From assembly GCA_016720805.1 (NCBI GenBank), contig JADKJZ010000014.1, positions 1,053,162 through 1,117,161 on the forward strand: a stretch of DNA of 64,000 nucleotides, given 5' to 3'. Within the stretch, counting starts at the first letter, position 1, and the number at the start of each line of letters is the position of its first letter. The notes below the pieces were generated by a model. It made no database searches. It was not told the origin of the DNA and worked only from the letters and a program-made list of their open reading frames with translations. Below are positions 1 to 64,000 of this stretch, piece after piece. The translations under genes were made by a program, and so were the position numbers. This DNA is from Gemmatimonadota bacterium (GTDB taxonomy: Bacteria; Gemmatimonadota; Gemmatimonadetes; Gemmatimonadales; GWC2-71-9).

Positions 1-2158
1 GATTTCCACCCGCCGCGCGGAACTCCTGACCGACAAGGGCGAGGCCACCAAGGCGCGCGACCTGCTGGAGCGCGTGGTCGGGGAGCGCCCCCAGTGGCCG
101 GTGGCCTGGTACGGCCTCGGCGTGGCACGGCTGCAGGTAGCGCGCACCGGCGGCCTCTCGCGAAGCGGGGCGCTGCATCCGGTGGGCGTGAGCAACGAGG
201 CCGGGGCAGGGTATGCGCTCGTTCGGGCACTGGAACTGGACTCGACGTTCGTGCTGGCGGCCGAAGCGCTCGCGATGGCGTCGGTACCGCGGGAAGGGGC
301 GTCAAGGGTCGGCGAACGGCTCGCGATGCTCGAACGCGTGGAACGCCTGCTGAGTCCCGCGGGCCGATACCAGGCTGGTATCGTGGCGGTCACGGCCAAG
401 AACGGCCCGGCGGCGGTGCGCTTCCTCACGCCGATCCAGGGGACCGCCGGCCAACCCAATGGCCTCGCTGCAATCGTGCTGGCACGTGCCCACTACCAGG
501 CTGGTAACCCGCAAGCCGGGCGCGCGGCGCTGCTGGCCGGGGCAGCCGATCCGAGTCCCGCAGCGCGTGCCGCCTACCGAAAGGAGCTCGCGTGGGTCGC
601 CGAGCCGAGCGAGCTGGCGGCGTGGGATTCACTGCCACCTGCGCAGGCCTCGGCGTGGCTCGGCGACTTCTGGGCACGGCGTGACGTGCGCGATGCCCGC
701 CCCGACGGTGCTCGACTGATTGAACACTATGCGCGGATGGAATACGCCTTCGAGGTCTTCCAGCGCGTCGTGCCGCAAGTCGGCGTGCAGAAGAACGCCG
801 GGATGGCGTTCGCGATGGACTACGAGGTGGATGATCAGATGATGCGTGCGGCGGTCATGGCAGTCGGGCTGAGGGAGGAGGCCGATATCGGGGTGCAGCG
901 CCTTGCCACGGACGCGCTTGGGATGGGGCCGAATTCCCCGTTCCATGCGTTTCGAACCACCCAGACGCTCATCGATGATCGCGGCGTGATCTGGATTCGG
1001 CATGGCAAGCCGACCAAGATCGCGCGAACCGCGGACGGGGTCGCCCTCGAAGCGTGGCGCTACGACCGCCCTGAGGGGTCGCTCGTCCTGCAGTTTCGGG
1101 AGGAGAACTTCGACGGGCAGGCGGGGGCATCAGTCCTCGTCCCGTCACTGGTGACGGCGAACCCCTTGCAGCGGGATCAACTGTGCGCCATCGATCAATC
1201 GCTGTGCACGGTCAACGCCGACCCTCGGAGCGGCATGGCGCTCATGTGCGGGGGCGCGCCGTGTGATCCGACGCAGAACCCGTCGCTGGAACGCTTCCGC
1301 AGTGACGCCAAGCTCAATTCCACCGCTCGAATCCAGCGTCTCAATCGCAACGGCCTCGACGCGATCACCGAAGCGACGACCACGGACGACAACGCGCGGC
1401 CATTTGCCCGCGCGTTCGCTCCCACCGTGCAGGTCTACGGCCTCGACCGCGCCAGCGGCGGGGCGGGGCGTGCGGTTGTTGCCTTCGCCGTTCCCGGGAC
1501 CCAGCTCGAATACACCACGCCGCCCGAGGCCGGTGGCCGCGCCGTCTATCCGCTGCGCGTCGAGGTGATGCTCTCGCGCCGGAGCGACGGCACGCGCTTC
1601 GATCTCGACACGCTGCGCCGATTTGCCACGGCGGCCCCGCTCGCCGGCGAGCAGTACCTCACCGGCCTGGTCGAGCTGCCGGTCGCGCCGGGGCGCTACG
1701 TCGCCACGGTGGTGCTGAGTCAGGGCGATCTCGGCTCGATCGCACGCCTCGGCGAAGTCGTCATCCCGGCCGCTCGCGCCGGATTGAGCGTCTCCGACAT
1801 CGTCCTTGGCCGCGAGGGGAGCGGGGTGCGCTGGCAGTCGGGGGCGACGGCGGTGCCGCTGCATCCGTTGAACGCCTACCCGAAGGGTGGGACGGCCGAG
1901 GTGTACTACCAGTTGGCGGGGCTGAAGAGTGGCGCACGCTACGCCACCCGACTGGAACTCTTCGGCGCCGAGGACGATGCCAAGAAGCCGGCACGGCTCT
2001 CGATCGACTTCGAGAGCACAGCCACCGACACGCGGGCGGAGGTGTCCAGGTCCCTTGGGCTCCAGAACCTGGCGCCGGGGCGCTATCGGGTGCGGCTGAC
2101 GGTGCGGGGTGGTGAGCAGTCGGCATCGGCACTCGCGTGGCTCACGGTGACAAAGTGA
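1..2158 (+). CDS. TPR + GWxTD-like domain protein (5' end outside window)
   Basis: ORF 74..2158 stays open in the same frame back to base 2 (ISTRRAELLTDKGEATKARDLLERVV, TPR-like), so the start lies upstream of the window. 'FWARRD ... TLIDDRGVIWIRHGKP ... EAWRY' resembles the GWxTD domain signature as I recall it. Confidence 0.55.
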   Translation, partial: ISTRRAELLTDKGEATKARDLLERVVGERPQWPVAWYGLGVARLQVARTGGLSRSGALHPVGVSNEAGAGYALVRALELDSTFVLAAEALAMASVPREGASRVGERLAMLERVERLLSPAGRYQAGIVAVTAKNGPAAVRFLTPIQGTAGQPNGLAAIVLARAHYQAGNPQAGRAALLAGAADPSPAARAAYRKELAWVAEPSELAAWDSLPPAQASAWLGDFWARRDVRDARPDGARLIEHYARMEYAFEVFQRVVPQVGVQKNAGMAFAMDYEVDDQMMRAAVMAVGLREEADIGVQRLATDALGMGPNSPFHAFRTTQTLIDDRGVIWIRHGKPTKIARTADGVALEAWRYDRPEGSLVLQFREENFDGQAGASVLVPSLVTANPLQRDQLCAIDQSLCTVNADPRSGMALMCGGAPCDPTQNPSLERFRSDAKLNSTARIQRLNRNGLDAITEATTTDDNARPFARAFAPTVQVYGLDRASGGAGRAVVAFAVPGTQLEYTTPPEAGGRAVYPLRVEVMLSRRSDGTRFDLDTLRRFATAAPLAGEQYLTGLVELPVAPGRYVATVVLSQGDLGSIARLGEVVIPAARAGLSVSDIVLGREGSGVRWQSGATAVPLHPLNAYPKGGTAEVYYQLAGLKSGARYATRLELFGAEDDAKKPARLSIDFESTATDTRAEVSRSLGLQNLAPGRYRVRLTVRGGEQSASALAWLTVTK

Positions 2159-2173
2159 GCCGGGGCAGTCCTG

Positions 2174-4648
2174 CTACCTGGTGCCCCTGACCCGCTCCCA
2201 CCGTTCCTTCGCCTGCTTCACGCGCACATGCGTCGAGTCGAGCTCGCGCGCCATCCCCTCGTAGCCTGAGCGCAGCAGCCTCTCCGCCTCCGCATGGAAG
2301 GCGGGGCCGCGCCGCGCGAGGATGTCACCGACCATGCTCTCCCCTTGGGCGATGGCCCAGTGCGTCGGCGGGAACGCGGCGCGCCGGAGTCGCAGCCCCT
2401 CGCGAGCGGTGCGCGTCCCGCGTGCCGGATCGCCGAGTTCGGCCTGGCACCATCCCAGAAAAAGGAGCGCGGTGTTGAGCGAGGCATCGCGCTCGCTCAG
2501 CCCCTTCCCGCGCAGCGCCACGATCCCCTCGGCCGGCGCAATTGCTTCGGCGCACCGTCCCGCATCGGCGAGGATGTTGATTCGCATCCGCACCGCTGCC
2601 AGTGTCCCCGGATTGTCCGCCCCGAGCGTCGCCGTGTAGATCGCGATTGCCCGCTGCACCACGCTGTCGGCCTCGGCGTATTTGCCCTGGAAGAGCAGCG
2701 CCCCGGCGAGCGGCTGCAAGGCGTTGCCGACCCGCACATCGCCCGGCCCACGCGTCCGCGTGAAGATCGCCGCCGCCTCACGCAGTCGCGGCTCGGCCTC
2801 CACATACCGACCGAGCGTCGCGAGCGCCGTGGCGTAGTTGGTCAGCGCCACGGCCGAGCCGACGTCGGGCCGGAGCGCGGCGATCCGGTCGGCAACCTTG
2901 GCGTACACCTCCGCCGCCTCGGCGACACGGCCCTGCTCCGAGATCGAGTTCGCGAGGTTGTTCATCCCGCGGTAGATCTCGATCGAGTCGATCCCGGGCA
3001 CCTTCCCGTACATCACCAGCGAACGCCGATAGAGCGACTCGGCGCGCTCCGGCGATCCGACCTCCGTCTCCAGCCCAGCGAGGTTGTAGAGCCCGTCGGC
3101 CCGCTCGCGCAGCGACACCTGCTCGCCGAGCGAATCCTGCAGCCTGACCGCGTCAAGCATCAGCGGGCGTGCGCGCTCGTACAGCCCCATGTCGATCAGC
3201 GTCGACGCCAGCGTGTTCTTGATCGCGGCCCGCAGGTCGGGTGCGCTCGCGAACGACGAGTCGATCCGCGGAATCACCAGGTCGATCGCCTCGACCACCG
3301 TCGTCCCCTTGCCCGACTCCTGCGGCTTCGCGGCCGAGAGGACGTCGCGGAAGAACTGCGTCACCTGCGCGGTGCGCTGCTGCTCGAAGACGGCGCGGTC
3401 CCGCTCGGCGCGCGCCACCTGCGCCTGCCGCAGCGAGACTACGGTGCCGCCAATGAGCGCCACCACAGCCAGCGCAGCGGCGGCCACCGCCATCCGGTTG
3501 CGCCGCGCGAACTTCCCCAGCCTGTAGCCGATCGTGTCCGGCTGTGCGAGCACCGGCAGGCCGCCGAGATAGCGCTGCAGGTCGTCGCCGAGTTGCTGCG
3601 CCGTCCGGTACCGGCGCTCCGCCTCGGGACGCAACGCCATGAGGACGATCGAGTCGACGTCGCCGGCGAGTGACCGACGGAGCCGGGCGGCCGTGTCCTG
3701 CTCGCTGACCGCCGACTCCGCCGTCACCGCGCGGCTCGGTGCCGTTGGCACGCCGCGCTCGACCAGGGCACCGCGCGCCGTGGGCGCGAAGGGCCGCACG
3801 CCGGTCACCAGTTCGTAGAGCACCACGCCGAGCGAGTAGATGTCGCTGGCCGTGGTGACTTCGCCGCCGAGGAGCTGCTCTGGCGAGGCATACGCCACCG
3901 TCATCGGCGTGACGCCGGTGTGCGTCAGGTCGTCCCCACCCAGCTGGGTCGGATCGGCGAGCTTGGCAATGCCGAAGTCGAGCAGCTTGACGGTGCCATC
4001 CTCGGCGACGAGGATGTTGCCCGGCTTGAGGTCGCGATGGATGACGAGGTGCTCGTGGGCGTACTGCACCGCGGCGCAGACCTGGCGAAAGAGCGCCAGC
4101 CGGTCGCGGAGCCCGAGATGACGGGCCGTGCACCACTGGTCGATCGGCTGCCCCTCGACGTACTCCATGATGAAGTACGGCTCGCCCTCCGCCGTGACGC
4201 CGCCGTCGAGCAGCGCGGCGATGTTCCGGTGTTCGAGGCGTGCCAACAGCTGCCGCTCGCGCTGGAAGCGGGCGAGCGCCTGCGTCCGGTCGCCGAGCAG
4301 GGAGACCATCTTGATCGCGACGCGCTTGCGGTACTGGTCGTCGGCGCGGTGCGCCTCGTACACCGTTCCCATCCCGCCCTGACCGATCTCCCGCAGCAAC
4401 TCGTACTGCCCGACCCGTCGGCCCATCGTCGGCACCGTGTCACGGGCGTCAGTCAGTGGCATCGAGGCCGCCTGCTCGAATCGTTCGCCGACGTCGTCGG
4501 CCGATGCGAGCAGGGAGGAGATCTCAGCGTGGAGCGGAGCGTCGTGCGCCAGCGCCGCCAGACGCGTGGCGCGCTCGGCGGCCGGGAGGTCGATCAATTC
4601 TGCAAAGAGTGCGGAAATCTCGCCCCAGCGATCCGCCGGCAGCGCCAC
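2174..4648 (-). CDS. Transmembrane Ser/Thr protein kinase with C-terminal TPR repeats
   Basis: Hanks kinase motifs are present: GQGGMGTVY, VAIK, HRDLKPGNILV, DFGIAK, ASPEQ. One hydrophobic helix (MAVAAAALAVVALIGGTVVSL) is followed by about 400 aa of TPR-like repeats. GTG start at 4648, 2 nt after the sigma-factor stop. Confidence 0.9.
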   Translation of the reverse strand: MALPADRWGEISALFAELIDLPAAERATRLAALAHDAPLHAEISSLLASADDVGERFEQAASMPLTDARDTVPTMGRRVGQYELLREIGQGGMGTVYEAHRADDQYRKRVAIKMVSLLGDRTQALARFQRERQLLARLEHRNIAALLDGGVTAEGEPYFIMEYVEGQPIDQWCTARHLGLRDRLALFRQVCAAVQYAHEHLVIHRDLKPGNILVAEDGTVKLLDFGIAKLADPTQLGGDDLTHTGVTPMTVAYASPEQLLGGEVTTASDIYSLGVVLYELVTGVRPFAPTARGALVERGVPTAPSRAVTAESAVSEQDTAARLRRSLAGDVDSIVLMALRPEAERRYRTAQQLGDDLQRYLGGLPVLAQPDTIGYRLGKFARRNRMAVAAAALAVVALIGGTVVSLRQAQVARAERDRAVFEQQRTAQVTQFFRDVLSAAKPQESGKGTTVVEAIDLVIPRIDSSFASAPDLRAAIKNTLASTLIDMGLYERARPLMLDAVRLQDSLGEQVSLRERADGLYNLAGLETEVGSPERAESLYRRSLVMYGKVPGIDSIEIYRGMNNLANSISEQGRVAEAAEVYAKVADRIAALRPDVGSAVALTNYATALATLGRYVEAEPRLREAAAIFTRTRGPGDVRVGNALQPLAGALLFQGKYAEADSVVQRAIAIYTATLGADNPGTLAAVRMRINILADAGRCAEAIAPAEGIVALRGKGLSERDASLNTALLFLGWCQAELGDPARGTRTAREGLRLRRAAFPPTHWAIAQGESMVGDILARRGPAFHAEAERLLRSGYEGMARELDSTHVRVKQAKERWERVRGTR

Positions 4649-4650
4649 CC

Positions 4651-5217
4651 TCAGGCCGCCTGCAGTTCGCGGTGCAGCCAGGCGCGGGCCAAGGTCCAGT
4701 CACGCTTCACGGTGGCGGGAGAGATGCCGAGGACGTCCGCGCTCTCCTCGATCGAGAGCCCCACGAAGTAGCGGAGCTCGACGATTTTCGCCTGGCGCGC
4801 GTCGAGGGCGGCGAGGCGGTTGAGGGCCTCGTCGACGGCCACCACTTCTTCACTCGGCGCGCCATCGGCCAGATCGACCTGCGAGTCGAGGGTCACCTGA
4901 TGCTTGGCACCGCGCTTCTGCGCATTCCGGCGGCGGGCGTGTTCCACCAGGATCCGGCGCATCGCCTGGGCGGCGATGCCGAAGAAGTGGGCGCGGTTCT
5001 CCCAGGTCGGCGTGGTGCCGCCGGTCAGCCGGAGGAACGCCTCATGGACGAGCGCGGTGGCCCCCAGGGTGTGGTCGTCCCGTTCCAGCCGGAGCTGTCC
5101 GGCGGCCATCCGCTTCAGCTCGTCGTACACCACGGGGAGCAGTGCCGACAGGGCGTCGGGACTGCCGCTCGAGGCGGCGGCGAGGAGGGTGGTCACGTCG
5201 GAACGGGCAGCGTCCAT
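4651..5217 (-). CDS. ECF-type RNA polymerase sigma factor (kinase-associated subgroup)
   Basis: 188-aa reading from the ATG (cat at 5215-5217). Region 2 'ALVHEAFLRL', region 4 HTH 'LSIEESADVLGISPATVKRDWTLARAWL'. The rest of the 406-aa track ORF upstream is Arg/Ser-rich shadow. Confidence 0.9.
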   Translation of the reverse strand: MDAARSDVTTLLAAASSGSPDALSALLPVVYDELKRMAAGQLRLERDDHTLGATALVHEAFLRLTGGTTPTWENRAHFFGIAAQAMRRILVEHARRRNAQKRGAKHQVTLDSQVDLADGAPSEEVVAVDEALNRLAALDARQAKIVELRYFVGLSIEESADVLGISPATVKRDWTLARAWLHRELQAA

Positions 5218-5326
5218 CGGTCCGTGGGGTTGGGAGGGATACCGGATACTCCCCCGGCACGGGGGTGGCGTCAAGGTGGGGGGCGGGACGGGCTTGGCCA
5301 CCCCCCTCCGGCTATATTTCCCAGTT

Positions 5327-6016
5327 ATGCCAGAACCGGGCCTCACGGGCCGAATCGCCGCCATACGGGGCGTGATCGCCGAGCAGCAGCAGGCCGCCGG
5401 CTGGACCCACCCGGTGCGGATAGTGGCGGTGACCAAGACGCACGGTCCGGAGACCATCCGGGCCGCCGCGGCCGCCGGATTGGACGCCGTCGGCGAGAAC
5501 CGGGTCCAGGAGGCCCTCCCCAAGATGGAGGCGACCGCCGACCTCACCGTCGAGTGGCACCTGATCGGGGGACTCCAGCGGAACAAGGCGCGGCAGGCGG
5601 TCGGGAAGTTCGCGCTGATCCACTCCGTGGACCGCGCCGACCTGGCCGCCGAGCTCGACCGCCGCGCCGAGTCAGGCGCCGTGCAGCCGGTCCTGGTGCA
5701 GGTGAACTGTTCCGCCGAGCCGCAGAAGGGCGGGGTGGAACCGGCCGACCTCGCAGCGCTGCTCGACGCGATGCGCGCAATGCCGCGCCTCCGGGTCGAT
5801 GGCCTGATGACGATGGCCGAGTTCACCGACGACGAAACCGTGCAGCGACGGACCTTTGCCCTGCTGCGCACGCTGCGAGACCAGATGCAGGCCGAGGGTC
5901 ACCGGCTCCCCGAGTTGTCGATGGGGATGTCGGGGGACTACCCGGCCGCCGTGGCAGAGGGAGCAACGATGCTTCGCCTCGGATCGATTCTTTTCGGGCC
6001 TCGGCCCCAACCCTGA
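5327..6016 (+). CDS. yggS: YggS-family pyridoxal-phosphate homeostasis protein
   Basis: ATG at 5327 within track ORF 4904..6016. 'VAVTKTHGPETI', 'GENRVQE', 'WHLIGGLQRNKA', 'LSMGMSGDY' are typical of the YggS/PROSC fold. Confidence 0.85.
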   Translation: MPEPGLTGRIAAIRGVIAEQQQAAGWTHPVRIVAVTKTHGPETIRAAAAAGLDAVGENRVQEALPKMEATADLTVEWHLIGGLQRNKARQAVGKFALIHSVDRADLAAELDRRAESGAVQPVLVQVNCSAEPQKGGVEPADLAALLDAMRAMPRLRVDGLMTMAEFTDDETVQRRTFALLRTLRDQMQAEGHRLPELSMGMSGDYPAAVAEGATMLRLGSILFGPRPQP

Positions 6017-6027
6017 CCGACGACCAC

Positions 6028-9000
6028 GTGAGCGCTGACGAAACACCCTCGACCAATCCCACCGCCGCCCGCCACCCTGCGTGGCCGGACGGTGGCGCCG
6101 ACGCGCTCGAGCGCGATCTCCTCGCGCGCTGGGAATCGGAGGGGCTCTTCCAGCAGGTGCAGGCCGCGACCGCCGATGGCGAAGGCTTCGTATTCTTCGA
6201 GGGTCCGCCGACCGCCAATGGTCGCCCCGGCATTCACCACGTCTTCTCGCGCACGATCAAGGACCTGATCTGCCGCTACCAGGCGATGCAGGGGAAGCGC
6301 GTCACGCGGATCGCCGGCTGGGACACGCACGGCCTCCCGGTCGAGCTCGAGGTCGAGAAGCAACTCGGCTTTGCCGGCAAGAAGGACATCGAAGCGTATG
6401 GCGTCGCCGAGTTCTCGAAGAAGTGCCTCGAGAGCGTCTTCACCTATCGTGACGAATGGGTGCAGCTCTCGAACCGCACCGGTTACTGGCTCGATTACGA
6501 CAACGCCTACGTGACCTGCACGAAGGAGTATGTCGAGTCGGTCTGGTGGTTGCTGCAGCGGCTCTTCCAGAAGGAGCTGCTCTACCGCGGCCATCGCGTC
6601 TCGCCGTACTGCCCGCGCTGCGGCACGGTGCTGTCGTCGCACGAACTCGCGCTGGGCTACGCCGAGGTGAAGGACAAGTCGGTGTACGTCACCTTCCCGC
6701 TGAGCGATGGCTCGGGGCGCGAGCTCGTCGTCTGGACCACCACGCCGTGGACGTTGCCGAGCAACGTGGCGGTCGCGGTGAATCCGGAGCTGGAGTACGC
6801 GGAGTTCACGTCGCCGGCGCATCCGGGGCGGACCTTCGTGCTCGCGGCGTCGCGTGCGGCCAAGGCAGCAGAGCTGCTGGGCGAGGGCACCACGATGGGC
6901 GCCAGTGTGCCGGGGGCGCAACTCGCCGGGCTCCGCTACGCGCGGCCGTTCGACATCGTGACGATGCCGGCCGACGGGGCGCATTCCATTGTGGTGACGG
7001 GCGCGTTCGTCACCGCCGATGACGGCTCGGGCCTGGTGCACATGGCGCCCGCCTTCGGCGCGGACGACTACGCCGCGGGCCGCGAGCATGGCCTCGCCCT
7101 GGTGCGGCCCGTTGCGGGCGACGGCACCTTCGTCGGCACGTCGTGGCCGGAGCTGAATGGCAAGCTCGTGACGGCCGACGACACCAACGAGATGCTGATC
7201 CGGAAGCTCAAGGAGCTCGGCCGGCATCTCAAGACTGAGCAGTACATCCACAGCTATCCGCACTGCTGGCGCTGCCACAGCAAGCTGATCTACTACGCCC
7301 GCGAGTCGTGGTTCGTGCGGACGTCGTCGGTCAAGGCGCGGATGCAGGAGCTGAACGCCGGGATCGCGTGGCACCCGCCCGAAGTCGGCACCGGACGGTT
7401 CGGCGAATGGCTCGGCAACAACGTCGACTGGGCGCTGTCACGCAAGCGCTACTGGGGCACGCCGCTGCCGATCTGGGTCAGCGACCGCGACCCGGAGTAT
7501 GTCGAGGTGATCGGCTCCTATGCGGAGCTCAAGGAGAAGGCCGGCTTCACGCCGACCGGCGACCTCGACGTGCACAAGCCGTGGGTTGACGAGATCACCT
7601 GGCCCGCGCCGGGCGGTGGCACCATGCGCCGCGTGCCGGAAGTGATCGACACCTGGTTCGACTCGGGGTCGATGCCGTACGCGCAGTGGCACTATCCGTT
7701 CGAGAACGTCGACCAGTTCGAGCGGCACTTCCCGGCCGACTACATCTGCGAGGGGATCGACCAGACGCGCGGCTGGTTCTACTCGCTGCTGGCGATCGGC
7801 ACGGCGGCGTTCGATGCCGCACCGTATCGCAATGTCATCGTGAACGAGCTGGTGCTCGACGCCAGCGGCCAGAAGATGTCGAAGAGCAAGGGCAACGTCG
7901 TCGATCCGTGGAAGCTGGTCGAGAAGCACGGCGCCGATGCGGCGCGTCTCTACATGGTGCTCTCGAGTCAGGTCTGGCAGCCGAAGCGCTTCGACGAGCG
8001 GCAACTCGTCGAGACCGCAGGTGGCTTCCTCAACACGCTGCGCGCGTCGTACCACTTCTTCTCGCTGTACGCCGGCCCCGATGGCGCGGCGGCCCCGGCC
8101 GCGGCGGACCGTCCCCTCGCCGATCGCTGGCTGCTGGGGCGTCTCGACGCCACGGTGGCGGCGGTGCGGGCGGCGTTCGATGGCTACGACGTGACCACTG
8201 GTGTGCGCGCGCTGACCGAGTTCGTCGTCGACGATCTGTCGAACTGGTGGGTGCGGCTCAATCGTGGTCGCTTCTGGGCGCCCGGCCGCGAGGCCGATCC
8301 GTCGGCGGTGGCCACCATGCGCGAGGCGCTCGTCTCGGTGTCGCGCCTGCTCGCCCCGGCGGCGCCGTTCGCCAGCGACTGGCTCCACCGGGCGATGACG
8401 GGAACCTCGGTGCACCTGGCGCCGTTCCCGGTGGATGCTGGCCGCCTGGACCCGGCGCTCGATCGGGCCATGGACGGCATCCGGCGCCTGGCCTCGCTCG
8501 GCCGTGCGGCGCGCGAGACGGCATCGCTTCGGGTCCGGCAGCCGCTCGCCACGATCCGCGTGGCCGTCCCGGTCGAGGTGCGCGGCGCCGACTTCGACGC
8601 GTTGATTCCGCTGCTGCAGGGCGAGACCAACGTCAAGCGTGTCGAGATCGTGACGTCGGACGCCGATCTTGTCCGTCTGCGCGGCAAGCCGAACTTCCGG
8701 ACCCTCGGCAAGCGCTTCGGCGCCGAGGTGAAGGGGGTCGCCGCGTCGGTGGCGTTGCTCACGGCCGAGCAGCTCCGCGCACTGGAGCAGGGCGAGAGCG
8801 TGACTGCCGATTACCTGCTCCTCCCCGAGGACGTGACCATCGAACGGGAAGTGGTCACCGATTGGCCCGTGGCGAGCGCGGGGCCGTTCGTGGTCGCGCT
8901 CGATCCGGTGGTGACGCCGGCGCTGGCCCAGGAAGGGCTCGCGCGCGAGTTGGTGAGCCGTGTCCAGCGGCTCCGGAAGGATGCCGGCTTTGCGGTGAGC

Positions 9001-9234
9001 GCGCGCATTGCGCTCTCGTTGACGGGAGATGCCGCATTGCTTGACGCGGCGCGGGTGCATCAGGAATACATCGCCGGCGAGACGCTGGCGCGCGAGTTCA
9101 CGATCGGGGAGGCCGCGACGGAGCCTGATCGGCAGGAGGCATTCGAAGTCGAAGGACACGCTGGCGCACTCGCGGTACGCCAGCTCGGGAACGGTCGGAC
9201 CCCTTCCGGCCCTGCACAGGTGAACGCATCGTGA
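6028..9234 (+). CDS. ileS: Isoleucine--tRNA ligase
   Basis: 'PPTANGRPGIHHV' (HIGH-type) and 'KMSKSKGN' (KMSKS) motifs, with full-length class I editing synthetase architecture. Start assigned to the in-frame GTG at 6028; the upstream 524 codons of track ORF 4456..9234 overlap yggS and the sigma gene and read as Arg/Gly/Pro junk. Confidence 0.93.
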   Translation: MSADETPSTNPTAARHPAWPDGGADALERDLLARWESEGLFQQVQAATADGEGFVFFEGPPTANGRPGIHHVFSRTIKDLICRYQAMQGKRVTRIAGWDTHGLPVELEVEKQLGFAGKKDIEAYGVAEFSKKCLESVFTYRDEWVQLSNRTGYWLDYDNAYVTCTKEYVESVWWLLQRLFQKELLYRGHRVSPYCPRCGTVLSSHELALGYAEVKDKSVYVTFPLSDGSGRELVVWTTTPWTLPSNVAVAVNPELEYAEFTSPAHPGRTFVLAASRAAKAAELLGEGTTMGASVPGAQLAGLRYARPFDIVTMPADGAHSIVVTGAFVTADDGSGLVHMAPAFGADDYAAGREHGLALVRPVAGDGTFVGTSWPELNGKLVTADDTNEMLIRKLKELGRHLKTEQYIHSYPHCWRCHSKLIYYARESWFVRTSSVKARMQELNAGIAWHPPEVGTGRFGEWLGNNVDWALSRKRYWGTPLPIWVSDRDPEYVEVIGSYAELKEKAGFTPTGDLDVHKPWVDEITWPAPGGGTMRRVPEVIDTWFDSGSMPYAQWHYPFENVDQFERHFPADYICEGIDQTRGWFYSLLAIGTAAFDAAPYRNVIVNELVLDASGQKMSKSKGNVVDPWKLVEKHGADAARLYMVLSSQVWQPKRFDERQLVETAGGFLNTLRASYHFFSLYAGPDGAAAPAAADRPLADRWLLGRLDATVAAVRAAFDGYDVTTGVRALTEFVVDDLSNWWVRLNRGRFWAPGREADPSAVATMREALVSVSRLLAPAAPFASDWLHRAMTGTSVHLAPFPVDAGRLDPALDRAMDGIRRLASLGRAARETASLRVRQPLATIRVAVPVEVRGADFDALIPLLQGETNVKRVEIVTSDADLVRLRGKPNFRTLGKRFGAEVKGVAASVALLTAEQLRALEQGESVTADYLLLPEDVTIEREVVTDWPVASAGPFVVALDPVVTPALAQEGLARELVSRVQRLRKDAGFAVSARIALSLTGDAALLDAARVHQEYIAGETLAREFTIGEAATEPDRQEAFEVEGHAGALAVRQLGNGRTPSGPAQVNAS

Positions 9235-9614
9235 CCAAGACCCAGCTCAAGCATCTCGAGGGGCGGCTCCTGGAGGAGCGCGCGCGCGTCATGAAGGAAC
9301 TCGGCTACTACGACGAGCAGTTCAACAACACGCTGCAGGGCGCCGACGGCGACCTCTCGTCGTATTCGCTCCACATGGCCGATCAGGGCACCGATGCCAT
9401 GGAACGCGAGAAGCAGTTCCTGATGGCCTCCAAGGAAGGCCGCTACCTGTGGCACCTCAACGAGGCGCTCCGCCGGCTGTACAACAGCCCCGCGAATTTC
9501 GGCAAGTGCCATCAGTGCGGCGCGCTGATCGACTTCGAGCGGCTCGACGCGCTGCCCCACGCCCGGCTCTGCATCTCCTGCAAGGAGAAGGAAGAGGATG
9601 CCAAGAAGCGCTGA
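9231..9614 (+). CDS. DksA/TraR-family C4 zinc-finger protein
   Basis: C-terminal 'CHQCGALIDFERLDALPHARLCISC' four-Cys finger after a coiled-coil N-terminus. GTG start overlaps the ileS stop. Confidence 0.8.
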   Translation: MTKTQLKHLEGRLLEERARVMKELGYYDEQFNNTLQGADGDLSSYSLHMADQGTDAMEREKQFLMASKEGRYLWHLNEALRRLYNSPANFGKCHQCGALIDFERLDALPHARLCISCKEKEEDAKKR

Positions 9615-10107
9615 TCGCCGGGTCCCGTTCTGGGGCGTGCTCGCCGTCACCGTGCTGCTCGACCGGATCACCAAGATGATCGCGGAGAGCCGTCTGGTGT
9701 GGGGCGACGCGCCCATCCCGGTCATCGGGGACTTCACCCGGTGGCGGCTGGTGTACAACACCGGCGCCGCCTTCGGCCTCCACCTCGGCAGTTACTCGCG
9801 CTGGGCCTTCATGCTGATCGCCTGCGTGGCCGTCGTCGTGCTGTACAAAATGTGGCGGGAGGCCGACGTGGCCGACCGCTTTCGTCAGCTCGCCCTCGCC
9901 TTCGTGGCGGGCGGCGCCGTCGGCAACCTCATCGACCGGGTCCTCTCGGCACGCGGGGTCGTCGACTTCATCGACATGGGGATCGGCGAAGGCTTGCGCT
10001 GGCCGACCTACAATGTCGCCGACATCGCTGTCACCTGCGGGGCGCTCGCCCTCGCGATTTCTCTCTGGCGCGAGGATGCGCGGCGCGCTCCCGCGCCGAC
10101 CGCCTAG
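9598..10107 (+). CDS. lspA: Lipoprotein signal peptidase II
   Basis: 'YNTGAAFG', 'GNLIDR', 'VVDFID', 'WPTYNVADIAV' LspA motifs and four hydrophobic segments. Classical ileS-lspA neighbourhood. Confidence 0.9.
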   Translation: MPRSADRRVPFWGVLAVTVLLDRITKMIAESRLVWGDAPIPVIGDFTRWRLVYNTGAAFGLHLGSYSRWAFMLIACVAVVVLYKMWREADVADRFRQLALAFVAGGAVGNLIDRVLSARGVVDFIDMGIGEGLRWPTYNVADIAVTCGALALAISLWREDARRAPAPTA

Positions 10108-10123
10108 GCGGTCAGGCCCGGTC

Positions 10124-11122
10124 GTGGAATTCTCCGTCGTCCCAGTGCAGGCAGAGCGGCTCGACCGCTATCTCGCCGATCAGTTGCAACTCTCGCGCAC
10201 CGTGGCAGCGCGCATAGTCGCCGCCGGCCACATTCGCTGCGGCGCCAAGGTGCTCCGCGCATCGCACCTCCTGGCGCGCGGCGACGTCGTCACCGTCGAC
10301 ATTCCCGAGACCGAGGAACCGCGGCGGATCACGCCGAATCCGATCGAGCTGACGGTCATCCACGAAGACGAGGACCTCGCCGTCATCGACAAGCCGGCGG
10401 GCCTCGTCGTGCATCCTGCCCCCGGGCACTGGGATGACACGCTGGTGAACGCCCTTGTGGCCCGGGGCACCACGCTCGCCGGTGGTGCCGAGGGGCGGCC
10501 CGGCATCGTGCACCGGCTCGACCGCGACACCAGTGGACTGCTGATTGTTTCCAAGACGGACCTGGCACACCGTCGACTCGGGCAGATGATTGCCGCTCGG
10601 CGCGTCTCGCGGGTGTACGCCGCCATGGTCTGGGGCCACCTCGACGAGGAGAAGGTGATCATCGAGGCGCCGCTGGCACGGCACCCGAAGGACCGGAAGC
10701 GGATGTCGATCCAGGCCGATGGGCGGGCCGCGCGGACCGACGCCTTCCCGATCGTCCGGCTCGGGCCGGTCTCGATTGTCCGGCTCGAGCTGCACACCGG
10801 CCGAACTCACCAGATCCGCGTCCACCTCGAGTCGATCGGGCACCCCATCGTGGGCGACCCGGTCTACCCCGGCGGTGGCGCCAAGCGAATCACCGGGGTG
10901 GGGAAGGCCAAGGCGAAGGAACTCGAAGCCCTGGCCCCCCGGCAGGCACTTCACGCCGCCCTTCTCGCGTTCCGCCACCCGAGCAGCGGGGTGCCGCTGG
11001 AGCTGCGTTCGGCCTGGCCCGCTGACCTCTGGCCCCTGCTGCAGGCCGCCGGCGCCGGGGACCTGACGATGCCGCGGGAAGAGGTCCTGGACGCGATTGG
11101 CTTCTTCGGGTCGGATGGCTGA
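10124..11122 (+). CDS. rluD: RluA/RluD-family 23S rRNA pseudouridine synthase
   Basis: N-terminal S4-like 'RLDRYLADQL', catalytic 'HRLDRDTSGLLIVSK', 'HQIRVH'. Start set at the first in-frame GTG after the lspA stop (uncertain). Confidence 0.85.
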   Translation: MEFSVVPVQAERLDRYLADQLQLSRTVAARIVAAGHIRCGAKVLRASHLLARGDVVTVDIPETEEPRRITPNPIELTVIHEDEDLAVIDKPAGLVVHPAPGHWDDTLVNALVARGTTLAGGAEGRPGIVHRLDRDTSGLLIVSKTDLAHRRLGQMIAARRVSRVYAAMVWGHLDEEKVIIEAPLARHPKDRKRMSIQADGRAARTDAFPIVRLGPVSIVRLELHTGRTHQIRVHLESIGHPIVGDPVYPGGGAKRITGVGKAKAKELEALAPRQALHAALLAFRHPSSGVPLELRSAWPADLWPLLQAAGAGDLTMPREEVLDAIGFFGSDG

Positions 11123-11474
11123 GCGGGCGGGGGTAGGCGGGCTGGTTGTCCGGGTCGCCGGCACCCGCTGGTTCATCCCGGTCACCGGCGTGATCGAGGT
11201 CCTCCGCGAGGCGGTCGTGGCGCGGGTCCCGGGCACCCCGCCGGCCGTCCGGGGGATGGTCAATCACCGCGGCCGGGTGCTGACCGTGGCCGACCCTATC
11301 CGGGCATTGGGGCTGTCGGGCGATACTGGGGGAGAGGTCGACGTGGTCGTCGTGGACGCCGGGGGACACCGCTTTGCGGTGGCCGTCGACGGGGTCGTGG
11401 AGCTGGCCGCCGAGCCGCGCACGGGCCTTGCAACGTTGGACCTCGACCAGGTCGCGACCGCGATCTTTGCCTGA
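11115..11474 (+). CDS. cheW: CheW-like coupling protein
   Basis: 'VVRVAGTRWFIPVTGVIEVL ... VPGTPPAVRGMVNHRGRVLTVADP' fits the CheW fold. ATG at 11115 (TTG at 11097 also possible) overlaps the rluD stop. Confidence 0.8.
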   Translation: MAERAGVGGLVVRVAGTRWFIPVTGVIEVLREAVVARVPGTPPAVRGMVNHRGRVLTVADPIRALGLSGDTGGEVDVVVVDAGGHRFAVAVDGVVELAAEPRTGLATLDLDQVATAIFA

Positions 11475-11494
11475 CCCTTCAGCCGGAGGCCAGC

Positions 11495-11860
11495 GTGGCC
11501 CATCGGGTGCTCATCTGCGACGACGCGATCTTCATGCGAACCATGATCGCCGACATTCTCACCGGGGCCGGCTATGACGTCGTCGGCGAGGCCGAAAGCG
11601 GCTTGCAGGCCGTCGAGCGGTACAAGGCGCTCCTCCCCGACATCGTGACCATGGACATCGTCATGCCGGACATGGGCGGAATCGACGCCGTCCGGGCGAT
11701 CGTCACGGCCCACCCCGACGCCAAGATCCTGATGTGCTCCGCCATGGGGCAGCAGGCGCTCGTGGTCGAGGCGATTCAGGCCGGCGCCAAGGACTTCGTC
11801 GTCAAGCCGTTCCAGCCGGCCCGCGTCCTCGAGGCCGTCCAGCGCGTTATGGCGGGATGA
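11495..11860 (+). CDS. cheY: CheY-like single-domain response regulator
   Basis: Receiver residues are present: 'VLICDD', 'DIVTMDIVMPDMGG', 'ILMCSA', 'VVKPF'. GGAGG lies 6 nt upstream of the GTG start. Confidence 0.9.
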   Translation: MAHRVLICDDAIFMRTMIADILTGAGYDVVGEAESGLQAVERYKALLPDIVTMDIVMPDMGGIDAVRAIVTAHPDAKILMCSAMGQQALVVEAIQAGAKDFVVKPFQPARVLEAVQRVMAG

Positions 11861-13356
11861 CCGAGGCGCGGCGGGCGCGGTACGTCGCGCTCTTCGCGGC
11901 GGAGTCGCGCTCGCTGCTGGCCGGCGCGCGCCGCGCCCTCGCGGCCTGGCTCGACGCCCCCGCCGAGCGCGCCCCGGCCGACGAAGTCTTCCGCACGCTT
12001 CACACCATCAAAGGAATGGCCGCCTCGCTCGAATACGAGGCGATCGCCGAACTGGCGCACACCACGGAGAGCGCGCTGGTCGCCGTGCGCGACAGCGGGG
12101 ACCCGGCGGACCGGACCTGGCTTCGTGACCTCGAGGCGACCCTCGACCAGATCGCCCTCGGCTGCGAAGCCGCCGCCGCGGCCGAAGGGGAGGCTGCACC
12201 GGGCGAACAGGCCGCCGCACCGGCCCGCATCGTCCGCGTCGACCTCGATCGCCTCGACGCGCTGTTCGAGGACCTCGGCGGGTTGGTGACCGCTCGGCAG
12301 GAACTCGAACGCCACGCCGAGCGGGACACCCTCTCGCCGGTGGCTCGTGCGGCGCAGGTGATGGCGCGCCGCCTCGACACGCTCCAGGACCGGATTCTCC
12401 ATGTTCGCCTCGCCCCCTTGAGCGAGGTGTTCGAGCGAATTCCGCCGATCGTGCGCGACCTTGCCCGGCAGCTTGGCAAGGAGGTGACGGTGCAGGTGCA
12501 GGGCGAGGCGCTGGAGGTGGACCGGGCCGTGCTCGATCAACTGGCCGAACCGCTGATCCACCTGCTGCGAAACGCCGTGGACCACGGCCTCGAGTCGCCG
12601 GACGTGCGCCGCGCGCTCGGCAAGCGCCCCGCCGGGTCGGTGACGCTCAAGGCACGCCGTGACCGGGATTCGGTGGTGCTCGAACTGAGCGATGATGGCC
12701 GCGGTATCGATCGAGCGGCCGTCGCCGCGCGGGCGGTGGCGCAGGGGATTCTCGAATCCGATGCTTCGCTCAATGACGACGGCTTGCTCGCCGTGCTGGC
12801 GCGCCCCGGCTTCAGCACCGCCGCCTCGGTGACGGATGTCTCCGGCCGCGGCGTCGGGCTCGATGTCGTGGCGTCTCGATTGCATGACCTCGGCGCATCG
12901 CTATCGCTCACCACGGTGCCCGGGCGGGGAACGACCTTCGTGGTGCGGTTGCCGACCCGGCTCGGCATTGTCCGTGCGCTGGTCGCCTCGATCGGTGAGG
13001 AGCGGTACGTGATGCCGCTGACGCACGTCGCCGAGTTCCTGCCATGGGAGCCGGAGGCGGTGCAACACGTTGATGGCCGGGCGGTCATCGAGTTGCGCGG
13101 CGAGCTGATCCCGGTGCTCGACCTGCGGCGCTTGCTGCTCTATCGCGGCGAGGCGCCGCCGGCTCGACGTCCGGCGCTGGTGTTCGAAGCCAACGGGCAG
13201 CGGGTCGCCCTCCTGGCCGATGCGATTCACGGCCAGGTCGATGCCGTGGTGCAGCCGCTGGATCGACCGCGCGGGATGCCACGGTGGATCACCGGCGCCA
13301 CGGTCCTCGACAACGGGCGACCGGCGTTGCTGCTCGACCTGGCCAGCGTAGTGTAG
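11857..13356 (+). CDS. cheA: Chemotaxis histidine kinase CheA (compact form)
   Basis: HPt 'FRTLHTIKGMAA', N-box 'HLLRNAVDHGLE', G1 'DDGRGID', G2 'SGRGVGLDVV', C-terminal CheW-like domain. ATGA overlap with cheY. Confidence 0.9.
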   Translation: MTEARRARYVALFAAESRSLLAGARRALAAWLDAPAERAPADEVFRTLHTIKGMAASLEYEAIAELAHTTESALVAVRDSGDPADRTWLRDLEATLDQIALGCEAAAAAEGEAAPGEQAAAPARIVRVDLDRLDALFEDLGGLVTARQELERHAERDTLSPVARAAQVMARRLDTLQDRILHVRLAPLSEVFERIPPIVRDLARQLGKEVTVQVQGEALEVDRAVLDQLAEPLIHLLRNAVDHGLESPDVRRALGKRPAGSVTLKARRDRDSVVLELSDDGRGIDRAAVAARAVAQGILESDASLNDDGLLAVLARPGFSTAASVTDVSGRGVGLDVVASRLHDLGASLSLTTVPGRGTTFVVRLPTRLGIVRALVASIGEERYVMPLTHVAEFLPWEPEAVQHVDGRAVIELRGELIPVLDLRRLLLYRGEAPPARRPALVFEANGQRVALLADAIHGQVDAVVQPLDRPRGMPRWITGATVLDNGRPALLLDLASVV

Positions 13357-13357
13357 G

Positions 13358-13393
13358 AATCGATGATCGATGATCGATGATCGATCATCGATT
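13358..13393. repeat. Heptamer-palindrome element (GATGATC)n(GATCATC), hairpin-forming
   Basis: aatcgatgatcga / tgatcgatga / tcgatcatcgatt: 13358-13370 is the exact reverse complement of 13381-13393. Sits in the 61-nt gap between the cheA stop and the cheC start. Confidence 0.85.
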
Positions 13394-13417
13394 TGTCCGA
13401 CTCTCCTTGGAGCGCAG

Positions 13418-14038
13418 ATGACGAATCCCAATGACCTCGACACTCTCCGGCGCGATGGGCTGCGCGAGGTGGCCACGATCGGCGCGGGGCATGCCGCGAC
13501 GGCGTTGTCGCAGCTCACCGATCGGCGGATCATGATCTCGGTGCCGCAAGTGCGGCGCGTGAACTTCGGCGAAGTGCCGGCGATGGTGTCGCTCTTTGGC
13601 GACCATGTCGCCGTGGTGGCGATGCGGATGCTGGGCGACCTCACCGGGCGCTCGCTGCTGGTCTTCGGCGAGGCCGATGCGACGCGACTCTGCGACTTGA
13701 TCCTCCGCCGTCCGATCGGTCCGCAACGCGCCCTCGGCGAACTCGAGCAGTCCGGGCTCAAGGAGGTCGGCAACATCGTCTGCTCGGCCTACCTGACCGC
13801 GCTGTCGAACTTCATGGGGATGATGCTGCTCCCCTCCGTGCCCTCGTTGACGATCGGTCGGACTGCCGACGCCATCGCGGCGACCGTCGATCCGAACGAG
13901 TCGCGATCGGACCTGGTCTTCTGTGTCGACACAGCCTTCCGCGCGGAAGGCGCGGAGGCGCCGCTGACCGGTGCGTTTCTGTTGATGCCTGACCAGGCCT
14001 CGATCCAGGCGATCCTCGAGGCGATCCGGCTCGACTGA
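13418..14038 (+). CDS. cheC: CheC-family CheY-P phosphatase-like protein
   Basis: Two CheC repeats. The second has an intact S-x3-E-x2-N-x22-P site ('SGLKEVGNIVCSAYLTALSNFMGMMLLPSVP'); the first reads D-x3-E-x2-T ('DGLREVAT'). ATG at 13418 is preceded by GGAG; the track ORF's MIDDRSS prefix is repeat sequence. Confidence 0.75.
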   Translation: MTNPNDLDTLRRDGLREVATIGAGHAATALSQLTDRRIMISVPQVRRVNFGEVPAMVSLFGDHVAVVAMRMLGDLTGRSLLVFGEADATRLCDLILRRPIGPQRALGELEQSGLKEVGNIVCSAYLTALSNFMGMMLLPSVPSLTIGRTADAIAATVDPNESRSDLVFCVDTAFRAEGAEAPLTGAFLLMPDQASIQAILEAIRLD

Positions 14039-14039
14039 G

Positions 14040-15194
14040 ATGGCCACCCCCGAGGGTCCGGAAGCGGCGCGCATCGCGGCGCTGCGCCGACGCCTCGGCG
14101 CGGCCTCTCCCGCGACGCTCACCAACTTCGCCTGGTTTGCGGCCCGTCGCGGCAGCCACGCGGCGGCGATCGAGGCCGTGCGGGAGGCCGTGGCGCAACC
14201 CGGCGCACCACGTGCGGCGTGGCAGACGCTCGAACGGCTGGTCACGGGCCGGAACGATGGGCTCCTCCTCGCCCCGGCCAGCGCGACCCGGCACCCGCCG
14301 GTCGACATCTCCGGCGGGGCATCGGCATTGGCGGCCGCCGTCGCGGCGCACCGCGAAGGCGCCCTCGCCGTCGCGGAGACCTGCTACCTCGCCGCCGTCT
14401 CCGTCTCGCATCTCGCGGCGGCCGCGTCCGACGGGCTGGCGGTGCTCCACGAACAACGCCACGAGCAGGACGCCGCGACCAGTGCGTGGCACCGTGCCAT
14501 CGCGGGCGGTGCCCCGTGGGCCACGCACAATCATGCGCTTGCCCTCTTGCGGCGCGGCGACGTGCCAGCCGCGCGTCGCGCGATCGCGCAGGCGTTGACG
14601 GCAAGTGCACCCACGGCGGCGCTGTATGCCCTCGCGGGCTACGCGGCACTCCTCGACGGTGCGGCCGCCGATGCCCTGCAGTCGCTTGAAGTCGCCGTGG
14701 AACTCGAGCACGATCTGGCCCGCGCGCACTTCACCCTCGGCCTCGCGCATGACAGGCTCGGTCACCCCGCGGCCGCGCTCGCCGCGACGCGTCGTGGGCT
14801 GCTGCTCTCGCCGTGGTACCTGCCGCAGGTATGGCTGTTGACGCCGGTGCCCGGCAGTCTCCCGGTCGAGCTCCCGGCGGGGAGCGAGCGTCCCGGCGCG
14901 TCCGACGGCACCGACGAGGTGCTGCTGGCGCTTGGTCGTTCACTGCTCGAGACCGGACATCTGGGCGAATCGCTCGCCGTCTTCGATCAAGTGCTGGTGC
15001 GCGATCCGGCACAACCCGCGGCCCTCTTCCACCGCGGCGTCGTGCTGGCCAAGCTGCGCCGATACGATGAAGCGCTGGCGGACTGGGAGGCGGTGGACCG
15101 CACCGATCCGGAGAGCCCGCTCGGCGCGATGTCTCGCCGCCACGCCCGTTCCGCACGTCAACTCGCCGCGCTCTTTGCCGCGCGGGCGGGCTGA
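14040..15194 (+). CDS. TPR-repeat protein
   Basis: Ala/Leu-rich helical repeats with TPR-like periodicity, clearest at the C-terminus ('ALFHRGVVLAKLRRYDEALADWEAV'). Starts 1 nt after the cheC stop. Confidence 0.6.
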   Translation: MATPEGPEAARIAALRRRLGAASPATLTNFAWFAARRGSHAAAIEAVREAVAQPGAPRAAWQTLERLVTGRNDGLLLAPASATRHPPVDISGGASALAAAVAAHREGALAVAETCYLAAVSVSHLAAAASDGLAVLHEQRHEQDAATSAWHRAIAGGAPWATHNHALALLRRGDVPAARRAIAQALTASAPTAALYALAGYAALLDGAAADALQSLEVAVELEHDLARAHFTLGLAHDRLGHPAAALAATRRGLLLSPWYLPQVWLLTPVPGSLPVELPAGSERPGASDGTDEVLLALGRSLLETGHLGESLAVFDQVLVRDPAQPAALFHRGVVLAKLRRYDEALADWEAVDRTDPESPLGAMSRRHARSARQLAALFAARAG

Positions 15195-15197
15195 CCG

Positions 15198-16115
15198 ATG
15201 CACGGGCCACTGCACGAGATCGGGTTGGTCGAGGTGCTGCAACTGCTGGGACGCGGCGCGCGGCACGGGACCTTGCAGGTGGTCGGACTGGATCCGGCGG
15301 CACCGCGCACGGTCAGGTTGTGCGCCGGCAGGGTCGTCTCGGTCGAACCCGACGCGGGCGAGGCGGCCGTCGAACGAGCCCTGGTGGCACGCCACCTCTC
15401 GATCACCGATGCGATCCGACCCGACCTCGCAGCCGAGTCGCGCGACGCGATGCGGCAAGAACTCGCGATGCGGACCCTTGCGGCGATGCTGCACTGGACG
15501 CGGGGGCGATTCGACTTCGCCGAGGAGCCGGTCCGCGACGGACCGCTCGACATCGCGGTCGACACCATCCTGCTGGAATTGGTCGGGCGGGAGTCGCAGC
15601 GGGTGGAATTGGCGGCCCTTCTCGACGACTTCCACGCCATTCCGGTCTTTGTGGCGGATGATCGGCTCGCGCTGGGAACGCCACCGGAGCTCGATCCGCT
15701 TGATTGGCGGATCCTCGATGCGGTGGATGGACGCCGGGACGTCAGTGCCATCGCCGGAACCCTCGACGAGCCGCTGGAAACCGTTGGTGATCGCGTCCGG
15801 GCACTGCAGGGGGCCACTATACTTGAACTGGCGGCGGCACCGGCCAACGACGCCTTGGCGGCGCGCGCCGCCATCGAGGCGGGCCGCTACGACGACGCGG
15901 TCGCGCTGTTGGAACAGCGGGTCGGCAGTGTCCGCTCCGATCGCGAGGCGTGGCGGTTGCTAGGCCTCGCTGAAGTCGGGGCAGGGCGGTTCGACCGCGC
16001 CATCCGCGCGTGGGAAGCTTGGCAACAGGCCGACCCGACATTGGCGCAGGAAGCCGGGGCCCTGATCGCCGCCGCACGCACCATGCTGGAGGCATTGCAC
16101 GACCATCGTGAGTGA
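15198..16115 (+). CDS. PATAN/DUF4388-domain protein with C-terminal TPR
   Basis: N-terminus 'GPLHEIGLVEVLQLLGRGARHGTLQV' and later 'LHWTRGRFDFAEEP' match the DUF4388 pattern as I recall it. TPR-like tail. Confidence 0.65.
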   Translation: MHGPLHEIGLVEVLQLLGRGARHGTLQVVGLDPAAPRTVRLCAGRVVSVEPDAGEAAVERALVARHLSITDAIRPDLAAESRDAMRQELAMRTLAAMLHWTRGRFDFAEEPVRDGPLDIAVDTILLELVGRESQRVELAALLDDFHAIPVFVADDRLALGTPPELDPLDWRILDAVDGRRDVSAIAGTLDEPLETVGDRVRALQGATILELAAAPANDALAARAAIEAGRYDDAVALLEQRVGSVRSDREAWRLLGLAEVGAGRFDRAIRAWEAWQQADPTLAQEAGALIAAARTMLEALHDHRE

Positions 16116-16863
16116 TTCGTTCTCCCCTTCGTCGACGCCTGTGGGCGCGCCGTCGTTCCTCGACCTCGGGGAACGGTTGCGGCAGCATGGGCAACTCGAC
16201 GCGGCCGCGACCGTCACGATGAACGGGCTGCGTCAATGGCCGACCCTCGCCGCCGGCCATGACTTGCTCGGTCGCATCGAGGCCGATCGGGGCGATGACC
16301 GCGCCGCCGCCGAGGCGTGGGGCGCCGCACTCGCCTGCGAGCCCGGTCACCTGGGCGCGCTCAAGGGGCTCGCCTTCCTCGCCTTCCGCGGCCACGACTT
16401 CGCGGCTGCCGAGCGGCATCTCGAATTGGCCGTGGCCCGCGCGCCGCACGATGCCGCGTTGCTCGGCGCGCTCGACCGGGTGCGCAGTCGTCGCCCGTCT
16501 GGGCCCGCGGATGAACCAGTTCGACTCGATGATCCGGCCAGTGGACTGCTTCTCTGCGACGCCGACGGGATGCGACTGAGTGGAGGCGTTGGTCCCGAGC
16601 GCAATGACGACGCCGCGGATGCGGCGGCGGCGGAGACGGCCGGGTTGCTCCGTGAAGCGACCCGCAGCGCGCGGCTTCTCGGCCTCGGCGGCGTCAAGCA
16701 TCTGGTCGTCGAGTGTGCCGACGCTCGCCTCGCGGTGGTCCCGGTCGCCGCTGGCGCCGCACTCCTCGCCGTGCGGAGCGCCGCAACGCCGATCGGCCGA
16801 CTGCTGGCCATCGCACAGCGCGCCGCTGGCGTGGCAACGCAGTGGATCGGTGGATTGGAATGA
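16108..16863 (+). CDS. TPR + Roadblock/LC7-like domain protein
   Basis: N-terminal TPR-like helices. The C-terminal ~100 aa ('GLLLCDADGMRLSGG ... GGVKHLVVECADARLAVVPVAAGAALLAV') follows the Roadblock alpha-beta pattern. GTG start overlaps the upstream gene by 8 nt. Confidence 0.55.
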   Translation: MSDSFSPSSTPVGAPSFLDLGERLRQHGQLDAAATVTMNGLRQWPTLAAGHDLLGRIEADRGDDRAAAEAWGAALACEPGHLGALKGLAFLAFRGHDFAAAERHLELAVARAPHDAALLGALDRVRSRRPSGPADEPVRLDDPASGLLLCDADGMRLSGGVGPERNDDAADAAAAETAGLLREATRSARLLGLGGVKHLVVECADARLAVVPVAAGAALLAVRSAATPIGRLLAIAQRAAGVATQWIGGLE

Positions 16864-17213
16864 GTCTCGAGCGGTGGGAACGGCTGCTGTGCGAGGTGAT
16901 CGCGATCCCCGGCGTGCGGGGCGCCGCGCTCGTGGCGAGCGATGACGGTCTCGTCGTGGCCGAGGCGGCGATGGATCAACTGGACGGCGCCGATGTGGCC
17001 GCACTCGTTGCGGCGCTGGTCTCGCGCGCCACGCGCGTGGCGCGCAGCATTCCGACCGCTCCACCGCGGTTGATCCATCTCGCGGGTGACCGCGGCACCT
17101 TGCTCGCCGTCGACGCCGGCTCTCCGCTCTGGCTGGTGGCGGTCGCGGAGCCTGGTGCCGAGGTGGGTCGCCTGCGGGTGTTGTTGGGCGATCTCGCCGG
17201 GGCGGTGGACTGA
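16860..17213 (+). CDS. Roadblock/LC7 (MglB-like) protein
   Basis: 117 aa: 'IPGVRGAALVASDDGLVVAEA ... IHLAGDRGTLLAVDAGSPLWLVAVAEPGAEVGRL' is a typical Roadblock pattern. ATGA overlap with the upstream gene. Confidence 0.7.
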   Translation: MSLERWERLLCEVIAIPGVRGAALVASDDGLVVAEAAMDQLDGADVAALVAALVSRATRVARSIPTAPPRLIHLAGDRGTLLAVDAGSPLWLVAVAEPGAEVGRLRVLLGDLAGAVD

Positions 17214-17680
17214 TGCGCGTCCTCGAACCCTGGGTGGAGGCGCCGCTCGCCGAGTTCCTGCGTGAGTCCGCGGCTCGACTCGCCTTGATCACCACGGCCT
17301 CCGGCCAGGTCATCGCCCAACATGGCTTCGCCCGGTCGCTCGATGTCATGGCCGCGGCCTCGCTCGGCGCCGGCATCCTGGCCACAACCGGCGAACTTGC
17401 GCGGATGGTGGATGCCACCGGCGGCTACCGGGTGGTGGTGCACCAAGGCGTGCAACGCGGCCTCTGGCTCGCCGGCTTCGACACGCCGCGCGGACGCTGG
17501 ATCGCATTGGTCGCGTTCGGGGAGCAATCCACGGTTGGCCTCGTCCGGCTCTTCTTCCAGCGCTTCGTCGAGCGGCTCGCGGCCGCCGCCCCGCGCAGCG
17601 TGCCGGTGCGAGAGGTGCTGGCCGAAGGATTCGAGCGCGAACTCGACGCGTCATTGCGCGCCCTCTTCGGGGGGAGCTGA
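17213..17680 (+). CDS. Second stand-alone Roadblock/LC7-like protein
   Basis: 'ARLALITTASGQVIAQHG ... VVVHQGVQRGLWLAGFDTPRGRWIALVAFGEQSTVGLV' has the same fold pattern but is more divergent. 1-nt overlap (TGATG) with the upstream gene. Confidence 0.55.
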   Translation: MRVLEPWVEAPLAEFLRESAARLALITTASGQVIAQHGFARSLDVMAAASLGAGILATTGELARMVDATGGYRVVVHQGVQRGLWLAGFDTPRGRWIALVAFGEQSTVGLVRLFFQRFVERLAAAAPRSVPVREVLAEGFERELDASLRALFGGS

Positions 17681-17682
17681 GC

Positions 17683-18288
17683 ATGGCGCGCCTCGACCAG
17701 GATGCCAGGACGCTCTCGCTCACGTTGGTGGTGTATGGCGCCGCGCGCGCCGGGAAGAGTGCCTTGCTGCGGGCCATTCACGAACGGATCGCGGTGGCGC
17801 ACCGCGGCGACGAGGAACCGCTCGGCGAGCCATCCGATGTCGGCCTGCCCCTCAACTGGGTGCCGCTCGACCTGGGTGACGTCGCGGGGTGGCGCACGCG
17901 CGTCCACCTCTACGCCGTGCCGGCGCAAGAGCAGGCCGACGCCACGCGGCGACTGGTGCTGGCCCAAGCCGATGGCGTCCTCTTCGTGGTCGATGCGCAG
18001 GCCAGCCGGCTCGAGGCCAACGTCGCGGCGCTTGCCGCGCTCCACGCGCAATGGCCCGAAGGGAACGGGACGACGCGCGTGCTGCCGGTGGTCTTCGTGG
18101 TGACCAAGCAGGACCTGCCCGAGGAATTGCTGTTGGAAGAGCCCGTGCTCGCCGCGATCCTCAACCCGGAGCACGCGCCGCTCTTCCGTTGCGATCTCGC
18201 GCGGGGCGAAGGCGTCTTCCGCGCACTGCAGTCGCTCATCGGAACCGTGATGCGCCAGGTGGTTGCCTTGCCTGAGACGGCGACGTGA
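17683..18288 (+). CDS. MglA-family Ras-like small GTPase
   Basis: P-loop 'GAARAGKS'. 'RTRVHLYAVPAQ' parallels the MglA 'KTRFHLYTVPGQ' G3 region, 'DGVLFVVDAQASRLEAN' parallels 'DGVVFVADSQIERMEAN', and G4 is 'TKQD' versus NKRD. The comparison is from my memory of Myxococcus MglA. Confidence 0.8.
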   Translation: MARLDQDARTLSLTLVVYGAARAGKSALLRAIHERIAVAHRGDEEPLGEPSDVGLPLNWVPLDLGDVAGWRTRVHLYAVPAQEQADATRRLVLAQADGVLFVVDAQASRLEANVAALAALHAQWPEGNGTTRVLPVVFVVTKQDLPEELLLEEPVLAAILNPEHAPLFRCDLARGEGVFRALQSLIGTVMRQVVALPETAT

Positions 18289-18295
18289 GGGGCGC

Positions 18296-20248
18296 ATGCT
18301 GAATCCTCACGCACGGTTCGCGAGCTTCGTCGTCGGCTCGGCCAACCGACTCGCCTTCACTGCCTCGAAGGCCGTCGCCGAGTCGCCCGGGGCGGTGTAC
18401 AACCCGCTCTTCATCTATGCCCGCCCGGGCCTCGGGAAGACACACCTGCTGATGGCCATCGGGAATGAGGCACTGGCGATCGATGCCTCGCGCGTGGTGG
18501 AGTACGTCACGGTCGATGATTTCGTCGAGGCCTACCAGGCGGCGATTGCGGCAGGGCAGGCGGAGGCCTATCGGCGCCGCTTTACCGAGGCAAACGTCGT
18601 CCTGCTGGATGACGCACAGCTGCTCTCCGACCGCCGCGAGCTGCAGGCTGAGCTGCTCCGCCTGATGGATCTGCTGATGGCCGCGGACCGGCAAATCGTC
18701 CTCGCCGGTGACCGTCCTCCCGAGGAGATCCAGTCGCTGGATGAGCGGTTGATTCGCCGCTTTGCCGGCGGTCTGGTGATCGACATTGGCGCACCGGACT
18801 ACGAGACCCGCCTCGCGATCCTCACCCGTCGCAGCAACGACCGACAGGTGCATTTCGCGCCGGAAGTGCTTGACGTCGTCGCCCAGCTCCCGATCACCAC
18901 CGTGCGCGAGCTCCTGGGTGCGCACAACCGCCTCGTGGCGCAGCAGGCCGTACAGACCGCACCGCTCGCGAGCGACCAGGTGCGCCAACTGATGCTGAGC
19001 CTGGGGCACGGTGCCGTCGTGGTCGAGCCGGTGGTCGCGGAGTCGACAGTGGTGGCGGCGGACGAGTCCCCGGCGCTTGACGAGTTCTCGGACTTCCTCT
19101 CCGATCTCTCGGCGACGGTCGCGGTCCAGGTTGATCGGTGGCGGCAGCGGATCACCGAGGCAATGCTGCGCTTCGGCGCCGAAGGGATGCGGACCTCGCG
19201 CCTCGAGGCACTCCTCGCCGAAGAGGTCGCCGTCGATCCCGCCGAAATCCTCGCCCAGTACGAGGCCGACGTTGAACGGCTGCGCGTCCTCCGGCAGGAG
19301 ATCGAGACGCTCGCCCCCGCGCTGCTCTCCGAACAATCGCTGCACGACCCGGACCTCCTGGCCGAGGCGGAAGCACTCGTCGAGGAGGCGCGCGAGAGCG
19401 GTGCGCCGCTGCCCGGCCCGGTCCCACGCTACACGCTCGCCGCCTTTGCCGTCGGGCAGACGTCGCGACATGTCGTCGAGGCGATCCACACCGCCGCGAC
19501 CGCCCCCGGGCAGCGCTACAACCCGATGGTGATCGTCGGGCGTTCGGGCACCGGCAAGAGTCATCTACTCCATGCCTTTGGCCACGAATTGCGCGCCGCC
19601 GGCCTCAAGCGTGTGGCCGTCTTCGATGCCAAGCAGTTCGTCGACGACCTGGTGGCCGCCCTCGCCGATGGCTCGATCACGCGCTGGCGGCATCGGCTCC
19701 GACGCGTCGACGCGCTGCTGCTCGACAACGTCGCGGTCCTTGCCGGCAAGGAGCGTTCGCAGGAGGAGCTGTACCTGCTGTACAACCTGCTGCTCGAGTC
19801 GGGACGGCAGATGGCCTTCACCACCACGGTCACGCCGTCGCAACTGGAGGGGTTCGAGCCGCGACTCGCGACGCGGCTCGCCGGCGGACTCGTGCTCGAG
19901 CTTGGGGCCCCGGATCGGGAGGCGCGCGTGCAGGAGGTGGTTCGCCTCCTCGGCGCCCTGGCGAACGACGCCGATCTGGTCGACTATCTCGCCGCTCGCC
20001 CCGCCGTCACCCTCCGCGATACGCAGCAGCTGGTGCAACGACTGCTCGCGGCTGCGGAGGAGCGCCAGGCGCCGCTGACGTTGATCACCGCGCGCAGCAT
20101 CCTCGATGGCACTGCCGCTCCGGCGCCCCGACCGCCCCGGCGAGGCAGCGGACTCCTCGCCCCGGGTGGTGGTGCCATTCGGTCCCGTGAGAAGATGATC
20201 GAGACGTGGCCCGACATCGCCGAACGGTTGATGGAGGAGTGGAGCTGA
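18296..20248 (+). CDS. Protein with two tandem DnaA/Hda-like AAA+ modules, no DnaA domain IV
   Basis: Module 1: 'FVVGSANRLA', Walker A 'ARPGLGKTHLL', Walker B 'VVLLDDAQLL', 'QIVLAGDRPPEEI', 'LDERLIRRFAGGLVIDIGAPDYETRLAIL'. Module 2: 'GRSGTGKSHLL', 'LLLDNVAVL', 'PRLATRLAGGLVLELGAPDREARV'. No C-terminal DnaA-type HTH sequence is visible. Confidence 0.8.
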   Translation: MLNPHARFASFVVGSANRLAFTASKAVAESPGAVYNPLFIYARPGLGKTHLLMAIGNEALAIDASRVVEYVTVDDFVEAYQAAIAAGQAEAYRRRFTEANVVLLDDAQLLSDRRELQAELLRLMDLLMAADRQIVLAGDRPPEEIQSLDERLIRRFAGGLVIDIGAPDYETRLAILTRRSNDRQVHFAPEVLDVVAQLPITTVRELLGAHNRLVAQQAVQTAPLASDQVRQLMLSLGHGAVVVEPVVAESTVVAADESPALDEFSDFLSDLSATVAVQVDRWRQRITEAMLRFGAEGMRTSRLEALLAEEVAVDPAEILAQYEADVERLRVLRQEIETLAPALLSEQSLHDPDLLAEAEALVEEARESGAPLPGPVPRYTLAAFAVGQTSRHVVEAIHTAATAPGQRYNPMVIVGRSGTGKSHLLHAFGHELRAAGLKRVAVFDAKQFVDDLVAALADGSITRWRHRLRRVDALLLDNVAVLAGKERSQEELYLLYNLLLESGRQMAFTTTVTPSQLEGFEPRLATRLAGGLVLELGAPDREARVQEVVRLLGALANDADLVDYLAARPAVTLRDTQQLVQRLLAAAEERQAPLTLITARSILDGTAAPAPRPPRRGSGLLAPGGGAIRSREKMIETWPDIAERLMEEWS

Positions 20249-21870
20249 TGGCGATCAAGGGCTCACTCCGCGAAGCGTCGCTGGCCGACGTCGTGCAACT
20301 GCTCTTCCTGGGGCGCCGCACCGGCTGCCTCTCCGTGGCCAACGAGCGGAACTTCGGTTCGATCTGGTTTGACGACGGCTGGATCACCTTCGCCGGCATG
20401 GTCTCGCGCCCCGATCGCCTCGGCGAGCGCCTTCTCGCGGCCGGGCGTCTGCGTCCCGAGCAGTTGGCGCAGGCCATCGCGGTGCAGCAGGCCATGCCGG
20501 GGCAGCGTCTTGGGGCCGTCCTGCGTCAGTTGGGCTACCTCACCCCCGAGGACGTCGAGGGCGAAGTCCGCCGACAGGTCGAGGAGACGATCTACACCCT
20601 CTTCACCTGGACCAGCGGGACCTTCTCGTTCGAGGCCGGCGTACGCCCCGAGGATCCCGAGGCGGCGCTGCGGCTGAATCCCGACGGACTGCTGCTCGAG
20701 GGCGCTCGACGCGTCGACGAGTGGAGTGTCATCGCCAAGAAGATCCCTTCGCTCGATGCGGTCTTCGCGCTCGAGGGCGATGTCCGCGGCGGTGCCGAGG
20801 GTGATGAGGCACTGGTGGAGACGGAGCGGCGCCTGCTGCCGTTGCTCGATGGCATTCGCACGGCCCGCGACCTGATGGACTCCACCGGGCTGACCGACTT
20901 CGAGGTGTGCCGCGTCCTGTATGGACTGCTGAGCGCTGGCCGCCTCCGGCGGGTCGCCACGGCGCCCGCCGCGCCCGCACGCGAGAGTGGCTCGCGCCTC
21001 GACGAGCATCGCAACCTCGGCATTGCCTTCTATCGCACCGGCATGCTGGCGGAAGCGGACCGCGAGTTCCGCCGCGTGTCGGAGTTGCGGCCGGAGAATG
21101 GTGAGGGACCGTTCCACCTCGGGCTGATCGCGCTGCGCGAGGCGCGCTGGGAAGACGCGATCACCCAACTGAAGCTCGCGGCCGAGCGCAGCGGTCCGCG
21201 CCCCGCCGTGCTCCACAACCTTGCCCTCGCGTTCGAGGCGCTTGGTCGACTCGACGAGGCCGACGCCGCCCTCTCCGAGGCGATCCAGCGCGAGAAGGAC
21301 GACCCGCGACTCTGGATCGGCTGGGGCCTGCTTGCGCTGCGCCGTGCCCAGGGGCCGTCGGCGCTGGAGCGCTTCGCGCGGGCACGCGACCTGATTGGTA
21401 CCGCGATCCCGCCGGCCCGCTGGTACTGGGGCTGCGGCTGCGCCCAGGCGCTTTCCGAGGCGTGGCAGGATTCCCTCGCCACCGTGCGTGAGGGCGTCAC
21501 CCAGTACCCGGATCATCCGGTGCTGCGCACGTCGCTGGGGGTCCTGCTCGAGGCGTCCGGTGAAGTGGGTGAGGCCGAGGCGCATTTGCGCCACGCGCTT
21601 GGCGAAGATCCGACCATTCCGCAGATCTCCAAGAACCTCGGCGACCTGCTTTATCGGGCGGGACGATGGGACGAGGCGGAGGAGGCCTACCTGCGCGCCG
21701 CGAAGCTCGAACCGGCCCTGGGCGACGACCTCTTCTTCAAGCTCGGCAATCTGGCCTGCCGGCGGGCCGACATGGCCACGGCCCGGCAGCATTGGGAGGA
21801 AGCGGTGCGTCTCAACCCTGAGCACGCGCTGGCGCGGGCCAACCTCAGTGGTTCCCGGGCGGGTCAATGA
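20248..21870 (+). CDS. PATAN/DUF4388-domain protein with C-terminal TPR
   Basis: 'IKGSLREASLADVVQLLFLGRRTGCLSV ... LFTWTSGTFSFEAG' is a DUF4388-like N-terminus, followed by >250 aa of clear TPRs ('GIAFYRTGMLAEADREFRRVSELRPENG'). The ATG shares its A with the upstream stop codon (TGATG). Confidence 0.7.
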   Translation: MAIKGSLREASLADVVQLLFLGRRTGCLSVANERNFGSIWFDDGWITFAGMVSRPDRLGERLLAAGRLRPEQLAQAIAVQQAMPGQRLGAVLRQLGYLTPEDVEGEVRRQVEETIYTLFTWTSGTFSFEAGVRPEDPEAALRLNPDGLLLEGARRVDEWSVIAKKIPSLDAVFALEGDVRGGAEGDEALVETERRLLPLLDGIRTARDLMDSTGLTDFEVCRVLYGLLSAGRLRRVATAPAAPARESGSRLDEHRNLGIAFYRTGMLAEADREFRRVSELRPENGEGPFHLGLIALREARWEDAITQLKLAAERSGPRPAVLHNLALAFEALGRLDEADAALSEAIQREKDDPRLWIGWGLLALRRAQGPSALERFARARDLIGTAIPPARWYWGCGCAQALSEAWQDSLATVREGVTQYPDHPVLRTSLGVLLEASGEVGEAEAHLRHALGEDPTIPQISKNLGDLLYRAGRWDEAEEAYLRAAKLEPALGDDLFFKLGNLACRRADMATARQHWEEAVRLNPEHALARANLSGSRAGQ

Positions 21871-22706
21871 GCGACGAGACCCTGCCGGCACTGCAGGCAG
21901 AATACGCGCGACTCGCGTCGGCACTGGCGACCGCACCCTCGGCCGAACAGCGCGCACTGATCAAGGCCGACATCGTCACCCTGTTCCGGCGCGCCGAGAC
22001 GTTGATCGCGGAGCTTGCCACGTTCAAGGAGTCGATCCGCGAGTTGGTCGATCGCTTCAAGACGTTGCCCGGTGAGGCGGCCGCGTCGGTGCGCCATGAC
22101 CATATCGGCGCGTCGAGCTACATCGAACGTGGCTGGAGTGCGTTGGCCGCAGCGGATTGGACGGCGGCCGCGGCCGCACTCCGCGAGGCGATTGCGCGGG
22201 ACGCCACCAGTACGACGGCGCGGGCGCTCTTGGCGTGGGCGCTGGTGCGCACCGGCGAGGTCGATGCGGCGGTCGCGCTCTGCCGGCCGATGCTCGAGGC
22301 CGACCCGGCGAACGGGCTCGCCCGGGTCGCGGTCGGCGTGGCCCTGCTGCAGCGCGATCAGCTCGACGAGGCCGCCGTCCACCTGAGCCACGTCACCTCG
22401 GGCGCGAGTGCCGATCCTCGCGCGGTCCTCTATGCCCACTACTGGTTGGGCGTGGTCGCGCTGCGTCGCGAGGACTTCGGCGCCGCCGTGGAGTCGCTCC
22501 GCCGCGCCGTGACCCTGGGGCCGAACCTCGGGGAGGGGTGGGCCGAGCTCGGGATCGCCCTCTGGCATGCCGGCGCGCCGGCGGACGCGCGCGAGGCGTG
22601 GCGAGTCGGGGCCGGCATCCGGCACTCGCCGCACCAGACGCGGTGTCGCGATCTGGAGACCGTCACGGCTGCCGGAGGGACGCCGCCACGCTGGTCCCCG
22701 TCCTGA
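21867..22706 (+). CDS. Coiled-coil + TPR protein
   Basis: N-terminal helical segment followed by TPR-like repeats. ATGA overlap with the upstream gene. Confidence 0.55.
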   Translation: MSDETLPALQAEYARLASALATAPSAEQRALIKADIVTLFRRAETLIAELATFKESIRELVDRFKTLPGEAAASVRHDHIGASSYIERGWSALAAADWTAAAAALREAIARDATSTTARALLAWALVRTGEVDAAVALCRPMLEADPANGLARVAVGVALLQRDQLDEAAVHLSHVTSGASADPRAVLYAHYWLGVVALRREDFGAAVESLRRAVTLGPNLGEGWAELGIALWHAGAPADAREAWRVGAGIRHSPHQTRCRDLETVTAAGGTPPRWSPS

Positions 22707-23614
22707 CCCTGCTGCTCGCCCTCCAGGGCGGGCCGGCCCCCCGCGCGGTCGAGTTCACGGTCGGGAATGTCACCGTGGTGACCGTCCCCCGGCTGGAGCC
22801 CCTCGGCCGGCGGTTGGGTGCGGTCGCAGCCGCGCCGCAGCAGTGGCTCGGCCTCGGTCGGATCGCGCTGGGGCCGATCACCCTGGCGATCGTCCCCGAT
22901 CGCACGACCTTCCAGCGGTGGTCCCGGGGCCGACTCCCCTCCTGGGGCGCCGGCATGGCCCTTCCCAACAGCGGCATGGTGCTGCTCCGCGCCGATGGCG
23001 GTGACGTCGATGTCACCCTTCGGCACGAGCTCGCCCACGTGGCACTCCACCGCAAGGTGAAGGTCCGCGTCCCACTCTGGTTCGACGAAGGGTATGCCGT
23101 GTTGGCGTCCCGCGAGTACGGCGGATTGGCGGCGCTGCAGCTCAACCTGGCGGTGGCTGCTGGTCGGGTGCCGACGCTCGCAGCGCTCGATGCCTCGCTG
23201 CGGGGCAGTGAAGGGGATGCCACGGCGGCCTACGCGTTGGCCGCGTCGGCGGTGGCCGAGCTCGGGCGACGGCACCCGACGGGCACGCTCGATCCGCTCC
23301 TCCAGCGGCTGGCGGGGGGCACCCCCTTCGAGGAGGCGGTGCTGGCCACGACCGGCCTCAGCGCGGACCGATTTGCCGACACATGGCACTTGGCGACCCG
23401 TCGGCGGTACAACTGGGGAATCTGGCTGGCGACGGGTGGGGTCTGGGTGGTGCTGGCACTGCTCCTGGCCTGGGCCAAGGCGTATCGTCGGCACCTCGAT
23501 GCACCGCGGCGGGAGGCGCTCAACGTGGGCTGGAGCCTGCCGCCGGATGACGAACCGATTACAACTGACGAATTTCTGCCGATTCCGCTTGACCCACCCG
23601 AGTTGAACCGCTAG
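22643..23614 (+). CDS. Putative membrane-anchored zinc metalloprotease (HExxH...E)
   Basis: 'RHELAHVALHRKVKVRVPLWFDEGYA' is a gluzincin-like HExxH plus a downstream Glu. C-terminal hydrophobic helix 'WGIWLATGGVWVVLALLLAWA'. Start uncertain: GTG at 22643 gives a signal-like N-terminus (LVPVLTLLLALQG). The track ORF start at 22157 overlaps the upstream gene in another frame. Confidence 0.5.
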   Translation: MSRSGDRHGCRRDAATLVPVLTLLLALQGGPAPRAVEFTVGNVTVVTVPRLEPLGRRLGAVAAAPQQWLGLGRIALGPITLAIVPDRTTFQRWSRGRLPSWGAGMALPNSGMVLLRADGGDVDVTLRHELAHVALHRKVKVRVPLWFDEGYAVLASREYGGLAALQLNLAVAAGRVPTLAALDASLRGSEGDATAAYALAASAVAELGRRHPTGTLDPLLQRLAGGTPFEEAVLATTGLSADRFADTWHLATRRRYNWGIWLATGGVWVVLALLLAWAKAYRRHLDAPRREALNVGWSLPPDDEPITTDEFLPIPLDPPELNR

Positions 23615-23625
23615 GCTCCTGAGCT

Positions 23626-23817
23626 ATGCCAAACTCAGAAACGCAGTCCGGGCGTCCGACGACGCTCTTCACGCGCCGCAATCTGCTCCTGCTCGGGGTC
23701 GCCTTGCTGACGCTGGTGGCAGGTTACGCGGTCCTGGTCAGCGGCTCGGCCAGCGCGGCCGCCGTGCTGCTGGTCCTCGGCTACTGCGTCCTCTTCCCGC
23801 TGGCTCTGCTGGCCTGA
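23626..23817 (+). CDS. Small two-helix membrane protein
   Basis: 63 aa with two hydrophobic helices (LLLLGVALLTLVAGYAVLV; AAAVLLVLGYCVLFPLALL). No family recognised. Confidence 0.45.
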   Translation: MPNSETQSGRPTTLFTRRNLLLLGVALLTLVAGYAVLVSGSASAAAVLLVLGYCVLFPLALLA

Positions 23818-23830
23818 TCGGCAGGACTGC

Positions 23831-23904
23831 GGGCGAATAGCTCAGCTGGTTAGAGCGCCTGCCTTACACGCAGGATGTCGGGGGTTCGAATCCCTCTTCG
23901 CCCA
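23831..23904 (+). tRNA. tRNA-Val (anticodon TAC)
   Basis: Cloverleaf read by hand: acceptor GGGCGAA/TTCGCCC, D arm GCTC-AGCTGGTTA-GAGC, anticodon arm CCTGC-CTTACAC-GCAGG, T arm GGGGG-TTCGAAT-CCCTC, discriminator A. CCA is not encoded. Confidence 0.9.
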
Positions 23905-23969
23905 TACCGGCGTGTCTGTGCACGCCACTTCGACCGTCTTTTAGGGCGTACCTCACGGAGGTCTACGGG

Positions 23970-25703
23970 ATGTTGCAGCACGTCATGTCGATCACGCTCA
24001 TCGCGACAGTGGCCTCGGCTTCGCCGGCCCCCTCGCAGATCCGCGCCAATACTTCGATCGGTGGGCGCACTGCTGCGCCGCCGCCGCGCATCATGGTGGC
24101 CAATCCGGCCCTCGCGACCTCGACCGACTCGGCCGCCTCGGTGGCGATCGGCGATGGGATGCGCGACAAGATCACGAAGTCCGTGACCGGGACGTTCACG
24201 GTGCTGACCAAGCGCGACATGAACACGGCGCTCGCTGCCTATGGCTTCGCCGAGAATGAAGTCCTGAACGCGACGTCCGCGATGCGGTTGGCGAACCAGA
24301 TCGACGCGCGGACCGTGGTGACCTCGACGCTGAGCAAGGGCGCCGACGGCCGCTTCTCGCTCATCGTCCGCGTCTCCGGCTCGAGCGCTTCGCTCGATGT
24401 CGGGCATGTGGTGACCATTGCGCAGGCGCCCGGTCAGCCGCTGGCCGACTTCGGCAGCAAGGCTGGCGAGGCGATCGTCCCGGCGCTCAAGGGATGGAAT
24501 GACGCCAAGGCCTGCCTCGATCAGAGCACGACCAAGCTGGACAAGGCCAACGAGGCGGCCCAGAAGGCGTTCCGCGCGCAGCCCGGCCACGGTCTCGCGA
24601 GCTACTGCCTCGCCGAAATCGCCAGCAAGCGTGACTCGGCTGGTGCCGCCACCATGCAGGCGTGGCAGGATGTCACCAAGGCCGACCAGTACTCGCTGAC
24701 GGCGTGGCAGCACATTGCGTCCATTCACGCGAACAAGGGCGATTCGGCCAAGGTCGTCGAGACGTACCAGCAGATGTTGCGCGTCGCGCCGACGAACCAG
24801 CTCCTGCGCGACCAGTCGTACAAGGTCTTCCAGGGCTACGGCCGTCCCGACGCCGCGATGCAGGTCGTCGACGAAGGGATCAAGATGGATCCGGCCAACA
24901 CCGACTGGTACGACCTGAAGAGCAACGTCTGCATCGGCAAGGGCGATCTCGGCTGCGCCGTGGCCTCGCTCGAGGAGCTCTTCTCGATCGACTCGACCAA
25001 GGCCGACACCAACTTCTACGCCAAGATCCTCTACGCCGCGAAGGAGAAGCCGGACACCGCCAAGTACCTGATGTGGGCCAAGCGCGGTGCCGCCAAGTAC
25101 GACAGCCGCGCCGACATCCTCGAGGAGCTGGCGATCGCGTACGGGTGGACCGGCCAGTCCGACTCGTCGGTGGCCACCGCCCGCAAGATGATCATGGTCG
25201 ACGATACCAAGACCGACGCGCTGATGCGGGTGGTAAAGTCGTTGCTCGACGGGAAGAAGTACCGCGAGGCGACCTCGCTGGCGTCGACCGTCAACGGGCT
25301 GTCCGATGTCGAGACCAAGAACACATACGGAGCAATGCTCGTGCGCTCCGCTGACGAGGTTCGCTCGGCGACTCCGCCGGACAACGCGCTCCTGATCCAG
25401 ATGAGCGATGCCATCCTTTCCTCGGGAACAACGAACAATCAGGTGATCGTCCTCGCCAACTTCTTCATCTCGGCGGCCTTGGCCGGCGACGTGCAGGAGA
25501 TGTCCAAGACGGTGCGCACTCCGCAGGCGACCTGCGAGTCGACGAAGACGTACGAGGCCGTGCTGGCGAAGATCGAGCCGGCACTTGTTTCTGCCGCCAC
25601 GAGTCCGACGGCGCAGATCGCGGACTTTGCCAAGCGGTTCCTGCCTTCCGTGCAGAGCGAAAAGGTCGAAGTCGTCAAGATGCTCGCCCAGCGCTGCAAG
25701 TAG
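23970..25703 (+). CDS. Secreted/periplasmic TPR-like protein
   Basis: Signal-like N-terminus (MSITLIATVASASPAPS), GGAGG 11 nt upstream of the ATG, and helical-repeat C-terminal two thirds. Lys-rich and visibly less GC-rich than its neighbours. No specific family recognised. Confidence 0.6.
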   Translation: MLQHVMSITLIATVASASPAPSQIRANTSIGGRTAAPPPRIMVANPALATSTDSAASVAIGDGMRDKITKSVTGTFTVLTKRDMNTALAAYGFAENEVLNATSAMRLANQIDARTVVTSTLSKGADGRFSLIVRVSGSSASLDVGHVVTIAQAPGQPLADFGSKAGEAIVPALKGWNDAKACLDQSTTKLDKANEAAQKAFRAQPGHGLASYCLAEIASKRDSAGAATMQAWQDVTKADQYSLTAWQHIASIHANKGDSAKVVETYQQMLRVAPTNQLLRDQSYKVFQGYGRPDAAMQVVDEGIKMDPANTDWYDLKSNVCIGKGDLGCAVASLEELFSIDSTKADTNFYAKILYAAKEKPDTAKYLMWAKRGAAKYDSRADILEELAIAYGWTGQSDSSVATARKMIMVDDTKTDALMRVVKSLLDGKKYREATSLASTVNGLSDVETKNTYGAMLVRSADEVRSATPPDNALLIQMSDAILSSGTTNNQVIVLANFFISAALAGDVQEMSKTVRTPQATCESTKTYEAVLAKIEPALVSAATSPTAQIADFAKRFLPSVQSEKVEVVKMLAQRCK

Positions 25704-25717
25704 CCCTTCCCACGACG

Positions 25718-25747
25718 GGGCGGGTCGCCTATATTGGCGACCTGCCC
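25718..25747 (+). terminator. Possible stem-loop downstream of the TPR gene
   Basis: gggcgggtcgcc-tatatt-ggcgacctgccc: 12-bp stem with one mismatch. There is no following T-tract, so terminator function is uncertain. Confidence 0.3.
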
Positions 25748-25752
25748 AATCG

Positions 25753-25826
25753 GGGGCTGTAGCTCAGTTGGTTAGAGTGCCGCACTGTCACTGCGGAGGT
25801 CGCGGGTTCGAGCCCCGTCAGCCCCG
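25753..25826 (+). tRNA. tRNA-Asp (anticodon GTC)
   Basis: Acceptor GGGGCTG/CAGCCCC, D arm GCTC-AGTTGGTTA-GAGT, anticodon arm CCGCA-CTGTCAC-TGCGG, T arm GCGGG-TTCGAGC-CCCGT, discriminator G. Confidence 0.9.
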
Positions 25827-25836
25827 TTTACATCAT

Positions 25837-25870
25837 CCCGTCCCGGCATGCCGGGCGGGGTGTTTTGTTT
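25837..25870 (+). terminator. Rho-independent terminator after tRNA-Asp
   Basis: cccgtcccggca|tgccgggcgggg is a GC-rich hairpin, followed directly by tgttttgttt. Confidence 0.6.
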
Positions 25871-25880
25871 CCAGGACCCC

Positions 25881-26816
25881 ATGACCGACGCCCTGCACGT
25901 TCCCGTTCTCCTCGCTCCGATCCTCGCCCGCGCCGAGGGCGCGACGCGTGTCGTGGACGGGACGCTCGGGCACGGGGGGCATGCGGCCGCCTTCCTCGCT
26001 GCCGGTGCGGAGGTGCTCGGCATCGACCGTGACCCCGACGCCATCGCCACGGCACGGGCCCGACTGGGCGACGAGCGGATGCACTACGTCAATGCCCCCT
26101 ACGCCTCCCCCGAGGCCGTGGCTGCGGTGCGTGCCTTCCACCCCGACTTCCTCCTCCTCGACCTCGGCGTGTCTTCTCGGCAGCTCGATGATGAGCGCCG
26201 CGGCTTCACCTTCCGCCCTGGCGCCCCGCTGGACATGCGGATGGGGCCGGACGTCCCGACCGCCGCCGAGTGGCTCGCCTCGGTCGACGAGGCGGAGCTC
26301 AAGCAGGTGCTGCGCGACTACGGCGACGAGCCGAAGGCGGGGCGGATGGCGGCCGAGATCGTCCGTCGGCGGGAGACGAGCGACTTGGTCACCAGCGACG
26401 ACCTGGTCAATGCCATCCGGGCCTCCCTGGGCCCCCGGAGCGGGCCTGGGGACTTCGCCCGGATCTTCCAGGCGGTCCGGATCGCCGTGAACGAGGAGCT
26501 GACCGGACTGGAGGAGGTGCTCCCCCTTTTTCGGGAGGCGGTCGGACCGGGTGGGACCCTTGCGGTGATCAGTTATCATTCGGGCGAGGACCGGTTGGTG
26601 AAGGGGGCGTTCCGGTTGTGGAGCGCCGGCTGCACCTGTCCACCGGGCCTTCCCCAGTGCATTTGCGGGCAAGTGCCCCTTGGACGCTCGGTGCCGCGGA
26701 AGGCAGTGATTGCCGACGACGCGGAGACTCGTGCCAACTCACGCGCCCGGAGTGCCCGGCTCCGCTTCTTCCGGAACAGCGATGCCAGCGACCAATCGCC
26801 AACGCGTGCAGGTTAG
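25881..26816 (+). CDS. rsmH: 16S rRNA (cytosine1402-N4)-methyltransferase
   Basis: 'HVPVLL', 'VDGTLGHGGHA', 'GIDRDPDA', 'LLLDLGVSSRQLD', 'ISYHSGEDRLVK' are RsmH/MraW motifs. ATG at 25881, downstream of the tRNA terminator. Confidence 0.9.
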   Translation: MTDALHVPVLLAPILARAEGATRVVDGTLGHGGHAAAFLAAGAEVLGIDRDPDAIATARARLGDERMHYVNAPYASPEAVAAVRAFHPDFLLLDLGVSSRQLDDERRGFTFRPGAPLDMRMGPDVPTAAEWLASVDEAELKQVLRDYGDEPKAGRMAAEIVRRRETSDLVTSDDLVNAIRASLGPRSGPGDFARIFQAVRIAVNEELTGLEEVLPLFREAVGPGGTLAVISYHSGEDRLVKGAFRLWSAGCTCPPGLPQCICGQVPLGRSVPRKAVIADDAETRANSRARSARLRFFRNSDASDQSPTRAG

Positions 26817-27087
26817 GGGACGCCACTTCGTGCTGGCGTGGACCATCGTCTTCCTGGCCGCCACCGGGGCGATCGTCGTGCGCAGTCGCACCGCGTTCGA
26901 GGCCACCAATCGGATCGGGAAGTTGCAGGAGGAGCGCGATCGGCTGCGCGAGGCCCAGGCGGACTTGCAGTCGCGCATCGCGGCGCTGAAGAGTCGTCCG
27001 GTCCTCGGCCCGAAAGCCGCTGCCCTCGGCCTGCACACCCCGTCCGATTCCGAGAGTGTCTCCCTCCGCGTCGAGCGGGCGCGCTAG
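26782..27087 (+). CDS. ftsL: FtsL-like cell-division protein
   Basis: 101 aa with a single TM (FVLAWTIVFLAATGAIVV) followed by a coiled coil (KLQEERDRLREAQADLQSRIAALK). Position between rsmH and ftsI. Confidence 0.6.
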   Translation: MPATNRQRVQVRGRHFVLAWTIVFLAATGAIVVRSRTAFEATNRIGKLQEERDRLREAQADLQSRIAALKSRPVLGPKAAALGLHTPSDSESVSLRVERAR

Positions 27088-29061
27088 ATGGCGACTCCAG
27101 CGGCACGGCTCGTCGCGGTGCAGACGCTGCTTGTGCTCGGCGGCGCCGTCGTGCTGGGGCGCTCGTTCCAGTTGCAGGTCGTGCAGCATGCCCGGTGGGA
27201 GGCACGTGCCAAGGCGCTGCGCACCGAGAGCGACACCATCGATGCACGCCGCGGGACGATTTTCGATCGCAATGGCGTGCCGCTCGCCGAAACGCAGGAA
27301 GCCTACCGCATCACCCTCGCGAAGAACGAGTTCACCGACAGCGCCCGGATCGTCAAGCAGTTGTTGAAGCTGCCGGGCTTCAGCGCCGAGCGGGTCGCCA
27401 AGGCGATGGCGAAACGCTACCCCAACTTCTATGATGAACTGAGCGCCGAGGAGATTGCCCCGCTACGCGACCTGAAGGGGGTGCACTTCGACGTCGTGCG
27501 GCGCCGTGTCTACCCGCTGGAGCAACTGGCCCGGCCGCTGCTCGGGCGGCTCGACGACAAGGGTCGGGCCTCGGGCGGCGTCGAACGCATGCTCGACACG
27601 GTCCTGACGGGCACGCCGGGGTTGGCGATCTACCTTCGTGACGCCAGCAGCAAGGTGGTCAAGATTCCCAGCTCGATCATCCGTGCGCCGGTGGCGGGCA
27701 AGGATGTCTACCTCACCATCGACAACGCCCTCCAGGGCATCGTCGAGGGCGAACTTCGGCGCGCGGTCGCCGAGTATCAGGCCAAGGGCGGTGACGTCGT
27801 CGTGCTCGACGTGAAGAGCGGCGAGTTGCTCGCGTCGGCCTCGCTGCGGACGGACACCGCCACCGGGCGGCTGGTGCCGAACCTGGGAGCACTCGTGGAG
27901 GCGAATGAGCCCGGATCGACGGCCAAGCTCTTCACCGCCGCCGCCGTGCTGCGCGAGCGCGCAGACACGACACCCGTCTCCGGCGAGGGCGGCATCTGGC
28001 GGATCCCGCTGCCGGGCGGAAAGAGTCGTTCAATCGAAGATGTGCACGCCGAGTCGGGGATGCTGTCGCTCGGAGAGACGATCAAGGTGTCGAGCAACAT
28101 CGGCATCTCGAAGTTCGGGTTGCGCATCACGCGGGAGCAGCAATTCCTGGCGCTGCGGGATTTCGGATTCGGGACGCCGGTGCTGCTCGGCATCCCCGGC
28201 GAGACGACGGGCTCGCTGCGCAATCCGGCGAACTGGGACATTCCCGTCCTCTCGCAACCTTCGATTTCGCAGGGCTACTTCTTCGAGGCCTCGGCGCTGC
28301 AGGTCGCGGCAGCGTACGCCGCGATCGCGAACGGCGGCCGCCTGATGGCGCCGTCGATCGTGCGCGAGGTGCGTGACGGCCGAGACAAGACGGTGCGCTG
28401 GCGCCACACGCCGACCCAGGTTCGTGAGGCGGTGACGCCCGACGTGGCCCATCAACTGATGGCATACCTCCGCCTCGCGACGGATACCGGCGGTTCGGGG
28501 GCGAAGGCCCAGCTGGACCGCGCCACCGTCGTTGGCAAGACGGGTACCGCAAAGGTGCTGGTGCAGGGGCGATACGTTACTGGCGTCTATCGCGGCTCGT
28601 TCGCCGGACTGTACCCGGGCGAAGCACCGGAGGTCGTCGTCTACGTCATGATCGACCGTCCGAGCGGGATGGCGTTCTACGGTGGTCTGGTGGCGGCCCC
28701 GATGGTGCGGAACATCCTGCTGCAATCGCTCGCATCGCGGACGTCGCCGCTCAACCGCCCGAGTATCGAGACGCCGCTCGCCGCGCGGCGCGAGGCCCCG
28801 CTCGTTGTGGCGACCGGTGATCCGACGCGGCAGGTCGGCTTCCCGCTCCCCAAAGCCACGACGACGCCCGCTGGGTCGACCGCCGTGCCGATGGTCCAGG
28901 GACTTCCGGTGCGCGAGGCGATCGTGGCGCTGCATCGGGCCGGCTACCAGGTGCAACTCGCCGGCCGCGCCACGGGATTGGCCCGCCGTACCCTTCCCGT
29001 GGGCGGCGACACGCTGGCGCGCGCCCGCATCGTGACCCTTTACGCCGACTCGATCCCATGA
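27088..29061 (+). CDS. ftsI: Penicillin-binding protein (FtsI/PBP3 class) with apparent C-terminal PASTA domain
   Basis: Transpeptidase motifs 'STAK' (PGSTAKLFT), 'SSN' (VSSNIG), 'KTG' (GKTGTA). The last ~65 aa ('VPMVQGLPVREAIVALHRAGYQVQLAG...') look PASTA-like. Confidence 0.9.
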   Translation: MATPAARLVAVQTLLVLGGAVVLGRSFQLQVVQHARWEARAKALRTESDTIDARRGTIFDRNGVPLAETQEAYRITLAKNEFTDSARIVKQLLKLPGFSAERVAKAMAKRYPNFYDELSAEEIAPLRDLKGVHFDVVRRRVYPLEQLARPLLGRLDDKGRASGGVERMLDTVLTGTPGLAIYLRDASSKVVKIPSSIIRAPVAGKDVYLTIDNALQGIVEGELRRAVAEYQAKGGDVVVLDVKSGELLASASLRTDTATGRLVPNLGALVEANEPGSTAKLFTAAAVLRERADTTPVSGEGGIWRIPLPGGKSRSIEDVHAESGMLSLGETIKVSSNIGISKFGLRITREQQFLALRDFGFGTPVLLGIPGETTGSLRNPANWDIPVLSQPSISQGYFFEASALQVAAAYAAIANGGRLMAPSIVREVRDGRDKTVRWRHTPTQVREAVTPDVAHQLMAYLRLATDTGGSGAKAQLDRATVVGKTGTAKVLVQGRYVTGVYRGSFAGLYPGEAPEVVVYVMIDRPSGMAFYGGLVAAPMVRNILLQSLASRTSPLNRPSIETPLAARREAPLVVATGDPTRQVGFPLPKATTTPAGSTAVPMVQGLPVREAIVALHRAGYQVQLAGRATGLARRTLPVGGDTLARARIVTLYADSIP

Positions 29062-30506
29062 CGCTGCAGGCGCTGGTGGCGGTTCTCCGACAGTTCGATC
29101 TCCTTGTCTCCGCTCCACTCGACGATCCCGCCGTGAGCGGGGTGGCGGTAGACTCGCGCCGCGTCACGCCAGGGACGCTGTTCATCGCGGAGCGAGGCAG
29201 TGACGCGGACGGTCATGCCTACGTCGCCGCTGCCGTCGCCGCGGGGGCAAGCGCAGTGGTGGTCGAGCACTCGATGGGGATCACGGCCCCGGAAATCGTC
29301 GTCACGGACGGTCGCGCCGCGGCCCGTCGTCTGGCGGAGGCGTGGTACCACCATCCGGCGGAGTCCCTTCGCATCGTTGCCGTCACCGGTACCAACGGGA
29401 AGACGACGACCACCGCGTTGGTGCGACACCTCCTCAACGCCGAGGGCACCGCTGGAAGCATCGGCACGTTGGGGGCATTCGACGGTAGCGGGCGGGCGGT
29501 CAGCTCGACGGCGGGCACGCTGACGACTCCTGGTAGTGTCGACATGCAGGCCACGCTGCGGGCGATGGTTGACGCCGGGGTGCGCCATGTCGCGATGGAG
29601 GCGTCCTCCCACGCCCTCGACCAGGGACGGCTCGATGCCATCACCTTCGCCGGCGCGATCTTCACCAACCTGACGCGCGAGCACCTCGACTACCACCACA
29701 CGATGGAGGCCTACCTCGCGGCAAAGCTGCGGCTCGCCGACCTCGTCGCCCCCGATGGTGTCCTCGCCATCAACGCCGATGATCCGGCGTGGTCGTCGTT
29801 GCACGGCGATCGACGGGCAGTGCGCTGGGGCCACGCTGCCGATGCCGACGTCCGCATCGAGGAGTTGGTGGCCCTCACCGCCGGGAGCCGATTCACCCTG
29901 ACCGGCCGCTTCGGCACCGCAGAGGTGGCGATTCCGCTTCCGGGCGAATTCAATGTCGCCAACGCGGTCGGTGCCGCGGCGGTCATGCTCGGCCTCGGCA
30001 TGCCGATGGCCGAGGTCGTGGCGCGGCTTGGCGAGTCGCCGCAGATTCCCGGCCGGATGGAGCGGATCATCGACGCGCCCTTCCACGTGATCCGCGACTA
30101 TGCCCATACCCCCGACGCCTACGAGCGCGTCCTGGCGACCATCCGTCCGCTGACCCCGGGACGGATCATCGTGGTCTTCGGCTGTGGCGGCGATCGTGAC
30201 GGCGGCAAGCGACCCATCATGGGCGAGATCGCGGCGCGTCTGGCCGATCATGTCATCCTCACCAGCGACAATCCGCGGACGGAAGATCCCGATCGGATCA
30301 TCGACGACATCGCGGCAGGGATGCCGAAGGGCTCCTATGAGCGGGAGCTCGACCGCTACATCGCCATCGCGATGGCCACCGGCCAGGCCCGTCCGGGCGA
30401 CGTGGTGCTGCTGCTCGGCAAGGGGCACGAGACCTATCAGGTGATCGGCCACGAGAAGGAGCCGTTCGATGAGCGCGCCATCGTGCTGGGGTTGGTCGGC
30501 CGATGA
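29058..30506 (+). CDS. murE: UDP-MurNAc-L-Ala-D-Glu--2,6-diaminopimelate ligase
   Basis: Mur ligase P-loop 'VTGTNGKTTT' and 'DNPR' (meso-DAP type) in 'LTSDNPRTEDP'. dcw position. Confidence 0.9.
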   Translation: MTLQALVAVLRQFDLLVSAPLDDPAVSGVAVDSRRVTPGTLFIAERGSDADGHAYVAAAVAAGASAVVVEHSMGITAPEIVVTDGRAAARRLAEAWYHHPAESLRIVAVTGTNGKTTTTALVRHLLNAEGTAGSIGTLGAFDGSGRAVSSTAGTLTTPGSVDMQATLRAMVDAGVRHVAMEASSHALDQGRLDAITFAGAIFTNLTREHLDYHHTMEAYLAAKLRLADLVAPDGVLAINADDPAWSSLHGDRRAVRWGHAADADVRIEELVALTAGSRFTLTGRFGTAEVAIPLPGEFNVANAVGAAAVMLGLGMPMAEVVARLGESPQIPGRMERIIDAPFHVIRDYAHTPDAYERVLATIRPLTPGRIIVVFGCGGDRDGGKRPIMGEIAARLADHVILTSDNPRTEDPDRIIDDIAAGMPKGSYERELDRYIAIAMATGQARPGDVVLLLGKGHETYQVIGHEKEPFDERAIVLGLVGR

Positions 30507-31858
30507 GCATCGCGTGGACGGCCGCGCAGGTGTGCGAGGCACTAGGGCTCCCCACTCCCGGATTCGAAGCGCACTACGCCCAGGTCGGGACCGACACCCG
30601 CGCGCTCGTCCCCGGCTCGCTCTTCGTCGCCCTGGTGGGTGAACGATTCGATGCCCATGACTACCTCGAGGCAGCGCGTGACGCAGGCGCCACAGGCGCC
30701 GTCGTGCGGCGGGGCGCGCCGGCGGTCGAGGGGCTGACCCTCTATCCGGTGGACGACACGCTGCATGCCCTCGGCGAGTTGGCCCATGCCCGCCGCGAGC
30801 GGTTCACTGGTCCGGTGATTGCCATCACGGGGCAGAACGGCAAGACGTCGACGAAGGAGATGGTGGCCGCGGTGCTCGCCACGCGCTGGAAGACCCACCG
30901 CACCCGGGCCAACGACAACAACCTCGTCGGCGTGCCGCTCACCGTGCTGCAGGCGCCTGAGGAGACCGAGGCGATGGTGGTCGAGGCCGGCGCCAATGTG
31001 CCGGGCGAGATTCCGCGGTACCGCGAGATCCTCCGGCCCGACATCGCCCTGGTCACCAACGCCGGCGCTGGCCATCTCGAGGGCTTCGGCTCCGTAGCCG
31101 GGGTGGTGAAGGAGAAGCTCTCCCTCACGCGCGACGTGCCGCTGGCGATTGTCGGGCTCGAGCCAGCCGATCTGGTGCCTGGCGCTCGTGCCCTCGCGAA
31201 GCGGGTGATCACGGCCGGGCTCGACGATGCCGACGTCACGCCGACCAGCGTCACGCTCGGTGCCGACGGGCGGCCGATCGTGTCGATCGACGGCCGCACC
31301 TTCCATCTCGCGGCGCGTGGACGGCACCAGGCAGGGAATGCCATGTTCGCCTGGGGCGTGGCCCGCGAGCTTGGGCTGGACCTGGACGCCGTCGCGAAGG
31401 CGCTGGAAGCGTTCACGATTCCCGGCGGCCGCGGCGAATTGAAGCATCACGGGGCGCTGACGGTGCTCAATGACGGCTACAATGCCAACCCGCAGTCGTT
31501 CGCGAGTGTGATCGCCCTCGCGCAGGAGATGCGGGCGGGCAAGACGCTGGTCTTCGTGGCGGGGACGATGCGGGAGTTGGGTGACCACGCCCCGGCACTC
31601 CACGCCGAAGTGGCGGCGCAGTTGGCCGAGCTGCAACCGGAGTTGCTGGCCCTGGTCGGAGAATTTGTGCCGGCCTTCGCGCCCTACCGGGCTGCCTTCG
31701 CCGGTCGGCTGCTCGAGGCCCCCGACGCCGACACGATGGGGCCGCTGCTGGCGGCGCGGTTGAAGGGAGATGAACTCGTGGTGTTGAAGGGTTCTCGCGG
31801 GGTCACCCTTGAGCGTATCCTTCCCGCCATCCTGCCACGCGCCGCCACCACCGCCTGA
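30503..31858 (+). CDS. murF: UDP-MurNAc-tripeptide--D-Ala-D-Ala ligase
   Basis: 'ITGQNGKTSTKEM', 'LNDGYNANPQS'. dcw position after murE. Confidence 0.9.
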   Translation: MSIAWTAAQVCEALGLPTPGFEAHYAQVGTDTRALVPGSLFVALVGERFDAHDYLEAARDAGATGAVVRRGAPAVEGLTLYPVDDTLHALGELAHARRERFTGPVIAITGQNGKTSTKEMVAAVLATRWKTHRTRANDNNLVGVPLTVLQAPEETEAMVVEAGANVPGEIPRYREILRPDIALVTNAGAGHLEGFGSVAGVVKEKLSLTRDVPLAIVGLEPADLVPGARALAKRVITAGLDDADVTPTSVTLGADGRPIVSIDGRTFHLAARGRHQAGNAMFAWGVARELGLDLDAVAKALEAFTIPGGRGELKHHGALTVLNDGYNANPQSFASVIALAQEMRAGKTLVFVAGTMRELGDHAPALHAEVAAQLAELQPELLALVGEFVPAFAPYRAAFAGRLLEAPDADTMGPLLAARLKGDELVVLKGSRGVTLERILPAILPRAATTA

Positions 31859-31864
31859 GGGCCG

Positions 31865-32986
31865 ATGCTCTACCACCTGCTCGCCGGCAAGTCGGGGCTG
31901 CTGTCCAACCTCCTCACCTACATATCGTTCCGCGCCGCGGCCGCCATGGTCACCGCGCTCGGCATCGCGTTTCTGCTTGGTCCGGTGATCATCCGGAAGC
32001 TGCACGCGTTGAAGGTGGGGCAGGTGATCCGCGCCGAGGGACCGGCCAGCCACCAGGCCAAGCGCGGCACGCCGACGATGGGCGGCATCATCATCATCCT
32101 GGCGACGGTGATTCCGACGCTGCTCTTCGCACCGCTCACCAATCGCTTCGTCATCGTGAGTGTGGTGGCGATGCTCTGGTGCGGGGCGATCGGCTTTCTC
32201 GACGACTACCTCAAGGTGGTTCAGGGGCAGTCCCGCGGGCTCGTCGCCAAGTGGAAGTTGACCGGACAGGTCACCTTCGGCGTCTCACTCGGCATCTTGC
32301 TCATTGTCTGGCCGGTGGTCAATCCGGCGATGATTCCCGCCGAGGGAACGACCGTTCCGTTCTTCAAGTATCTGGTGGTCACCTTCGCGCCGTGGTTGTA
32401 CGTCGTCTTCGTCACGGGCGTGGTGACGGGCTTCTCGAACGCCGTGAACCTCACCGACGGGCTGGATGGTCTCGCGACCGGTCTCTCGACCATCGCCGCT
32501 GGCGCCTTCGCCTCCTTCGCCTATGTGCTCGGGCGCGTCGACACCACGGCGTACCTGAACCTCTTCTACCTCCCCGGTTCGGGCGAACTCTCGGTCTTCT
32601 GCGCCGCCCTGATGGGGGCCTGCCTGGGCTTCCTCTGGTTCAACGCGCATCCGGCCAAGGTCTTCATGGGCGACACCGGCTCGCTTGCCCTCGGGGGCGC
32701 GTTCGGCACGGTGGCGATCCTGCTCAAGAGTGAATTCCTGCTGGTCATCATCGGCGGCGTCTTCGTCGCGGAAGCGGTCTCGGTGATGCTGCAGACGTCG
32801 GTGTACAAGTGGAACAAGCGGACCCGCGGCCGGGAGTATGCCGACTCGCACCGCGTCTTCCGGATGGCGCCGCTGCACCACCACTTCGAGAAGTTGGGCT
32901 GGGCCGAGACGACCGTGGTCGTGCGCTTCTGGATTCTCGGGATCTTCTGTGCGCTGGTGGCACTGGCCACCCTGAAGCTGCGATGA
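31865..32986 (+). CDS. mraY: Phospho-N-acetylmuramoyl-pentapeptide transferase
   Basis: 'KRGTPTMGG', 'DDYLKV', 'NAVNLTDGLDGLA', 'GDTGSLALGG', 'APLHHHFE'. Confidence 0.95.
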   Translation: MLYHLLAGKSGLLSNLLTYISFRAAAAMVTALGIAFLLGPVIIRKLHALKVGQVIRAEGPASHQAKRGTPTMGGIIIILATVIPTLLFAPLTNRFVIVSVVAMLWCGAIGFLDDYLKVVQGQSRGLVAKWKLTGQVTFGVSLGILLIVWPVVNPAMIPAEGTTVPFFKYLVVTFAPWLYVVFVTGVVTGFSNAVNLTDGLDGLATGLSTIAAGAFASFAYVLGRVDTTAYLNLFYLPGSGELSVFCAALMGACLGFLWFNAHPAKVFMGDTGSLALGGAFGTVAILLKSEFLLVIIGGVFVAEAVSVMLQTSVYKWNKRTRGREYADSHRVFRMAPLHHHFEKLGWAETTVVVRFWILGIFCALVALATLKLR

Positions 32987-34353
32987 ATCGCTTCGCCGGG
33001 TGGCAAGCGGACGGTCGCGAAGTCGCCGTCGCGGGGCTCGCCAGGAGCGGCGCGGCCGCGGCGCAGCTGCTGCGAGCGCGCGGGATTCCCGTGTATGTCT
33101 CGGATGGCGGGGCAGGGGAGAAGGTAGTCGCGGTCGCCGCAGAGTTGCGCGCGCTGCAGGACCCGCAGCTCGACGTGCAGCTTGGCGCCCATGATCTGGC
33201 ACGGATTGGCCGTTGCGCCGCGCTGATCCTCTCGCCTGGCATCCCGCCGACGGCGGCGGTGGTGCGCGCCGCGGTCGATGCGGGCGTTCCGGTATTGGCC
33301 GAGGCACAACTCGGGCTCGACGCGCTCGCCGGCGTCCCCTACATCGCGGTGACCGGCACCAACGGAAAGACCACCACCACCGCCCTCCTCGAGCACCTGA
33401 TGCAGGCGGCTGGTCGGCATGCCGTCGCGGCGGGCAACATCGGCCTGCCGCTCTCGGACGTCGCGCGGAGCGCCACGCCGCCCGAATGGCTGGCCGTGGA
33501 ACTGTCGTCGTTTCAGTTGCACGATTGTCCCGACCTCATGCCGACGGTGGGGATTCTCACCAACCTCGCGCCCGACCATCTCGATCGCTACCCCGACCTG
33601 GCATCGTATTACGCCGACAAGGCGCGCCTCTTCGCCCGGGCCTCGGGGATGTCCTGCTGGGTGACCAACCTTGATGATCCCGAGTCGCGCCGGATGATCG
33701 CCGCCGTCCCCGGTCGGCATCTGGCCTTTTCGGTGGCGCCTGGTGTCCGCGCCGACGCCTGGTACGACCGTGCCGGCGACCAGTTGATGCTCGCCGGTGC
33801 GCCGTTGTTGCCGCGCGAGGCGTTGCCGCTCCTCGGCGACCACAACGTCGCCAACGTTCTCGCAGCGGCGTTGGCGCTCCACGCCACCGGAATCGGCCAT
33901 GCCGCACTCGCCGACGGCATCCGCACCTTCCGCCCGATGGCGCATCGCCTCGAGCCGGTGCGCGAGGTGGACGGCGTCCTCTGGGTGAACGATTCCAAGG
34001 CGACCAACGTCGCCTCGACCGTCGTCGCGGTGGAGGCGATGCAGCGTCCATTCGTCCTGTTGCTCGGCGGCCGTCACAAGGGAGAGCCCTACACCGCGCT
34101 GCTCAAGCCGTTGGCGGCGCACGGCGTTGCCGTGGTGGCGTATGGTGAGGCGGCGGGACTCATCCAGGCGGACCTCGGCGCCGGCATCCGCGTAGTGCCC
34201 GCCGGAGATTTTGCCGAAGTCATGGCGACGGCACGGGCGCTTGCGCCACGGGGCGGGGCCGTGCTCCTGTCGCCGGCCTGCTCCAGCTACGACATGTTTG
34301 ACCATTACGAACACCGTGGCGGCACCTTCCGCCAGATCGTGGAGTCCTGGTGA
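32983..34353 (+). CDS. murD: UDP-MurNAc-L-alanine--D-glutamate ligase
   Basis: ATGA overlap with mraY. 'VTGTNGKTTTTAL', 'NDSKATNV'. Confidence 0.9.
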   Translation: MNRFAGWQADGREVAVAGLARSGAAAAQLLRARGIPVYVSDGGAGEKVVAVAAELRALQDPQLDVQLGAHDLARIGRCAALILSPGIPPTAAVVRAAVDAGVPVLAEAQLGLDALAGVPYIAVTGTNGKTTTTALLEHLMQAAGRHAVAAGNIGLPLSDVARSATPPEWLAVELSSFQLHDCPDLMPTVGILTNLAPDHLDRYPDLASYYADKARLFARASGMSCWVTNLDDPESRRMIAAVPGRHLAFSVAPGVRADAWYDRAGDQLMLAGAPLLPREALPLLGDHNVANVLAAALALHATGIGHAALADGIRTFRPMAHRLEPVREVDGVLWVNDSKATNVASTVVAVEAMQRPFVLLLGGRHKGEPYTALLKPLAAHGVAVVAYGEAAGLIQADLGAGIRVVPAGDFAEVMATARALAPRGGAVLLSPACSSYDMFDHYEHRGGTFRQIVESW

Positions 34354-35510
34354 GTCCGAACGCGGTACGCCACCCTGGAGAACTGCGCTGGGAGACCAAC
34401 CTCCTCGCGTGCGTGACGCTGACGCTCACCGGCTTCGGCGTCATGAACTGCTACAGCACTGGCAGCTATGTCACACAGTGGCATACCGAGGCGTCACAGC
34501 AACTCTCCGGGGCGCTGATTGGGGGCGTGGCGTTCCTGGTGGCGGCGTACGTCGACTATGGCGTCTGGCGAAAGCTCGCCAAGCCGATGTTCTACGCCAC
34601 GCTCGGCGGTCTGGTCCTGCTGGCGATCGTGTCGCTGATCTGGAAGGGGAAGCAGGCGCCGTCGATCCTCGGCACGCTGTTCCCGTACCGCCTTGGTGCG
34701 CATCGGTGGATCTATGTCGGCGTGCAGGTGCAGGTTTCCGAAATCGCCCGCTTCACCTTGGCCGCATACGTGGCGATGCTGGCGGCTGGGGCCGGGCAGA
34801 AGTTGCGGCATTGGACCACCGGGTTCATGCCGCTCATGGGCGTCGTGATCGGGACCGTCTTGCTGGTCGCGGCCGAGCCGTCGCTGTCGATGTCCGTGGT
34901 ACTGGCGGTCGTGGGTACCATGATCATCTTCACCGCCGGTGCGCGGATCACGCATTTCCTCCCCTTGGTGGCCATCGCCGCCCTGGCGCTCTTTGTCGTC
35001 CTCAAGTTCGACCCGGTGCGTTCCGAACGCATGCAGACCGCGGCCGTCTCGTCGCTGGAATGCAATGCCCGGGATGACCAGTCGTGCAAGTCGCTCATCG
35101 GCTTCGGCAGTGGCGGCATGCTCGGCGTCGGCTTCGGACAGGGAACGCAGCTGCTCGGACACGTCCCACTTGGCTACTCCGACTTCCTGTTGTCGGGCAT
35201 CGGCGAGGAGTGGGGTTTTCTGGGGATCGTCTTCATCGTTCTGGGCTTCGGGCTCTTCTGCTGGCTGGGATTCCGAATCTCGCGGACCGCGCGAGATCCG
35301 TTCGGGACGTACCTCGCGGCGGGTCTCACCATTCCCGTCGGCGTGACCGCGCTCGCGCATGCGGCGGTTGTCACGCGCATGGGACCGGTGACCGGCTTGA
35401 CACTGCCGTTCATGTCCGCGGGGCGGGTGTCGCTGATTCTGTACCTCTTCTCCGCCGGAGTCCTCGTCAACATCGGACGGCGACGCGGGCGGCCCGCGCG
35501 GCAAACGTGA
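34350..35510 (+). CDS. ftsW: SEDS-family peptidoglycan polymerase FtsW
   Basis: Polytopic membrane protein, 'SEIARF', 'GFGQGTQ...LP..YSDFL', 'GEEWGF'. dcw position. Confidence 0.9.
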   Translation: MSPNAVRHPGELRWETNLLACVTLTLTGFGVMNCYSTGSYVTQWHTEASQQLSGALIGGVAFLVAAYVDYGVWRKLAKPMFYATLGGLVLLAIVSLIWKGKQAPSILGTLFPYRLGAHRWIYVGVQVQVSEIARFTLAAYVAMLAAGAGQKLRHWTTGFMPLMGVVIGTVLLVAAEPSLSMSVVLAVVGTMIIFTAGARITHFLPLVAIAALALFVVLKFDPVRSERMQTAAVSSLECNARDDQSCKSLIGFGSGGMLGVGFGQGTQLLGHVPLGYSDFLLSGIGEEWGFLGIVFIVLGFGLFCWLGFRISRTARDPFGTYLAAGLTIPVGVTALAHAAVVTRMGPVTGLTLPFMSAGRVSLILYLFSAGVLVNIGRRRGRPARQT

Positions 35511-36610
35511 CCACCGTCTTGCTGGCAGGCGGTGGCACCGGCGGTCACCTGATGCCGGCACTCGCCATCGCCCAGCAGTTGCAGGCGCGCCACCCCGACT
35601 GGCGGATCGTGTTCGCGGGTGCTGAACGCGGGATCGAGGCGACCGTCCTCCCCGAACGGGGCCTCCCGCACCGCCTCTTTCCGTTCGAACCAATCCATCG
35701 ACGGCAGTGGTGGCGCAACGTCAAGTGGCCGCTGCTCGCGTGGCGCGTGGCGCGGGCCGTCGACCGCATGCTGGATGACGAACGCCCGGCCCTGGTGATC
35801 GGGACCGGCGGCTATGTGAGCGGCCCCGTCGTGTGGCGTGCTGCGCGGCGCGGGATCCCCACGGCGATCCTCGAGCTCGATGTCCTCCCGGGGTTTGCCA
35901 CCCGGCGCGCCGCGCCGATGGTGCAGGAGATCTGGACCGCCTCGCCGGAAGGACTCGCGGCGCTGGGGCCTGGCGCAGCCGCGCGCGGCCGGGTGACTGG
36001 CGCGCCGATCACGCCGCCCGACCCGACGCGCCGCGATGCGGCCCGCCAGAAGTTCGGCCTGACGGACGACCGACCGGTGCTGGTGATGACTGGTGGCAGC
36101 CAGGGCTCTCTCGCGATGAACCGGTTGATCGCCGATTGGCTGCGTGATGGCGGCGTGGCCAACGCGCACCTGATCTGGGCCACTGGGCGCGGCACGTACC
36201 AAGAGTTTGCACACCACCATCTGCCACCCGACGTGACCGTCGTGCCGTTCCTCGACCCGATGGCCGATGCCTGGGCGGTGGCTGACCTCTGCGTGGCGCG
36301 TGCCGGGATGATGACCCTTGCCGAGCTCTGCGCGTGGGGTATTCCGTCGGTGCTGGTGCCGCTGCCCACCGCCGCTGCCGATCACCAGCGTCACAACGCC
36401 GAGGCGATGGCCGCCGCAGGGGCAAGCGTGGTGCTTGAGCAGGCGGGACTCACCGCGCAGCATCTCGGTGACACGCTCACGGCCCTCCTGGCTGACGCCC
36501 CGCGACGCGCGGCCATGGCGGCCGACGCACGGCGACGCGGCAAGCCGGACGCTGCACGGCAGATCGCCGAGCGGTGCGAGCTCCTCATTGCCTCGGGAGC
36601 CTCGTCATGA
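35507..36610 (+). CDS. murG: UDP-GlcNAc--MurNAc-(pentapeptide)-PP-undecaprenol GlcNAc transferase
   Basis: GTGA overlap with ftsW. 'LAGGGTGGHLMPALA', 'TGGSQGS', 'ARAGMMTLAELCAWGIPSVLVP'. Confidence 0.9.
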   Translation: MTTVLLAGGGTGGHLMPALAIAQQLQARHPDWRIVFAGAERGIEATVLPERGLPHRLFPFEPIHRRQWWRNVKWPLLAWRVARAVDRMLDDERPALVIGTGGYVSGPVVWRAARRGIPTAILELDVLPGFATRRAAPMVQEIWTASPEGLAALGPGAAARGRVTGAPITPPDPTRRDAARQKFGLTDDRPVLVMTGGSQGSLAMNRLIADWLRDGGVANAHLIWATGRGTYQEFAHHHLPPDVTVVPFLDPMADAWAVADLCVARAGMMTLAELCAWGIPSVLVPLPTAAADHQRHNAEAMAAAGASVVLEQAGLTAQHLGDTLTALLADAPRRAAMAADARRRGKPDAARQIAERCELLIASGASS

Positions 36611-37857
36611 CCAGCCGTCGAGATTTTCTGCACGCGGTCACGGTGGGCGGCGTGGCGCATGGCGCACTGGCGGGCCGCGTCGCCGGCAACGCTCCGCCGG
36701 CGCCGGCGTCCGGAGCCGATGATCGTGGGCGGTGGGTCGCTGTGGCGACACGGATGGCCGATCCACTCCTCGGAGCGTTGGCACGCGGCGAACTCAAGCT
36801 CCGCATGCCGGTCGAGGCAGTGGCCGGTGCCGAGGCCGATCGACGCAAGGTGACCCACCTCGAAGGATTCGGCCGCCTGCTCGCCGGATTGTCGCCCTGG
36901 CTCGAGCAACGGCTGCCGAGTGGCGACGAGGAGCGCAGCCGTGCGCGCCTGGCTGCGCTGGCGCAGCAGGGAATGGACGCCGCCACCAACCCGGCGTCCC
37001 CCGATCGGATGAACTTCTCCGACGGCGCGCAGCCGCTCGTCGACGCCGCATTCCTCGCGCATGCGATGCTGCGCGCCCCGCGCACGCTGTGGCAGGAGTT
37101 GCCGTCCGCGACCCAGGGCAACGTCCTGGCCTCGCTCCGCGCCACGCGCGTGATCCGGCCGGGCTACAACAACTGGCTCCTCTTCAGTGCCATGATCGAG
37201 GCCGCGCTCGCCTCCGTCGGTGAGTCGTGGGACCAGATGCGGGTGGACTACGCCCTGCGGCAGCATGAGCTCTGGTACAAGGGCGACGGCATGTACGGCG
37301 ACGGCCCGACCTTTCACTGGGACTACTACAACAGCTTCGTGATCCAACCGATGTTGCTCGACATTCTCGTCACCGTTGGCCCCAAGGTCTCAGCGTGGAA
37401 GGAGATCGCGGCGCGGGTGACCACGCGGGCGCAGCGCTACGCCGTGATTCAGGAACGGCTCATCTCGCCCGAGGGGACGCTGCCGCCGATCGGCCGATCG
37501 ATCGCCTATCGCTGCGGAGCGCTGCAGCTGCTCGGTCAGGTGGCGCTGCGGCATGAGCTCCCCTCGGGCGTGTCGCCGGCCCAGGTGCGTGGCGGGATGA
37601 CGGCGGTGATCGGCCGCATGATGGAGGCCCCGGGCACCTTCACGCGGGACGGCTGGCTGACGATCGGTCTGGCTGGGCACCAGCCGTCGCTCGGCGAGAG
37701 CTACATCTCGACCGGCTCCTGTTACCTCGCCGCAACCGGGCTCCTTCCGCTCGGGCTCCCTCCGGGGGATCCATTCTGGAGCGCCCCCCCAGCCCCCTGG
37801 ACGGCGAAGAAGCTCTACGACGGCGCGGACGCCCCCGCGGACCACGCCGACGGATAG
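36607..37857 (+). CDS. Tat-signal exported protein, DUF2264-like
   Basis: 'MTSRRDFLHAVTVGGVA' is a twin-arginine-type signal. 'NNWLLFSAMIEA', 'GDGPTFHWDYYNSFVIQP', 'GRSIAYR' resemble DUF2264 as I recall it. ATGA overlap with murG. Confidence 0.5.
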   Translation: MTSRRDFLHAVTVGGVAHGALAGRVAGNAPPAPASGADDRGRWVAVATRMADPLLGALARGELKLRMPVEAVAGAEADRRKVTHLEGFGRLLAGLSPWLEQRLPSGDEERSRARLAALAQQGMDAATNPASPDRMNFSDGAQPLVDAAFLAHAMLRAPRTLWQELPSATQGNVLASLRATRVIRPGYNNWLLFSAMIEAALASVGESWDQMRVDYALRQHELWYKGDGMYGDGPTFHWDYYNSFVIQPMLLDILVTVGPKVSAWKEIAARVTTRAQRYAVIQERLISPEGTLPPIGRSIAYRCGALQLLGQVALRHELPSGVSPAQVRGGMTAVIGRMMEAPGTFTRDGWLTIGLAGHQPSLGESYISTGSCYLAATGLLPLGLPPGDPFWSAPPAPWTAKKLYDGADAPADHADG

Positions 37858-37899
37858 TCACCGCTTTGCCCCCCTTCCGCCCGCTCTTATCTTGCGCGG

Positions 37900-39276
37900 G
37901 TGGCCGCCCTGTTTGACCCCTCCGATCCCCGTCCCGTGCACTTCCTCGGCCTCAGTGGCGCGGGGATGAGCGCCCTCGCGCTCGCCGCGCGCCGCCGTGG
38001 CGTGGCGGTGAGCGGCTGCGATACCGAGACCGCGGCCTTTGCCGATTTGCGCGCGGCCGGCGCCGAGGCGTTTGACCACCCTGATCCGGCCCACCTTGCC
38101 GGCATCCGTGCGCTGGTCGTGACCGCCGCCGCCTCGCAGCAGCATCCCGAGATCGTCGCCGCGCGTGCGGCGGGCATTCCGGTCGTGCAGCGGAAGGAGG
38201 CGTTGGCCGATCTCGTGAACGGGACCACCCTGGTGGCGCTTGCCGGGACGCACGGGAAGACGACCACCACCGTGATGACCACCGAGGCGCTTCGTGGCGG
38301 CGGGAAGCATCCCTCCGGCCTGGCCGGTGGGCGTGTCTCCACCTGGGGCGGCAACGCGCTGCTCGACGGCAACGATCTCTTCGTGGTCGAGGCCGACGAA
38401 TACGACCAGGCCTTCCTGACCTTGCAGCCGACCATCGCCGTGGTGAACAACGTCGAGGCCGATCACCTCGAATGCTACGGCAGCGTCGAGGCGATGGAAG
38501 CCGCGTACGCCACCTTCGCCGGTCGCGCCGAGCGCGTGCTGGTCGGCACCGGCGACGTGGGGAGCGATCGCCTGGCGCAGACGCTCGGCGACAATGTGTG
38601 GCGCTTCGGGCTCGAAGAGGGCGCCGACCTGCGGCTCGTGCCGCGGAACGCCGGCCCCGATGGCACCGTCGCCGATGTGACGTTCCCCGATGGCCGTCAG
38701 CAGGTGCTCACGCTGCATGTCCCGGGGCTCCACAACCTGCGCAACGCCGGGGCCGCGCTCGGCGTCGCGTTCGCGCTCGGCGCCGACCTCGATGGGGCGA
38801 TCGCCGCGCTGGGCCGCTTCACCGGCGTCGGACGTCGCTTTGATCGGCACGGCGAGTCGCACGGCGTCACCTACGTCGACGACTACGCGCACCATCCGAC
38901 CGAACTCGTTGCGACGCTCGCCGCCGCGCGGCAGGCCTTCCCGCACCACCGGCTCGTCGCCGCGTTCCAACCGCATCTGTATTCGCGGACGGCATCGCAC
39001 GGCGCGGCCATGGGCGAGGCGCTGGCCGCCGCCGACCTCGTGGTGGTGACCGACGTGTATGGGGCGCGCGAGGCCCCGGTCGAGGGCGTGAGCGGGCATA
39101 TCGTCGCCGACGCGGCCATCGCCGCGGGCGCCGTCGTCTGCTACGCGCCGGTGCGGGCAGACCTGGCCCAGGAGATCGCGTCGATGCTCCGTGAGGGCGA
39201 TGTCCTCCTCACGCTCGGGGCCGGCGATATCACCCTGGTCGGCGCGGACGTGCGCCGCCTGCGCGAGGGTGCGTGA
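37900..39276 (+). CDS. murC: UDP-N-acetylmuramate--L-alanine ligase
   Basis: 'HFLGLSGAGMSALA', 'LAGTHGKTTTT', 'DDYAHHPTE'. Confidence 0.9.
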   Translation: MAALFDPSDPRPVHFLGLSGAGMSALALAARRRGVAVSGCDTETAAFADLRAAGAEAFDHPDPAHLAGIRALVVTAAASQQHPEIVAARAAGIPVVQRKEALADLVNGTTLVALAGTHGKTTTTVMTTEALRGGGKHPSGLAGGRVSTWGGNALLDGNDLFVVEADEYDQAFLTLQPTIAVVNNVEADHLECYGSVEAMEAAYATFAGRAERVLVGTGDVGSDRLAQTLGDNVWRFGLEEGADLRLVPRNAGPDGTVADVTFPDGRQQVLTLHVPGLHNLRNAGAALGVAFALGADLDGAIAALGRFTGVGRRFDRHGESHGVTYVDDYAHHPTELVATLAAARQAFPHHRLVAAFQPHLYSRTASHGAAMGEALAAADLVVVTDVYGAREAPVEGVSGHIVADAAIAAGAVVCYAPVRADLAQEIASMLREGDVLLTLGAGDITLVGADVRRLREGA

Positions 39277-39953
39277 CGACGCGGCAACGGGCACTGATCG
39301 TCGCTCTGGGCGCCGTGGCTGCAGTGGCCCTCTGGATTGGCGTGCCGCGCGCCATGCGTCGCCTCGAGTACTTCCGCGTCCGGCACATCGAGGTCACCGG
39401 GGTGCGGTTCCTCGACGAGCGTGACGTGGTCGCCCGCCTCGCCTTGCCGAAGACGGCCAGTATCGTCGATCCGCTGGCGCCCGTGCGTCGGAACGCCTCC
39501 GCGATTCCCGGTGTCGCGGCGGCCTCGATTGAGCGTCGCTTGCCGGGGACACTCTCCCTGTTGGTGTTGGAGGAATTGCCGGTGGCGCTCGTGATGCAGG
39601 AGGAGAAGCTGGTGCTGATGGATCGCCGTGGGCGCATCCTGCCGTTTGACCCGACGCGGGCACCGACATCGCTCCCCGTGGCCGAGCGGGATTCGGCAAC
39701 CGCCGCCCTGCTGTCGGCGGTGCTCCGAGCCGATCCTGAATGGTATGGGCAGATCGAATCGGCCCGCCGCGATGGTGGCGATGTCCTGCTCGAGGATGGC
39801 CCGCATCGGGTGCGCATTCGTCCCGGTGCCTCGCTCGAAACGATCCGCGGCGTGACCGCGGTGCGCGCCTGGTTGACCACCGCCAATCGCCCGTGGCAGG
39901 AGCTCGATGCCCGCTTTGCCGATCGCGCCTTCGTGAAGTGGGCAACGTCGTGA
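39273..39953 (+). CDS. ftsQ: FtsQ-like cell-division protein (POTRA)
   Basis: Single TM (ALIVALGAVAAVALWI) followed by 'FRVRHIEVTGVRFLDERDVV', POTRA-like. Position between murC and ftsA. Confidence 0.7.
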   Translation: MTTRQRALIVALGAVAAVALWIGVPRAMRRLEYFRVRHIEVTGVRFLDERDVVARLALPKTASIVDPLAPVRRNASAIPGVAAASIERRLPGTLSLLVLEELPVALVMQEEKLVLMDRRGRILPFDPTRAPTSLPVAERDSATAALLSAVLRADPEWYGQIESARRDGGDVLLEDGPHRVRIRPGASLETIRGVTAVRAWLTTANRPWQELDARFADRAFVKWATS

Positions 39954-41209
39954 GCACCGTCGCCGTGCAGCGGCTCGTCGCCGCCCTCGACCTCGGGAGC
40001 ACCAAGATCACCGCCATCATTGGCGAGGTGACCGGCGACTCCCGCTCGTGGGGGCTCCGCATCCTCGGCGTCGGCAGCGAACGGTCCACTGGCGTGCGTC
40101 GCGGGGTCATTCGCGACTTCGAAGAGACGGTCCGCGCGGTGACCAAGGCGATGACGGATGCCGAACGGATCGCCGGGCTCGAGGTCGGGACGGTCTATGT
40201 CGGGGCGGGCGGGGAGCAGATCGCCCAGCGGATCTCCCACGGCGTCGCCAGCATCACGGGCAGCGAAGTCCGCACCTCCGATCTGGCCCGTGTGAACGAC
40301 GTCGCCTCGTCGGTCTCGTTCGGCCACGACCAGGAACTGCTCCACGCCATCCCGCACGACTATCTCGTGGACGGCCAGGCTGGCTACGCCGACCCGATCG
40401 GAATGGCCGGCGAGCGTGTCGAGGCGGAGGTCTACATCCTCACGGCCCGCTCCAGCGCCTTGGCGCACCAGCGGAAAGCCATCGAAAAGGCGGGGTGGAA
40501 CGTCGGGGAAGTGGTGGTGGAACCGCTCGCGGCCTCGTTGGCGGTCCTGACCCCCGAGGAGCGGGAAATGGGGTCAGTTCTCGTGGACCTTGGCGGAGGG
40601 AGTACCTCTGTCGCCATCTTTCAGGGTGGGAAGCTCCGCCATACCGCCTCCCTCCGCTTTGCGGGGGGGCACCTGACTTCCGATCTGGTCCATGGCCTTG
40701 GGGTGACCCAGGCCGAGGCGGAGCGGATCAAGGAAAAGTGGGGCGCGGCCTACGAGCCGTTGATCCCGGAGAACGAAGTCGTGGAAGTCGTCCTGACGGG
40801 GGGGCAGGGGCCCCGGCAGGTGAAGCGCCAGTTGATTGCTCACATCATGCACGCCCGGCTCCAGGAGGTTCTGGAGCTGGCCTACGACGAAGTGACCCGC
40901 GCCGGCTGGGCGATGGCCGGGTTGCCGTGCGGCGTGGTGGTGACGGGTGGCGGGGCGGCGGCCCCAGGCATCGTCGAGCTGACGAGAGACGTCTTCGCGG
41001 CACCGGTACGGATCGGGGTGCCTGCGGACCAGTTGCGAGGTTTGGTGGACAGAGTGGCATCGCCGGGCCTCGCGGTTCCGGTCGGACTGGCCCTCTGGGG
41101 TGCACGACAGGTGGCGATGGGTGGGGGCTTCGGCGCCGGGGGCAAGTCATCGCCCGCCGTTGGCCGGGTGCTCGAACCAGTGCGACGCTGGTTGCAGGAT
41201 TTCTTCTGA
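39950..41209 (+). CDS. ftsA: Cell-division protein FtsA
   Basis: Actin-fold motifs 'ALDLGSTKITAIIGE', 'VLVDLGGGSTSVAIF', 'VVVTGGGA'. The GTG start shares TG with the ftsQ stop codon. Confidence 0.9.
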   Translation: MSTVAVQRLVAALDLGSTKITAIIGEVTGDSRSWGLRILGVGSERSTGVRRGVIRDFEETVRAVTKAMTDAERIAGLEVGTVYVGAGGEQIAQRISHGVASITGSEVRTSDLARVNDVASSVSFGHDQELLHAIPHDYLVDGQAGYADPIGMAGERVEAEVYILTARSSALAHQRKAIEKAGWNVGEVVVEPLAASLAVLTPEEREMGSVLVDLGGGSTSVAIFQGGKLRHTASLRFAGGHLTSDLVHGLGVTQAEAERIKEKWGAAYEPLIPENEVVEVVLTGGQGPRQVKRQLIAHIMHARLQEVLELAYDEVTRAGWAMAGLPCGVVVTGGGAAAPGIVELTRDVFAAPVRIGVPADQLRGLVDRVASPGLAVPVGLALWGARQVAMGGGFGAGGKSSPAVGRVLEPVRRWLQDFF

Positions 41210-41231
41210 CCGACCCTCGGGGGGGTGCGGC

Positions 41232-42461
41232 ATGGCGGACGGGATGATCTTCGAGCTCGAAGAGCAGTCAGCGCAGAATGCACGGATGAAGGTCGTTGGC
41301 GTCGGCGGGGGTGGCGGAAATGCCGTCAACCGCATGATTGCCGAGGCCCTCAGCGGCGTGCAGTTCATTTCGGTCAACACCGATGCCCAGGCCCTCGCGG
41401 CCTCGCGGTCCGACATCAAGGTGCAGATCGGCAAGAAGCTGACGCGCGGCCTCGGCGCCGGCGCCCGTCCCGAAATCGGCCGTCAGGCGATCGAGGAGAA
41501 TCGGGACGAGGTGCTTGAGCATCTCCAAGGGGCGGACCTGGTCTTCGTCACCTGCGGCATGGGTGGTGGCACCGGCACGGGCGCTGCACCGATTATTGCA
41601 CAGATCGCCAAGGACATCGGCGCCCTCACCGTCGGCATCGTCACCAAGCCGTTCCTCTTCGAGGGGCGGAAGCGGATGAAGCAGGCCGAAATGGGGATCA
41701 CCGAGCTTCGGCGAAACGTTGACACGATGATTGTCGTACCGAACGAACGGCTGCTCGCGGTGGTTGGGAAGGGCATTCCCTTCCAGGACGCCCTCAAGAA
41801 GGCCGACGAAGTGTTGCTGAATGCAACGCGCGGGATTGCCTCCTTGATCACCAGTACCGGCATCATCAACGTAGATTTCGCGGATGTACGGACGGTGATG
41901 CAGAACGGCGGCGCGGCACTGATGGGCACCGGCGTGGCCACCGGCGAGAATCGGGCGCTCGAGGCGGCGCAGCAGGCGATCTCGTCGCCACTGCTCGACA
42001 ACGTCTCGATCAACGGCGCCAGCGGCGTGCTGATCAACATCATCGGCGGCGACGACCTCACCCTCGGCGAGGCGACGCAGATCAGCGGCATCATTCACGA
42101 CGCCGTGGGCGACGACGCCCAGATCATCTTCGGTGCCGGGAACGACTCGCGCTGCAATGGCGAGATCCGCGTGACGGTGATCGCGACGGGCTTCGATCGG
42201 GCCGTGACGGGTGAGCCGGTGGTCGAGCGGAACGTGAACCCGCAGGTGCTGCCGTTCTCACCGCGGCGCCAGGCCGGCGTCACGCCGCCGGCCGCACCGA
42301 GCCAGCAGTCAACGCCGGCAGCCCAGCAGCCCACGGTGACGCCACCGCGGACCGCGCCGGTGCAGCAGCCGTTCGTTCGTCCGGTGCAACCGCCGAAGCC
42401 GGCGACGCCCGATGTGTCCGACATGGAAATTCCGACCTTTATCAGGCGGCAAATGGATTGA
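41232..42461 (+). CDS. ftsZ: Cell-division GTPase FtsZ
   Basis: 'VVGVGGGGGNAVNRM', 'GMGGGTGTGAAP', 'NVDFADV', Pro/Gln-rich linker, conserved C-terminal peptide 'DMEIPTFIRRQ'. Confidence 0.95.
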   Translation: MADGMIFELEEQSAQNARMKVVGVGGGGGNAVNRMIAEALSGVQFISVNTDAQALAASRSDIKVQIGKKLTRGLGAGARPEIGRQAIEENRDEVLEHLQGADLVFVTCGMGGGTGTGAAPIIAQIAKDIGALTVGIVTKPFLFEGRKRMKQAEMGITELRRNVDTMIVVPNERLLAVVGKGIPFQDALKKADEVLLNATRGIASLITSTGIINVDFADVRTVMQNGGAALMGTGVATGENRALEAAQQAISSPLLDNVSINGASGVLINIIGGDDLTLGEATQISGIIHDAVGDDAQIIFGAGNDSRCNGEIRVTVIATGFDRAVTGEPVVERNVNPQVLPFSPRRQAGVTPPAAPSQQSTPAAQQPTVTPPRTAPVQQPFVRPVQPPKPATPDVSDMEIPTFIRRQMD

Positions 42462-43729
42462 TGCGTTTCCAGATTCCCCGATTTCCTCTCGCCGCCGCCG
42501 TGCTCGCGGTGGCCGCGCTGATCGTGTCGCGCGGCGACTATCCGTGGCAGCGTCTCTCCGACGTGCCGACGACTGGCGCGATCGTCGTGTCCGATCCGTA
42601 CCATACGGTGAGCGACACCCTGCAGCGTGGGGAAACGATCGGGGCGCTGCTCGCGCGCCACGGCGTGATCGGGTTGGATCTGTCGGCGTTGGCCAGTGCG
42701 CTCCGCTTCGACCCGCGCCGCTTCCGCGCCGGGCAGGTCTTTTCGGTGCGCCGCGGTGGGGCCGCCGATGAGGCGACCCAGGTGGAATTTCGCGCCTCAC
42801 CGGAACAGCGGGTGCAGTTCATCCGGACCGCCAACGGCGAGTGGCGCGGGAACGCCGTCAAGGTCTACTGGAGCACCGACACGATCCGCCTCGGCGCAAC
42901 GATCACGTCGAGTCTCTTCAACGCCATCGACGACGAAGTCAGCGACGCGACCCTCGACCGTCAGGAGCGGGCCAACGTCGTCTACGCGCTCGCCGACGTC
43001 TTTTCCTACTCGGTCGACTTCTCGCGTGACATCCAGCAGGGCGATCGTTTCACGGCGGTGGTCGAGCGGCGCACCTCGGACGAAGGCGAGACCCGCTTTG
43101 GCCGCATCCTCGCGGGTGAACTGAGTGTGGGTGGCAAGGCGATCGCGGCGTACAACTATCGCAACGGTGGCCAGAACGCCTTCTACGACGCTGCGGGCAA
43201 CGCGCTCAAGCGTGCCTTCCTCGCGGCACCGGTCGAGTTCCGCTACATCTCGAGCGGTCTCTCGCGCGCCCGCTTTCATCCGGTGCTGGGCGTCTTCCGC
43301 AAGCATGACGGGATCGACTATTCCGCCGCCGCGGGCACCCCGGTCCATGCGGCCGCCGAAGGGACGATCCTGCGCGCGGGGTGGGCCGGCGGTTACGGCA
43401 GACTGATCGAGATCCGCCACCGCAATGGCATCGTCACGCGGTACGGGCACCTCTCGGTCATCGGGCCCGCGATCCGTCCTGGCGCGCACGTCGGCCAGGG
43501 CGACTTCATCGGCAAGGTCGGCTCGAGCGGTCTCTCGACCGCCCCGCACCTGCATTACGAGTTCCGCGTTGATGGCACCGCCCGCGACCCGCGCAGCGTC
43601 AAGATGGACACCGGCGCACCGCTGCCAGCGGGCGACCTGGTGGCGTTTCGCCAGGAACGCGATCGGCTCCGCGCGCTGCTTGGGCCCTCGCTCGCGTCGC
43701 CGCCGGCCCGCGGCTCCCTCGCCGAGTAG
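42461..43729 (+). CDS. M23-family metallopeptidase
   Basis: 'HDGIDYSAAAGTPVHAAAEG', 'GHLS', 'GSSGLSTAPHLHYEF'. N-terminal signal/TM. Confidence 0.85.
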   Translation: MRFQIPRFPLAAAVLAVAALIVSRGDYPWQRLSDVPTTGAIVVSDPYHTVSDTLQRGETIGALLARHGVIGLDLSALASALRFDPRRFRAGQVFSVRRGGAADEATQVEFRASPEQRVQFIRTANGEWRGNAVKVYWSTDTIRLGATITSSLFNAIDDEVSDATLDRQERANVVYALADVFSYSVDFSRDIQQGDRFTAVVERRTSDEGETRFGRILAGELSVGGKAIAAYNYRNGGQNAFYDAAGNALKRAFLAAPVEFRYISSGLSRARFHPVLGVFRKHDGIDYSAAAGTPVHAAAEGTILRAGWAGGYGRLIEIRHRNGIVTRYGHLSVIGPAIRPGAHVGQGDFIGKVGSSGLSTAPHLHYEFRVDGTARDPRSVKMDTGAPLPAGDLVAFRQERDRLRALLGPSLASPPARGSLAE

Positions 43730-43745
43730 CCCTTCCCACCGATTG

Positions 43746-44465
43746 ATGGACCTCTATCCCGCCATTGACCTGCGCGGCGGACAAGTCGTTCGCCTCGCGC
43801 AGGGGGAAGCCGCTCGCGAAACCGTCTATGGCCACGATCCCGTGGCCCAGGCGGAACAGTTCGTTCTGGCCGGCGCCCGTTGGCTCCATGTCGTCGACCT
43901 CAATCGTGCCTTCGGTGACGGCGACAACGACACGGCGATCGCCGAGATCGTGCGCCGGTTCGGCGATCGGCTGCAGGTCCAGCTCGGCGGTGGCATTCGC
44001 GAGGTCGCGCGGGCCGAGGCCGTGGTCCAGCTCGGCGTCTCGCGCGTGGTGATCGGCACGGCGGCCGTCGACCAGCCGGCGCTCGTCGATGCCGTGGTCC
44101 GCGCAATCGGTGGCGACCGCGTGGCGGTCGGGATCGATGCGCGCGATGGTCGGGTGGCGGTGCGCGGCTGGGTCGAGACATCCGCCGTGCGCGCCACCGA
44201 GCTCGCCGCGCGCGTCGCGGGGCAGGGCGTGCACACCGTGATCCATACCGACATTGCGCGCGACGGGATGCTGAGCGGGCCGAACCTCGACGAAGCGCTC
44301 GCGTTGCAGACCAAGGGGCCGCGGGTGATCGTGAGCGGCGGCGTGGCCTCGATCGCCGATCTGCAGGCCATCGCACGCGCAGGACTCGCGGGGGCCATCA
44401 CCGGGCGCGCGATCTACGAGGGACGCTTCACCCTCGCCGAGGCGCTCGCCGCCCTGGCGAGCTGA
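43746..44465 (+). CDS. hisA: ProFAR isomerase HisA (HisA/PriA type)
   Basis: 'LYPAIDLRGGQVVRL', 'LHVVDLNRAF', 'VQLGGGIR', 'VIHTDIARDGMLSGPN', 'VIVSGGVAS'. No other his genes are adjacent. Confidence 0.8.
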   Translation: MDLYPAIDLRGGQVVRLAQGEAARETVYGHDPVAQAEQFVLAGARWLHVVDLNRAFGDGDNDTAIAEIVRRFGDRLQVQLGGGIREVARAEAVVQLGVSRVVIGTAAVDQPALVDAVVRAIGGDRVAVGIDARDGRVAVRGWVETSAVRATELAARVAGQGVHTVIHTDIARDGMLSGPNLDEALALQTKGPRVIVSGGVASIADLQAIARAGLAGAITGRAIYEGRFTLAEALAALAS

Positions 44466-44470
44466 CCGCC

Positions 44471-46249
44471 GTGGCTACCCTCCCCGCCATCGTCGTGGCC
44501 CTGGTGGCCGGTGGCGCAATGGCGTGGTGGAGCTACCGAGGTCGCACGGCGCAGCCGCTCGCCATGGCGGCGGCGGTTTGCCGGACACTCGGCGCCGCAC
44601 TCCTGGTCCTCCTCCTCCTCAATCCGACACTCTCCTCCCGGCTGCTCACGCAGCGTCCGCTGATCCTGCTCGACCATTCCGTCTCGATGCTCGCGCAGCG
44701 CGGCCAGGGCTCGGCGGCTCGCGCGGCGGCGGCCGCGCTGGGCGACACCGTCGCCTTCGGCGACCTCGCGCCTGGTGAAGCGGGTGGGCGCAGCATGCTT
44801 GGGGCGGCATTGCCCGCGGCACTCGCCAGCGGCCGGCCGGTCACGGTCGTGACCGATGGCGAAATCGGTGACGCCGACGCGCTGCCGACCGAGCTGCTTG
44901 CGACGACCACGGTGCGCCTCTTTCCGCGCGGCCCTGGGGATGACGTGGCGCTGGTCGAGGTTCGTGGTCCCGAACGGTTGGCTGCAGGCGATTCGCTGCA
45001 TCTGCGGGTCGAAGCGCGGCGAGTGGGCGCGGCACCCGACAGCACGCGGATCGAGATTCGCGACGGTGCCCAACTGCTGCAGGCCGCGACGATCAGGCTG
45101 GGCAGTACCGGGCGCGGCGTCGTGGACCTTGCGATGGCCATGCCGTCGGCGAGTGTCGGGCTGCGGTGGCTGGAGATCCGTCGCGTCGGTGCCGCCGATG
45201 CGGAAGCCGGGGACGATCTTCGTTGGTGGGCGGTCCGCGTGACCCCGTCACCGGGGGTGGTGGTGTTGGCGAGTGCACCGGACTGGGACGGACGTTTCCT
45301 GTATCGCGCACTCCGCGATGTCACCGAGGCCCCCGTCCGTGGTTACGCCCAGTTGCAGCCGGGGCAGTGGCGCCGGATGGACGATCTCCGTCGTGTGCCG
45401 GCCGCCGAGGTGCAGGCGGCGGCACGAGCCGCCGATCTGCTCGCCGTGCGCGGTGAGGTCGAACCTTGGCGTCGCAGCGGCCGCGCACGGCTCCTCTGGC
45501 CCGTCGCGGCGATGGCGGGAGACTGGTACCTCGCGCCGAGCGCCTCCTCACCGGTCGCGGGCGGCTTTGCCGGGGGCGATGCCGATTCGTTGCCGCCTGC
45601 CGTCGCCGTGACGCCCCTCGGCGCCGAGGCGACCTCGGCATGGGTCGGCGCCACCGCGCGACTCGCGCGGCGCGGGAGCGATGTCCCCGTGATCGGCGGA
45701 CAGCAGGGGCGGGACGGCCGCACCGTCACCTTCGGCGCGGACGGCCTCTTCCGATGGGGCTTTCGGGGTGGGGTGTCCGAGCAGGTGTGGCGCGCCCTCG
45801 TGGCCGATGCGGCGGCGTGGTTGCTGGCAACGCCCGATTCGGCGAGCGCAGCCATCCGGCCGATCGCCCTGGTGACGCCGCGGGGGCGGGCGGTCCGGTT
45901 TCGCTGGGTTGGCAGTCGGGCGCCGGAACCCGTCGCCATCACCCTCCGCGACTCGGCGCGAACTCGAGTCGACACCCTGCGCTTCGACGCCGGCGGAGAG
46001 GCCTCCATTCCGTTGCCGGTTGGTCGCTATCGCTACCTCGTGGCCGATGGCGGTGGTAGCGGGGACTTCGGCGTGGAGCCCTACGCCGACGAACTGGTCC
46101 CGACCCCGGTGACCCTCACGGAGCGGCGGGCGACGGTCGCGACGGCCTCGACCGGGCGTGGTGCTCGCGAATGGCCCGCGCTGTTCCTGCTGATCGTCCT
46201 CGCCTTCGGGGCGGAGTGGCTCCTCCGCCGCCGACTCGGCATGCGCTAG
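44471..46249 (+). CDS. Large membrane protein of unknown function (N-terminal double-TM, C-terminal TM)
   Basis: Two N-terminal hydrophobic helices (LPAIVVALVAGGAMAWW; AAVCRTLGAALLVLLLL), a long Ala/Arg/Gly-rich soluble part, and a terminal helix (WPALFLLIVLAFGAEWLL). Resembles BatA-type N-terminal double-TM anchors, but no catalytic motif is seen. Confidence 0.45.
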   Translation: MATLPAIVVALVAGGAMAWWSYRGRTAQPLAMAAAVCRTLGAALLVLLLLNPTLSSRLLTQRPLILLDHSVSMLAQRGQGSAARAAAAALGDTVAFGDLAPGEAGGRSMLGAALPAALASGRPVTVVTDGEIGDADALPTELLATTTVRLFPRGPGDDVALVEVRGPERLAAGDSLHLRVEARRVGAAPDSTRIEIRDGAQLLQAATIRLGSTGRGVVDLAMAMPSASVGLRWLEIRRVGAADAEAGDDLRWWAVRVTPSPGVVVLASAPDWDGRFLYRALRDVTEAPVRGYAQLQPGQWRRMDDLRRVPAAEVQAAARAADLLAVRGEVEPWRRSGRARLLWPVAAMAGDWYLAPSASSPVAGGFAGGDADSLPPAVAVTPLGAEATSAWVGATARLARRGSDVPVIGGQQGRDGRTVTFGADGLFRWGFRGGVSEQVWRALVADAAAWLLATPDSASAAIRPIALVTPRGRAVRFRWVGSRAPEPVAITLRDSARTRVDTLRFDAGGEASIPLPVGRYRYLVADGGGSGDFGVEPYADELVPTPVTLTERRATVATASTGRGAREWPALFLLIVLAFGAEWLLRRRLGMR

Positions 46250-46276
46250 GATTCGGCATCACATGTTCAGGATGAA

Positions 46277-47188
46277 ATGATGGCACGACTCGGGGAAAAA
46301 CTCGGACTCTGGCAACGGATCAAGCGGCTGGCGCTCACGGACGTGGGGGCGCTCGCACGCGGCCTCAATGCCGACGATCTCGAACAGATGGAGCGCGTGC
46401 TGATCGAGGCCGATTTCGGCGTGCCCGCCACGCTCGACCTGGTTGCCTTCCTCGAGGGCGAGGTGCGCAAGGGGAAGTTGAAGACCGATGTGCAGTTGCG
46501 CGACGCCGTCGTGACGCAATTGGGCGCAATGCTTGCCGGTCCGTCGGACCCCGCGAGGCTTGAGTCTCCCGCGAGCGGTCCGACTGTCGTCCTCGTGGTC
46601 GGCGTGAATGGCGTGGGGAAGACCACCTCGGTCGCGAAGCTCGCGCGCCGGCTTCAGCAGGAGGGAAAGAAGGTGCTCCTCGGCGCGGCAGACACGTATC
46701 GCGCCGGCGCCGTCGCGCAGCTTGAGACCTGGGCCGCACGACTCGGCATCGAATGCGTCTCGGGCGCGTCGGGGGGCGACCCGGCGGCGGTGGCGTACGA
46801 TGCGGTCGAGGCGGCGATTGCCCGGAATGTCGACGTGGTGGTGATCGACACCGCGGGGCGTCTGCACACGCAGGACGGCCTGATGGCAGAGCTCAGCAAG
46901 GTGGTGCGTGTCGTGGCGAAGAAGCTGCCCGGCGCGCCGCACGAAGTCTTTCTGGTGCTCGATGGCACCGTCGGCCAGAATGCGGTGCAGCAGGGGAAAC
47001 TCTTCGGCAAGGTGGTGTCGCCGACCGGACTGGTGATCACCAAGCTCGATGGCACTGCCCGCGGCGGCGCGATCGTGGCACTTCGTCGGGAGCTCAACGT
47101 ACCGATCCGCTTCGTCGGGACCGGCGAGACGGTGGATGACTTCGCGCCGTTCGATCCGCGGGCCTGGGCGGAGACGCTCTTTGACTGA
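46277..47188 (+). CDS. ftsY: Signal-recognition-particle receptor FtsY (short form)
   Basis: 'VGVNGVGKTTSVAKLA', 'DTAGRLH', 'VITKLDGTARGG'. Confidence 0.9.
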   Translation: MMARLGEKLGLWQRIKRLALTDVGALARGLNADDLEQMERVLIEADFGVPATLDLVAFLEGEVRKGKLKTDVQLRDAVVTQLGAMLAGPSDPARLESPASGPTVVLVVGVNGVGKTTSVAKLARRLQQEGKKVLLGAADTYRAGAVAQLETWAARLGIECVSGASGGDPAAVAYDAVEAAIARNVDVVVIDTAGRLHTQDGLMAELSKVVRVVAKKLPGAPHEVFLVLDGTVGQNAVQQGKLFGKVVSPTGLVITKLDGTARGGAIVALRRELNVPIRFVGTGETVDDFAPFDPRAWAETLFD

Positions 47189-47231
47189 GGCACGCCCAAC
47201 GCCGTGGCGCGCCCCATCGGCCGTCCTCGCC

Positions 47232-47669
47232 ATGCTCGTGGCGGGGACGGCCGCGGTCTTGGTGGGCTATGGGGCGGCGTGGCTGCCAGGCGGCGCGCCA
47301 CCGTGGGCCAGTTGGGCGATGGTCATCGGCATGGCGCTGCTGTTGCCGGGCACGCTCTTGCTGGGCGCACTGCGACGTGGTCGGAACAGCGTTCGCCTGG
47401 TGCTGATCGCGCTGGCACTCGGCCTCCTGCTGGTCGTGGCGTTCGGCGCGGCGTTGCTGCTGCCGGCCGCTGGTGCGGAAGAGGCCCTGTTCCTCGGCCT
47501 GCCGCGGCGCGCGGCGATCATCGTCTACGGCGTCGGGCTCGTGCCGCTCCTCTTCCTGCCGTGGGCGTTCGCGCGTGACTTCCGTGACTTCGGACTCGAT
47601 GAGGCCCGCCTGGACGCGCTCCGGCGCGAGTGTGCGCGGGTCGGCCCGCCTCGGGAGCCGCGACCATGA
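47232..47669 (+). CDS. Small polytopic membrane protein coupled to the symporter
   Basis: 3-4 hydrophobic helices. Its stop overlaps the symporter ATG (ATGA at 47666). Start uncertain: ATG 47232 or in-frame TTG 47181. Confidence 0.4.
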   Translation: MLVAGTAAVLVGYGAAWLPGGAPPWASWAMVIGMALLLPGTLLLGALRRGRNSVRLVLIALALGLLLVVAFGAALLLPAAGAEEALFLGLPRRAAIIVYGVGLVPLLFLPWAFARDFRDFGLDEARLDALRRECARVGPPREPRP

Positions 47670-49123
47670 TCGTCGCCGTGGCGATCGGCTACCTCGCGCT
47701 CTGTCTGCTGATCGGGGCGTGGGCCGCGCGCCGCACGCACTCGGCGCAGGACTTCTTCGTCGCTGGCGCGGGGATCGGGCTGTGGCCGTTGGCGATCGCA
47801 TCGATGGCGGCCACACTGTCGGGCTTCGCGTTCATTGGCGGTCCCGGCTTGCTCTACAGCGTGGGTACCGGTGCGCTCTTCATTGTGCTGCCTGCCGGCA
47901 TCACCGGGGCACTGAGTGCCTGGCTGCTGGGGAGTCGGATGCGCCTGCTGGGCGAAGTGCGGGGCCTGATGACCGTCCCCGACGCGATCGGCGTGCGGTA
48001 CCGGTCGCGGGCCGCGCAGGGGCTCTCGGCGCTCGCCATCCTGGTGGCGACGATCGGATACCTTGCGACCAACCTGCTCGCGCTCGGCCTGATCATCGAC
48101 GCGATCTTCCACACGGGGCTCCCGCTGGGGATCGTGATCGGCGCGGTGGTGGTGGTGGCCTACTCGGCCGCCGGAGGCATCCTCGCCGGCATCTACACCG
48201 ATCTGGTGCAGGGGGCCATCATGGCGCTCGCCTCGATGCTGGTCTTCGGCGCGGCGATGACCAGCGGTGGGGGGCTCGGCGGCATCTCGCGGACCATCCT
48301 GGCGCATGAGCCGATGCTGCTCGGGCCGTGGGGGAAATTCACCCCGCTGGCGGCGCTCTCCTTCTTCTTCGTATTCGCCCTGGGCACGCTGGGCCAGCCG
48401 CACGTGATCCACAAGTACTACATGCTGCGCGATCCTCGTCGGTTGCGGTGGTACCCGTTGCTGATGACCGGGGCGATGGTGGTGACGCTGCTGCTCTACT
48501 TTGGCGTGGGTGTCGCGATCAAGGCCGCGGTCCTGCGGGGTGACGTCCCGCCGCTGGCGAGGGGGGATGACGCCACCCCGACCTTCCTGCTGCGCTACAC
48601 GGCCCCCTGGCTCGCGGGGCTCGTCTTCAGCGGCGTCGCCGCTGCGATCATGAGTACCGTCAATTCCTTCTTCAGCGTCGGCGCGGCCGCGATCACGCAC
48701 GATCTTCCCGTGGCATTCGGACGTCGCGCCACAAACGAGTTGCGAGGTGGCCGGATGGCGACGCTCGCGTTGGCGGTCCTCGCGACATTGCTTGCCCTCG
48801 GCAGCGGCCAGGCCGTGGCCCTCCTCGGCGTCTTCGGCTGGGGGCTCTTTGCCTCGACCCTCGTACCGGCACTCGCCATCGGACTGAACTGGCCAGGAGC
48901 CACCCGGAAGGGGGCCCTCGCCTCGATCGGCGTCGGTCTGGTGACCACCCTCCTCTTCGAGACCCTCGCCTGGGCCAAGGCCTACACCTTCCCGGCCGGC
49001 GTCACGGTCTCGGGACTCTCCCTGATCCTGGCGATGGCCACCTTCTTCGCGGTGTCGTGGCTGACGCGCGACGAGGCGGAGGGAGATCTCGATGCGGACG
49101 TGCGGGTGATCATCGAAAGCTGA
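47666..49123 (+). CDS. Sodium:solute symporter (SSS) family transporter
   Basis: About 13 hydrophobic segments. The N-terminal 'FFVAGAGIGLWPLAIASMAATLSGFAFIGGPG' is typical of the SSS family. Confidence 0.85.
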   Translation: MIVAVAIGYLALCLLIGAWAARRTHSAQDFFVAGAGIGLWPLAIASMAATLSGFAFIGGPGLLYSVGTGALFIVLPAGITGALSAWLLGSRMRLLGEVRGLMTVPDAIGVRYRSRAAQGLSALAILVATIGYLATNLLALGLIIDAIFHTGLPLGIVIGAVVVVAYSAAGGILAGIYTDLVQGAIMALASMLVFGAAMTSGGGLGGISRTILAHEPMLLGPWGKFTPLAALSFFFVFALGTLGQPHVIHKYYMLRDPRRLRWYPLLMTGAMVVTLLLYFGVGVAIKAAVLRGDVPPLARGDDATPTFLLRYTAPWLAGLVFSGVAAAIMSTVNSFFSVGAAAITHDLPVAFGRRATNELRGGRMATLALAVLATLLALGSGQAVALLGVFGWGLFASTLVPALAIGLNWPGATRKGALASIGVGLVTTLLFETLAWAKAYTFPAGVTVSGLSLILAMATFFAVSWLTRDEAEGDLDADVRVIIES

Positions 49124-49133
49124 AGGGTCGTTA

Positions 49134-49170
49134 CGATGATCGATCATCGATCATCGATCATCGATCGTCG
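49134..49170. repeat. Heptamer-palindrome element (GATGATC)(GATCATC)n
   Basis: cgatgatcga-tca-tcgatcatcg (49134-49156) forms a 10-bp stem with a 3-nt loop, followed by further GATCATC units. Lies between the symporter stop and the recG start. Confidence 0.85.
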
Positions 49171-49191
49171 AATCTCTCTTATCTTGGTCTC

Positions 49192-51255
49192 ATGGCCCAA
49201 CTCCGCCTCGACACTCCCATCCAGTTCCTGAAAGGCATCGGCGAGAAGCGCGCCGACGCCTTCGCGCGGCTGGGCGTGGTGTCGGTGCACGACCTGCTGC
49301 ACCACCTGCCGCATCGCTACATCGACGCCTCGACCACCACGCCGCTCGCGCAGGCGCGTGTCGGCGATGATGTGGCGTGCATCGGTACGGTCGTCAGCAA
49401 GGGGGTGCTGCCGACGCGGAAGGGGCTGCGGGTCTTCCATGCCGTGCTCAAGGATGCGAGCGGGTTGCTGGAGTGTGCCTGGCCCGGGCAGGCGTTCCTC
49501 GACCGGACGCTGGCCGTGGGGCAGTTGATCCTCGTGGCAGGCCCGATCCGCTTCTATCACGGCCGGCAGATGGCACCGCGCGAGCTGGTGATTCTCGGCG
49601 ACGCCGACGATCCGGCTGCCGCGGGGCGGATCCTCCCGGTCTATCCCGCCACCGAGGGGCTCTCGCACAAGCAGATCCGCGCGCTGATGGAGACGCACCT
49701 CGACACCCTCTCGCCGTTGGTGCCGGACGTCCTCGACCCGACGCTGCGCGACCGCTTTGCGTTGCCGTCATTGGCGGATGCACTGCGGGCTGTGCACCGC
49801 CCGACGACGATGGCGGAGGCGGAGTCGGGACGGCGCCGGTTGGCACTGGACGAACTGCTCGACCTGCAGCTCATGTTGGCGCGCGCTCGTCACGTGGCGC
49901 GCCATGGGCAGCGCGGCCAGACCTTCACGCTGCACAAGACCTTCACGTCACAGCTGCGCGAGGCGCTGCCGTGGCCGCTCACCGGCGACCAGAAGAAGGC
50001 GATCCGCGAGATCTTCGAGGACATGACGCACGAGGAGCGGATGCACCGCCTCGTGATGGGCGATGTCGGCACCGGGAAGACGGTGGTGGCGCTCTTCGCA
50101 ATGCTGCTGGCGCTGGAGAACGACTGCCAGGCCGCCCTGATGGCGCCGACGGAACTGCTCGCCGAGCAACACCACCGGACGCTCACGACGCTGCTCGCCC
50201 CGCTTGGGCTCGTGCCGGAGCTGCTGCTCGGGCGACTGACCGCAGCCGAGAAGAAGGCGGCGCACGCCCGGCTGCGCACCGGTGCCACGAAGCTGGTTGT
50301 CGGGACGCATGCACTCGTGCAGGAGTCGGTGGCCTTCCAGCGCCTCGGCCTGGTGGTGATCGACGAACAGCACCGCTTCGGGGTGGAGCAACGCGCTGCG
50401 CTGATGGGGAAGGGGGAGGCACCCGACGTGCTGCTGTTGACCGCCACGCCTATCCCGCGCTCGTTGGCACTGACGCGCTACGGCGACCTCGATGCCTCGC
50501 TGCTCAAGGAGCGGCCGCCTGGGCGCGGCACCATCCGCACCGCCGTCCGCACGCCGTCGCAACGTCGGCGGGTCTTCGAGTTCCTGCGCGAGACGGCACT
50601 CAAGGGCGGGCAGGTCTACATCGTCCTGCCGGTGATCGAGGAGTCGGAGAAGGCCGACCTGCGCGCGGCGCAGACGATGGCGACCTCGCTCACGGCGCAG
50701 TGGCCGGATGTGACGGTCGGACTGGTGCATGGCCGGCTCAAGGCACCAGAGCGTGATCAGGTCATGCGCGACTTCCGCGACGGCAAGATCGGCGTGCTGG
50801 TCGCCACCACGGTGATCGAGGTCGGGATCGACGTCGCGAATGCGACGGTCATGGTCATCGAGCATCCGGAGCGCTTCGGGCTGGCGCAGTTGCACCAGCT
50901 CCGCGGCCGCGTCGGACGGGGGAGCGGCGACTCGCACAGCATCCTGCTCACCGTCGGCGAGGACGTCCCGGAGCGGCTCCGGGCGTTCTCGAAGACCGAC
51001 GACGGCTTCGCGATCGCCGAGCTCGACTTGCAGGAGCGCCGGCAAGGCGACCTGCTCGGCGCCCGGCAGTCCGGCGGCGTCGACTTCAAGGTGGCCCGCT
51101 TCCCGGACGACACCGACCTGCTCACCGAGGCGCGCGCCCTCGCGCGCACGATTCTCGACGCCGACCCGACCCTGGACCGCCGCGAGCATCAGGCGCTGAA
51201 GGATCGGGTGGTGACGCGGTATCCGAGGGGGGAGACGTTGTTTAGGGTGGGATGA
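49192..51255 (+). CDS. recG: ATP-dependent DNA helicase RecG
   Basis: Wedge-domain N-terminus, 'MGDVGTGKTVVA', 'DEQHRFGV', 'TATPIPRS', 'QLHQLRGRVGRG'. Confidence 0.9.
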   Translation: MAQLRLDTPIQFLKGIGEKRADAFARLGVVSVHDLLHHLPHRYIDASTTTPLAQARVGDDVACIGTVVSKGVLPTRKGLRVFHAVLKDASGLLECAWPGQAFLDRTLAVGQLILVAGPIRFYHGRQMAPRELVILGDADDPAAAGRILPVYPATEGLSHKQIRALMETHLDTLSPLVPDVLDPTLRDRFALPSLADALRAVHRPTTMAEAESGRRRLALDELLDLQLMLARARHVARHGQRGQTFTLHKTFTSQLREALPWPLTGDQKKAIREIFEDMTHEERMHRLVMGDVGTGKTVVALFAMLLALENDCQAALMAPTELLAEQHHRTLTTLLAPLGLVPELLLGRLTAAEKKAAHARLRTGATKLVVGTHALVQESVAFQRLGLVVIDEQHRFGVEQRAALMGKGEAPDVLLLTATPIPRSLALTRYGDLDASLLKERPPGRGTIRTAVRTPSQRRRVFEFLRETALKGGQVYIVLPVIEESEKADLRAAQTMATSLTAQWPDVTVGLVHGRLKAPERDQVMRDFRDGKIGVLVATTVIEVGIDVANATVMVIEHPERFGLAQLHQLRGRVGRGSGDSHSILLTVGEDVPERLRAFSKTDDGFAIAELDLQERRQGDLLGARQSGGVDFKVARFPDDTDLLTEARALARTILDADPTLDRREHQALKDRVVTRYPRGETLFRVG

Positions 51256-51290
51256 TGGATGATGGATGATGGATGATGGATGATCGATGG
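51251..51290. repeat. Direct heptamer array (GATGATG)x4-GATGATC-GATGG
   Basis: Read directly. Begins inside the last recG codons and stop (tga 51253-51255). Confidence 0.9.
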
Positions 51291-51303
51291 CCTGTCTCGG
51301 AGT

Positions 51304-51350
51304 TGTCATCCTGAGCGTAATGGCCCGAAGGGCCGCGCAGTCGAAGGACC
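51304..51350. repeat. 47-bp GC-rich hairpin element, copy A (TGTCATCCTGAGCG...GCGCAGTCGAAGGACC)
   Basis: tgtcatcctgagcg-taatggcccgaagggcc-gcgcagtcgaaggacc, with an internal ggccc-gaa-gggcc hairpin. Its flanks match the reverse complement of 52497-52543. Confidence 0.8.
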
Positions 51351-51404
51351 TACGACCTACGACCTACGACGTACGACCCTAACAACCAACGACCAACGAC
51401 TAAC
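51349..51404. repeat. Heptamer arrays upstream of paralog 1: (CCTACGA)x3+CGTACGA, then four NACNAAC-like units
   Basis: cctacga cctacga cctacga cgtacga ccctaac aaccaac gaccaac gactaac, ending 8 nt before the GTG at 51413. Confidence 0.9.
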
Positions 51405-51412
51405 GGCTCTCC

Positions 51413-52441
51413 GTGTACTCCACCTGCCTCTTCTGCACCAAGGACCTCGGCACCAACGAGGTGATCGAGACGCTGCCCATCGGGCGGCGGCTCGCCTTTG
51501 ATGCGTCGCAGGGTCGGCTCTGGGTGGTGTGCCGGCACTGCGCCAAGTGGAACCTGGTGCCGTTCGAGTCGCGGCTCGAGAGCATCGACGCGTGCGAGCG
51601 ACTCTTCCGCGACACGCCGACGCGGTACTCGACCGACAACATCGGCTTGGCGCGGGTGAAGGAGGGCTTGGAGCTGGTGCGGATCGGGCCGGCGCAGCGG
51701 CCGGAGTTTGCGGGGTGGCGGTATGGGGACCAGTTCAGGCGACGGCGTCGGCGGAACCTCCTGATCGGTGTTGGCGGCGCGGCGTTAGTGGGTGGGGCAG
51801 TGTTGGCACCTGGCCTGTCTGGCGGCATGGGAGCGCTTGCAGCGGTGTTCGCCTATCAATGGGGCGACGTCGCATTCGCAGCACTCAGAGCTTCCCGAGG
51901 CCGGATGGCGGTCGTCGATCCTCGGAATGGCGTCCGCCAGACACTCTGGCGAACGGCGATGACGAGCGCGCGCGTCGCGTGGCGGGATAGCACGCCCGTG
52001 TTGCGCGTCATGCCCCTCCTCAGCCGGAAGCTCGAGTGGCACGGCGATGACGTCCCTCGCATCGGTCAACGGGTTATGGCCGGGGTCAACTTGCTCGACG
52101 GGGGCCGGAAGGCACTGGCGGCGGCGACCACAATACTGGGAGACCACCACGGCGATCTTTCGAGCTGGATGATGCTTCGGTCGAAGGAGCCGGGTTTCGT
52201 CGATCCGCGCACCGGGAGCTCCCCGGTCTTCGCCGCGAATCGTGCCGACTATTGGCAGGGATATGGCGAACCCATGCTCATCATCGGCAAGCTTCCCGAG
52301 GTCGAGCGGCTGGCCGTAGAGATGTACTTCGCCGAATCCGCCGAACGCAACTACCTCGAGGGTGAGCTCACACTTCTCGAGCGCGAATGGCGTCAGGCGG
52401 AGCAACTCGCGAAGATTGCCGATGGGCTGGCGCTGGAGTAG
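51413..52441 (+). CDS. Paralog 1: zinc-ribbon / membrane-hairpin protein of unknown function
   Basis: 342 aa. N-terminal CxxC-x31-CxxC (C5,C8,C40,C43) plus C61, 'RRRRRN', a Gly/Ala-rich hydrophobic stretch, a unique middle, and the conserved tail 'ERNYLEGELTLLEREWRQAEQLAKIADGLAL'. GTG start. Confidence 0.7.
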   Translation: MYSTCLFCTKDLGTNEVIETLPIGRRLAFDASQGRLWVVCRHCAKWNLVPFESRLESIDACERLFRDTPTRYSTDNIGLARVKEGLELVRIGPAQRPEFAGWRYGDQFRRRRRRNLLIGVGGAALVGGAVLAPGLSGGMGALAAVFAYQWGDVAFAALRASRGRMAVVDPRNGVRQTLWRTAMTSARVAWRDSTPVLRVMPLLSRKLEWHGDDVPRIGQRVMAGVNLLDGGRKALAAATTILGDHHGDLSSWMMLRSKEPGFVDPRTGSSPVFAANRADYWQGYGEPMLIIGKLPEVERLAVEMYFAESAERNYLEGELTLLEREWRQAEQLAKIADGLALE

Positions 52442-52469
52442 GCGAGAAGCGAGAAGCGAGAAGCGATAA
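52442..52469. repeat. Direct heptamer array (GCGAGAA)x3-GCGATAA
   Basis: Read directly. Begins immediately after the paralog-1 stop codon. Confidence 0.9.
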
Positions 52470-52476
52470 GGGCCAA

Positions 52477-52543
52477 GTGCATTCGCGAGCACGCAGGTCC
52501 TTCGACTGCGCAGCCCTGCGGGCTGCTTCGCTCAGGATGACAT
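52477..52543. repeat. 'GTGCATTCGCGAGCACGCAG' box + 47-bp GC-rich element, copy B (inverted relative to copy A)
   Basis: The reverse complement of 52497-52543 is atgtcatcctgagcg-aagcagcccgcagggct-gcgcagtcgaaggac. The 14- and 15-nt flanks are identical to copy A, with a different but still hairpin-forming core (cagccc-tgc-gggctg). Confidence 0.8.
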
Positions 52544-52547
52544 AACT

Positions 52548-52640
52548 CCTACGACCTACGACTTACGACCTACGACCTACGACCTACGACTTACGACCTA
52601 CGACGTACGACCCTAACGACCAACGACTAACGACTAACGA
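52548..52640. repeat. Expanded heptamer arrays upstream of paralog 2: 9 NNTACGA units, then four NACNAAC-like units
   Basis: cctacga x2, cttacga, cctacga x3, cttacga, cctacga, cgtacga; then ccctaac gaccaac gactaac gactaac. Same arrangement as upstream of paralog 1, but 9 units instead of 4. Confidence 0.9.
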
Positions 52641-52646
52641 CTCTCC

Positions 52647-53705
52647 GTGTACTCCACCTGCCTCTTCTGCACCAAGGACCTCGGCACCAACGAGGTGATC
52701 GAGACGTTGCCCATCGGGCGGCGGCTCGCCTTTGATGCGTCGCAGGGTCGGCTCTGGGTGGTGTGCCGGCACTGCGCCAAGTGGAACCTGGTGCCGTTCG
52801 AGTCGCGGCTCGAGAGCATCGACGCGTGCGAGCGACTCTTCCGCGACACGCCGACGCGGTACTCGACCGACAACATCGGCTTGGCGCGGGTGAAGGAGGG
52901 CTTGGAGCTGGTGCGGATCGGGCCGGCGCAGCGGCCGGAGTTTGCGGGGTGGCGGTATGGGGAGCAGTACAACCGCCGTCGGCGGAATGCCTATCTGATC
53001 GGGGGCGCGGGCGTGGTGGTTGGAATGGGGGCGATCGCCGCGCTGAGCGCGTTCGGCTTTGCGGCGGCCAGTGGTGGCTATCTCAGCTATCAACTCGTGA
53101 AGGCAGGATGGGATGCCGGGCTGAATCGCCAGGCCAGGTTTCTGCTCCCCGATCCCGATCCCGCCGCGCGCGAGACGGTGCGACTCGATCGCAGTCACCT
53201 GAAGCACGCCACGATTTCCTGGGAAGACGGCACGCCATCGCTGGACCTTCCCCACCCGAAGCACCTCAAGAAGGGGGACTTCGTCCTCTCCTACCGCGGT
53301 GCCGAGCTGCAGTCGGTGGGGCGTCGGGCTGTCGCTGGCCTCAACCTGCTTGTTGGCGGACGATCCCAGTTGCAGGAAGGCAGCCGGATCCTCGCGGAGA
53401 ATCACGGCGATCTCTCGGACTGGCTCCGCCGCCGCACCGTTGCACTCGCGGACGTCCCCAAGGCCGGAACCCCGAAACACTGGGTGAACTACACTGCCCC
53501 TTACCTTGTGCTCGACAAGCTCAACGCCGGTGACCGCATGGCCGTCGAACTCTGGATGAACGAGGACATCGAGCGGCAGTGGCTCGAGGGAGAGCTTACT
53601 CTTCTGGAGCGCGAATGGCGTCAGGCGGAGGAGCTGGCCAAGATCAGCGATGCGCTGGCGCTGCCGGAGACGGCGGATGAGGAACTCGCGAAACGGAAGG
53701 GGTAA
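52647..53705 (+). CDS. Paralog 2: zinc-ribbon / membrane-hairpin protein of unknown function
   Basis: 352 aa. The first 317 nt differ from paralog 1 at a single synonymous position. The middle is unrelated to paralog 1. Tail 'ERQWLEGELTLLEREWRQAEELAKISDALAL'. Confidence 0.7.
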   Translation: MYSTCLFCTKDLGTNEVIETLPIGRRLAFDASQGRLWVVCRHCAKWNLVPFESRLESIDACERLFRDTPTRYSTDNIGLARVKEGLELVRIGPAQRPEFAGWRYGEQYNRRRRNAYLIGGAGVVVGMGAIAALSAFGFAAASGGYLSYQLVKAGWDAGLNRQARFLLPDPDPAARETVRLDRSHLKHATISWEDGTPSLDLPHPKHLKKGDFVLSYRGAELQSVGRRAVAGLNLLVGGRSQLQEGSRILAENHGDLSDWLRRRTVALADVPKAGTPKHWVNYTAPYLVLDKLNAGDRMAVELWMNEDIERQWLEGELTLLEREWRQAEELAKISDALALPETADEELAKRKG

Positions 53706-53751
53706 GTGCATTCGCGAGCACGCAGCTCCCTCGCTGCGCTCGGGATGACAT
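53706..53751. repeat. 'GTGCATTCGCGAGCACGCAG' box + short GC-rich element, copy C
   Basis: The same 20-nt box as at 52477-52496, followed by ctccctcgctgcgctcgggatgacat (reverse complement atgtcatcccgagcgcagcgagggag). Can fold as cgagcacgcagc-tccctc-gctgcgctcg. Confidence 0.75.
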
Positions 53752-53782
53752 CGATCATCGACCATCGATGATCGATCATCGA
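53751..53782. repeat. Heptamer-palindrome element
   Basis: tcgatcatcga-cca-tcgatgatcga (53751-53775) forms a perfect 11-bp stem with a 3-nt loop, followed by tcatcga. Lies between paralogs 2 and 3. Confidence 0.85.
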
Positions 53783-53792
53783 GCCCTGGGGA

Positions 53793-54827
53793 GTGTTTCT
53801 CATTTACTCAACCTGTCTTTTCTGCACCAAGGACCTCGGCACCAACGACGTCCTCGAGACCCTGCCCATCGGCCGGCGCATCGCGTTTGATGCGGCGGAG
53901 GGGCGGTTGTGGGTCGTGTGCCGGCATTGTGCCAAGTGGAACCTGGTGCCGTTCGACTCGCGCCTCGAAACGATTGACGATTGCGAGCGGCTCTTCCGCA
54001 GCACCACGATGCGCTACTCGACCGACAACATCGGGCTGGCGCGCGTGAAGGAAGGGCTCGAGCTGGTGCGGATCGGTGAGGCGCAGCGGCCCGAGTTCGC
54101 GGGGTGGCGCTACGGCGACTCGTTCGGGCGCCGCCGCCGCCGCAACCTCCTGATTGCCGGCGGGGTCGCCGCAGCGGGGATCGCGGTGGTCTCCGGCGGA
54201 CTCGCGATGGGCGTCTCCTTCGGCATGCTCGGCCAGCTCCCGAACTACTACAACCTCTTTGTGGTGAATCGTCGCGTCACGGTGCGGGTGCCACGCGCCG
54301 ACGGCCCACCGATCGAGCTGTCCGACGCGCTCGCCTCGAAGGCACGTCTCGTGCGCCGACCGAACAACGAGTGGCTAATCCGCACCAAGGTGATGGAAGA
54401 GTCCAGCATGAGTCGCAAGCTTCGGAAGGCCGGGTCGCAGGAGATCGAGTTCACCGGTGCGGAGGCCGAACAGCTACTTGCCGGCGTGCTCGTGCGCCTG
54501 AATCGGTGGGGCGGGACCCAACGCACCGTACGCGAGGCGGTCGACCTGGTCGAACGACAGGGCGACAGCGCCGGCGTCATCGCGGGCCCGTTCTCACCGG
54601 TGATGGATGGCAGCGGCTCACAGCTGCTCGCCAAGACCCCGTCCGAATGGCGCCTCGCCGCCGAGATCGCGCTCAATGAGAGCTCGGAACGCCTCGCCCT
54701 CGCCGGCGAACTGCGGGTGCTGGAATGGCAGTGGAAGGAAGCCGATCGGCTCGCGAAGATCAGCGACTCGCTGGCGGTGCCGGAGTCGATCGACGAGGAG
54801 TTGGCCCGGCGGAAGGATGATCGATGA
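53793..54827 (+). CDS. Paralog 3: zinc-ribbon / membrane-hairpin protein of unknown function
   Basis: 344 aa. N-terminal domain is roughly 85% identical in protein to paralogs 1 and 2 (by eye) but clearly diverged at the DNA level. Unique middle. Tail 'ERLALAGELRVLEWQWKEADRLAKISDSLAV'. GTG start at 53793 (uncertain). Confidence 0.65.
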   Translation: MFLIYSTCLFCTKDLGTNDVLETLPIGRRIAFDAAEGRLWVVCRHCAKWNLVPFDSRLETIDDCERLFRSTTMRYSTDNIGLARVKEGLELVRIGEAQRPEFAGWRYGDSFGRRRRRNLLIAGGVAAAGIAVVSGGLAMGVSFGMLGQLPNYYNLFVVNRRVTVRVPRADGPPIELSDALASKARLVRRPNNEWLIRTKVMEESSMSRKLRKAGSQEIEFTGAEAEQLLAGVLVRLNRWGGTQRTVREAVDLVERQGDSAGVIAGPFSPVMDGSGSQLLAKTPSEWRLAAEIALNESSERLALAGELRVLEWQWKEADRLAKISDSLAVPESIDEELARRKDDR

Positions 54828-54845
54828 TCGATGATCGATCATCGA
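54816..54845. repeat. Heptamer-palindrome element (GATGATC)x3(GATCATC)
   Basis: tcgatgatcga-tga-tcgatcatcga (54821-54845) forms an 11-bp stem with a 3-nt loop. Overlaps the last codons and stop of paralog 3. Confidence 0.85.
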
Positions 54846-54913
54846 CTTCTGTCACCCAACTGTCATCTTGTCGCCATCTGTCGCCCCAATATTCGAAAAT
54901 CTCCACCCCATCC

Positions 54914-55951
54914 ATGTACTCCACCTGTCTCCTCTGTGCCGACTCGTTGGGGACGAACGCCGTCCTCGAGACGCTCCCCGTGGGGCGGCGCCTGGCGTTT
55001 GACCCGGCCAAGGGACGGCTCTGGGTCGTCTGCCCCGGCTGTGCCCGATGGAACCTGGTTCCCTTCGACAATCGGCTCGAGGCGATCGACGAGTGCGAGC
55101 GCCACTTCCGCGACACCCGCGTTCGCTTCTCCACCGGGACGATCGGCATGGCCCGGATGCCGGACGGCACCGAACTGGTGCGGATCGGCGAGGCGCTTCG
55201 TCCCGAGTTCGCGGCGTGGCGGTACGGCCGCGAGCTGTTGCGTCGGCGGCGGCGTGCCCTCCCATTCGGGACGCAGCGCGAGCACACCGGCGTGGCGGCG
55301 TGGATCTCCGATGTGGCCACGATGGTCGGCACGCTGATCGCCATCCCCTTCCTCGAGGGAGCGATCGGCCCGCGCCACGCCGTGAGCGCCGTGCGCCTCG
55401 TGCGCGATCCGTGGACCGGCAACCTGCTCCGCGTCCGCGCGCTGGCGATGGTGCGCTCCGTCCTGGCGCGCGAGGACGACCAGTGGCGGCTCGAAGTGCC
55501 CTATCGAAGCGAGCTCGACGTGGTGCTCGGCGACGATCCCCTCGCCATCACGTCCATCCGCGATCACCCCGCCGTCGGCTTCTTTCGGGGCGACAAGCTC
55601 TACGAGGGGCTCGCGAGGGTGCTGCCGACGATCGAGAGTCGCCTGCCGTCGGCGGGTGAGGTGCAGGAGGCGACCCGACTGCTCGAGCGGACCTCCGACG
55701 ATCCGGCGATGCTCATCGGCTATGTCACCGGACGGCCGTTGCGCCTCGGGACCCGGGGACAGTTCCCGTTGGCCGACGTGGCACCGGAGATCCGGCTCGC
55801 GCTCGAGATGGCCTCGCATGAGGAGACCGAGCGCCGTGCGCTCGAAGGGGAGCTGAAGCTGCTCGAGCACGAGTGGCGCGAGGCGGAGCGACTCGCGGCC
55901 ATCCTCGACGACCTCGCACTGCCCGCCGGAGGGCCCGATGCCGTCACGTGA
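54914..55951 (+). CDS. Paralog 4 (most divergent): zinc-ribbon protein of the same family
   Basis: ATG at 54914 within track ORF 54824..55951. 'CLLC ... CPGC ... DECERHF' keeps all five Cys, plus 'RRRRRA' and the tail 'ERRALEGELKLLEHEWREAERLAAILDDLAL'. Its own upstream region has no CTACGA array. Confidence 0.65.
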   Translation: MYSTCLLCADSLGTNAVLETLPVGRRLAFDPAKGRLWVVCPGCARWNLVPFDNRLEAIDECERHFRDTRVRFSTGTIGMARMPDGTELVRIGEALRPEFAAWRYGRELLRRRRRALPFGTQREHTGVAAWISDVATMVGTLIAIPFLEGAIGPRHAVSAVRLVRDPWTGNLLRVRALAMVRSVLAREDDQWRLEVPYRSELDVVLGDDPLAITSIRDHPAVGFFRGDKLYEGLARVLPTIESRLPSAGEVQEATRLLERTSDDPAMLIGYVTGRPLRLGTRGQFPLADVAPEIRLALEMASHEETERRALEGELKLLEHEWREAERLAAILDDLALPAGGPDAVT

Positions 55952-56729
55952 CGTCTATCTCCTGACGGTGTCCGCGGCTCCGCTCCTCGCGGCGCTGGTG
56001 GTGCTCTGCTGGATCGCCTCGCTCATCCGCCGCGACAGCTCACTCGTCGACCGGATCTGGGGACTCGGCTTCGTGCTGCTGGTGCACCATCACACGGCCT
56101 TCGCCGGGGAGGTCGGTGGCACGGTCGATCGGCTCTTCGCGGCACTGGTGGTGATCTGGGGGCTCAGGCTGACGTGGCACATCACCCATCGCAACTGGGG
56201 GCACGGCGAGGACCCCCGGTACGCCGCGATGCGCGCCAGGAACGGGGGCCGCTGGTGGTGGCAGAGCCTCTTCACCGTCTTCCTGCTTCAGGGGGCGCTG
56301 ATGCTCCTGATCGGCCTTCCGCTCGCAGCGACGGCGACGCCTGGCGCAGCGTGGGGACGGGCGCTCGGCAGCCTGCTCTGGGCGGTGGGGTTTGCCTTCG
56401 AGGCCGGCGGTGACTGGCAGCTCGCCCGCTTCAAGGCCAACCCGGCCAACCGCGGCCAGGTCCTCGATACCGGCTTCTGGCGCTACACCCGCCACCCGAA
56501 CTACTTCGGCGACGCCCTCCAGTGGTGGGGCTTATGGTGCTTTGCGGCGGCGACCGGCCTCTGGTGGACGATCGTCTCCCCGATCCTCATGACGCTGCTG
56601 CTCCTGAAGGTCTCCGGGGTGACCCTGCTGGAGTCGGCACTCGTCGACTCCAAGCCCGGCTATCGGGATTACGTCCGCCGAACACCGGCGTTCTTCCCGT
56701 GGTGGCCGCGGTCTGACGGCCGCGGATGA
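55938..56729 (+). CDS. DUF1295 / steroid-5-alpha-reductase-like membrane protein
   Basis: 'SLVDRIWGLGF', 'GEDPRY', 'GFWRYTRHPNYFGD' and multiple TM helices. The start overlaps the end of paralog 4 by 14 nt. Confidence 0.75.
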   Translation: MPSRDVYLLTVSAAPLLAALVVLCWIASLIRRDSSLVDRIWGLGFVLLVHHHTAFAGEVGGTVDRLFAALVVIWGLRLTWHITHRNWGHGEDPRYAAMRARNGGRWWWQSLFTVFLLQGALMLLIGLPLAATATPGAAWGRALGSLLWAVGFAFEAGGDWQLARFKANPANRGQVLDTGFWRYTRHPNYFGDALQWWGLWCFAAATGLWWTIVSPILMTLLLLKVSGVTLLESALVDSKPGYRDYVRRTPAFFPWWPRSDGRG

Positions 56730-56733
56730 AGCC

Positions 56734-56754
56734 CCCTCATCCCTCACCCCTCAC
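56734..56754. repeat. Direct heptamer array CCCTCAT-CCCTCAC-CCCTCAC
   Basis: Read directly, in the DUF1295-asnS intergenic region. Confidence 0.8.
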
Positions 56755-56784
56755 GAGTAAGGCGGCGATGGCGGGCACCTTTTA

Positions 56785-56821
56785 CGTTTCACCCGTTCAC
56801 CGTTCACCGTTCACCGTTCAC
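56785..56821. repeat. Direct heptamer array (CGTTCAC)x4 preceded by a degenerate unit
   Basis: cgtttcac-c-cgttcac-cgttcac-cgttcac-cgttcac, ending 11 nt before the asnS ATG. Confidence 0.9.
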
Positions 56822-56832
56822 CGGTCCTCCGC

Positions 56833-58128
56833 ATGTCCTTCGTCCGCATCTCCGAACTCTCCCAGCATGTCGGCGCCGTCGTCACGGTGCCGGGCTGGGT
56901 CGTCACCACCCGTTCGTCGGGGAAGATCGCCTTCTGCGTGATGCGCGATGGCACCGGCTACCTGCAGACGGTGTTCCCGAAGAATGAGGTGATCGACGGG
57001 GCGTGGGAGCGCTTCGCGACGCTGACGCAGGAAGCCTGCATCACCGTCACCGGCACGGTGCGCGAGGACGCGCGCGCACCCGGCGGCTACGAGCTCACCG
57101 CGAGCGACGTGGTGGTGACGGCGCCGAGCGTCGACTATCCGATCTCGCCGAAGGAGCATGGCACCGCGTTCCTGTTCGAGCATCGGCATCTCTGGCTGCG
57201 CAGCAAGAAGCAGGTCGCCATCGCCCGCGTGCGTCACGAGATCGAGCAGGCGATCCACGACTTCTACTACGCGCGCGGCTTCATTCGCGTCGACACCCCG
57301 ATCCTCACCGGCTCGATCGGCGAGCAGGCGGGCGAGCTCTTCGCGACGGAGTACTTCGACCTCGGCCAGGCCTACCTCGCGCAGACGGGACAGCTGTACG
57401 GCGAGGCCGCTGCCGCGGCACACGGAAAGATCTACACCTTCGGGCCGACGTTCCGCGCCGAGAAGAGCAAGACGCGCCGGCACCTGACCGAGTTCTGGAT
57501 GATCGAGCCGGAAGTCGCCTTCAACGACTCCAACGCCAACATGGAGTTGCAGCAGGACTTTGTCTCGTACCTGGTCGAGCGTGCCCTCGAACGCCGCAAG
57601 GAAGAGCTCAAGGAACTGGAGCGCGACCTCGCGCCGCTGGAAAAGGTCACCGGGCCGTTCCCGCGGATCACCTACAGCGAGGCCATTGCCGCGCTGCAGG
57701 CCCAGGGCTCCGACATCCAGTGGGGCACCGACCTCGGCGCCGACGACGAGACCGCGCTCGCCAAGGCCTACGACAAGCCGCTCTTCGTGATGAACTATCC
57801 GAAGGAAGTGAAGGCGTTCTACATGAAGGAGAACCCGGACGATCCGCGCACGGTGCTGAACAACGACTGCCTCGCCCCGGAAGGCTACGGCGAAATCATC
57901 GGCGGGTCAGAGCGGGAAGGGGACTACGACAAGCTGCTGCAGCGGATCAAGGATCAGGGGCTCGATCCGGCCTCGTACGGCTGGTACCTCGACCTCCGGA
58001 AGTACGGCGGCTTCGTGCACAGCGGCTTCGGCCTCGGCCTCGAGCGCACCGTCGCCTGGATCTGCGGCATTCCGCACATTCGCGAGGCGATCGCGTTTCC
58101 GCGGCAGATTCACAGACTCTATCCGTGA
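56833..58128 (+). CDS. asnS: Asparagine--tRNA ligase
   Basis: Class IIb synthetase. 'FRAEKSKTRRHLTEFWMIEPE' and 'GGSEREGDYDKLL ... WYLDLRKYGGFVHSGFGLGLER' match the AsnRS-specific WY.DLR.YG motif rather than AspRS. Confidence 0.85.
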   Translation: MSFVRISELSQHVGAVVTVPGWVVTTRSSGKIAFCVMRDGTGYLQTVFPKNEVIDGAWERFATLTQEACITVTGTVREDARAPGGYELTASDVVVTAPSVDYPISPKEHGTAFLFEHRHLWLRSKKQVAIARVRHEIEQAIHDFYYARGFIRVDTPILTGSIGEQAGELFATEYFDLGQAYLAQTGQLYGEAAAAAHGKIYTFGPTFRAEKSKTRRHLTEFWMIEPEVAFNDSNANMELQQDFVSYLVERALERRKEELKELERDLAPLEKVTGPFPRITYSEAIAALQAQGSDIQWGTDLGADDETALAKAYDKPLFVMNYPKEVKAFYMKENPDDPRTVLNNDCLAPEGYGEIIGGSEREGDYDKLLQRIKDQGLDPASYGWYLDLRKYGGFVHSGFGLGLERTVAWICGIPHIREAIAFPRQIHRLYP

Positions 58129-58147
58129 GTCGCGGTATTCCGCTTCG

Positions 58148-58230
58148 GGATGATGGATGATAGATCATGGATGATGGATTGTTCGTTCCGCGACGGCCAT
58201 CCATCATCCATCATCCATCATCCATCATCC
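58148..58230. repeat. Long inverted heptamer repeat: (GGATGAT)n arm / 19-nt loop / (ATCATCC)n arm
   Basis: The left arm (58148-58179) matches the reverse complement of the right arm (58199-58230) at 30 of 32 positions. Sits between the convergent asnS and mazG genes; the right arm contains the mazG stop codon. Confidence 0.85.
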
Positions 58231-58983
58231 TTCGTTTCGCTTCACCTCATCCCAAATCACATCCAGCTCCTCCAGCGTCGCGTCGCCGAGCACCACGCTT
58301 CGCTCGGCGGCGATCGTCTCGATCGCCTCGAAGCGGCGGCGGAACTTGGCGTTGGCACGGTCGAGGGCGATCCCTGGCTGGACGCCGGCCTTGCGGGCCA
58401 GGTTGACGACCGCGAAGAGCAGGTCGCCGATCTCCTCGGTGAGCGCTGTCGGGTCGTCGGTACCGATGACCAGCTCGGCCTCCACCTCGGCGAGCTCCTC
58501 GGCCACCTTCTGCAACGGCCCGCGCGTGTCGGGCCAGTCGAAGCCGACGCCGGCGGCCCGCTCCTGCAGCCGGTAGGCCATGAGGAGCTCGGGCAGCGTG
58601 GTCGGGAGGCCACCGAGGGTGCCTCGACTGGTCGGCCGTTCCCGCGCCTTCAGCGTTTCCCATCGCTCCCGTTCTCCGAGGTCGAAGAGGTGGGGGTGGC
58701 GGCGCTGCATCTTGCCGACCAGGTCATCGGCGATGTCGTCCGGGCTAAATTCCCCGGTCTCCGCGCCCAGCACGAGCTGCCAGGCGAGGTGGAGCATCAG
58801 GTCGGCGACCTCTTCGCGGATGGCGGCGGGCTGGTCGCTGCTGAGGGCGGCCGCGAGTTCGTGCGCTTCCTCGATCAGGTAGGGGCGCAGCGTCTGCCGG
58901 GTCTGGACCCGGTCCCAGGGACACCGCTCGCGCAGGTCCGCCACCATCGCCACCGCCCTGCCGAGGGCCGATTCGTCTTGCAT
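58225..58983 (-). CDS. mazG: MazG nucleoside-triphosphate pyrophosphohydrolase
   Basis: 'LRERCPWDRVQTRQTLRPYLIEEAHEL' and two EExxE-type repeats ('EEVADLMLHL', 'EEIGDLLFAVVNLAR'). Confidence 0.85.
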   Translation of the reverse strand: MQDESALGRAVAMVADLRERCPWDRVQTRQTLRPYLIEEAHELAAALSSDQPAAIREEVADLMLHLAWQLVLGAETGEFSPDDIADDLVGKMQRRHPHLFDLGERERWETLKARERPTSRGTLGGLPTTLPELLMAYRLQERAAGVGFDWPDTRGPLQKVAEELAEVEAELVIGTDDPTALTEEIGDLLFAVVNLARKAGVQPGIALDRANAKFRRRFEAIETIAAERSVVLGDATLEELDVIWDEVKRNEG

Positions 58984-59009
58984 CCGTTCTCCGGGAGTCC
59001 TAGTCTCCG

Positions 59010-60095
59010 ATGGTGCATAATCCCGTGACCCCCGATACCGCCCGGGCCTGGGTGGACGTCGATCTCGATGCCGTCGTCCGCAATGCCCGTTCCTTTGCGG
59101 CGCGGACCGGCGTCCCGATGCTGCCGATGGTCAAGGCCGATGGCTATGGCCTCGGCGCCGTCGCCGTGGCCCGTGCCCTCGCCGAGGTGGAGCCCTGGGG
59201 CTACGGCGTCGCGACCATCGACGAGGCACGCGAACTCCATGTCAACGGTGTCCTCCGGCCGATCCTGATCTGCTCGCCGATGCTGCCGGACCTGGCAGAG
59301 GCGACCGCCTCGGTGGCTGCGCGTCCGACGATCGGCAACCTCGAGGGACTCCGCGCCTGGCTCGCCCTCGGCGATCGACCCTTTCACCTCGAAGTCGATA
59401 CCGGAATGTCGCGTTCCGGCTTGCGGTGGGACGATGTCACGCAGCTCATGGACGCGCGTAATCTGCTTGCCTCGGCAGCCGGATGGGAGGGAGTCTATAC
59501 CCACTTCCACTCGGCCGAGGGGGACGATCTCGCAACCGCCGACCAGTGGCGCCGGTTGCAGCAGGCGATCACCACCCTCGGCCGCCGCCCGCCGCTGGTG
59601 CATGCCGCCAACTCGGCCGCCGGGGGTGCCGGTCCCTCCTACGCCGCCGATCTGACGCGGCCAGGCATCCATCTTTATGGAGGGCGCCTGTCGGGACTCG
59701 ATGCCGTTCCGGTCGCGGCGGTTCGCGCCCGTGTTGTCGGCGTCCGGCGGTTGCCGGCGGGTGGCACCGTCTCGTACGAGGCAACCTGGCGCGCACCCCA
59801 TCCGACGACGATCGCGACGATCGCCATCGGCTACGCAGATGGGATGCACCGCCGGCTGTCCAACGGCGGCGTGGTGGAATTGTTGGGGCAGCGGCTCCGC
59901 ATCGTCGGGCGGGTCACCATGGATCACCTCATGGTCGACGCCGGCGACCTGCCGGTCTCGCTGGGGGACGTGGCAACACTGTTTGGCGGTCTGGTCTCGC
60001 TCGACGAGCAAGCCGCCTTGGGTGGAACGATCGCGTATGAACTTCTCACCGGGCTCGGGGCACGCCTCCCGCGCCGCTACCACAGGTCGTCATGA
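59010..60095 (+). CDS. alr: Alanine racemase
   Basis: 'LPMVKADGYGLGAV' (PLP lysine), 'HLEVDTGMSRSG', 'THFHSAE', 'VSYEATW'. Confidence 0.9.
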   Translation: MVHNPVTPDTARAWVDVDLDAVVRNARSFAARTGVPMLPMVKADGYGLGAVAVARALAEVEPWGYGVATIDEARELHVNGVLRPILICSPMLPDLAEATASVAARPTIGNLEGLRAWLALGDRPFHLEVDTGMSRSGLRWDDVTQLMDARNLLASAAGWEGVYTHFHSAEGDDLATADQWRRLQQAITTLGRRPPLVHAANSAAGGAGPSYAADLTRPGIHLYGGRLSGLDAVPVAAVRARVVGVRRLPAGGTVSYEATWRAPHPTTIATIAIGYADGMHRRLSNGGVVELLGQRLRIVGRVTMDHLMVDAGDLPVSLGDVATLFGGLVSLDEQAALGGTIAYELLTGLGARLPRRYHRSS

Positions 60096-60340
60096 ACCAG
60101 CACTTCGCCTCTCTCATTCTCGGCCTCGCCGGTCAGGCCAACGCGGCGATGGACGGTCAATTCCCGCCCGGCGCCGCCGATGCCGGCGCCAGTGATGCGC
60201 GTCAGTTCGCCAAGGCGCTGATCGATACGCTTGGTGCCCTTGAGGAGCGGACGCGCGGCAATCTCGACGCCGATGAGGCGAAGCTCATGGAACAGGCGCT
60301 GACGGCGCTGCGCTTCCGCTTCGCGACGGCCAAGACGTGA
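60092..60340 (+). CDS. DUF1844-like small protein
   Basis: 82 aa. 'FASLILGLAGQANAAMDG ... AKALIDTLGALEERTRGNLDADEAKLMEQALTALRFRF' matches my recollection of DUF1844. ATGA-type overlaps on both sides. Confidence 0.6.
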   Translation: MNQHFASLILGLAGQANAAMDGQFPPGAADAGASDARQFAKALIDTLGALEERTRGNLDADEAKLMEQALTALRFRFATAKT

Positions 60341-61500
60341 GTCGTCGTGCCGCCCTGATCGTCCTCGATGGCCTCGGCGTCGGGACGGCGCACGACACCG
60401 CCGCGTACGGCGACCTCGGAAGCGCGACACTCGGCAATGTCATGCGCGCCCCGGGTGCCCCGCGTCTCCCGAACCTCGAGGCGCTCGGCTTCGGCGACTG
60501 CGGCGACAGCGGCATCGCGAAGGTGGCAGCGCCGACGGCCGCGCGCGGCGTGGCGCAACCGAACAGTGCCGGAAAGGACAGCACGACCGGACATTGGGAA
60601 CTGTGTGGCGTGCAGCTGCCCGTGCCGTTCCCGACCTACCCCCACGGCTTTCCGGCGGAGTTGCTCGCGGCCTTCTCGGAGCGGACCGGTCGCGGGGTCC
60701 TCGGCAACCGACCCTCCTCCGGGACGGTCATCCTCGATGAGCTCGGCCCGGAGCATGTCGCCACGGGCCAGTGGATCGTCTACACCTCGGCGGACTCGGT
60801 CTTCCAGATTGCGGCCCACGAAGAGGTCGTGCCGCTCACCGAGCTGTATGCCGCCTGTCAGGTCGCCCGGGAGCTCCTGGTGGACCCCCATGGCGTGTCG
60901 CGGGTCATTGCCCGGCCGTTCAAGGGGACCGTTGGGGCATGGCAGCGCACCGCCAATCGGAAGGACTTCTCGCGGCAGCCAACCGGGCCGACCCTCCTCG
61001 ACCGGTTGGCCGAGGCCCACCTCCCCGTGGTCGGGGTCGGGAAAGTGGACGATCTCTTCGCGGGGCGCGGGATCACCTCGATCCACACCCCCACGAACTC
61101 GGACGCCTACGCCCTGATCGAGGGGGGACTCTTGGCGATGCGCCGTGGGATGCTCTTCGCGAACGTGATCGAGTTCGACCAGAGCTGGGGTCACCGGAAC
61201 GACGTGGCTGGCTTTCAGAAGGGATTGGTGGAACTGGACCGCTGGATTCCCCGTCTCCTGAAGCAGGTTCGGGAGGAGGATCTGATTATCTTCACCGCCG
61301 ACCACGGGAACGACCCCACCACCCCGTCGACCGACCATGCCCGGGAATGTGTGCCGGTGTTGGCGATCGGCCCCAGGGTCCGCCCGGTGCCCCTTGGGGA
61401 GCTGGGGACCTTCGCCGACGTGGGGCAGACTATCGCGGAGTTTCTGGGGGTGCGCCCCCTTGAGGCCGGCACGTCCTTCCTGGAGCGGGTGTGGAACTGA
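60337..61500 (+). CDS. deoB: Phosphopentomutase
   Basis: 'LIVLDGLGVG', 'GKDSTTGHWE', 'TADHGNDPT', 'HARECVPVL'. Confidence 0.9.
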   Translation: MSRRAALIVLDGLGVGTAHDTAAYGDLGSATLGNVMRAPGAPRLPNLEALGFGDCGDSGIAKVAAPTAARGVAQPNSAGKDSTTGHWELCGVQLPVPFPTYPHGFPAELLAAFSERTGRGVLGNRPSSGTVILDELGPEHVATGQWIVYTSADSVFQIAAHEEVVPLTELYAACQVARELLVDPHGVSRVIARPFKGTVGAWQRTANRKDFSRQPTGPTLLDRLAEAHLPVVGVGKVDDLFAGRGITSIHTPTNSDAYALIEGGLLAMRRGMLFANVIEFDQSWGHRNDVAGFQKGLVELDRWIPRLLKQVREEDLIIFTADHGNDPTTPSTDHARECVPVLAIGPRVRPVPLGELGTFADVGQTIAEFLGVRPLEAGTSFLERVWN

Positions 61501-61880
61501 CGGAGCTGCGGGCGGCGGCCGAGGGCGGGCGGGAGCGGGCGTACGCGCCGTACTCCGGCTTTCACGTCGGGGCGGCGCTGGAGACTGCCGAAGGGGCGGT
61601 CTTCGTCGGGGCCAATGTGGAAAATGCATCCTACGGCCTGACCATCTGTGCCGAACGAAGCGCCATGGCGGCCGCCATCTCGTCGGGGGCACGGAAATTC
61701 GTGCGGTTGCTGCTGGTCAGCGACGCCCCGCATCCGATCGCCCCCTGTGGGGCCTGTCGCCAGGTGCTTGCCGAGTTCGGGTTGGCGCTGACCGTCATCA
61801 GTTGTGCTGGAGCCGAGACCAAGGAGTGGACCATTCGCGACCTGTTGCCTGCCGCCTTCACCGGGGACGTGCTCGAGTGA
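61491..61880 (+). CDS. cdd: Cytidine deaminase
   Basis: 'CAERSAM' and 'PCGACRQVLAEF' zinc-binding motifs. Confidence 0.9.
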   Translation: MELTELRAAAEGGRERAYAPYSGFHVGAALETAEGAVFVGANVENASYGLTICAERSAMAAAISSGARKFVRLLLVSDAPHPIAPCGACRQVLAEFGLALTVISCAGAETKEWTIRDLLPAAFTGDVLE

Positions 61881-63070
61881 CCTCACGCCTCCTCTCCCTG
61901 GCGGTGGTGGCCCTGTTGGCCACGGCCTGCACCGAAAAGCTCACGACGCCGGTGAACTGCCCCAATCTCTGTCCGGGTGGCGTCGCGGATTTCCGCGACA
62001 CCATCCTGACCGCCACGGTCGGTTTGGATACCTCCTACTCCGGCTACGTCGGCGAATCGTCGTTGCTGTCGCTGCTGGTGGCCAACGGCGGCGCCTACGG
62101 CGTCTCGCGCGGCATCGTCGCCTTCCAGTCGCGCGGAGACTCGGTCTTCGTCAAGGATACCGCGCGCGTCTTCACCGTCGATTCGGCCGCGGTCTCGCTC
62201 TTCCTGCAGGCGAGTGACAGCACGGTCGTGAGCGGGGTGGTCGAGTTGTATCGCCTCCCGCTCGCCATCGATTCCTCGACGTCGATCGGCGCGATCGATG
62301 CCGCGATGACCCCGGACCAACTCCTGGCGGAGTTCGAATTGACCTCCGGGTTGCGGACGGGGGCGATGCGCATCGTGCTCTCCGGCGCGACGCTCGCCAA
62401 GGTGGCCTTCACGCCCGCCGACAGCGGCCGACTGCAGGTTGGGGTGCGCGTGCGCTCGACCAACGCCACCGGCATCCGTGTCGGCACGGCGGCGGCCGGC
62501 GGCGAAGGTCCGGTAGTGACGTGGTACACGCGCGTCGAGGTCGCCGACACCGCGCTCCGGAGTCAGATCTTTACCCGCTTGCCCTCGACCAACTTCACCG
62601 TTCGGAGCGGAACCACACCGCCGACGCCGGGATTGCTGGCCGTCGGCGGCTTTCCGGTGGCACGCAGCTTCATCCGCTTTACGCTGCCCCCGGAATTGCG
62701 TGACTCGGTCACCATCGTGCGGGCGACGCTCCAACTCACCGCGGATCAACCGATGTTCGGGATCCCGGCCGACACGGCCACCCTCCTGGCGCACCCGGTC
62801 CTGGCGCTGCTTGGGCCGAAGTCCCCGGTCGCCACGGATCTCTTCAACGGAGCCTTCCTGTTGACGGGTCAGACCGAGGTGACCCTCGAGGTCGCGTCCC
62901 TGGTGCGGCTCTGGCAGGGGGCCGACGCGTTGCCGTCGGTATTGCGCCTCGAGATCGGGCAGGAGGGTGCAACCTTCCTTGCCCCGGCGTTCCGCTCGTC
63001 GCGGTCGGCCAGTGGCGCACCGACGCTTCGCATCACCTACCGGCGCAGCTTCGCCTTCGAGGGCTTCTGA
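61877..63070 (+). CDS. Putative lipoprotein of unknown function
   Basis: GTG at 61877 overlaps the cdd stop. 'LLSLAVVALLATAC' is a lipobox-like signal. Ser/Thr/Val-rich, beta-strand-like composition. The track ORF upstream of 61877 overlaps deoB and cdd in other frames. Confidence 0.55.
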   Translation: MTSRLLSLAVVALLATACTEKLTTPVNCPNLCPGGVADFRDTILTATVGLDTSYSGYVGESSLLSLLVANGGAYGVSRGIVAFQSRGDSVFVKDTARVFTVDSAAVSLFLQASDSTVVSGVVELYRLPLAIDSSTSIGAIDAAMTPDQLLAEFELTSGLRTGAMRIVLSGATLAKVAFTPADSGRLQVGVRVRSTNATGIRVGTAAAGGEGPVVTWYTRVEVADTALRSQIFTRLPSTNFTVRSGTTPPTPGLLAVGGFPVARSFIRFTLPPELRDSVTIVRATLQLTADQPMFGIPADTATLLAHPVLALLGPKSPVATDLFNGAFLLTGQTEVTLEVASLVRLWQGADALPSVLRLEIGQEGATFLAPAFRSSRSASGAPTLRITYRRSFAFEGF

Positions 63071-63072
63071 CG

Positions 63073-64000
63073 ATGCGTGGTCATTCGCTACTGCTCGTCG
63101 CCGCCGTGGCCCTCGTCGCCGCGCCGCTGGCCGCCCAGTCGTCGGAGTTCGGAGTGCGCGGTCTCGGCCTGCCGGGGCGATCCGCCTCCGCGCGCGTGCT
63201 CGGCGGCGGTGGAGCGCTCGGGCTCTTCGATGGCGAGTCGAGCCTCAATCCAGCCTCGCTGTCGACCCTCTCGCTGACGACGGCCGTCTTCACCATGTCG
63301 AACAACTCGCGGACCTCCGTCAATCCGGCGGGCAAGGCGAGTGGGCGGGATACCCGTTTCCCCCAGGTGCTGATCGGCGGTCCGATCCCGCGAACCCGGT
63401 TCGTGGTGGGCGTCTCGTATTCAATGTTCACCGATCGCGACTTCCAGCTGGTGTCGGTCGGTCAGGCGTCGCCGCGCGGAGTCCCCGTCGGCGTGACCGA
63501 CACGTTGACGTCGCGGGGCGGCATCGCGGACCTCCGGATCGCGGCAGGCTACGCCCTGTCGCCGAAGCTCAGCGTCGGCGGTGGGCTGCACTTCCTGACC
63601 GGGTCCAACCGGATGTCGACGCGTCGGGTCTGGGATGATCCCGAGTACGCGGCGCTCGAGGAAAAGGCCGAGCTCTCGTACCAGGCGATCGGATTCTCGG
63701 CCGGCTTTCTTCTGCATCCGACGCCCCGCATTGCCGTGGCCGGTTCGATTCGTCGGGACGGCCGGATGACCATCCAGCGTGATTCCACGCCCAGCGGCGA
63801 AGTCTCGATGCCGACGCAACTTGCCGGCGGCGTACGCCTCCAGCTCTCGCGACGGCTGGTCGTGGCGGGTCAGGCCATCGTGCGCGACTGGTCTCGCGCC
63901 GACAGCGGCCTCGTGGCGGCTGGCGCCATTGGCGCCCGTGACACCCGAGAGTTTTCCGGTGGAGTGGAGCTCTATTCGAATGCCCGCCGCCCGTCGAACA
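63073..64000 (+). CDS. Putative outer-membrane beta-barrel protein (3' end outside window)
   Basis: Hand translation from the ATG at 63073 shows no stop to the window end. Signal peptide 'MRGHSLLLVAAVALVAAPLAAQS', followed by alternating hydrophobic/polar short strands (e.g. 'ADLRIAAGYALSPKLSVGGGLHFL'). Not in the ORF track because it is open-ended. Confidence 0.55.
   Translation, partial: MRGHSLLLVAAVALVAAPLAAQSSEFGVRGLGLPGRSASARVLGGGGALGLFDGESSLNPASLSTLSLTTAVFTMSNNSRTSVNPAGKASGRDTRFPQVLIGGPIPRTRFVVGVSYSMFTDRDFQLVSVGQASPRGVPVGVTDTLTSRGGIADLRIAAGYALSPKLSVGGGLHFLTGSNRMSTRRVWDDPEYAALEEKAELSYQAIGFSAGFLLHPTPRIAVAGSIRRDGRMTIQRDSTPSGEVSMPTQLAGGVRLQLSRRLVVAGQAIVRDWSRADSGLVAAGAIGARDTREFSGGVELYSNARRPSN

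Follow-up and report, generated by a model that had tools for sequence, protein, structure and literature searches.

A tightly packed string of genes in a Gemmatimonadales MAG probably encodes a single cytoplasmic machine, expressed from one operon, in which a phosphorelay, a GTPase switch and c-di-GMP control a scaffold of DnaA-derived AAA+ and TPR proteins. The string occupies positions 11115-23614 on the + strand of the window (the whole stretch of 64,000 nucleotides that was analysed). Its fourteen genes encode CheW, CheY, CheA, CheC, five TPR proteins, two PATAN/DUF4388 proteins, three Roadblock proteins, an MglA homologue, a tandem DnaA domain-III ATPase (2xDnaA) and a HExxH peptidase (PepMA). 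Two regulatory layers are placed on a common core, namely the CheW-CheA-CheY-CheC phosphorelay and the Roadblock trio with its MglA-family GTPase. This signalling machine appears to be specific to, and widespread in, the Gemmatimonadota, a poorly studied phylum in which the operon joins chemotaxis-type signalling, a Ras-like polarity switch and a double DnaA-type ATPase. No published description of this gene combination was found, in agreement with the first-pass annotation, which had not recognised it as a described system; the tandem DnaA-type ATPase is also previously undescribed.

The genes are joined by overlaps or by gaps of 1-7 nt, and every junction proposed earlier for this string of 14 ORFs was found again. 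There are ATGA overlaps at 11857 (cheY/cheA), 16860 (TPR-Roadblock/Robl2) and 21867 (PATAN2/TPR2), TGATG junctions at 17211 (Robl2/Robl3) and 20246 (2xDnaA/PATAN2), and an 8-nt overlap between PATAN1 and the TPR-Roadblock gene at 16108, while the other small gaps measure 1, 3, 2 and 7 nt. Only two spacers are larger: that between cheW and cheY (20 nt), which contains a GGAGG ribosome-binding site, and that between cheA and cheC (61 nt). The latter holds the palindromic repeat that had been noticed in the gap at 13357-13417, a tandem/palindromic heptamer array (13357..13393, +) of three ATCGATG units followed by ATCGATC and ATCGAT. Its RNA is predicted to form a 15-bp hairpin lacking a U-tract (centroid energy -21.8 kcal/mol, with a z-score against shuffles of only -1.6), and this spacer holds other heptamer or inverted arrays in many related species. 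The packing of the string is not a chance arrangement, given that its junction classes recur in related genomes. A consensus scan, which provides weak evidence, revealed no sigma-70-like promoter inside the string, and terminator-like sites were at background (6 found, 4.8 expected); the internal promoters and terminators by which the first-pass annotation would have recognised independent units thus gave no signal. Since the stop codon of rluD overlaps the cheW start by 8 nt and the upstream genes ileS-dksA-lspA-rluD are likewise packed on the same strand, the transcription unit may start before 11115. Downstream, the string is bounded by a tRNA-Val(TAC) gene (23831..23904, +), identified with ARAGORN and Rfam. 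A conserved gene for a 63-aa membrane protein with two TM helices (23626..23817, +) lies directly 3' of the peptidase gene; it follows PepMA in 22 related loci and was also called in L053, L056, L058 and L061, and may be a further member of the system. Elsewhere in the window, Pfam matched neither the four paralogous ORFs at 51.4-56 kb nor a few short ones.

The domain assignments of the first-pass annotation were all borne out by HMM annotation or by matches to solved structures. The string starts with cheW (11115..11474, +), encoding a short CheW-like coupling protein of 119 aa (Pfam CheW, 61.5 bits) that was found in 29 of the 30 related loci with a median identity of 68%. It is followed by cheY (11495..11860, +; Pfam Response_reg, 101.6 bits), a single-domain response regulator in which the acidic pocket (DD), the phospho-Asp in MDIVMPD, the Ser and the Lys (KPF) are all present, and which is conserved more strongly than any other gene of the string (median identity 86%, and 81% to the distant L056 lineage). 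The histidine kinase gene cheA (11857..13356, +; Pfam Hpt, H-kinase_dim, HATPase_c and CheW) encodes the domains P1 (Hpt, with LHTIKG), P3, P4 and P5; P2 is absent in this clade and present in the CheA orthologues of L054, L057 and L061. Two NCBIfam CheA models matched with E-values of 1e-101 and 1e-73, both under their equivalog cutoffs. The cheC product (13418..14038, +) belongs to the CheY-P phosphatase family (Pfam CheC 57.9 bits in two stretches; NCBIfam CheC E = 9e-41), and of its active-site motifs the second (S-x3-E-x2-N) is intact while Thr replaces Asn in the first.

The genes that follow encode TPR1 (14040..15194, +; Pfam TPR families), a cytoplasmic TPR protein of 384 aa, and PATAN1 (15198..16115, +), with an N-terminal PATAN/DUF4388 domain (42.3 bits) and C-terminal TPRs (TPR_16). 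Next come the three Roadblock proteins, two of which exceed the Pfam cutoff: a TPR-Roadblock fusion (16108..16863, +), in which Robl_LC7 covers residues 144-220 with 32.7 bits and TPR was matched as well, and the single-domain Roadblock/LC7 protein Robl2 (16860..17213, +; 39.4 bits), which matched PDB entries for a Robl_LC7 protein (7f8m, E = 6e-8) and for the conservon protein CvnB5 (3leq, E = 3e-4). The third, Robl3 (17213..17680, +), has a C-terminal extension and remained below the Pfam Robl_LC7 cutoff (18.6 bits), but matched the MglB structures of Myxococcus xanthus and Thermus thermophilus in the PDB (E = 5e-7 to 3e-4); the NCBIfam MglB model aligned over its full length at 27.8 bits, under the cutoff. 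By these matches Robl3 is an MglB homologue, and among the non-Che proteins of the string it is conserved best (median identity 75%).

The small GTPase encoded at 17683..18288 (+) had been called MglA-type. Its homology to solved MglA structures in the PDB (E = 5e-28) bears this out, and it retains the P-loop (GxxxxGKS) and TKQD, but the defining catalytic residues of MglA have been lost. Relative to MglA, Arg53 is replaced by Val, Thr54 by Gly and the G3 motif TVPGQ by AVPAQ, and a clade alignment indicated that Gln82 is not conserved among the close relatives of this GTPase. Judging by these residues, the GTPase of this genome is a degenerate MglA, and therefore probably a nucleotide-binding adaptor rather than a cycling switch. 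In other Gemmatimonadota lineages a canonical MglA is found at the syntenic position.

PATAN2 (20248..21870, +; DUF4388 115.3 bits) consists of a PATAN/DUF4388 domain with a double MshEN-type insert (residues 57-110), a winged-helix-like region and C-terminal TPRs. It was matched by the NCBIfam model NF053729, 'c-di-GMP-binding, MshE-related' (43 bits, cutoff 38), and the double motif, defined by the published MshEN consensus (PMC5013675), is kept in nearly all orthologues examined, with an inter-motif spacer of 6 residues versus 5 in MshEN. PATAN2 is thus predicted to bind c-di-GMP; PATAN1 has no MshEN motif in its sequence. No significant structural neighbour of the PATAN2 model was found. 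TPR2 (21867..22706, +; Pfam TPR families) has a coiled-coil N-terminus followed by TPR repeats. The protease at the end of the string, PepMA (22643..23614, +), is a gluzincin-type metallopeptidase with a borderline match to Peptidase_MA_2 (32.3 bits, cutoff 32.4) and an intact active site, comprising HELAH at residue 128 and the downstream Glu in WFDEG. Its start is most likely the GTG at 22643, which overlaps TPR2 by 64 nt, and the signal-anchor peptide encoded from this codon is conserved in 24 other loci. The predicted topology includes an N-terminal signal/anchor, a C-terminal TM helix and an acidic tail of 43 aa.

The cluster was recovered from 30 species-level Gemmatimonadales loci, all of which have the same gene order and junction types. 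Junction classes of -4, -8, -4, -1, +2, +7, -1 and -4 were found again in 23-30 species-level genomes with only 45-85% protein identity, and in 23 of 23 loci a single nucleotide is shared by the 2xDnaA stop codon and the PATAN2 start. This identical order in 30 species-level genomes, together with the conserved overlapping stop/start junctions, suggests that the string is one selected unit. Orthologues across the Gemmatimonadota were likewise syntenic and not scattered, and deeper lineages of the phylum keep the cluster with non-CheY proteins that are only 25-63% identical. Outside the phylum the cluster was not found; relatives of the GTPase in Myxococcota, Acidobacteriota and other phyla share no other genes with it.

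Variants of the cluster reveal which parts are constant. The recurrent core is the tandem DnaA ATPase adjoining a PATAN protein, a TPR protein or both. In most contexts this neighbour combines PATAN and TPR, carries an MshEN-type motif and is followed by the membrane-anchored HExxH peptidase; the core persists where che, Roadblock and GTPase genes are absent. Thus, L062 has only 2xDnaA-PATAN2-PepMA, and L060 adds an MglB-like Roadblock (a Robl3 homologue directly 5' of the tandem DnaA gene), with no GTPase there. L057 carries CheW-CheY-CheA-CheC-TPR-PATAN-2xDnaA at another genomic location and lacks Roadblock and GTPase genes, while L058 has kept CheY and CheC and is missing CheA and CheW. In L056, L061 and L053, CheR-CheD(-CheB-CheW-CheW) is inserted between PATAN2 and TPR2, which indicates that the pathway was a receptor-linked chemosensory one and implies a methyl-accepting receptor. 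The input, earlier regarded as unknown, is thereby narrowed, although no MCP receptor gene was found in the window or in any related 20-kb locus; the reported absence of MCP, CheR, CheB, flagellar and pilus genes from the window was true for every annotated ORF. In the clade studied here the system appears to be remodelled, having lost CheR, CheD, CheB and the catalytic residues of the GTPase, with a shortened TPR1: at the TPR1 position other lineages have a TPR-repeat protein of 820-900 aa, and the counterparts in L056 and L054 are all-TPR proteins of 896 and 903 aa. In every full version, the cluster is flanked by ileS-lspA-rluD and by the dcw division cluster, whereas L057, L059, L060 and L062 do not adjoin dcw. 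As the housekeeping flanks are conserved too, dcw adjacency may reflect merely strong regional synteny. DivIVA or bactofilin genes are located near the minimal versions.

The constant component, 2xDnaA (18296..20248, +), is a DnaA-type AAA+ ATPase of 650 aa that matched Bac_DnaA twice (280 bits in total), so that the double DnaA-like ATPase of the first-pass annotation is real. Residues 267-368, a disordered segment plus a helical linker, join its two domain-III modules, and neither domain I nor the DNA-binding domain IV was detected at Pfam E <= 0.01. The AF2 model (pLDDT 82.7) was matched by Foldseek to domain III of Bacillus subtilis DnaA (8bv3; TM 0.93, rmsd 1.5 Å). Among named sequences, no member of the tandem family was found outside the Gemmatimonadota.

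These features raise the question of replication control, in which 2xDnaA would act on chromosomal DnaA by co-oligomerising with it or by an Hda-like stimulation of its ATPase. Both halves are closer to real DnaA domain III (E = 1.5e-47 for the N half and 2.9e-31 for the C half against the B. subtilis structure) than to Hda (E = 1.5e-7). In close orthologues each half retains Walker A, Walker B and the two box VII arginines that correspond to Arg281 and the arginine finger Arg285 in E. coli. Moreover, Hda and HdaA, relatives of DnaA that consist of domain III only, are known DnaA regulators (PMC7049699), and the proximity of full clusters to dcw and of minimal versions to DivIVA or bactofilin genes would fit as well. 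If true, environmental or polarity signals would reach the initiation of replication, and hence division or budding, through the che, MglA and c-di-GMP layers. Nevertheless, we consider this explanation unlikely. Besides the missing domains I and IV, the N-terminus of 2xDnaA (MLNPHARF...) lacks an Hda-type clamp-binding motif, the box VII arginines are eroded in distant members of the family, some of which have lost the second Walker A, and Che, PATAN and Roadblock proteins are not known to be tied to replication in any studied organism.

We favor a machine in which signalling inputs converge on the AAA+/TPR scaffold, and infer the links between its modules from gene order and domain precedent. 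CheA, driven by a receptor encoded elsewhere, would phosphorylate CheY, which CheC would reset. CheY~P may then dock onto the PATAN-TPR proteins, a pairing supported by the fusion of PATAN and receiver domains in cyanobacterial PatA-type regulators, and perhaps also onto the MglB-like Roadblock, comparable to FrzX and FrzZ on the Myxococcus MglA/MglB module. PATAN2 would take up c-di-GMP, and the combined inputs would determine which nucleotide or assembly state the tandem ATPase adopts. The conserved acidic C-terminal tail of 2xDnaA (...SREKMxxxWPDxxxRLxEEW-COOH) is, by its conservation alone, a candidate ligand of one of the five TPR proteins, and PepMA may tether the complex to the membrane. 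As output we tentatively prefer cell polarity or division/cell cycle over motility; the cyanobacterial PatA interacts with the divisome (PMC7380572), and cultured Gemmatimonas shows both binary fission and budding (PMC7844134).

A motility output would mean that a Frz-like pathway sets the active pole of type IV pili or of another surface-motility machine, with PATAN proteins contacting the pilus motor and MglA/MglB marking the poles. In M. xanthus, Frz and the MglA/MglB polarity module act in this way (PMC10329633, PMC4316618), PATAN-domain response regulators of Synechocystis bind and act on the type IV pilus motor (bioRxiv 10.1101/2021.06.11.447907), c-di-GMP motifs of the MshEN type are a typical feature of pilus ATPases (PMC5013675), type IV pili are encoded in Gemmatimonas genomes (PMC7844134), and other lineages have canonical MglA with CheR/CheD/CheB in the cluster. 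We nonetheless judge this less probable again: no pilus, gliding or flagellar gene occurs in the window or in any related 20-kb locus, the invariant tandem ATPase and the peptidase are left without a role, and the GTPase of this clade has lost residues needed for the MglB-stimulated cycle behind pole switching. Finally, it is very improbable that the genes lack a common function and are same-strand neighbours held together by ileS-to-dcw synteny alone, since, although the flanks (ileS, dksA, lspA and rluD upstream; tRNA-Val, a TPR protein, mraW and ftsI downstream) are as syntenic as the cluster in 30 of 30 loci, start/stop overlaps of fixed length occur at nine junctions over 23-30 species, Che, TPR, PATAN and 2xDnaA recur together at the separate location in L057, modules were gained and lost as blocks around the constant 2xDnaA core, and CheR/CheD/CheB were inserted amid the non-Che genes PATAN2 and TPR2, away from cheA.

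Several known systems share parts of the architecture that we propose. Like DnaA and Hda/HdaA, 2xDnaA has a DnaA-type AAA+ fold with Walker A and B, sensor motifs and box VII arginines; unlike them, it combines two domain-III modules in one chain across a helical linker of ~100 residues, has no domain I, domain IV or clamp-binding motif, and is encoded by a gene translationally coupled inside a signalling operon. The Bdellovibrio MglA-TPR (Bd2492)-RomR hub is linked to a c-di-GMP receptor. In this hub an MglA homologue is reported to work with a TPR-domain protein in a pole-specific process (PMC3983030), whereas its components are not known to be encoded in one operon with che genes or to include a PATAN protein or DnaA-type ATPase. 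The actinobacterial conservons (CvnA-D) bring together a histidine kinase, a Roadblock protein and an MglA-family GTPase in one operon (PMC4316618), but their kinase is a membrane sensor kinase and not CheA, their GTPase is from another MglA group (group 2), and they have no CheY, CheC, PATAN, TPR or AAA+ component. In the cyanobacterial Tax1/Pix and PatA systems, a chemotaxis-like CheA pathway sets polarity via PATAN proteins (bioRxiv 10.1101/2021.06.11.447907; PMC11181946); there PATAN is fused to a receiver domain, while here it is fused to TPR repeats with CheY separate, and the cyanobacterial operons lack a GTPase, Roadblock protein and DnaA-type ATPase.

Neighbourhoods of PATAN, Roadblock and MglA genes, mentioned in the first-pass annotation, are indeed known from comparative genomics, where PATAN genes were seen beside MglA and MglB homologues (Makarova et al. 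2006; Wuichet & Sogaard-Andersen 2014, PMC4316618). A supplementary table of the 2014 study lists 'PATAN>MglA>-PATAN>' for Gemmatimonas aurantiaca GAU_1409, which, judged from the table entry alone, fits the GTPase, one gene (2xDnaA) and PATAN2. These surveys noted the PATAN/MglA/MglB adjacency alone, leaving the che genes, tandem DnaA, peptidase and operon structure unreported. With the Frz-MglA/MglB(/MglC/RomR) system of M. xanthus, the string shares a phosphorelay of CheA/CheW/CheY type, an MglA-family GTPase and an MglB-type Roadblock with extra paralogues, and sister Gemmatimonadota lineages add canonical MglA and CheR/CheB. It differs in having CheC, two PATAN proteins, five TPR proteins, the tandem DnaA ATPase and the peptidase; no MCP is present in the cluster and no RomR or RomX was recognised, and Arg53 and Thr54 are missing from the GTPase of this clade, in which Gln82 is not conserved. 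Above all, the Myxococcus modules are encoded apart and act in trans, as stated at first pass and in the literature (PMC10329633, PMC4316618), whereas here they are brought together in a single translationally coupled operon.

The fourteen consecutive + strand genes between 11115 and 23614 encode CheW, CheY, CheA, CheC, a TPR protein (TPR1), a PATAN protein (PATAN1), a TPR-Roadblock fusion, two further Roadblock proteins (Robl2 and Robl3), a GTPase, a tandem DnaA domain-III ATPase (2xDnaA, 18296-20248), a second PATAN protein (PATAN2), a second TPR protein (TPR2) and an HExxH peptidase (PepMA). Genes were called as stop-to-stop ORFs in combination with Pfam; a GC3-based gene finder was unreliable on this window of 70% GC. 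The junctions between the genes were precisely those described in the first-pass annotation, with ATGA overlaps at 11857, 16860 and 21867, TGATG junctions at 17211 and 20246, and an 8-nt overlap at 16108, all read from the sequence. The small gaps measured 1, 3, 2 and 7 nt, and only two larger spacers were present: 20 nt between cheW and cheY, with a GGAGG site, and 61 nt between cheA and cheC. Profile searches (Pfam and NCBIfam, and solved structures for the third Roadblock protein and the GTPase) upheld the domain assignments of all genes in the string. We regard the cluster as a chemosensory pathway to which a small-GTPase module is coupled.

We next consider its conservation. When one genome of each GTDB species was scanned, 30 Gemmatimonadales loci were obtained, all 30 of which carried the whole string in identical order, from ileS to the dcw genes. 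The junction classes (-4 for cheY/cheA, then +1, +3, -8, -4, -1, +2, +7, -1 and -4) were kept in 23 to 30 of these loci, while the median protein identity across loci ranged from 49% for the GTPase to 86% for CheY. That the junctions were retained despite such identities argues strongly for a translationally coupled unit under selection. Relatives of the GTPase in other phyla lack the rest of the string: the 22 non-Gemmatimonadales loci retrieved with its profile (Myxococcota, Acidobacteriota, Chloroflexota, Asgard archaea and others) had the GTPase alone in common with the window.

The 61-nt cheA-cheC spacer contains a heptamer repeat (13357-13393) that can fold into a 15-bp hairpin, which with a z-score of -1.6 is not statistically exceptional. 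Given this score and the absence of a U-tract, we rejected the hairpin as a terminator. Heptamer repeats were also found in this spacer in ten related loci from other genomes (L001-L006, L009, L010, L028 and L029), many of them as inverted arrays with the potential to form long hairpins. The repeat unit is species-specific (ATCGATG in the window, ATCGATC in L002, GCGAACA in L001, GATGGCA/GCCATCA in L006, and others elsewhere), and about half of the species lack it. The repeats could act as an RNA element inside the operon by which expression ratios are set; alternatively, the site may be prone to slippage. Within the string, a consensus promoter scan revealed no promoter-like site and terminator-like sites were at background level. 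A search of the window against Rfam detected no riboswitch or other known RNA, the sole matches being two tRNAs.

Upstream of the string, ileS, dksA, lspA and rluD follow each other in this order, also tightly packed, and the rluD stop codon overlaps the cheW start by 8 nt. The downstream end is marked by tRNA-Val (23831-23904), beyond which lie a gene for a periplasmic TPR protein, tRNA-Asp and the dcw division and cell-wall cluster (mraW, ftsI, murE, murF, mraY, ftsW, murC, ftsA and ftsZ). Two proteins are encoded between the peptidase gene and mraW: a 63-aa protein with two transmembrane helices (23626-23817) and a 577-aa TPR protein with a signal peptide (23970-25703), the latter at a lower GC fraction of 0.657. 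Both are kept at the same position in most related loci that reach that far, including the distant L056, L058 and L061. Elsewhere in the window, an 840-aa Ser/Thr protein kinase-TPR fusion is encoded upstream of the string on the opposite strand (2174-4699, - strand), next to a 718-aa ORF with hardly any Pfam match (2-2158). The lowest GC of the window (0.638) was found at 51404-55951 (+ strand), where four tandem paralogous ORFs of 345, 355, 351 and 376 aa share 37-58% identity; the first ~90 residues are identical between the first two. These paralogues carry an N-terminal CxxC...CxxC zinc-ribbon-like motif (YSTCLFCTKDLG...VVCRHCAKWNLVPF) and had no Pfam match at E <= 0.01.

The protein 2xDnaA contains two DnaA domain-III modules in its 650 aa. 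These matched domain III of B. subtilis DnaA at E = 1.5e-47 and 2.9e-31, compared with 1.5e-7 for Hda, so that each half is nearer to true DnaA domain III than to Hda. Close orthologues have kept the Walker A and B motifs, the sensor motifs and the two box VII arginines in each of the halves; the C-terminal Walker B reads LLLDN rather than LLLDD in the window's sub-clade, and the second Walker A decays in the most distant family members. An AlphaFold (AF2) model with a pLDDT of 82.7 contained two confident AAA+ modules only, with a disordered stretch and a helical linker (residues 267-368) between them and a disordered tail behind the second. The best Foldseek match was again domain III of B. 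subtilis DnaA (TM 0.93, rmsd 1.5 A). The tail ends in a family-wide motif, ...EKMxxxWPDxxxRLxEE[WL]x-COOH, which is a candidate docking peptide. Hda/HdaA, the inactivator of DnaA, combines a single domain III with an N-terminal beta-clamp-binding motif. An identity as Hda/HdaA was rejected on account of the tandem architecture, an Hda model score of 141.8 bits against a cutoff of 194.8, and the lack of a clamp-binding motif, no QL[SD]LF-like sequence being found in the N-terminus MLNPHARFASF.

An exhaustive search of 1.84 billion representative proteins returned dozens of collinear relatives of ~650 aa, down to 33% identity, and all of those with a source name were from Gemmatimonadota. The tandem DnaA domain-III proteins apparently constitute one undescribed protein family. 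In the databases they are labelled 'chromosomal replication initiator' (protein) or 'DnaA/Hda family protein', which is likely a systematic misannotation in Gemmatimonadota. Indeed, 2xDnaA scored 389 bits against the NCBIfam DnaA equivalog TIGR00362 (cutoff 344) only because its two domain-III copies sum. Such misleading labels could corrupt origin and initiator predictions in this phylum. Anti-phage defence was considered in view of the AAA+, TPR and protease content and was rejected: in PADLOC the second AAA+ module alone matched a model, mad8, at the level of the P-loop and without any stretch that passed by itself, the nine other proteins had no match, and the cluster occupies a fixed core-genome position across the phylum.

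The GTPase (201 aa) matched the MglA structures of T. thermophilus and M. xanthus over residues 4-193 at E = 5e-28 (phmmer against the PDB), with an alignment free of gaps across the first 100 residues. In MglA, Arg53 is the intrinsic arginine finger, Thr54 belongs to switch I, and the catalytic Gln82 lies within the G3 motif TxxGQ. Four hallmark positions are changed in the window: Arg53 to Val, Thr54 to Gly, Thr78 to Ala and Gly81 to Ala. In a 34-sequence alignment of the window's clade, Arg53 and Thr54 are conserved nowhere and positions 81-82 read AQ, PQ, GQ, DQ, GH, GR, LL, GS, TG or DA, so that Gln82 is not conserved either. The same alignment showed Gly19, Gly24 and Lys25 to be invariant and Lys142 and Asp144 to be at least 90% conserved, and the window GTPase keeps the P-loop GAARAGKS and the guanine-specificity motif TKQD. 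Other Gemmatimonadota lineages have a canonical MglA at the same cluster position (GPGRSGKTT, DRTLFF, TVPGQ and NKQD), the G3 motif of which contrasts with AVPAQ in the window. Among themselves these canonical proteins share 71-76% identity, and with M. xanthus MglA 54-58%, but with the window GTPase only 33-40%. The residue pattern suggests that the GTPase of the window's clade retains nucleotide binding but probably no longer runs an MglB-stimulated GTPase cycle. The MglA of this genome has decayed and is a probable pseudo-GTPase.

Besides the TPR-Roadblock fusion and a single-domain Roadblock protein, both recognized in profile searches, the string encodes Robl3. This third Roadblock protein, the gene of which ends 2 nt upstream of the GTPase gene, was below the Pfam cutoff and was identified as an MglB homologue through solved MglB structures (E = 5e-7). 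Robl3 is 75% identical within the clade, 61-63% identical to most canonical-MglA lineages and 48% identical to the most distant full version. A decayed MglA beside a conserved MglB-like partner bears on the question of which partner the Roadblock protein really serves.

Both PATAN proteins consist of a DUF4388 domain (PF14332; 42.3 bits for PATAN1 and 115.3 bits for PATAN2, cutoff 25) and TPRs. Residues 57-80 (RLGERLLAAGRLRPEQLAQAIAVQ) and 87-110 (RLGAVLRQLGYLTPEDVEGEVRRQ) of PATAN2 fit the 24-residue c-di-GMP-binding MshEN motif described by Wang et al. (PMC5013675), with a spacer of 6 residues instead of 5. PATAN2 also scored 43 bits (cutoff 38) against NCBIfam NF053729, 'c-di-GMP-binding domain, MshE-related', and almost every orthologue examined, even the most distant, has kept the motif, while PATAN1 is without it. 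PATAN2 is a predicted c-di-GMP receptor. An AlphaFold model of its N-terminal region (pLDDT 79.5) placed the MshEN motif as a helical insertion within an alpha/beta domain, followed by a winged-helix-like unit. In a Foldseek comparison with the PDB, no structural neighbour of this model was found at E <= 0.001. The weak top matches (E ~0.03), which we regard as a lead only, were GATOR1/NPRL subunits, Rag-GTPase GAP components with longin and winged-helix domains.

Profile searches further placed a 384-aa TPR protein after CheC and another TPR protein after PATAN2. The last gene encodes an HExxH/Glu metallopeptidase with an N-terminal signal or anchor and a C-terminal transmembrane helix. Its start is most likely the GTG at 22643, 64 nt inside TPR2 (22643-22706), judging from a basic-then-hydrophobic N-terminal peptide that is conserved in the peptidase frame of 24 other loci. 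An overlap of 64 nt is unusually long for a coupled junction; in other species it amounts to 64 or 109 nt, and several have no canonical start codon at either position.

Among the che gene products, CheW (61.5 bits) and the response regulator domain of CheY (101.6 bits) were recognized by Pfam, and all phospho-acceptor residues of CheY are in place. CheA comprises Hpt (P1), H-kinase_dim (P3), HATPase_c (P4) and CheW (P5) domains with the phospho-His motif 'LHTIKG', and is devoid of P2 in the window's clade; a profile search identified CheC. The reported absence of MCP, CheR, CheB, pilus and flagellar genes from the window was confirmed across the annotated ORFs, and no MCP was detected among the annotated ORFs of the 64-kb window or the called genes of the related loci. 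CheR and CheB do occur inside the orthologous cluster of other lineages: the insert between PATAN2 and TPR2 is CheR-CheD in L056, CheR-CheD-CheB in L061 and CheR-CheD-CheB-CheW-CheW in L053. The cluster once included adaptation enzymes, and CheR, CheD and CheB were lost in the window's clade. Their presence in the sister clusters implies a methyl-accepting receptor with a gene elsewhere, and the genome of the window may likewise encode one outside the window.

Since the genome_contigs scan used two peptide patterns from the clade with the degenerate GTPase, it missed the canonical-MglA clusters, which were recovered via the tandem DnaA family. L056, L061 and L053/L054 have the full cluster between rluD and mraW, with a TPR protein of ~900 aa and canonical MglA. 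L058 resembles these and has kept CheY and CheC, without CheW and CheA. Further reduced versions are L060, in which ileS-rluD are accompanied by an MglB-like Roadblock protein (E = 4e-13 to Robl3), 2xDnaA, PATAN2 and the peptidase, with the GTPase and che genes absent, and L062, with ileS-rluD, 2xDnaA, PATAN2 and the peptidase and nothing more. L059 combines an 867-aa TPR protein with 2xDnaA. At another location, with 49% GC, L057 contains CheW-CheY-CheA, a STAND-like NTPase, a CheW-like protein, CheC, an 823-aa TPR protein, a PATAN protein and 2xDnaA, without Roadblock protein or GTPase. As a side observation, the NTPase of L057 is of the STAND/AAA_16 type (272 aa) and the CheW-like protein (344 aa) has its CheW domain at the C-terminus, both being encoded between cheA and cheC (4035-5923); here, too, a che operon has acquired an NTPase. 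Two bactofilin genes lie ~3 kb upstream in L059 (3765-4667) and DivIVA a few genes upstream in L060 (2737-3573) and L062 (2275-2946), which may be coincidence.

The contents of these variants single out one invariant element: the tandem DnaA ATPase with a PATAN protein, a TPR protein or both as neighbour, to which the peptidase is usually added. The che and Roadblock/MglA modules are layers accessory to it, and the cluster is phylum-wide in Gemmatimonadota. The sister lineages offer a natural experiment in which all intermediates occur, the smallest being a three-gene core and the largest a version of 17-19 genes that includes CheR, CheD and CheB.

Overall, the first-pass interpretation is supported, and the fourteen genes probably form one functional system. 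While the parts and their conserved coupling are observed, we infer the wiring between them. CheA would phosphorylate CheY, which CheC would reset. CheY~P would target the PATAN-TPR proteins, a pairing for which the fusion of PATAN to a receiver domain in cyanobacterial PatA-type regulators (PMC4316618) provides a domain-fusion argument. By analogy with Frz, where CheY-like proteins act on the MglA/MglB module (PMC10329633), the MglB-like Roadblock protein is a possible further target. With c-di-GMP as the putative input to PATAN2, the CheY~P and c-di-GMP inputs would set the state of the tandem AAA+ ATPase, and the peptidase could serve as membrane anchor of the complex.

As for the output, we slightly favour polarity or division, with low confidence. 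The full clusters lie directly upstream of dcw, and the DnaA-type fold points towards replication; in addition, PatA is in contact with the divisome (PMC7380572), and Gemmatimonas in culture divides by both fission and budding (PMC7844134). The dcw adjacency may equally be regional synteny; the minimal cluster variants do not adjoin dcw. A more specific proposal, which is less likely than not, is that 2xDnaA, the c-di-GMP-binding PATAN-TPR protein and the membrane protease together act as the output device of the chemosensory pathway and the MglA/MglB switch, coupling environment and polarity to replication or to division and budding, with the MglA of the window's clade as a non-hydrolysing pseudo-GTPase adaptor. 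If this is true, a replication initiator's ATPase module has been turned into a signalling effector in Gemmatimonadota; chemosensory output would gain a new class, and the DnaA fold a new role.

Control of replication through DnaA would draw on the same fold and seems unlikely; 2xDnaA gave no match to DnaA domain IV (Bac_DnaA_C) or domain I (DnaA_N) at E <= 0.01. Control of type IV pilus polarity would make use of the MglA- and MglB-like parts, and we consider it rather improbable for a string in whose surroundings the annotated ORFs include no pilus genes. That the cluster genes share no common function is hardly credible: their overlaps are conserved, the combination turns up again at a second locus, and modules come and go as blocks around a core that stays fixed.

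Gemmatimonadota, a phylum abundant in soil, have been little studied, and budding occurs in some of them. A conserved system of the polarity type, next to the division genes, offers a concrete point of entry into their biology. In Myxococcus, the link between chemosensory signalling and MglA/MglB took years of genetics because the parts are scattered; the Gemmatimonadota operon has the signalling logic hard-wired in cis and adds candidates for the missing connectors, namely the PATAN-TPR scaffolds, the predicted c-di-GMP site and the tandem DnaA-type ATPase.

The full-text literature searched, which covers few subscription-journal papers, described neither the cluster nor tandem DnaA-like proteins. 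Neighbourhoods of the PATAN-MglA/MglB kind had been recorded in 2006 and 2014, and the 2014 table (PMC4316618) lists 'PATAN>MglA>-PATAN>' for G. aurantiaca GAU_1409, which is probably the present cluster seen in part. The Frz-MglA/MglB circuit of Myxococcus has like kinds of parts, which are encoded apart there and in one operon here. Actinobacterial conservons are operons in which a kinase is encoded together with a Roadblock protein and a GTPase. Cyanobacterial PATAN-REC pathways signal through PATAN domains, and DnaA and Hda have their ATPase fold in common with 2xDnaA. What sets the cluster apart from the Frz-MglA, PATAN-MglA, conservon, PATAN-REC and DnaA/Hda systems, all of which lack these features, is the tandem DnaA ATPase and the joining of all modules at the level of the operon.

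Follow-up and report, generated by a model that had tools for sequence, protein, structure and literature searches.

What a DnaA-type ATPase core, present twice in one protein, is doing inside an operon of chemosensory and polarity-type genes is the question raised by this Gemmatimonadota locus. To our knowledge, this core is regarded as dedicated to origin opening, with Hda and the helicase loaders as its only well-known off-shoots. In the window (the whole stretch of DNA analysed, 64 kb; all features below lie on its forward strand), a sequence-only reading had noticed a double DnaA-like protein without a DNA-binding domain, and had left the choice between Hda-like replication control and a repurposed AAA+ switch. 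The ORF (18296..20248, stop included; 650 aa), established from its translation, two Bac_DnaA matches and its homologues, begins with an ATG 7 nt past the stop of a GTPase gene (17683..18288), immediately after it as had been described, and the N-terminus, MLNP..., is the same start as in the homologues.

The presence of two DnaA domain III modules was confirmed by several searches. In Pfam, Bac_DnaA (PF00308) matched twice, at aa 2-163 (E 3.3e-46) and aa ~392-549 (E 2e-36), and BLASTP aligned module 1 (M1, aa 1-235, 18296..19000) with module 2 (M2, aa 376-605, 19421..20110), each a DnaA-type AAA+ core plus lid, at 33% identity over 234 aa (E 3e-32). The AlphaFold model (pLDDT 87.7) superposed on domain III of B. 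subtilis DnaA with a TM-score of 0.94 and an rmsd of 1.3 Å (Foldseek), and M1 shared 40% identity with genuine DnaA in structural alignment; the pTM of the single-chain AF2 model, 0.47, leaves the mutual placement of the two modules undefined. With phmmer, M1 matched B. subtilis DnaA at E 1.5e-47 in an ungapped alignment and M2 at E 4e-31. Both modules aligned without gaps across the initiator-specific motif, a two-helix insertion between strands beta2 and beta3, which is kept in the AF2 model of M1 (helices 73-85 and 89-97) and of M2 (445-458 and 461-469).

The remainder of DnaA is missing, as had also been claimed. The DnaA model TIGR00362 covers only profile positions 104-335 of 437, corresponding to domain III and the lid. 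Neither Bac_DnaA_C (PF08299), even at E<=1 on C-terminal pieces, nor DnaA_N (PF11638) was found in the protein by Pfam, and the chain opens at the first residues of domain III; domains I, II and IV are all absent from both the profile searches and the AlphaFold model. The gene product is a cytoplasmic tandem AAA+ protein and, judged by sequence, both of its modules are derived from the domain III of DnaA, in the initiator clade, with the origin-binding parts of the initiator lost.

All of the motifs quoted in the sequence-only reading are present as given. M1 carries every DnaA motif, and motif statistics bear out an intact catalytic set: Walker A GLGKT (aa 45-49, 18428-18442), Walker B LLDD (aa 103-106, 18602-18613), sensor 1 AGDRPP, containing 'GDR' (aa 137-142, 18704-18721), the box VII arginines in ERLIRRF (aa 150-156, 18743-18763) and sensor II VRELLGA (aa 203-209, 18902-18922). 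M2 has Walker A GTGKS (aa 418-422, 19547-19561), Walker B LLDN (aa 475-478, 19718-19729), a degenerate sensor 1, TTTVTP (aa 509-514, 19820-19837), box VII arginines in PRLATRL (aa 522-528, 19859-19879) and sensor II TLRDTQ (aa 572-577, 20009-20026); what it lacks of the motif set is sensor 1 and, in the lineage of the window, the second Asp of Walker B. In each module, at least 52 of 53 divergent members have the Walker A Lys and the first Asp of Walker B. The protein has arginine fingers in both modules; the M1 sensor 1 and both M1 box VII arginines (D139/R140/R151/R155) are kept in 73/76 loci, as is the M2 arginine finger, R527. Of the two features that had suggested an impaired M2, one needs correction: the sensor-1 'SDR' of M2 is lost family-wide in the family alignment, but LLDN is not a family trait, the second acid being Asp in 45 and Asn in 6 of 53 aligned members, so that 'DN' is a minority, lineage-specific state. 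In the deep members L025 and L026, neither the arginines nor the sensor 1 of M1 survive, and ATP hydrolysis at M1 is therefore not universally needed.

Between and behind the modules lie segments specific to this family. A variable, disordered Ala/Pro-rich spacer (aa 236-263, 19001..19084; pLDDT <50 for aa 241-263, low column conservation) leads into a helical inter-module domain (aa 264-368, 19085..19399) with the conserved pattern DEFxxFLSD...WR...EG.RT.RL. Modelled alone by AF2, this domain is all helical (pLDDT 88, pTM 0.72). Its interpretation as a degenerate DnaA domain IV was rejected (hhalign against a domain IV alignment, probability 0.1), as was its assignment to another known fold, the best Foldseek match in the PDB having an E of 4. 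M2 is followed by a disordered Pro/Gly/Arg-rich tether (aa 606-628, 20111..20179; pLDDT <50 for aa 611-630) and an acidic C-terminal peptide, RSREKM(I/V)xxWPD..ER(L/I)(L/I)EE(W) (20180..20245). This peptide is the most constant signature of the family, with E632, K633, W638 and P639 each conserved in at least 90% of 53 divergent members, and the 8-residue pattern EKM[VI]WxWP alone retrieved 457 confirmed relatives in a metagenome scan. It is also present in reduced forms of the locus without the GTPase, and is absent where a REC domain takes its place. We regard it as a candidate docking motif.

The family is widespread and strongly constrained. Tandem forms recur in more than 120 clusters of full-length homologues, with full-length relatives down to ~33% identity throughout Gemmatimonadota in which both modules are intact, and the family is abundant in soil metagenomes. 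Compared with locus L001, the gene is under purifying selection, with a dN/dS of 0.037 over its whole length and 0.007 over M1; at a median identity of 70% it evolves as slowly as rluD or mraW, and the PATAN gene behind it (71%) is similar. In a neighbor-joining tree without support values, the M1s and M2s of the tail-bearing family formed separate groups, and the duplication would therefore predate the family. No description of such a protein was found in a literature search of open-access papers and preprints, in agreement with the sequence-only reading.

The gene sits in one tightly packed block between a divIVA-ileS string and the dcw cluster, with start/stop overlaps of 1-4 nt between genes and no terminator signal above chance. 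By Pfam, the block opens with CheW (11097-11474), CheY (11495-11860), CheA (11857-13356, its start overlapping the CheY stop) and CheC/CheX (13370-14038); no MCP, CheB or CheR gene was found by Pfam in the 64-kb window. These are followed by a TPR protein (14040..15194), a first PATAN(DUF4388)-TPR protein (15198..16115; DUF4388 E 9e-11) and three Roadblock/LC7 proteins: a TPR-Roadblock fusion (16108..16863; Robl_LC7 plus TPR), a second one (16860..17213; Robl_LC7 E 1.4e-9) whose ATG overlaps the preceding stop (ATGA), and an MglB-like one (17213..17680) with a weak Robl_LC7 match and an NCBIfam MglB match of E 2.3e-6, below cut-off. The last of these is kept upstream in 44/44 metagenome loci. 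The GTPase gene, next in line, matches T. thermophilus and M. xanthus MglA (phmmer E 5e-28). Downstream, the ATG of a second PATAN-TPR gene (PATAN2, 20248..21870; DUF4388 E 2e-33 plus TPRs) overlaps the TGA of the tandem gene (TGATG) behind a GGAGGAG, and the two are translationally coupled. A TPR protein (21867-22706), a Peptidase_MA_2-like protein (about 22775-23614) and a further TPR protein (23970-25703), all assigned by Pfam, form the tail of the block (21867..25703), which is syntenic in all related loci.

Across Gemmatimonadota the relatives share the gene order CheW-CheY-CheA-CheC, TPR, PATAN-TPR, three Roadblock genes, MglA-family GTPase, tandem DnaA and PATAN-TPR. Synteny of the full block extends over 24 species representatives, members at 34-38% identity and 80 metagenome loci. 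In every assessable locus of this full-block type (22/22 GTDB species representatives, 3/3 deep members and 46/46 metagenome loci), the tandem gene comes immediately after the GTPase gene. A PATAN-TPR gene is directly downstream in 24/24, 3/3, 2/2 and 77/77 loci, and in essentially all loci the tandem gene has PATAN neighbours. The Che genes vary around this constant core, with CheR/D/B added in L025 and CheW/A missing from L026. Synteny within Gemmatimonadota is, however, weak evidence on its own, because the housekeeping flanks rluD and mraW share it and the surrounding housekeeping synteny is very old. The argument for a functional link rests instead on translational coupling and on two independent contexts. 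Reduced loci L030 and L031 have Roadblock, tandem DnaA and PATAN-TPR genes and the Peptidase_MA gene, without the GTPase or Che genes, and the orthologue of the MglB-like protein persists in L031. In L033 and L034, from a MAG labelled Cloacimonetes, Che, TPR and PATAN genes accompany the tandem gene at a different genomic site, again without the GTPase, and include orthologues of CheY (66-68% identity), CheA and CheC. The linkage to GTPase, Roadblock and PATAN genes that had been proposed is supported, but the GTPase is not a universal partner; PATAN is the constant neighbour in the reduced and foreign contexts where the GTPase is missing.

The identification of the GTPase as MglA-like is supported by homology, but needs qualification for the subclade of the window, whose GTPase lacks the MglA catalytic residues R53 and T78 and also G81. 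In an alignment of 25 orthologues, the protein of the window has V53, A78 and A81 at these positions, keeps K25 and Q82, and has TKQD as its G4 motif. Beside tandem DnaA genes more generally, 54/76 orthologues are canonical. The idea that a degenerate MglA is compensated by an intact M1, or the converse, was discarded since the two are uncorrelated (51 loci with canonical MglA and full M1, 22 with degenerate MglA and full M1).

Taking anatomy and context together, we consider that the tandem protein belongs to a signalling module centred on PATAN and TPR proteins, in which it would act as an ATP-gated assembly or adaptor subunit, a reading to which we assign a probability of about 0.5. In Gemmatimonadota this module also comprises CheA/W/Y/C, three Roadblock proteins and the MglA-family GTPase. 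As inferred from domain anatomy and gene context, ATP would be bound by both modules, with M1 as the hydrolysing site and M2, lacking sensor 1 and here the second Walker B acid, as a slow or non-hydrolysing regulatory site that would still offer an arginine finger; on the basis of this division of labour, ATP is proposed to gate head-to-tail assembly, within and/or between chains, as in DnaA, ORC/Cdc6 or DnaC, the products being open oligomers and not closed rings. The tethered EKMxxxWP...EE peptide may dock the assembly on a partner, most likely the translationally coupled PATAN-TPR protein, at a time and place that could be set by the Roadblock/MglA pair and CheY-P. Rather than firing origins, the module would probably control a machine at the pole or in the envelope, of the kind of a type IV pilus.

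Like the MglA/MglB and Frz systems of Myxococcus, Thermus and Bdellovibrio, the operon has an MglA-family GTPase, an MglB-like Roadblock protein, CheA/W/Y/C, TPR and PATAN proteins; unlike them, it holds three Roadblock genes and a GTPase with the substitutions described above, and no AAA+ or DnaA-like component of MglA/MglB-Frz systems was described in the literature searched. PATAN genes adjacent to mglA and mglB have been noted before (PMC4316618). In cyanobacterial phototaxis regulators of the PatA type (PATAN-REC), PATAN is the output of a chemosensory-type pathway; the PATAN domains of the window are fused to TPRs and not to a receiver, no pilus genes lie within the 64 kb, and the AAA+ partner is new. 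In Synechocystis, PilB1 and PilC, the motor proteins of the pilus, are binding partners of PATAN domains (10.1101/2021.06.11.447907). Related modules also occur as a fusion of tandem DnaA to REC adjoining Hpt/REC/Hpt/REC genes, as a fusion of a long TPR array to DnaA domain III, and as MshEN plus DnaA domain III paralogues placed between pilD and pilB-pilT-pilC in a type IV pilus operon. This last fusion belongs to another phylum and its modules group unclearly with the tandem family in the unsupported neighbor-joining tree, so the connection of the tandem protein to type IV pili is indirect, by analogy with it and with the cyanobacterial PATAN literature. DnaC, DnaI and IstB offer a further parallel: these AAA+ proteins are related to DnaA, have no domain IV and act as assembly switches gated by ATP. 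They differ in being single modules with their own N-terminal partner-binding domains, and the tandem protein scores far below the cut-offs of such helper ATPases (IstB 94.6 vs 200, DnaC 34 vs 357). The REC, MshEN and TPR fusions favour the repurposed AAA+ switch of the sequence-only reading, and the place of the tandem protein within a chemosensory and small-GTPase operon suggests that an initiator ATPase has been re-used in signalling.

The Hda-like alternative of the same reading fared less well. It would have the tandem protein co-assemble with DnaA-ATP through AAA+ contacts, stimulating hydrolysis with an arginine finger or capping or poisoning the DnaA filament, so that the chemosensory or polarity state gates initiation; we rank this below the PATAN/TPR signalling adaptor and regard it as unlikely. 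Hda sets a precedent for a domain III-only DnaA relative that regulates DnaA, and shows that such a protein can act on AAA+ partners rather than DNA; like Hda/HdaA, the tandem protein stems from DnaA, has an arginine finger and is devoid of DNA-binding domains. We know of no Hda- or YabA-type regulator in Gemmatimonadota. The retained box VII arginines, sensor II and initiator-specific helices, the position of the block next to the dcw cluster and the extreme constraint on M1 also speak for such a function, and both modules are nearer to DnaA than to any other AAA+ protein; the likeness of M1 to DnaA is more than a pure scaffold requires and could reflect a constraint from contact with DnaA or DNA. 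Hda itself, however, has one module only, ~230-250 aa long, and carries its clamp-binding motif at the N-terminus; the tandem protein has two modules, no N-terminal extension and no QL[SP]LPL-type motif in the conserved segments of the family alignment, and lacks the domain I used for DnaA-DnaA or DnaB contacts. The Hda model TIGR03420 reached 141.8 against a cut-off of 194.8 even when summed over two modules, the HdaA and PRK08084 models were far below cut-off, and Hda in the PDB was matched weakly, at E 2e-7 (phmmer), by M2 alone. The conserved neighbours are all signalling proteins, and in L033 and L034 the tandem gene no longer adjoins dcw. Origin features are also lacking: the window has neither dnaA nor dnaN, nor a further DnaA-like ORF or a cluster of DnaA boxes, and its two one-mismatch DnaA boxes are both far from the gene, so that an origin region or second dnaA was rejected as an identity for the locus.

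A more specific form, in which the protein is a DnaA mimic that couples the chemosensory/MglA polarity switch physically to replication initiation, appears quite improbable to us. Such a mimic, devoid of the domains for origin binding and helicase loading, would join or cap DnaA-ATP assemblies, or fire their ATPase through its arginine fingers, under the control of PATAN-TPR, Roadblock and CheY-P.

Rather doubtful, too, is the possibility of an ATP-dependent, sequence-independent DNA or nucleoid binder that uses the chromosome as a matrix to position a polarity or division module, following the logic of ParA/PomZ, in the manner of DnaA domain III on single-stranded DNA or of the initiator-clade helpers IstB and DnaC. 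M2 does retain the DnaA-like segment 'LAGKERSQEE', with K485 present in 31/53 members, R487 in 38/53 and Q489 in 48/53. Where B. subtilis DnaA has I190, M2 also tends to be hydrophobic, with V or I in 34/53. In DnaA itself, these positions are known contacts of single-stranded DNA (E. coli V211 and R245; Aquifex structure 3R8F). Among the Pfam families matched, IstB_IS21 ranks second, and the block adjoins the dcw cluster in Gemmatimonadota. These segments also belong to the fold, and their conservation is therefore not specific for DNA binding. Moreover, the equivalent positions of M1 are polar or variable (H, Q or R at 81; R, Q or H at 113), a DNA-binding domain and a basic tail are absent, the C-terminal peptide being acidic, and dcw adjacency is lost in the Cloacimonetes-labelled MAG.

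A closed-ring type II AAA+ machine, an unfoldase or remodeller like ClpB, p97 or NSF acting on a component of the polarity module, would account for two AAA+ modules per chain, and Foldseek ranks p97, NSF and ClpB behind the DnaA matches. These matches, with rmsd values of about 13.6-25 Å and 12-16% identity, reflect two AAA+ folds only; both modules belong to the initiator clade and carry its helical insertion, which favours open spirals, there is no classic-clade pore-loop or second-region-of-homology signal, and the Pfam AAA model scores 41.6 bits vs 280 bits for Bac_DnaA, which makes this explanation very improbable. A decaying or functionless DnaA duplicate hitch-hiking in an old housekeeping gene string, where neighbours can persist without shared function, is contradicted by a dN/dS of 0.04, two intact modules down to ~33% identity, a conserved linker domain and tail, translational coupling and recurrence beside PATAN and Che genes at a different site in a second lineage, and has next to no probability. 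An anti-phage defence component was rejected as well, as PADLOC gave no more than a generic P-loop match (mad8, confined to Walker A) and matched none of the neighbours.

Returning to the signalling adaptor, the protein differs from DnaA in ways that matter for annotation. Like DnaA it matches Bac_DnaA and the central part of TIGR00362, and its M1 has Walker A/B, the sensor-1 D-R pair, box VII and sensor II; unlike DnaA it has two modules per chain, joined by a novel helical domain and followed by a conserved peptide at the C-terminus, lacks domains I/II and the helix-turn-helix of domain IV, lacks sensor 1 in M2, and sits in a signalling operon away from an origin. JGI/IMG names many members 'chromosomal replication initiator protein DnaA'; profile-based naming can mislabel the family in this way because the summed TIGR00362 score, 389, exceeds the cut-off of 344. 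For Gemmatimonadota MAGs, such names can lead both the prediction of origins and the counting of marker genes astray.

Gemmatimonadota are known for polar appendages and asymmetric fission (PMC11271474). A link to 'budding' was dropped, since time-lapse imaging in the same study showed FtsZ-based binary fission, with polar spheres that are not daughter cells. What is new here is a strongly conserved family in which the DnaA core occurs twice and has lost DNA recognition, and which is firmly tied to PATAN/TPR, Roadblock, MglA and Che proteins, with related modules fused to receiver and MshEN domains. If the protein were a DnaA mimic, it would be a signal-regulated, non-proteobacterial counterpart of RIDA and could help to explain cell-cycle asymmetry in Gemmatimonadota, and replication control more generally would mean a direct link from environmental or polarity signalling to initiation in a phylum without a known DnaA regulator. 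If instead the preferred signalling reading is true, the family would represent a new kind of nucleotide switch in bacterial polarity and chemosensory pathways, and would provide a concrete candidate partner for PATAN-TPR proteins.

The tandem DnaA protein, the 650-aa product of the + strand ORF at 18296..20248, carries two DnaA-type AAA+ modules, here M1 and M2. Nearly all genes of the window lie on this strand, at a G+C content of approximately 69%. The ATG is found 7 nt past the stop codon of the preceding GTPase gene and is supported by the first residues (MLNP...) shared among homologues. The sequence-only reading had proposed two DnaA domains with no DNA-binding or N-terminal DnaA domain, and the Pfam profiles agreed, as Bac_DnaA was matched twice (aa 2-163, E 3.3e-46; aa ~392-549, E 2e-36) and neither Bac_DnaA_C nor DnaA_N was matched at permissive thresholds. 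NCBIfam TIGR00362 covered the protein only with profile positions 104-335 of 437, which represent domain III and the lid. M1 and M2 share 33% identity across 234 residues (E 3e-32), and every motif that had been quoted for the two modules was found in its place. Taken together, the Pfam and TIGR00362 matches, the M1/M2 identity and the motifs show that the two-module observation is real and far beyond chance.

An AlphaFold model of the protein, built with an alignment of 53 divergent family members, had a mean pLDDT of 87.7 and a pTM of 0.47; in this model the individual domains are well defined but their mutual arrangement is not. The predicted order is M1 with AAA+ core and lid (residues 1-235), a disordered spacer (241-263), an all-helical domain (264-368), M2 with AAA+ core and lid (376-605), a disordered tether (611-630) and a short C-terminal segment of the last ~20 residues. 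In Foldseek, the modules superposed on domain III of Bacillus subtilis DnaA (8bv3; TM 0.94, rmsd 1.3 A, 40% identity), followed by Thermotoga and Aquifex DnaA, with Hda structures much weaker. Similarly, a PDB sequence search matched B. subtilis DnaA with M1 (E 1.5e-47, ungapped) and M2 (E 4e-31), and Hda with M2 only (E 2e-7). A hallmark of the initiator clade, two helices inserted between strands beta2 and beta3, is retained in both modeled modules; this insertion favours oligomers in the form of open spirals. Modeled by itself (pLDDT 88, pTM 0.72), the helical linker matched no PDB structure (best E 4) and showed no profile similarity to DnaA domain IV, and is a family-specific domain.

A word-indexed protein search identified at least 120 full-length clusters with 53-98% identity to the tandem DnaA protein, and where NCBI supplies a name it is 'DnaA/Hda family protein', with MAGs of Gemmatimonadales or Gemmatimonadota as the source. 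An exhaustive search of 1.84 billion representatives added dozens of 50%-identity clusters that aligned end-to-end (residues 2-648) down to ~33% identity; by MAG labels, from which the taxonomy of all members was taken, the named ones were again Gemmatimonadota. The tandem DnaA protein and homologues such as P0005, P0126 and P0137 are an annotation trap: the summed TIGR00362 score of M1 and M2 is 389 bits versus a cut-off of 344, and in JGI/IMG many members go under 'chromosomal replication initiator protein DnaA'. Such naming can mislead origin calls and single-copy-marker counts in Gemmatimonadota MAGs.

Almost without exception, the 53 divergent members retain in both modules the lysine of Walker A and the first aspartate of Walker B. 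The sensor-1 D-R and both box VII arginines of M1 are retained in 73 of 76 loci, as is the arginine finger of M2 (73/76); the M1 arginines are absent from the deepest members, L025 and L026. The earlier suggestion of an impaired M2 held in part: its sensor-1 'SDR' is replaced across the family, save in a few members whose M1 and M2 alike are fully DnaA-like (P0126, P0142, P0163), but the Walker B 'DN' of the window is a minority state, with N in only 6 of the 53. The most constant signature of the whole family lies outside the ATPase modules, in a C-terminal peptide, ...EK(M/V)(I/V)xxWP...R(L/I)(L/I)EE, and an 8-residue pattern of this peptide gave 535 matches in metagenome contigs, 457 of them confirmed relatives. 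Compared to the closest orthologue, dN/dS was 0.037 overall, 0.007 for M1, 0.035 for M2 and 0.078 for the linker, values that are approximate because dS is ~0.9. Across 16 species (70% tier), the tandem DnaA protein (median identity 70%) evolves at the rate of the downstream PATAN-TPR protein (71%) and as slowly as rluD (66%) and mraW (67%); no other protein of the block changes as fast as the GTPase (46%).

The block in which the gene lies comprises genes encoding CheW (11097-11474), CheY (11495-11860), CheA (11857-13356), CheC (13370-14038), a TPR protein (14040-15194), a first PATAN-TPR protein (15198-16115), a TPR-Roadblock protein (16108-16863), a Roadblock protein (16860-17213), an MglB-like Roadblock protein (17213-17680), an MglA-family GTPase (17683-18288), the tandem DnaA protein (18296-20248), a second PATAN-TPR protein (20248-21870), a TPR protein (21867-22706), a Peptidase_MA-like protein (~22775-23614) and a further TPR protein (23970-25703). 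No MCP receptor, CheB or CheR genes were found in it. Several junctions overlap by 1-4 nt; that between the tandem DnaA and PATAN-TPR genes reads TGATG and is preceded by GGAGGAG, and terminator-like sites in the block did not exceed chance. The block is flanked by dksA-lspA-rluD on one side and the dcw cluster (mraW ... ftsZ) on the other. The sole sigma-70-like promoter match in 8.5-27.5 kb (25707-25735), a consensus match only, lies just past the last TPR gene and 113 nt ahead of mraW, and would fit a dcw promoter located where the signalling block ends. The upstream string (~4900-11120: exbB-exbD-tonB, yggS-like (Ala_racemase_N), DivIVA, PNP, ileS, a dksA-type zinc finger, lspA, rluD) is also present in the reduced loci L030 and L031 (1-9500) and resembles the B. 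subtilis order divIVA-ileS-ylyA-lspA-rluD; the signalling block looks inserted between an ancient upstream string and the dcw cluster. Elsewhere in the window, the dcw cluster harbours a DUF2264 gene (36574-37857, E 2e-115), with the ftsW region on one side and murC on the other. Three successive + strand ORFs at 52647-55951 (352, 344 and 375 aa) and a 694-aa ORF at 74-2158 show coding-like GC3 and had no Pfam match at E<=1e-6.

Synteny of the block was kept in all 24 GTDB species representatives retrieved. It was also kept in members of no more than 34-38% identity, among them L025, which adds CheR-CheD-CheB (13563-15931) after the PATAN-TPR gene, and L026, which is without CheW and CheA. Another subclade, represented by 80 metagenome loci, shows the synteny as well, and there, among assessable loci, the GTPase (46/46) and MglB-like Roadblock (44/44) genes lie upstream and PATAN-TPR (77/77) downstream. 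Synteny alone is no proof of a functional link, because the housekeeping flanks are conserved too, and the loci that depart from the pattern tell more. L030 and L031 retain only Roadblock, tandem DnaA, PATAN-TPR and Peptidase_MA genes. L033 and L034, the latter from a MAG labelled Candidatus Cloacimonetes, have the order CheW-CheY-CheA-AAA-CheW-CheC-TPR-PATAN-tandem DnaA at an unrelated genomic site, with CheY proteins 66-68% identical to that of the window and no GTPase or Roadblock genes at the locus. These contexts indicate a PATAN protein, in most cases PATAN-TPR, as the constant partner, followed by TPR, Che and Roadblock proteins. The linkage to the GTPase proposed from the window stands for the syntenic loci where it could be assessed but fails in these four; the GTPase was added in one clade, where it is very stable.

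Homology of this GTPase to MglA is clear (E 5e-28 against the Thermus and Myxococcus proteins). K25, R53, T78, G81 and Q82 are all kept in 54 of 76 orthologues adjoining tandem DnaA genes. The window protein has V53, A78, A81 and Q82, with TKQD in place of NKxD, and its subclade lacks the intrinsic arginine (R53) and the MglA-specific threonine (T78), often also G81 or Q82 (window and L001-L024 compared to L020, L025-L027 and L036-L115). The subclade proteins may be GTP-locked or pseudo-GTPases; their residue loss showed no correlation with the state of M1. In the L023 orthologue (~9392-9990), the C-terminal third is out of register (…CRAIFPRCWCSPSATCPRNCC…), probably through a frameshift or assembly error.

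Other DnaA architectures without domain IV were also found. P0186 (L028, 9249-11465) has two DnaA-III modules and a C-terminal receiver domain in place of the conserved tail, lies between a hybrid histidine kinase and RR-HD-GYP-type gene before it and Hpt-REC-Hpt-REC genes after it, and resembles a response regulator whose output is of the DnaA type. In L029 (GCA_030620115.1, JAUXFG010000024.1, 4309-15923), four consecutive paralogues with MshEN, the c-di-GMP-binding N-terminal domain of pilus ATPases, lie between pilD and pilB-pilT-pilC-pilS-pilT-pilR. Three of the four add one or two DnaA-III modules, including a 1,990-aa protein whose modules are ~1,300 residues apart, and the fourth (436 aa) is MshEN alone. 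Their named relatives are Candidatus Fermentibacteria, and no published description of them was found. P0232 joins a 1,100-residue TPR array to one DnaA-III module. In an NJ tree without support values, the tail-bearing family splits into one group of M1s and one of M2s, which places their duplication before the origin of the family. The MshEN- and TPR-fused modules, like P0163/P0167, branch closer to genuine DnaA, so DnaA-III may have been recruited more than once. Among the sequences from the exhaustive search, P0193 (673 aa; modules at 41-271 and 338-569) carries a genuine domain IV signature (DHTTV at 639) and represents either a true DnaA whose ATPase was duplicated or an artefact of assembly. 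Two modules each and no family tail were seen in P0246 and P0209. P0265 (536 aa) and P0258 (692 aa), in which a single module precedes a conserved but unrelated C-terminal region (…GG..LLDG.(D/E)YL…F..V..F.RR(L/M).D…), are another domain-IV-less architecture.

The most interesting alternative for the tandem DnaA protein, though a less likely one, is an Hda-like action on DnaA. It would accord with the near-DnaA conservation of M1, but the clamp motif that is part of Hda is absent, as are domain I and, within the 64-kb window covered, an origin context and a genuine dnaA, and the protein scores under the Hda threshold. ATP-dependent DNA binding is conceivable given the 'GKERSQEE' segment retained in M2. 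A closed-ring unfoldase is unsupported by the Foldseek comparison, and a decaying duplicate by dN/dS.

A picture consistent with the data, as we infer, is that of an assembly or adaptor protein gated by nucleotide, in which M1 would be a catalytic and M2 a regulatory ATP site and the arginine fingers would permit head-to-tail contacts. TPR domains commonly bind tethered acidic C-terminal peptides, and that of the tandem DnaA protein probably docks on a TPR or PATAN partner, the product of the coupled gene downstream. That Roadblock proteins act as general regulators of NTPases is a prediction of long standing (cited in PMC4316618). Since the tandem DnaA protein is the sole NTPase beside the Roadblock gene in L030 and L031, a direct Roadblock-AAA+ contact is conceivable.

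Myxococcus pili are controlled by MglA and TPR effectors. Synechocystis PATAN domains bind PilB1 and PilC (10.1101/2021.06.11.447907). Together with the MshEN-DnaA-III fusions inside the L029 pilus operon, these analogies point, through an indirect chain, to a pilus-type or polar machine as the possible output. In open-access papers and preprints, no description was found of tandem DnaA-III proteins or of a DnaA-like ATPase in MglA/Roadblock/PATAN/Che neighbourhoods, in line with the novelty suggested by the sequence-only reading. What is known here is an initiator-clade AAA+ protein; what is new is its architecture and its well-supported functional neighbourhood.
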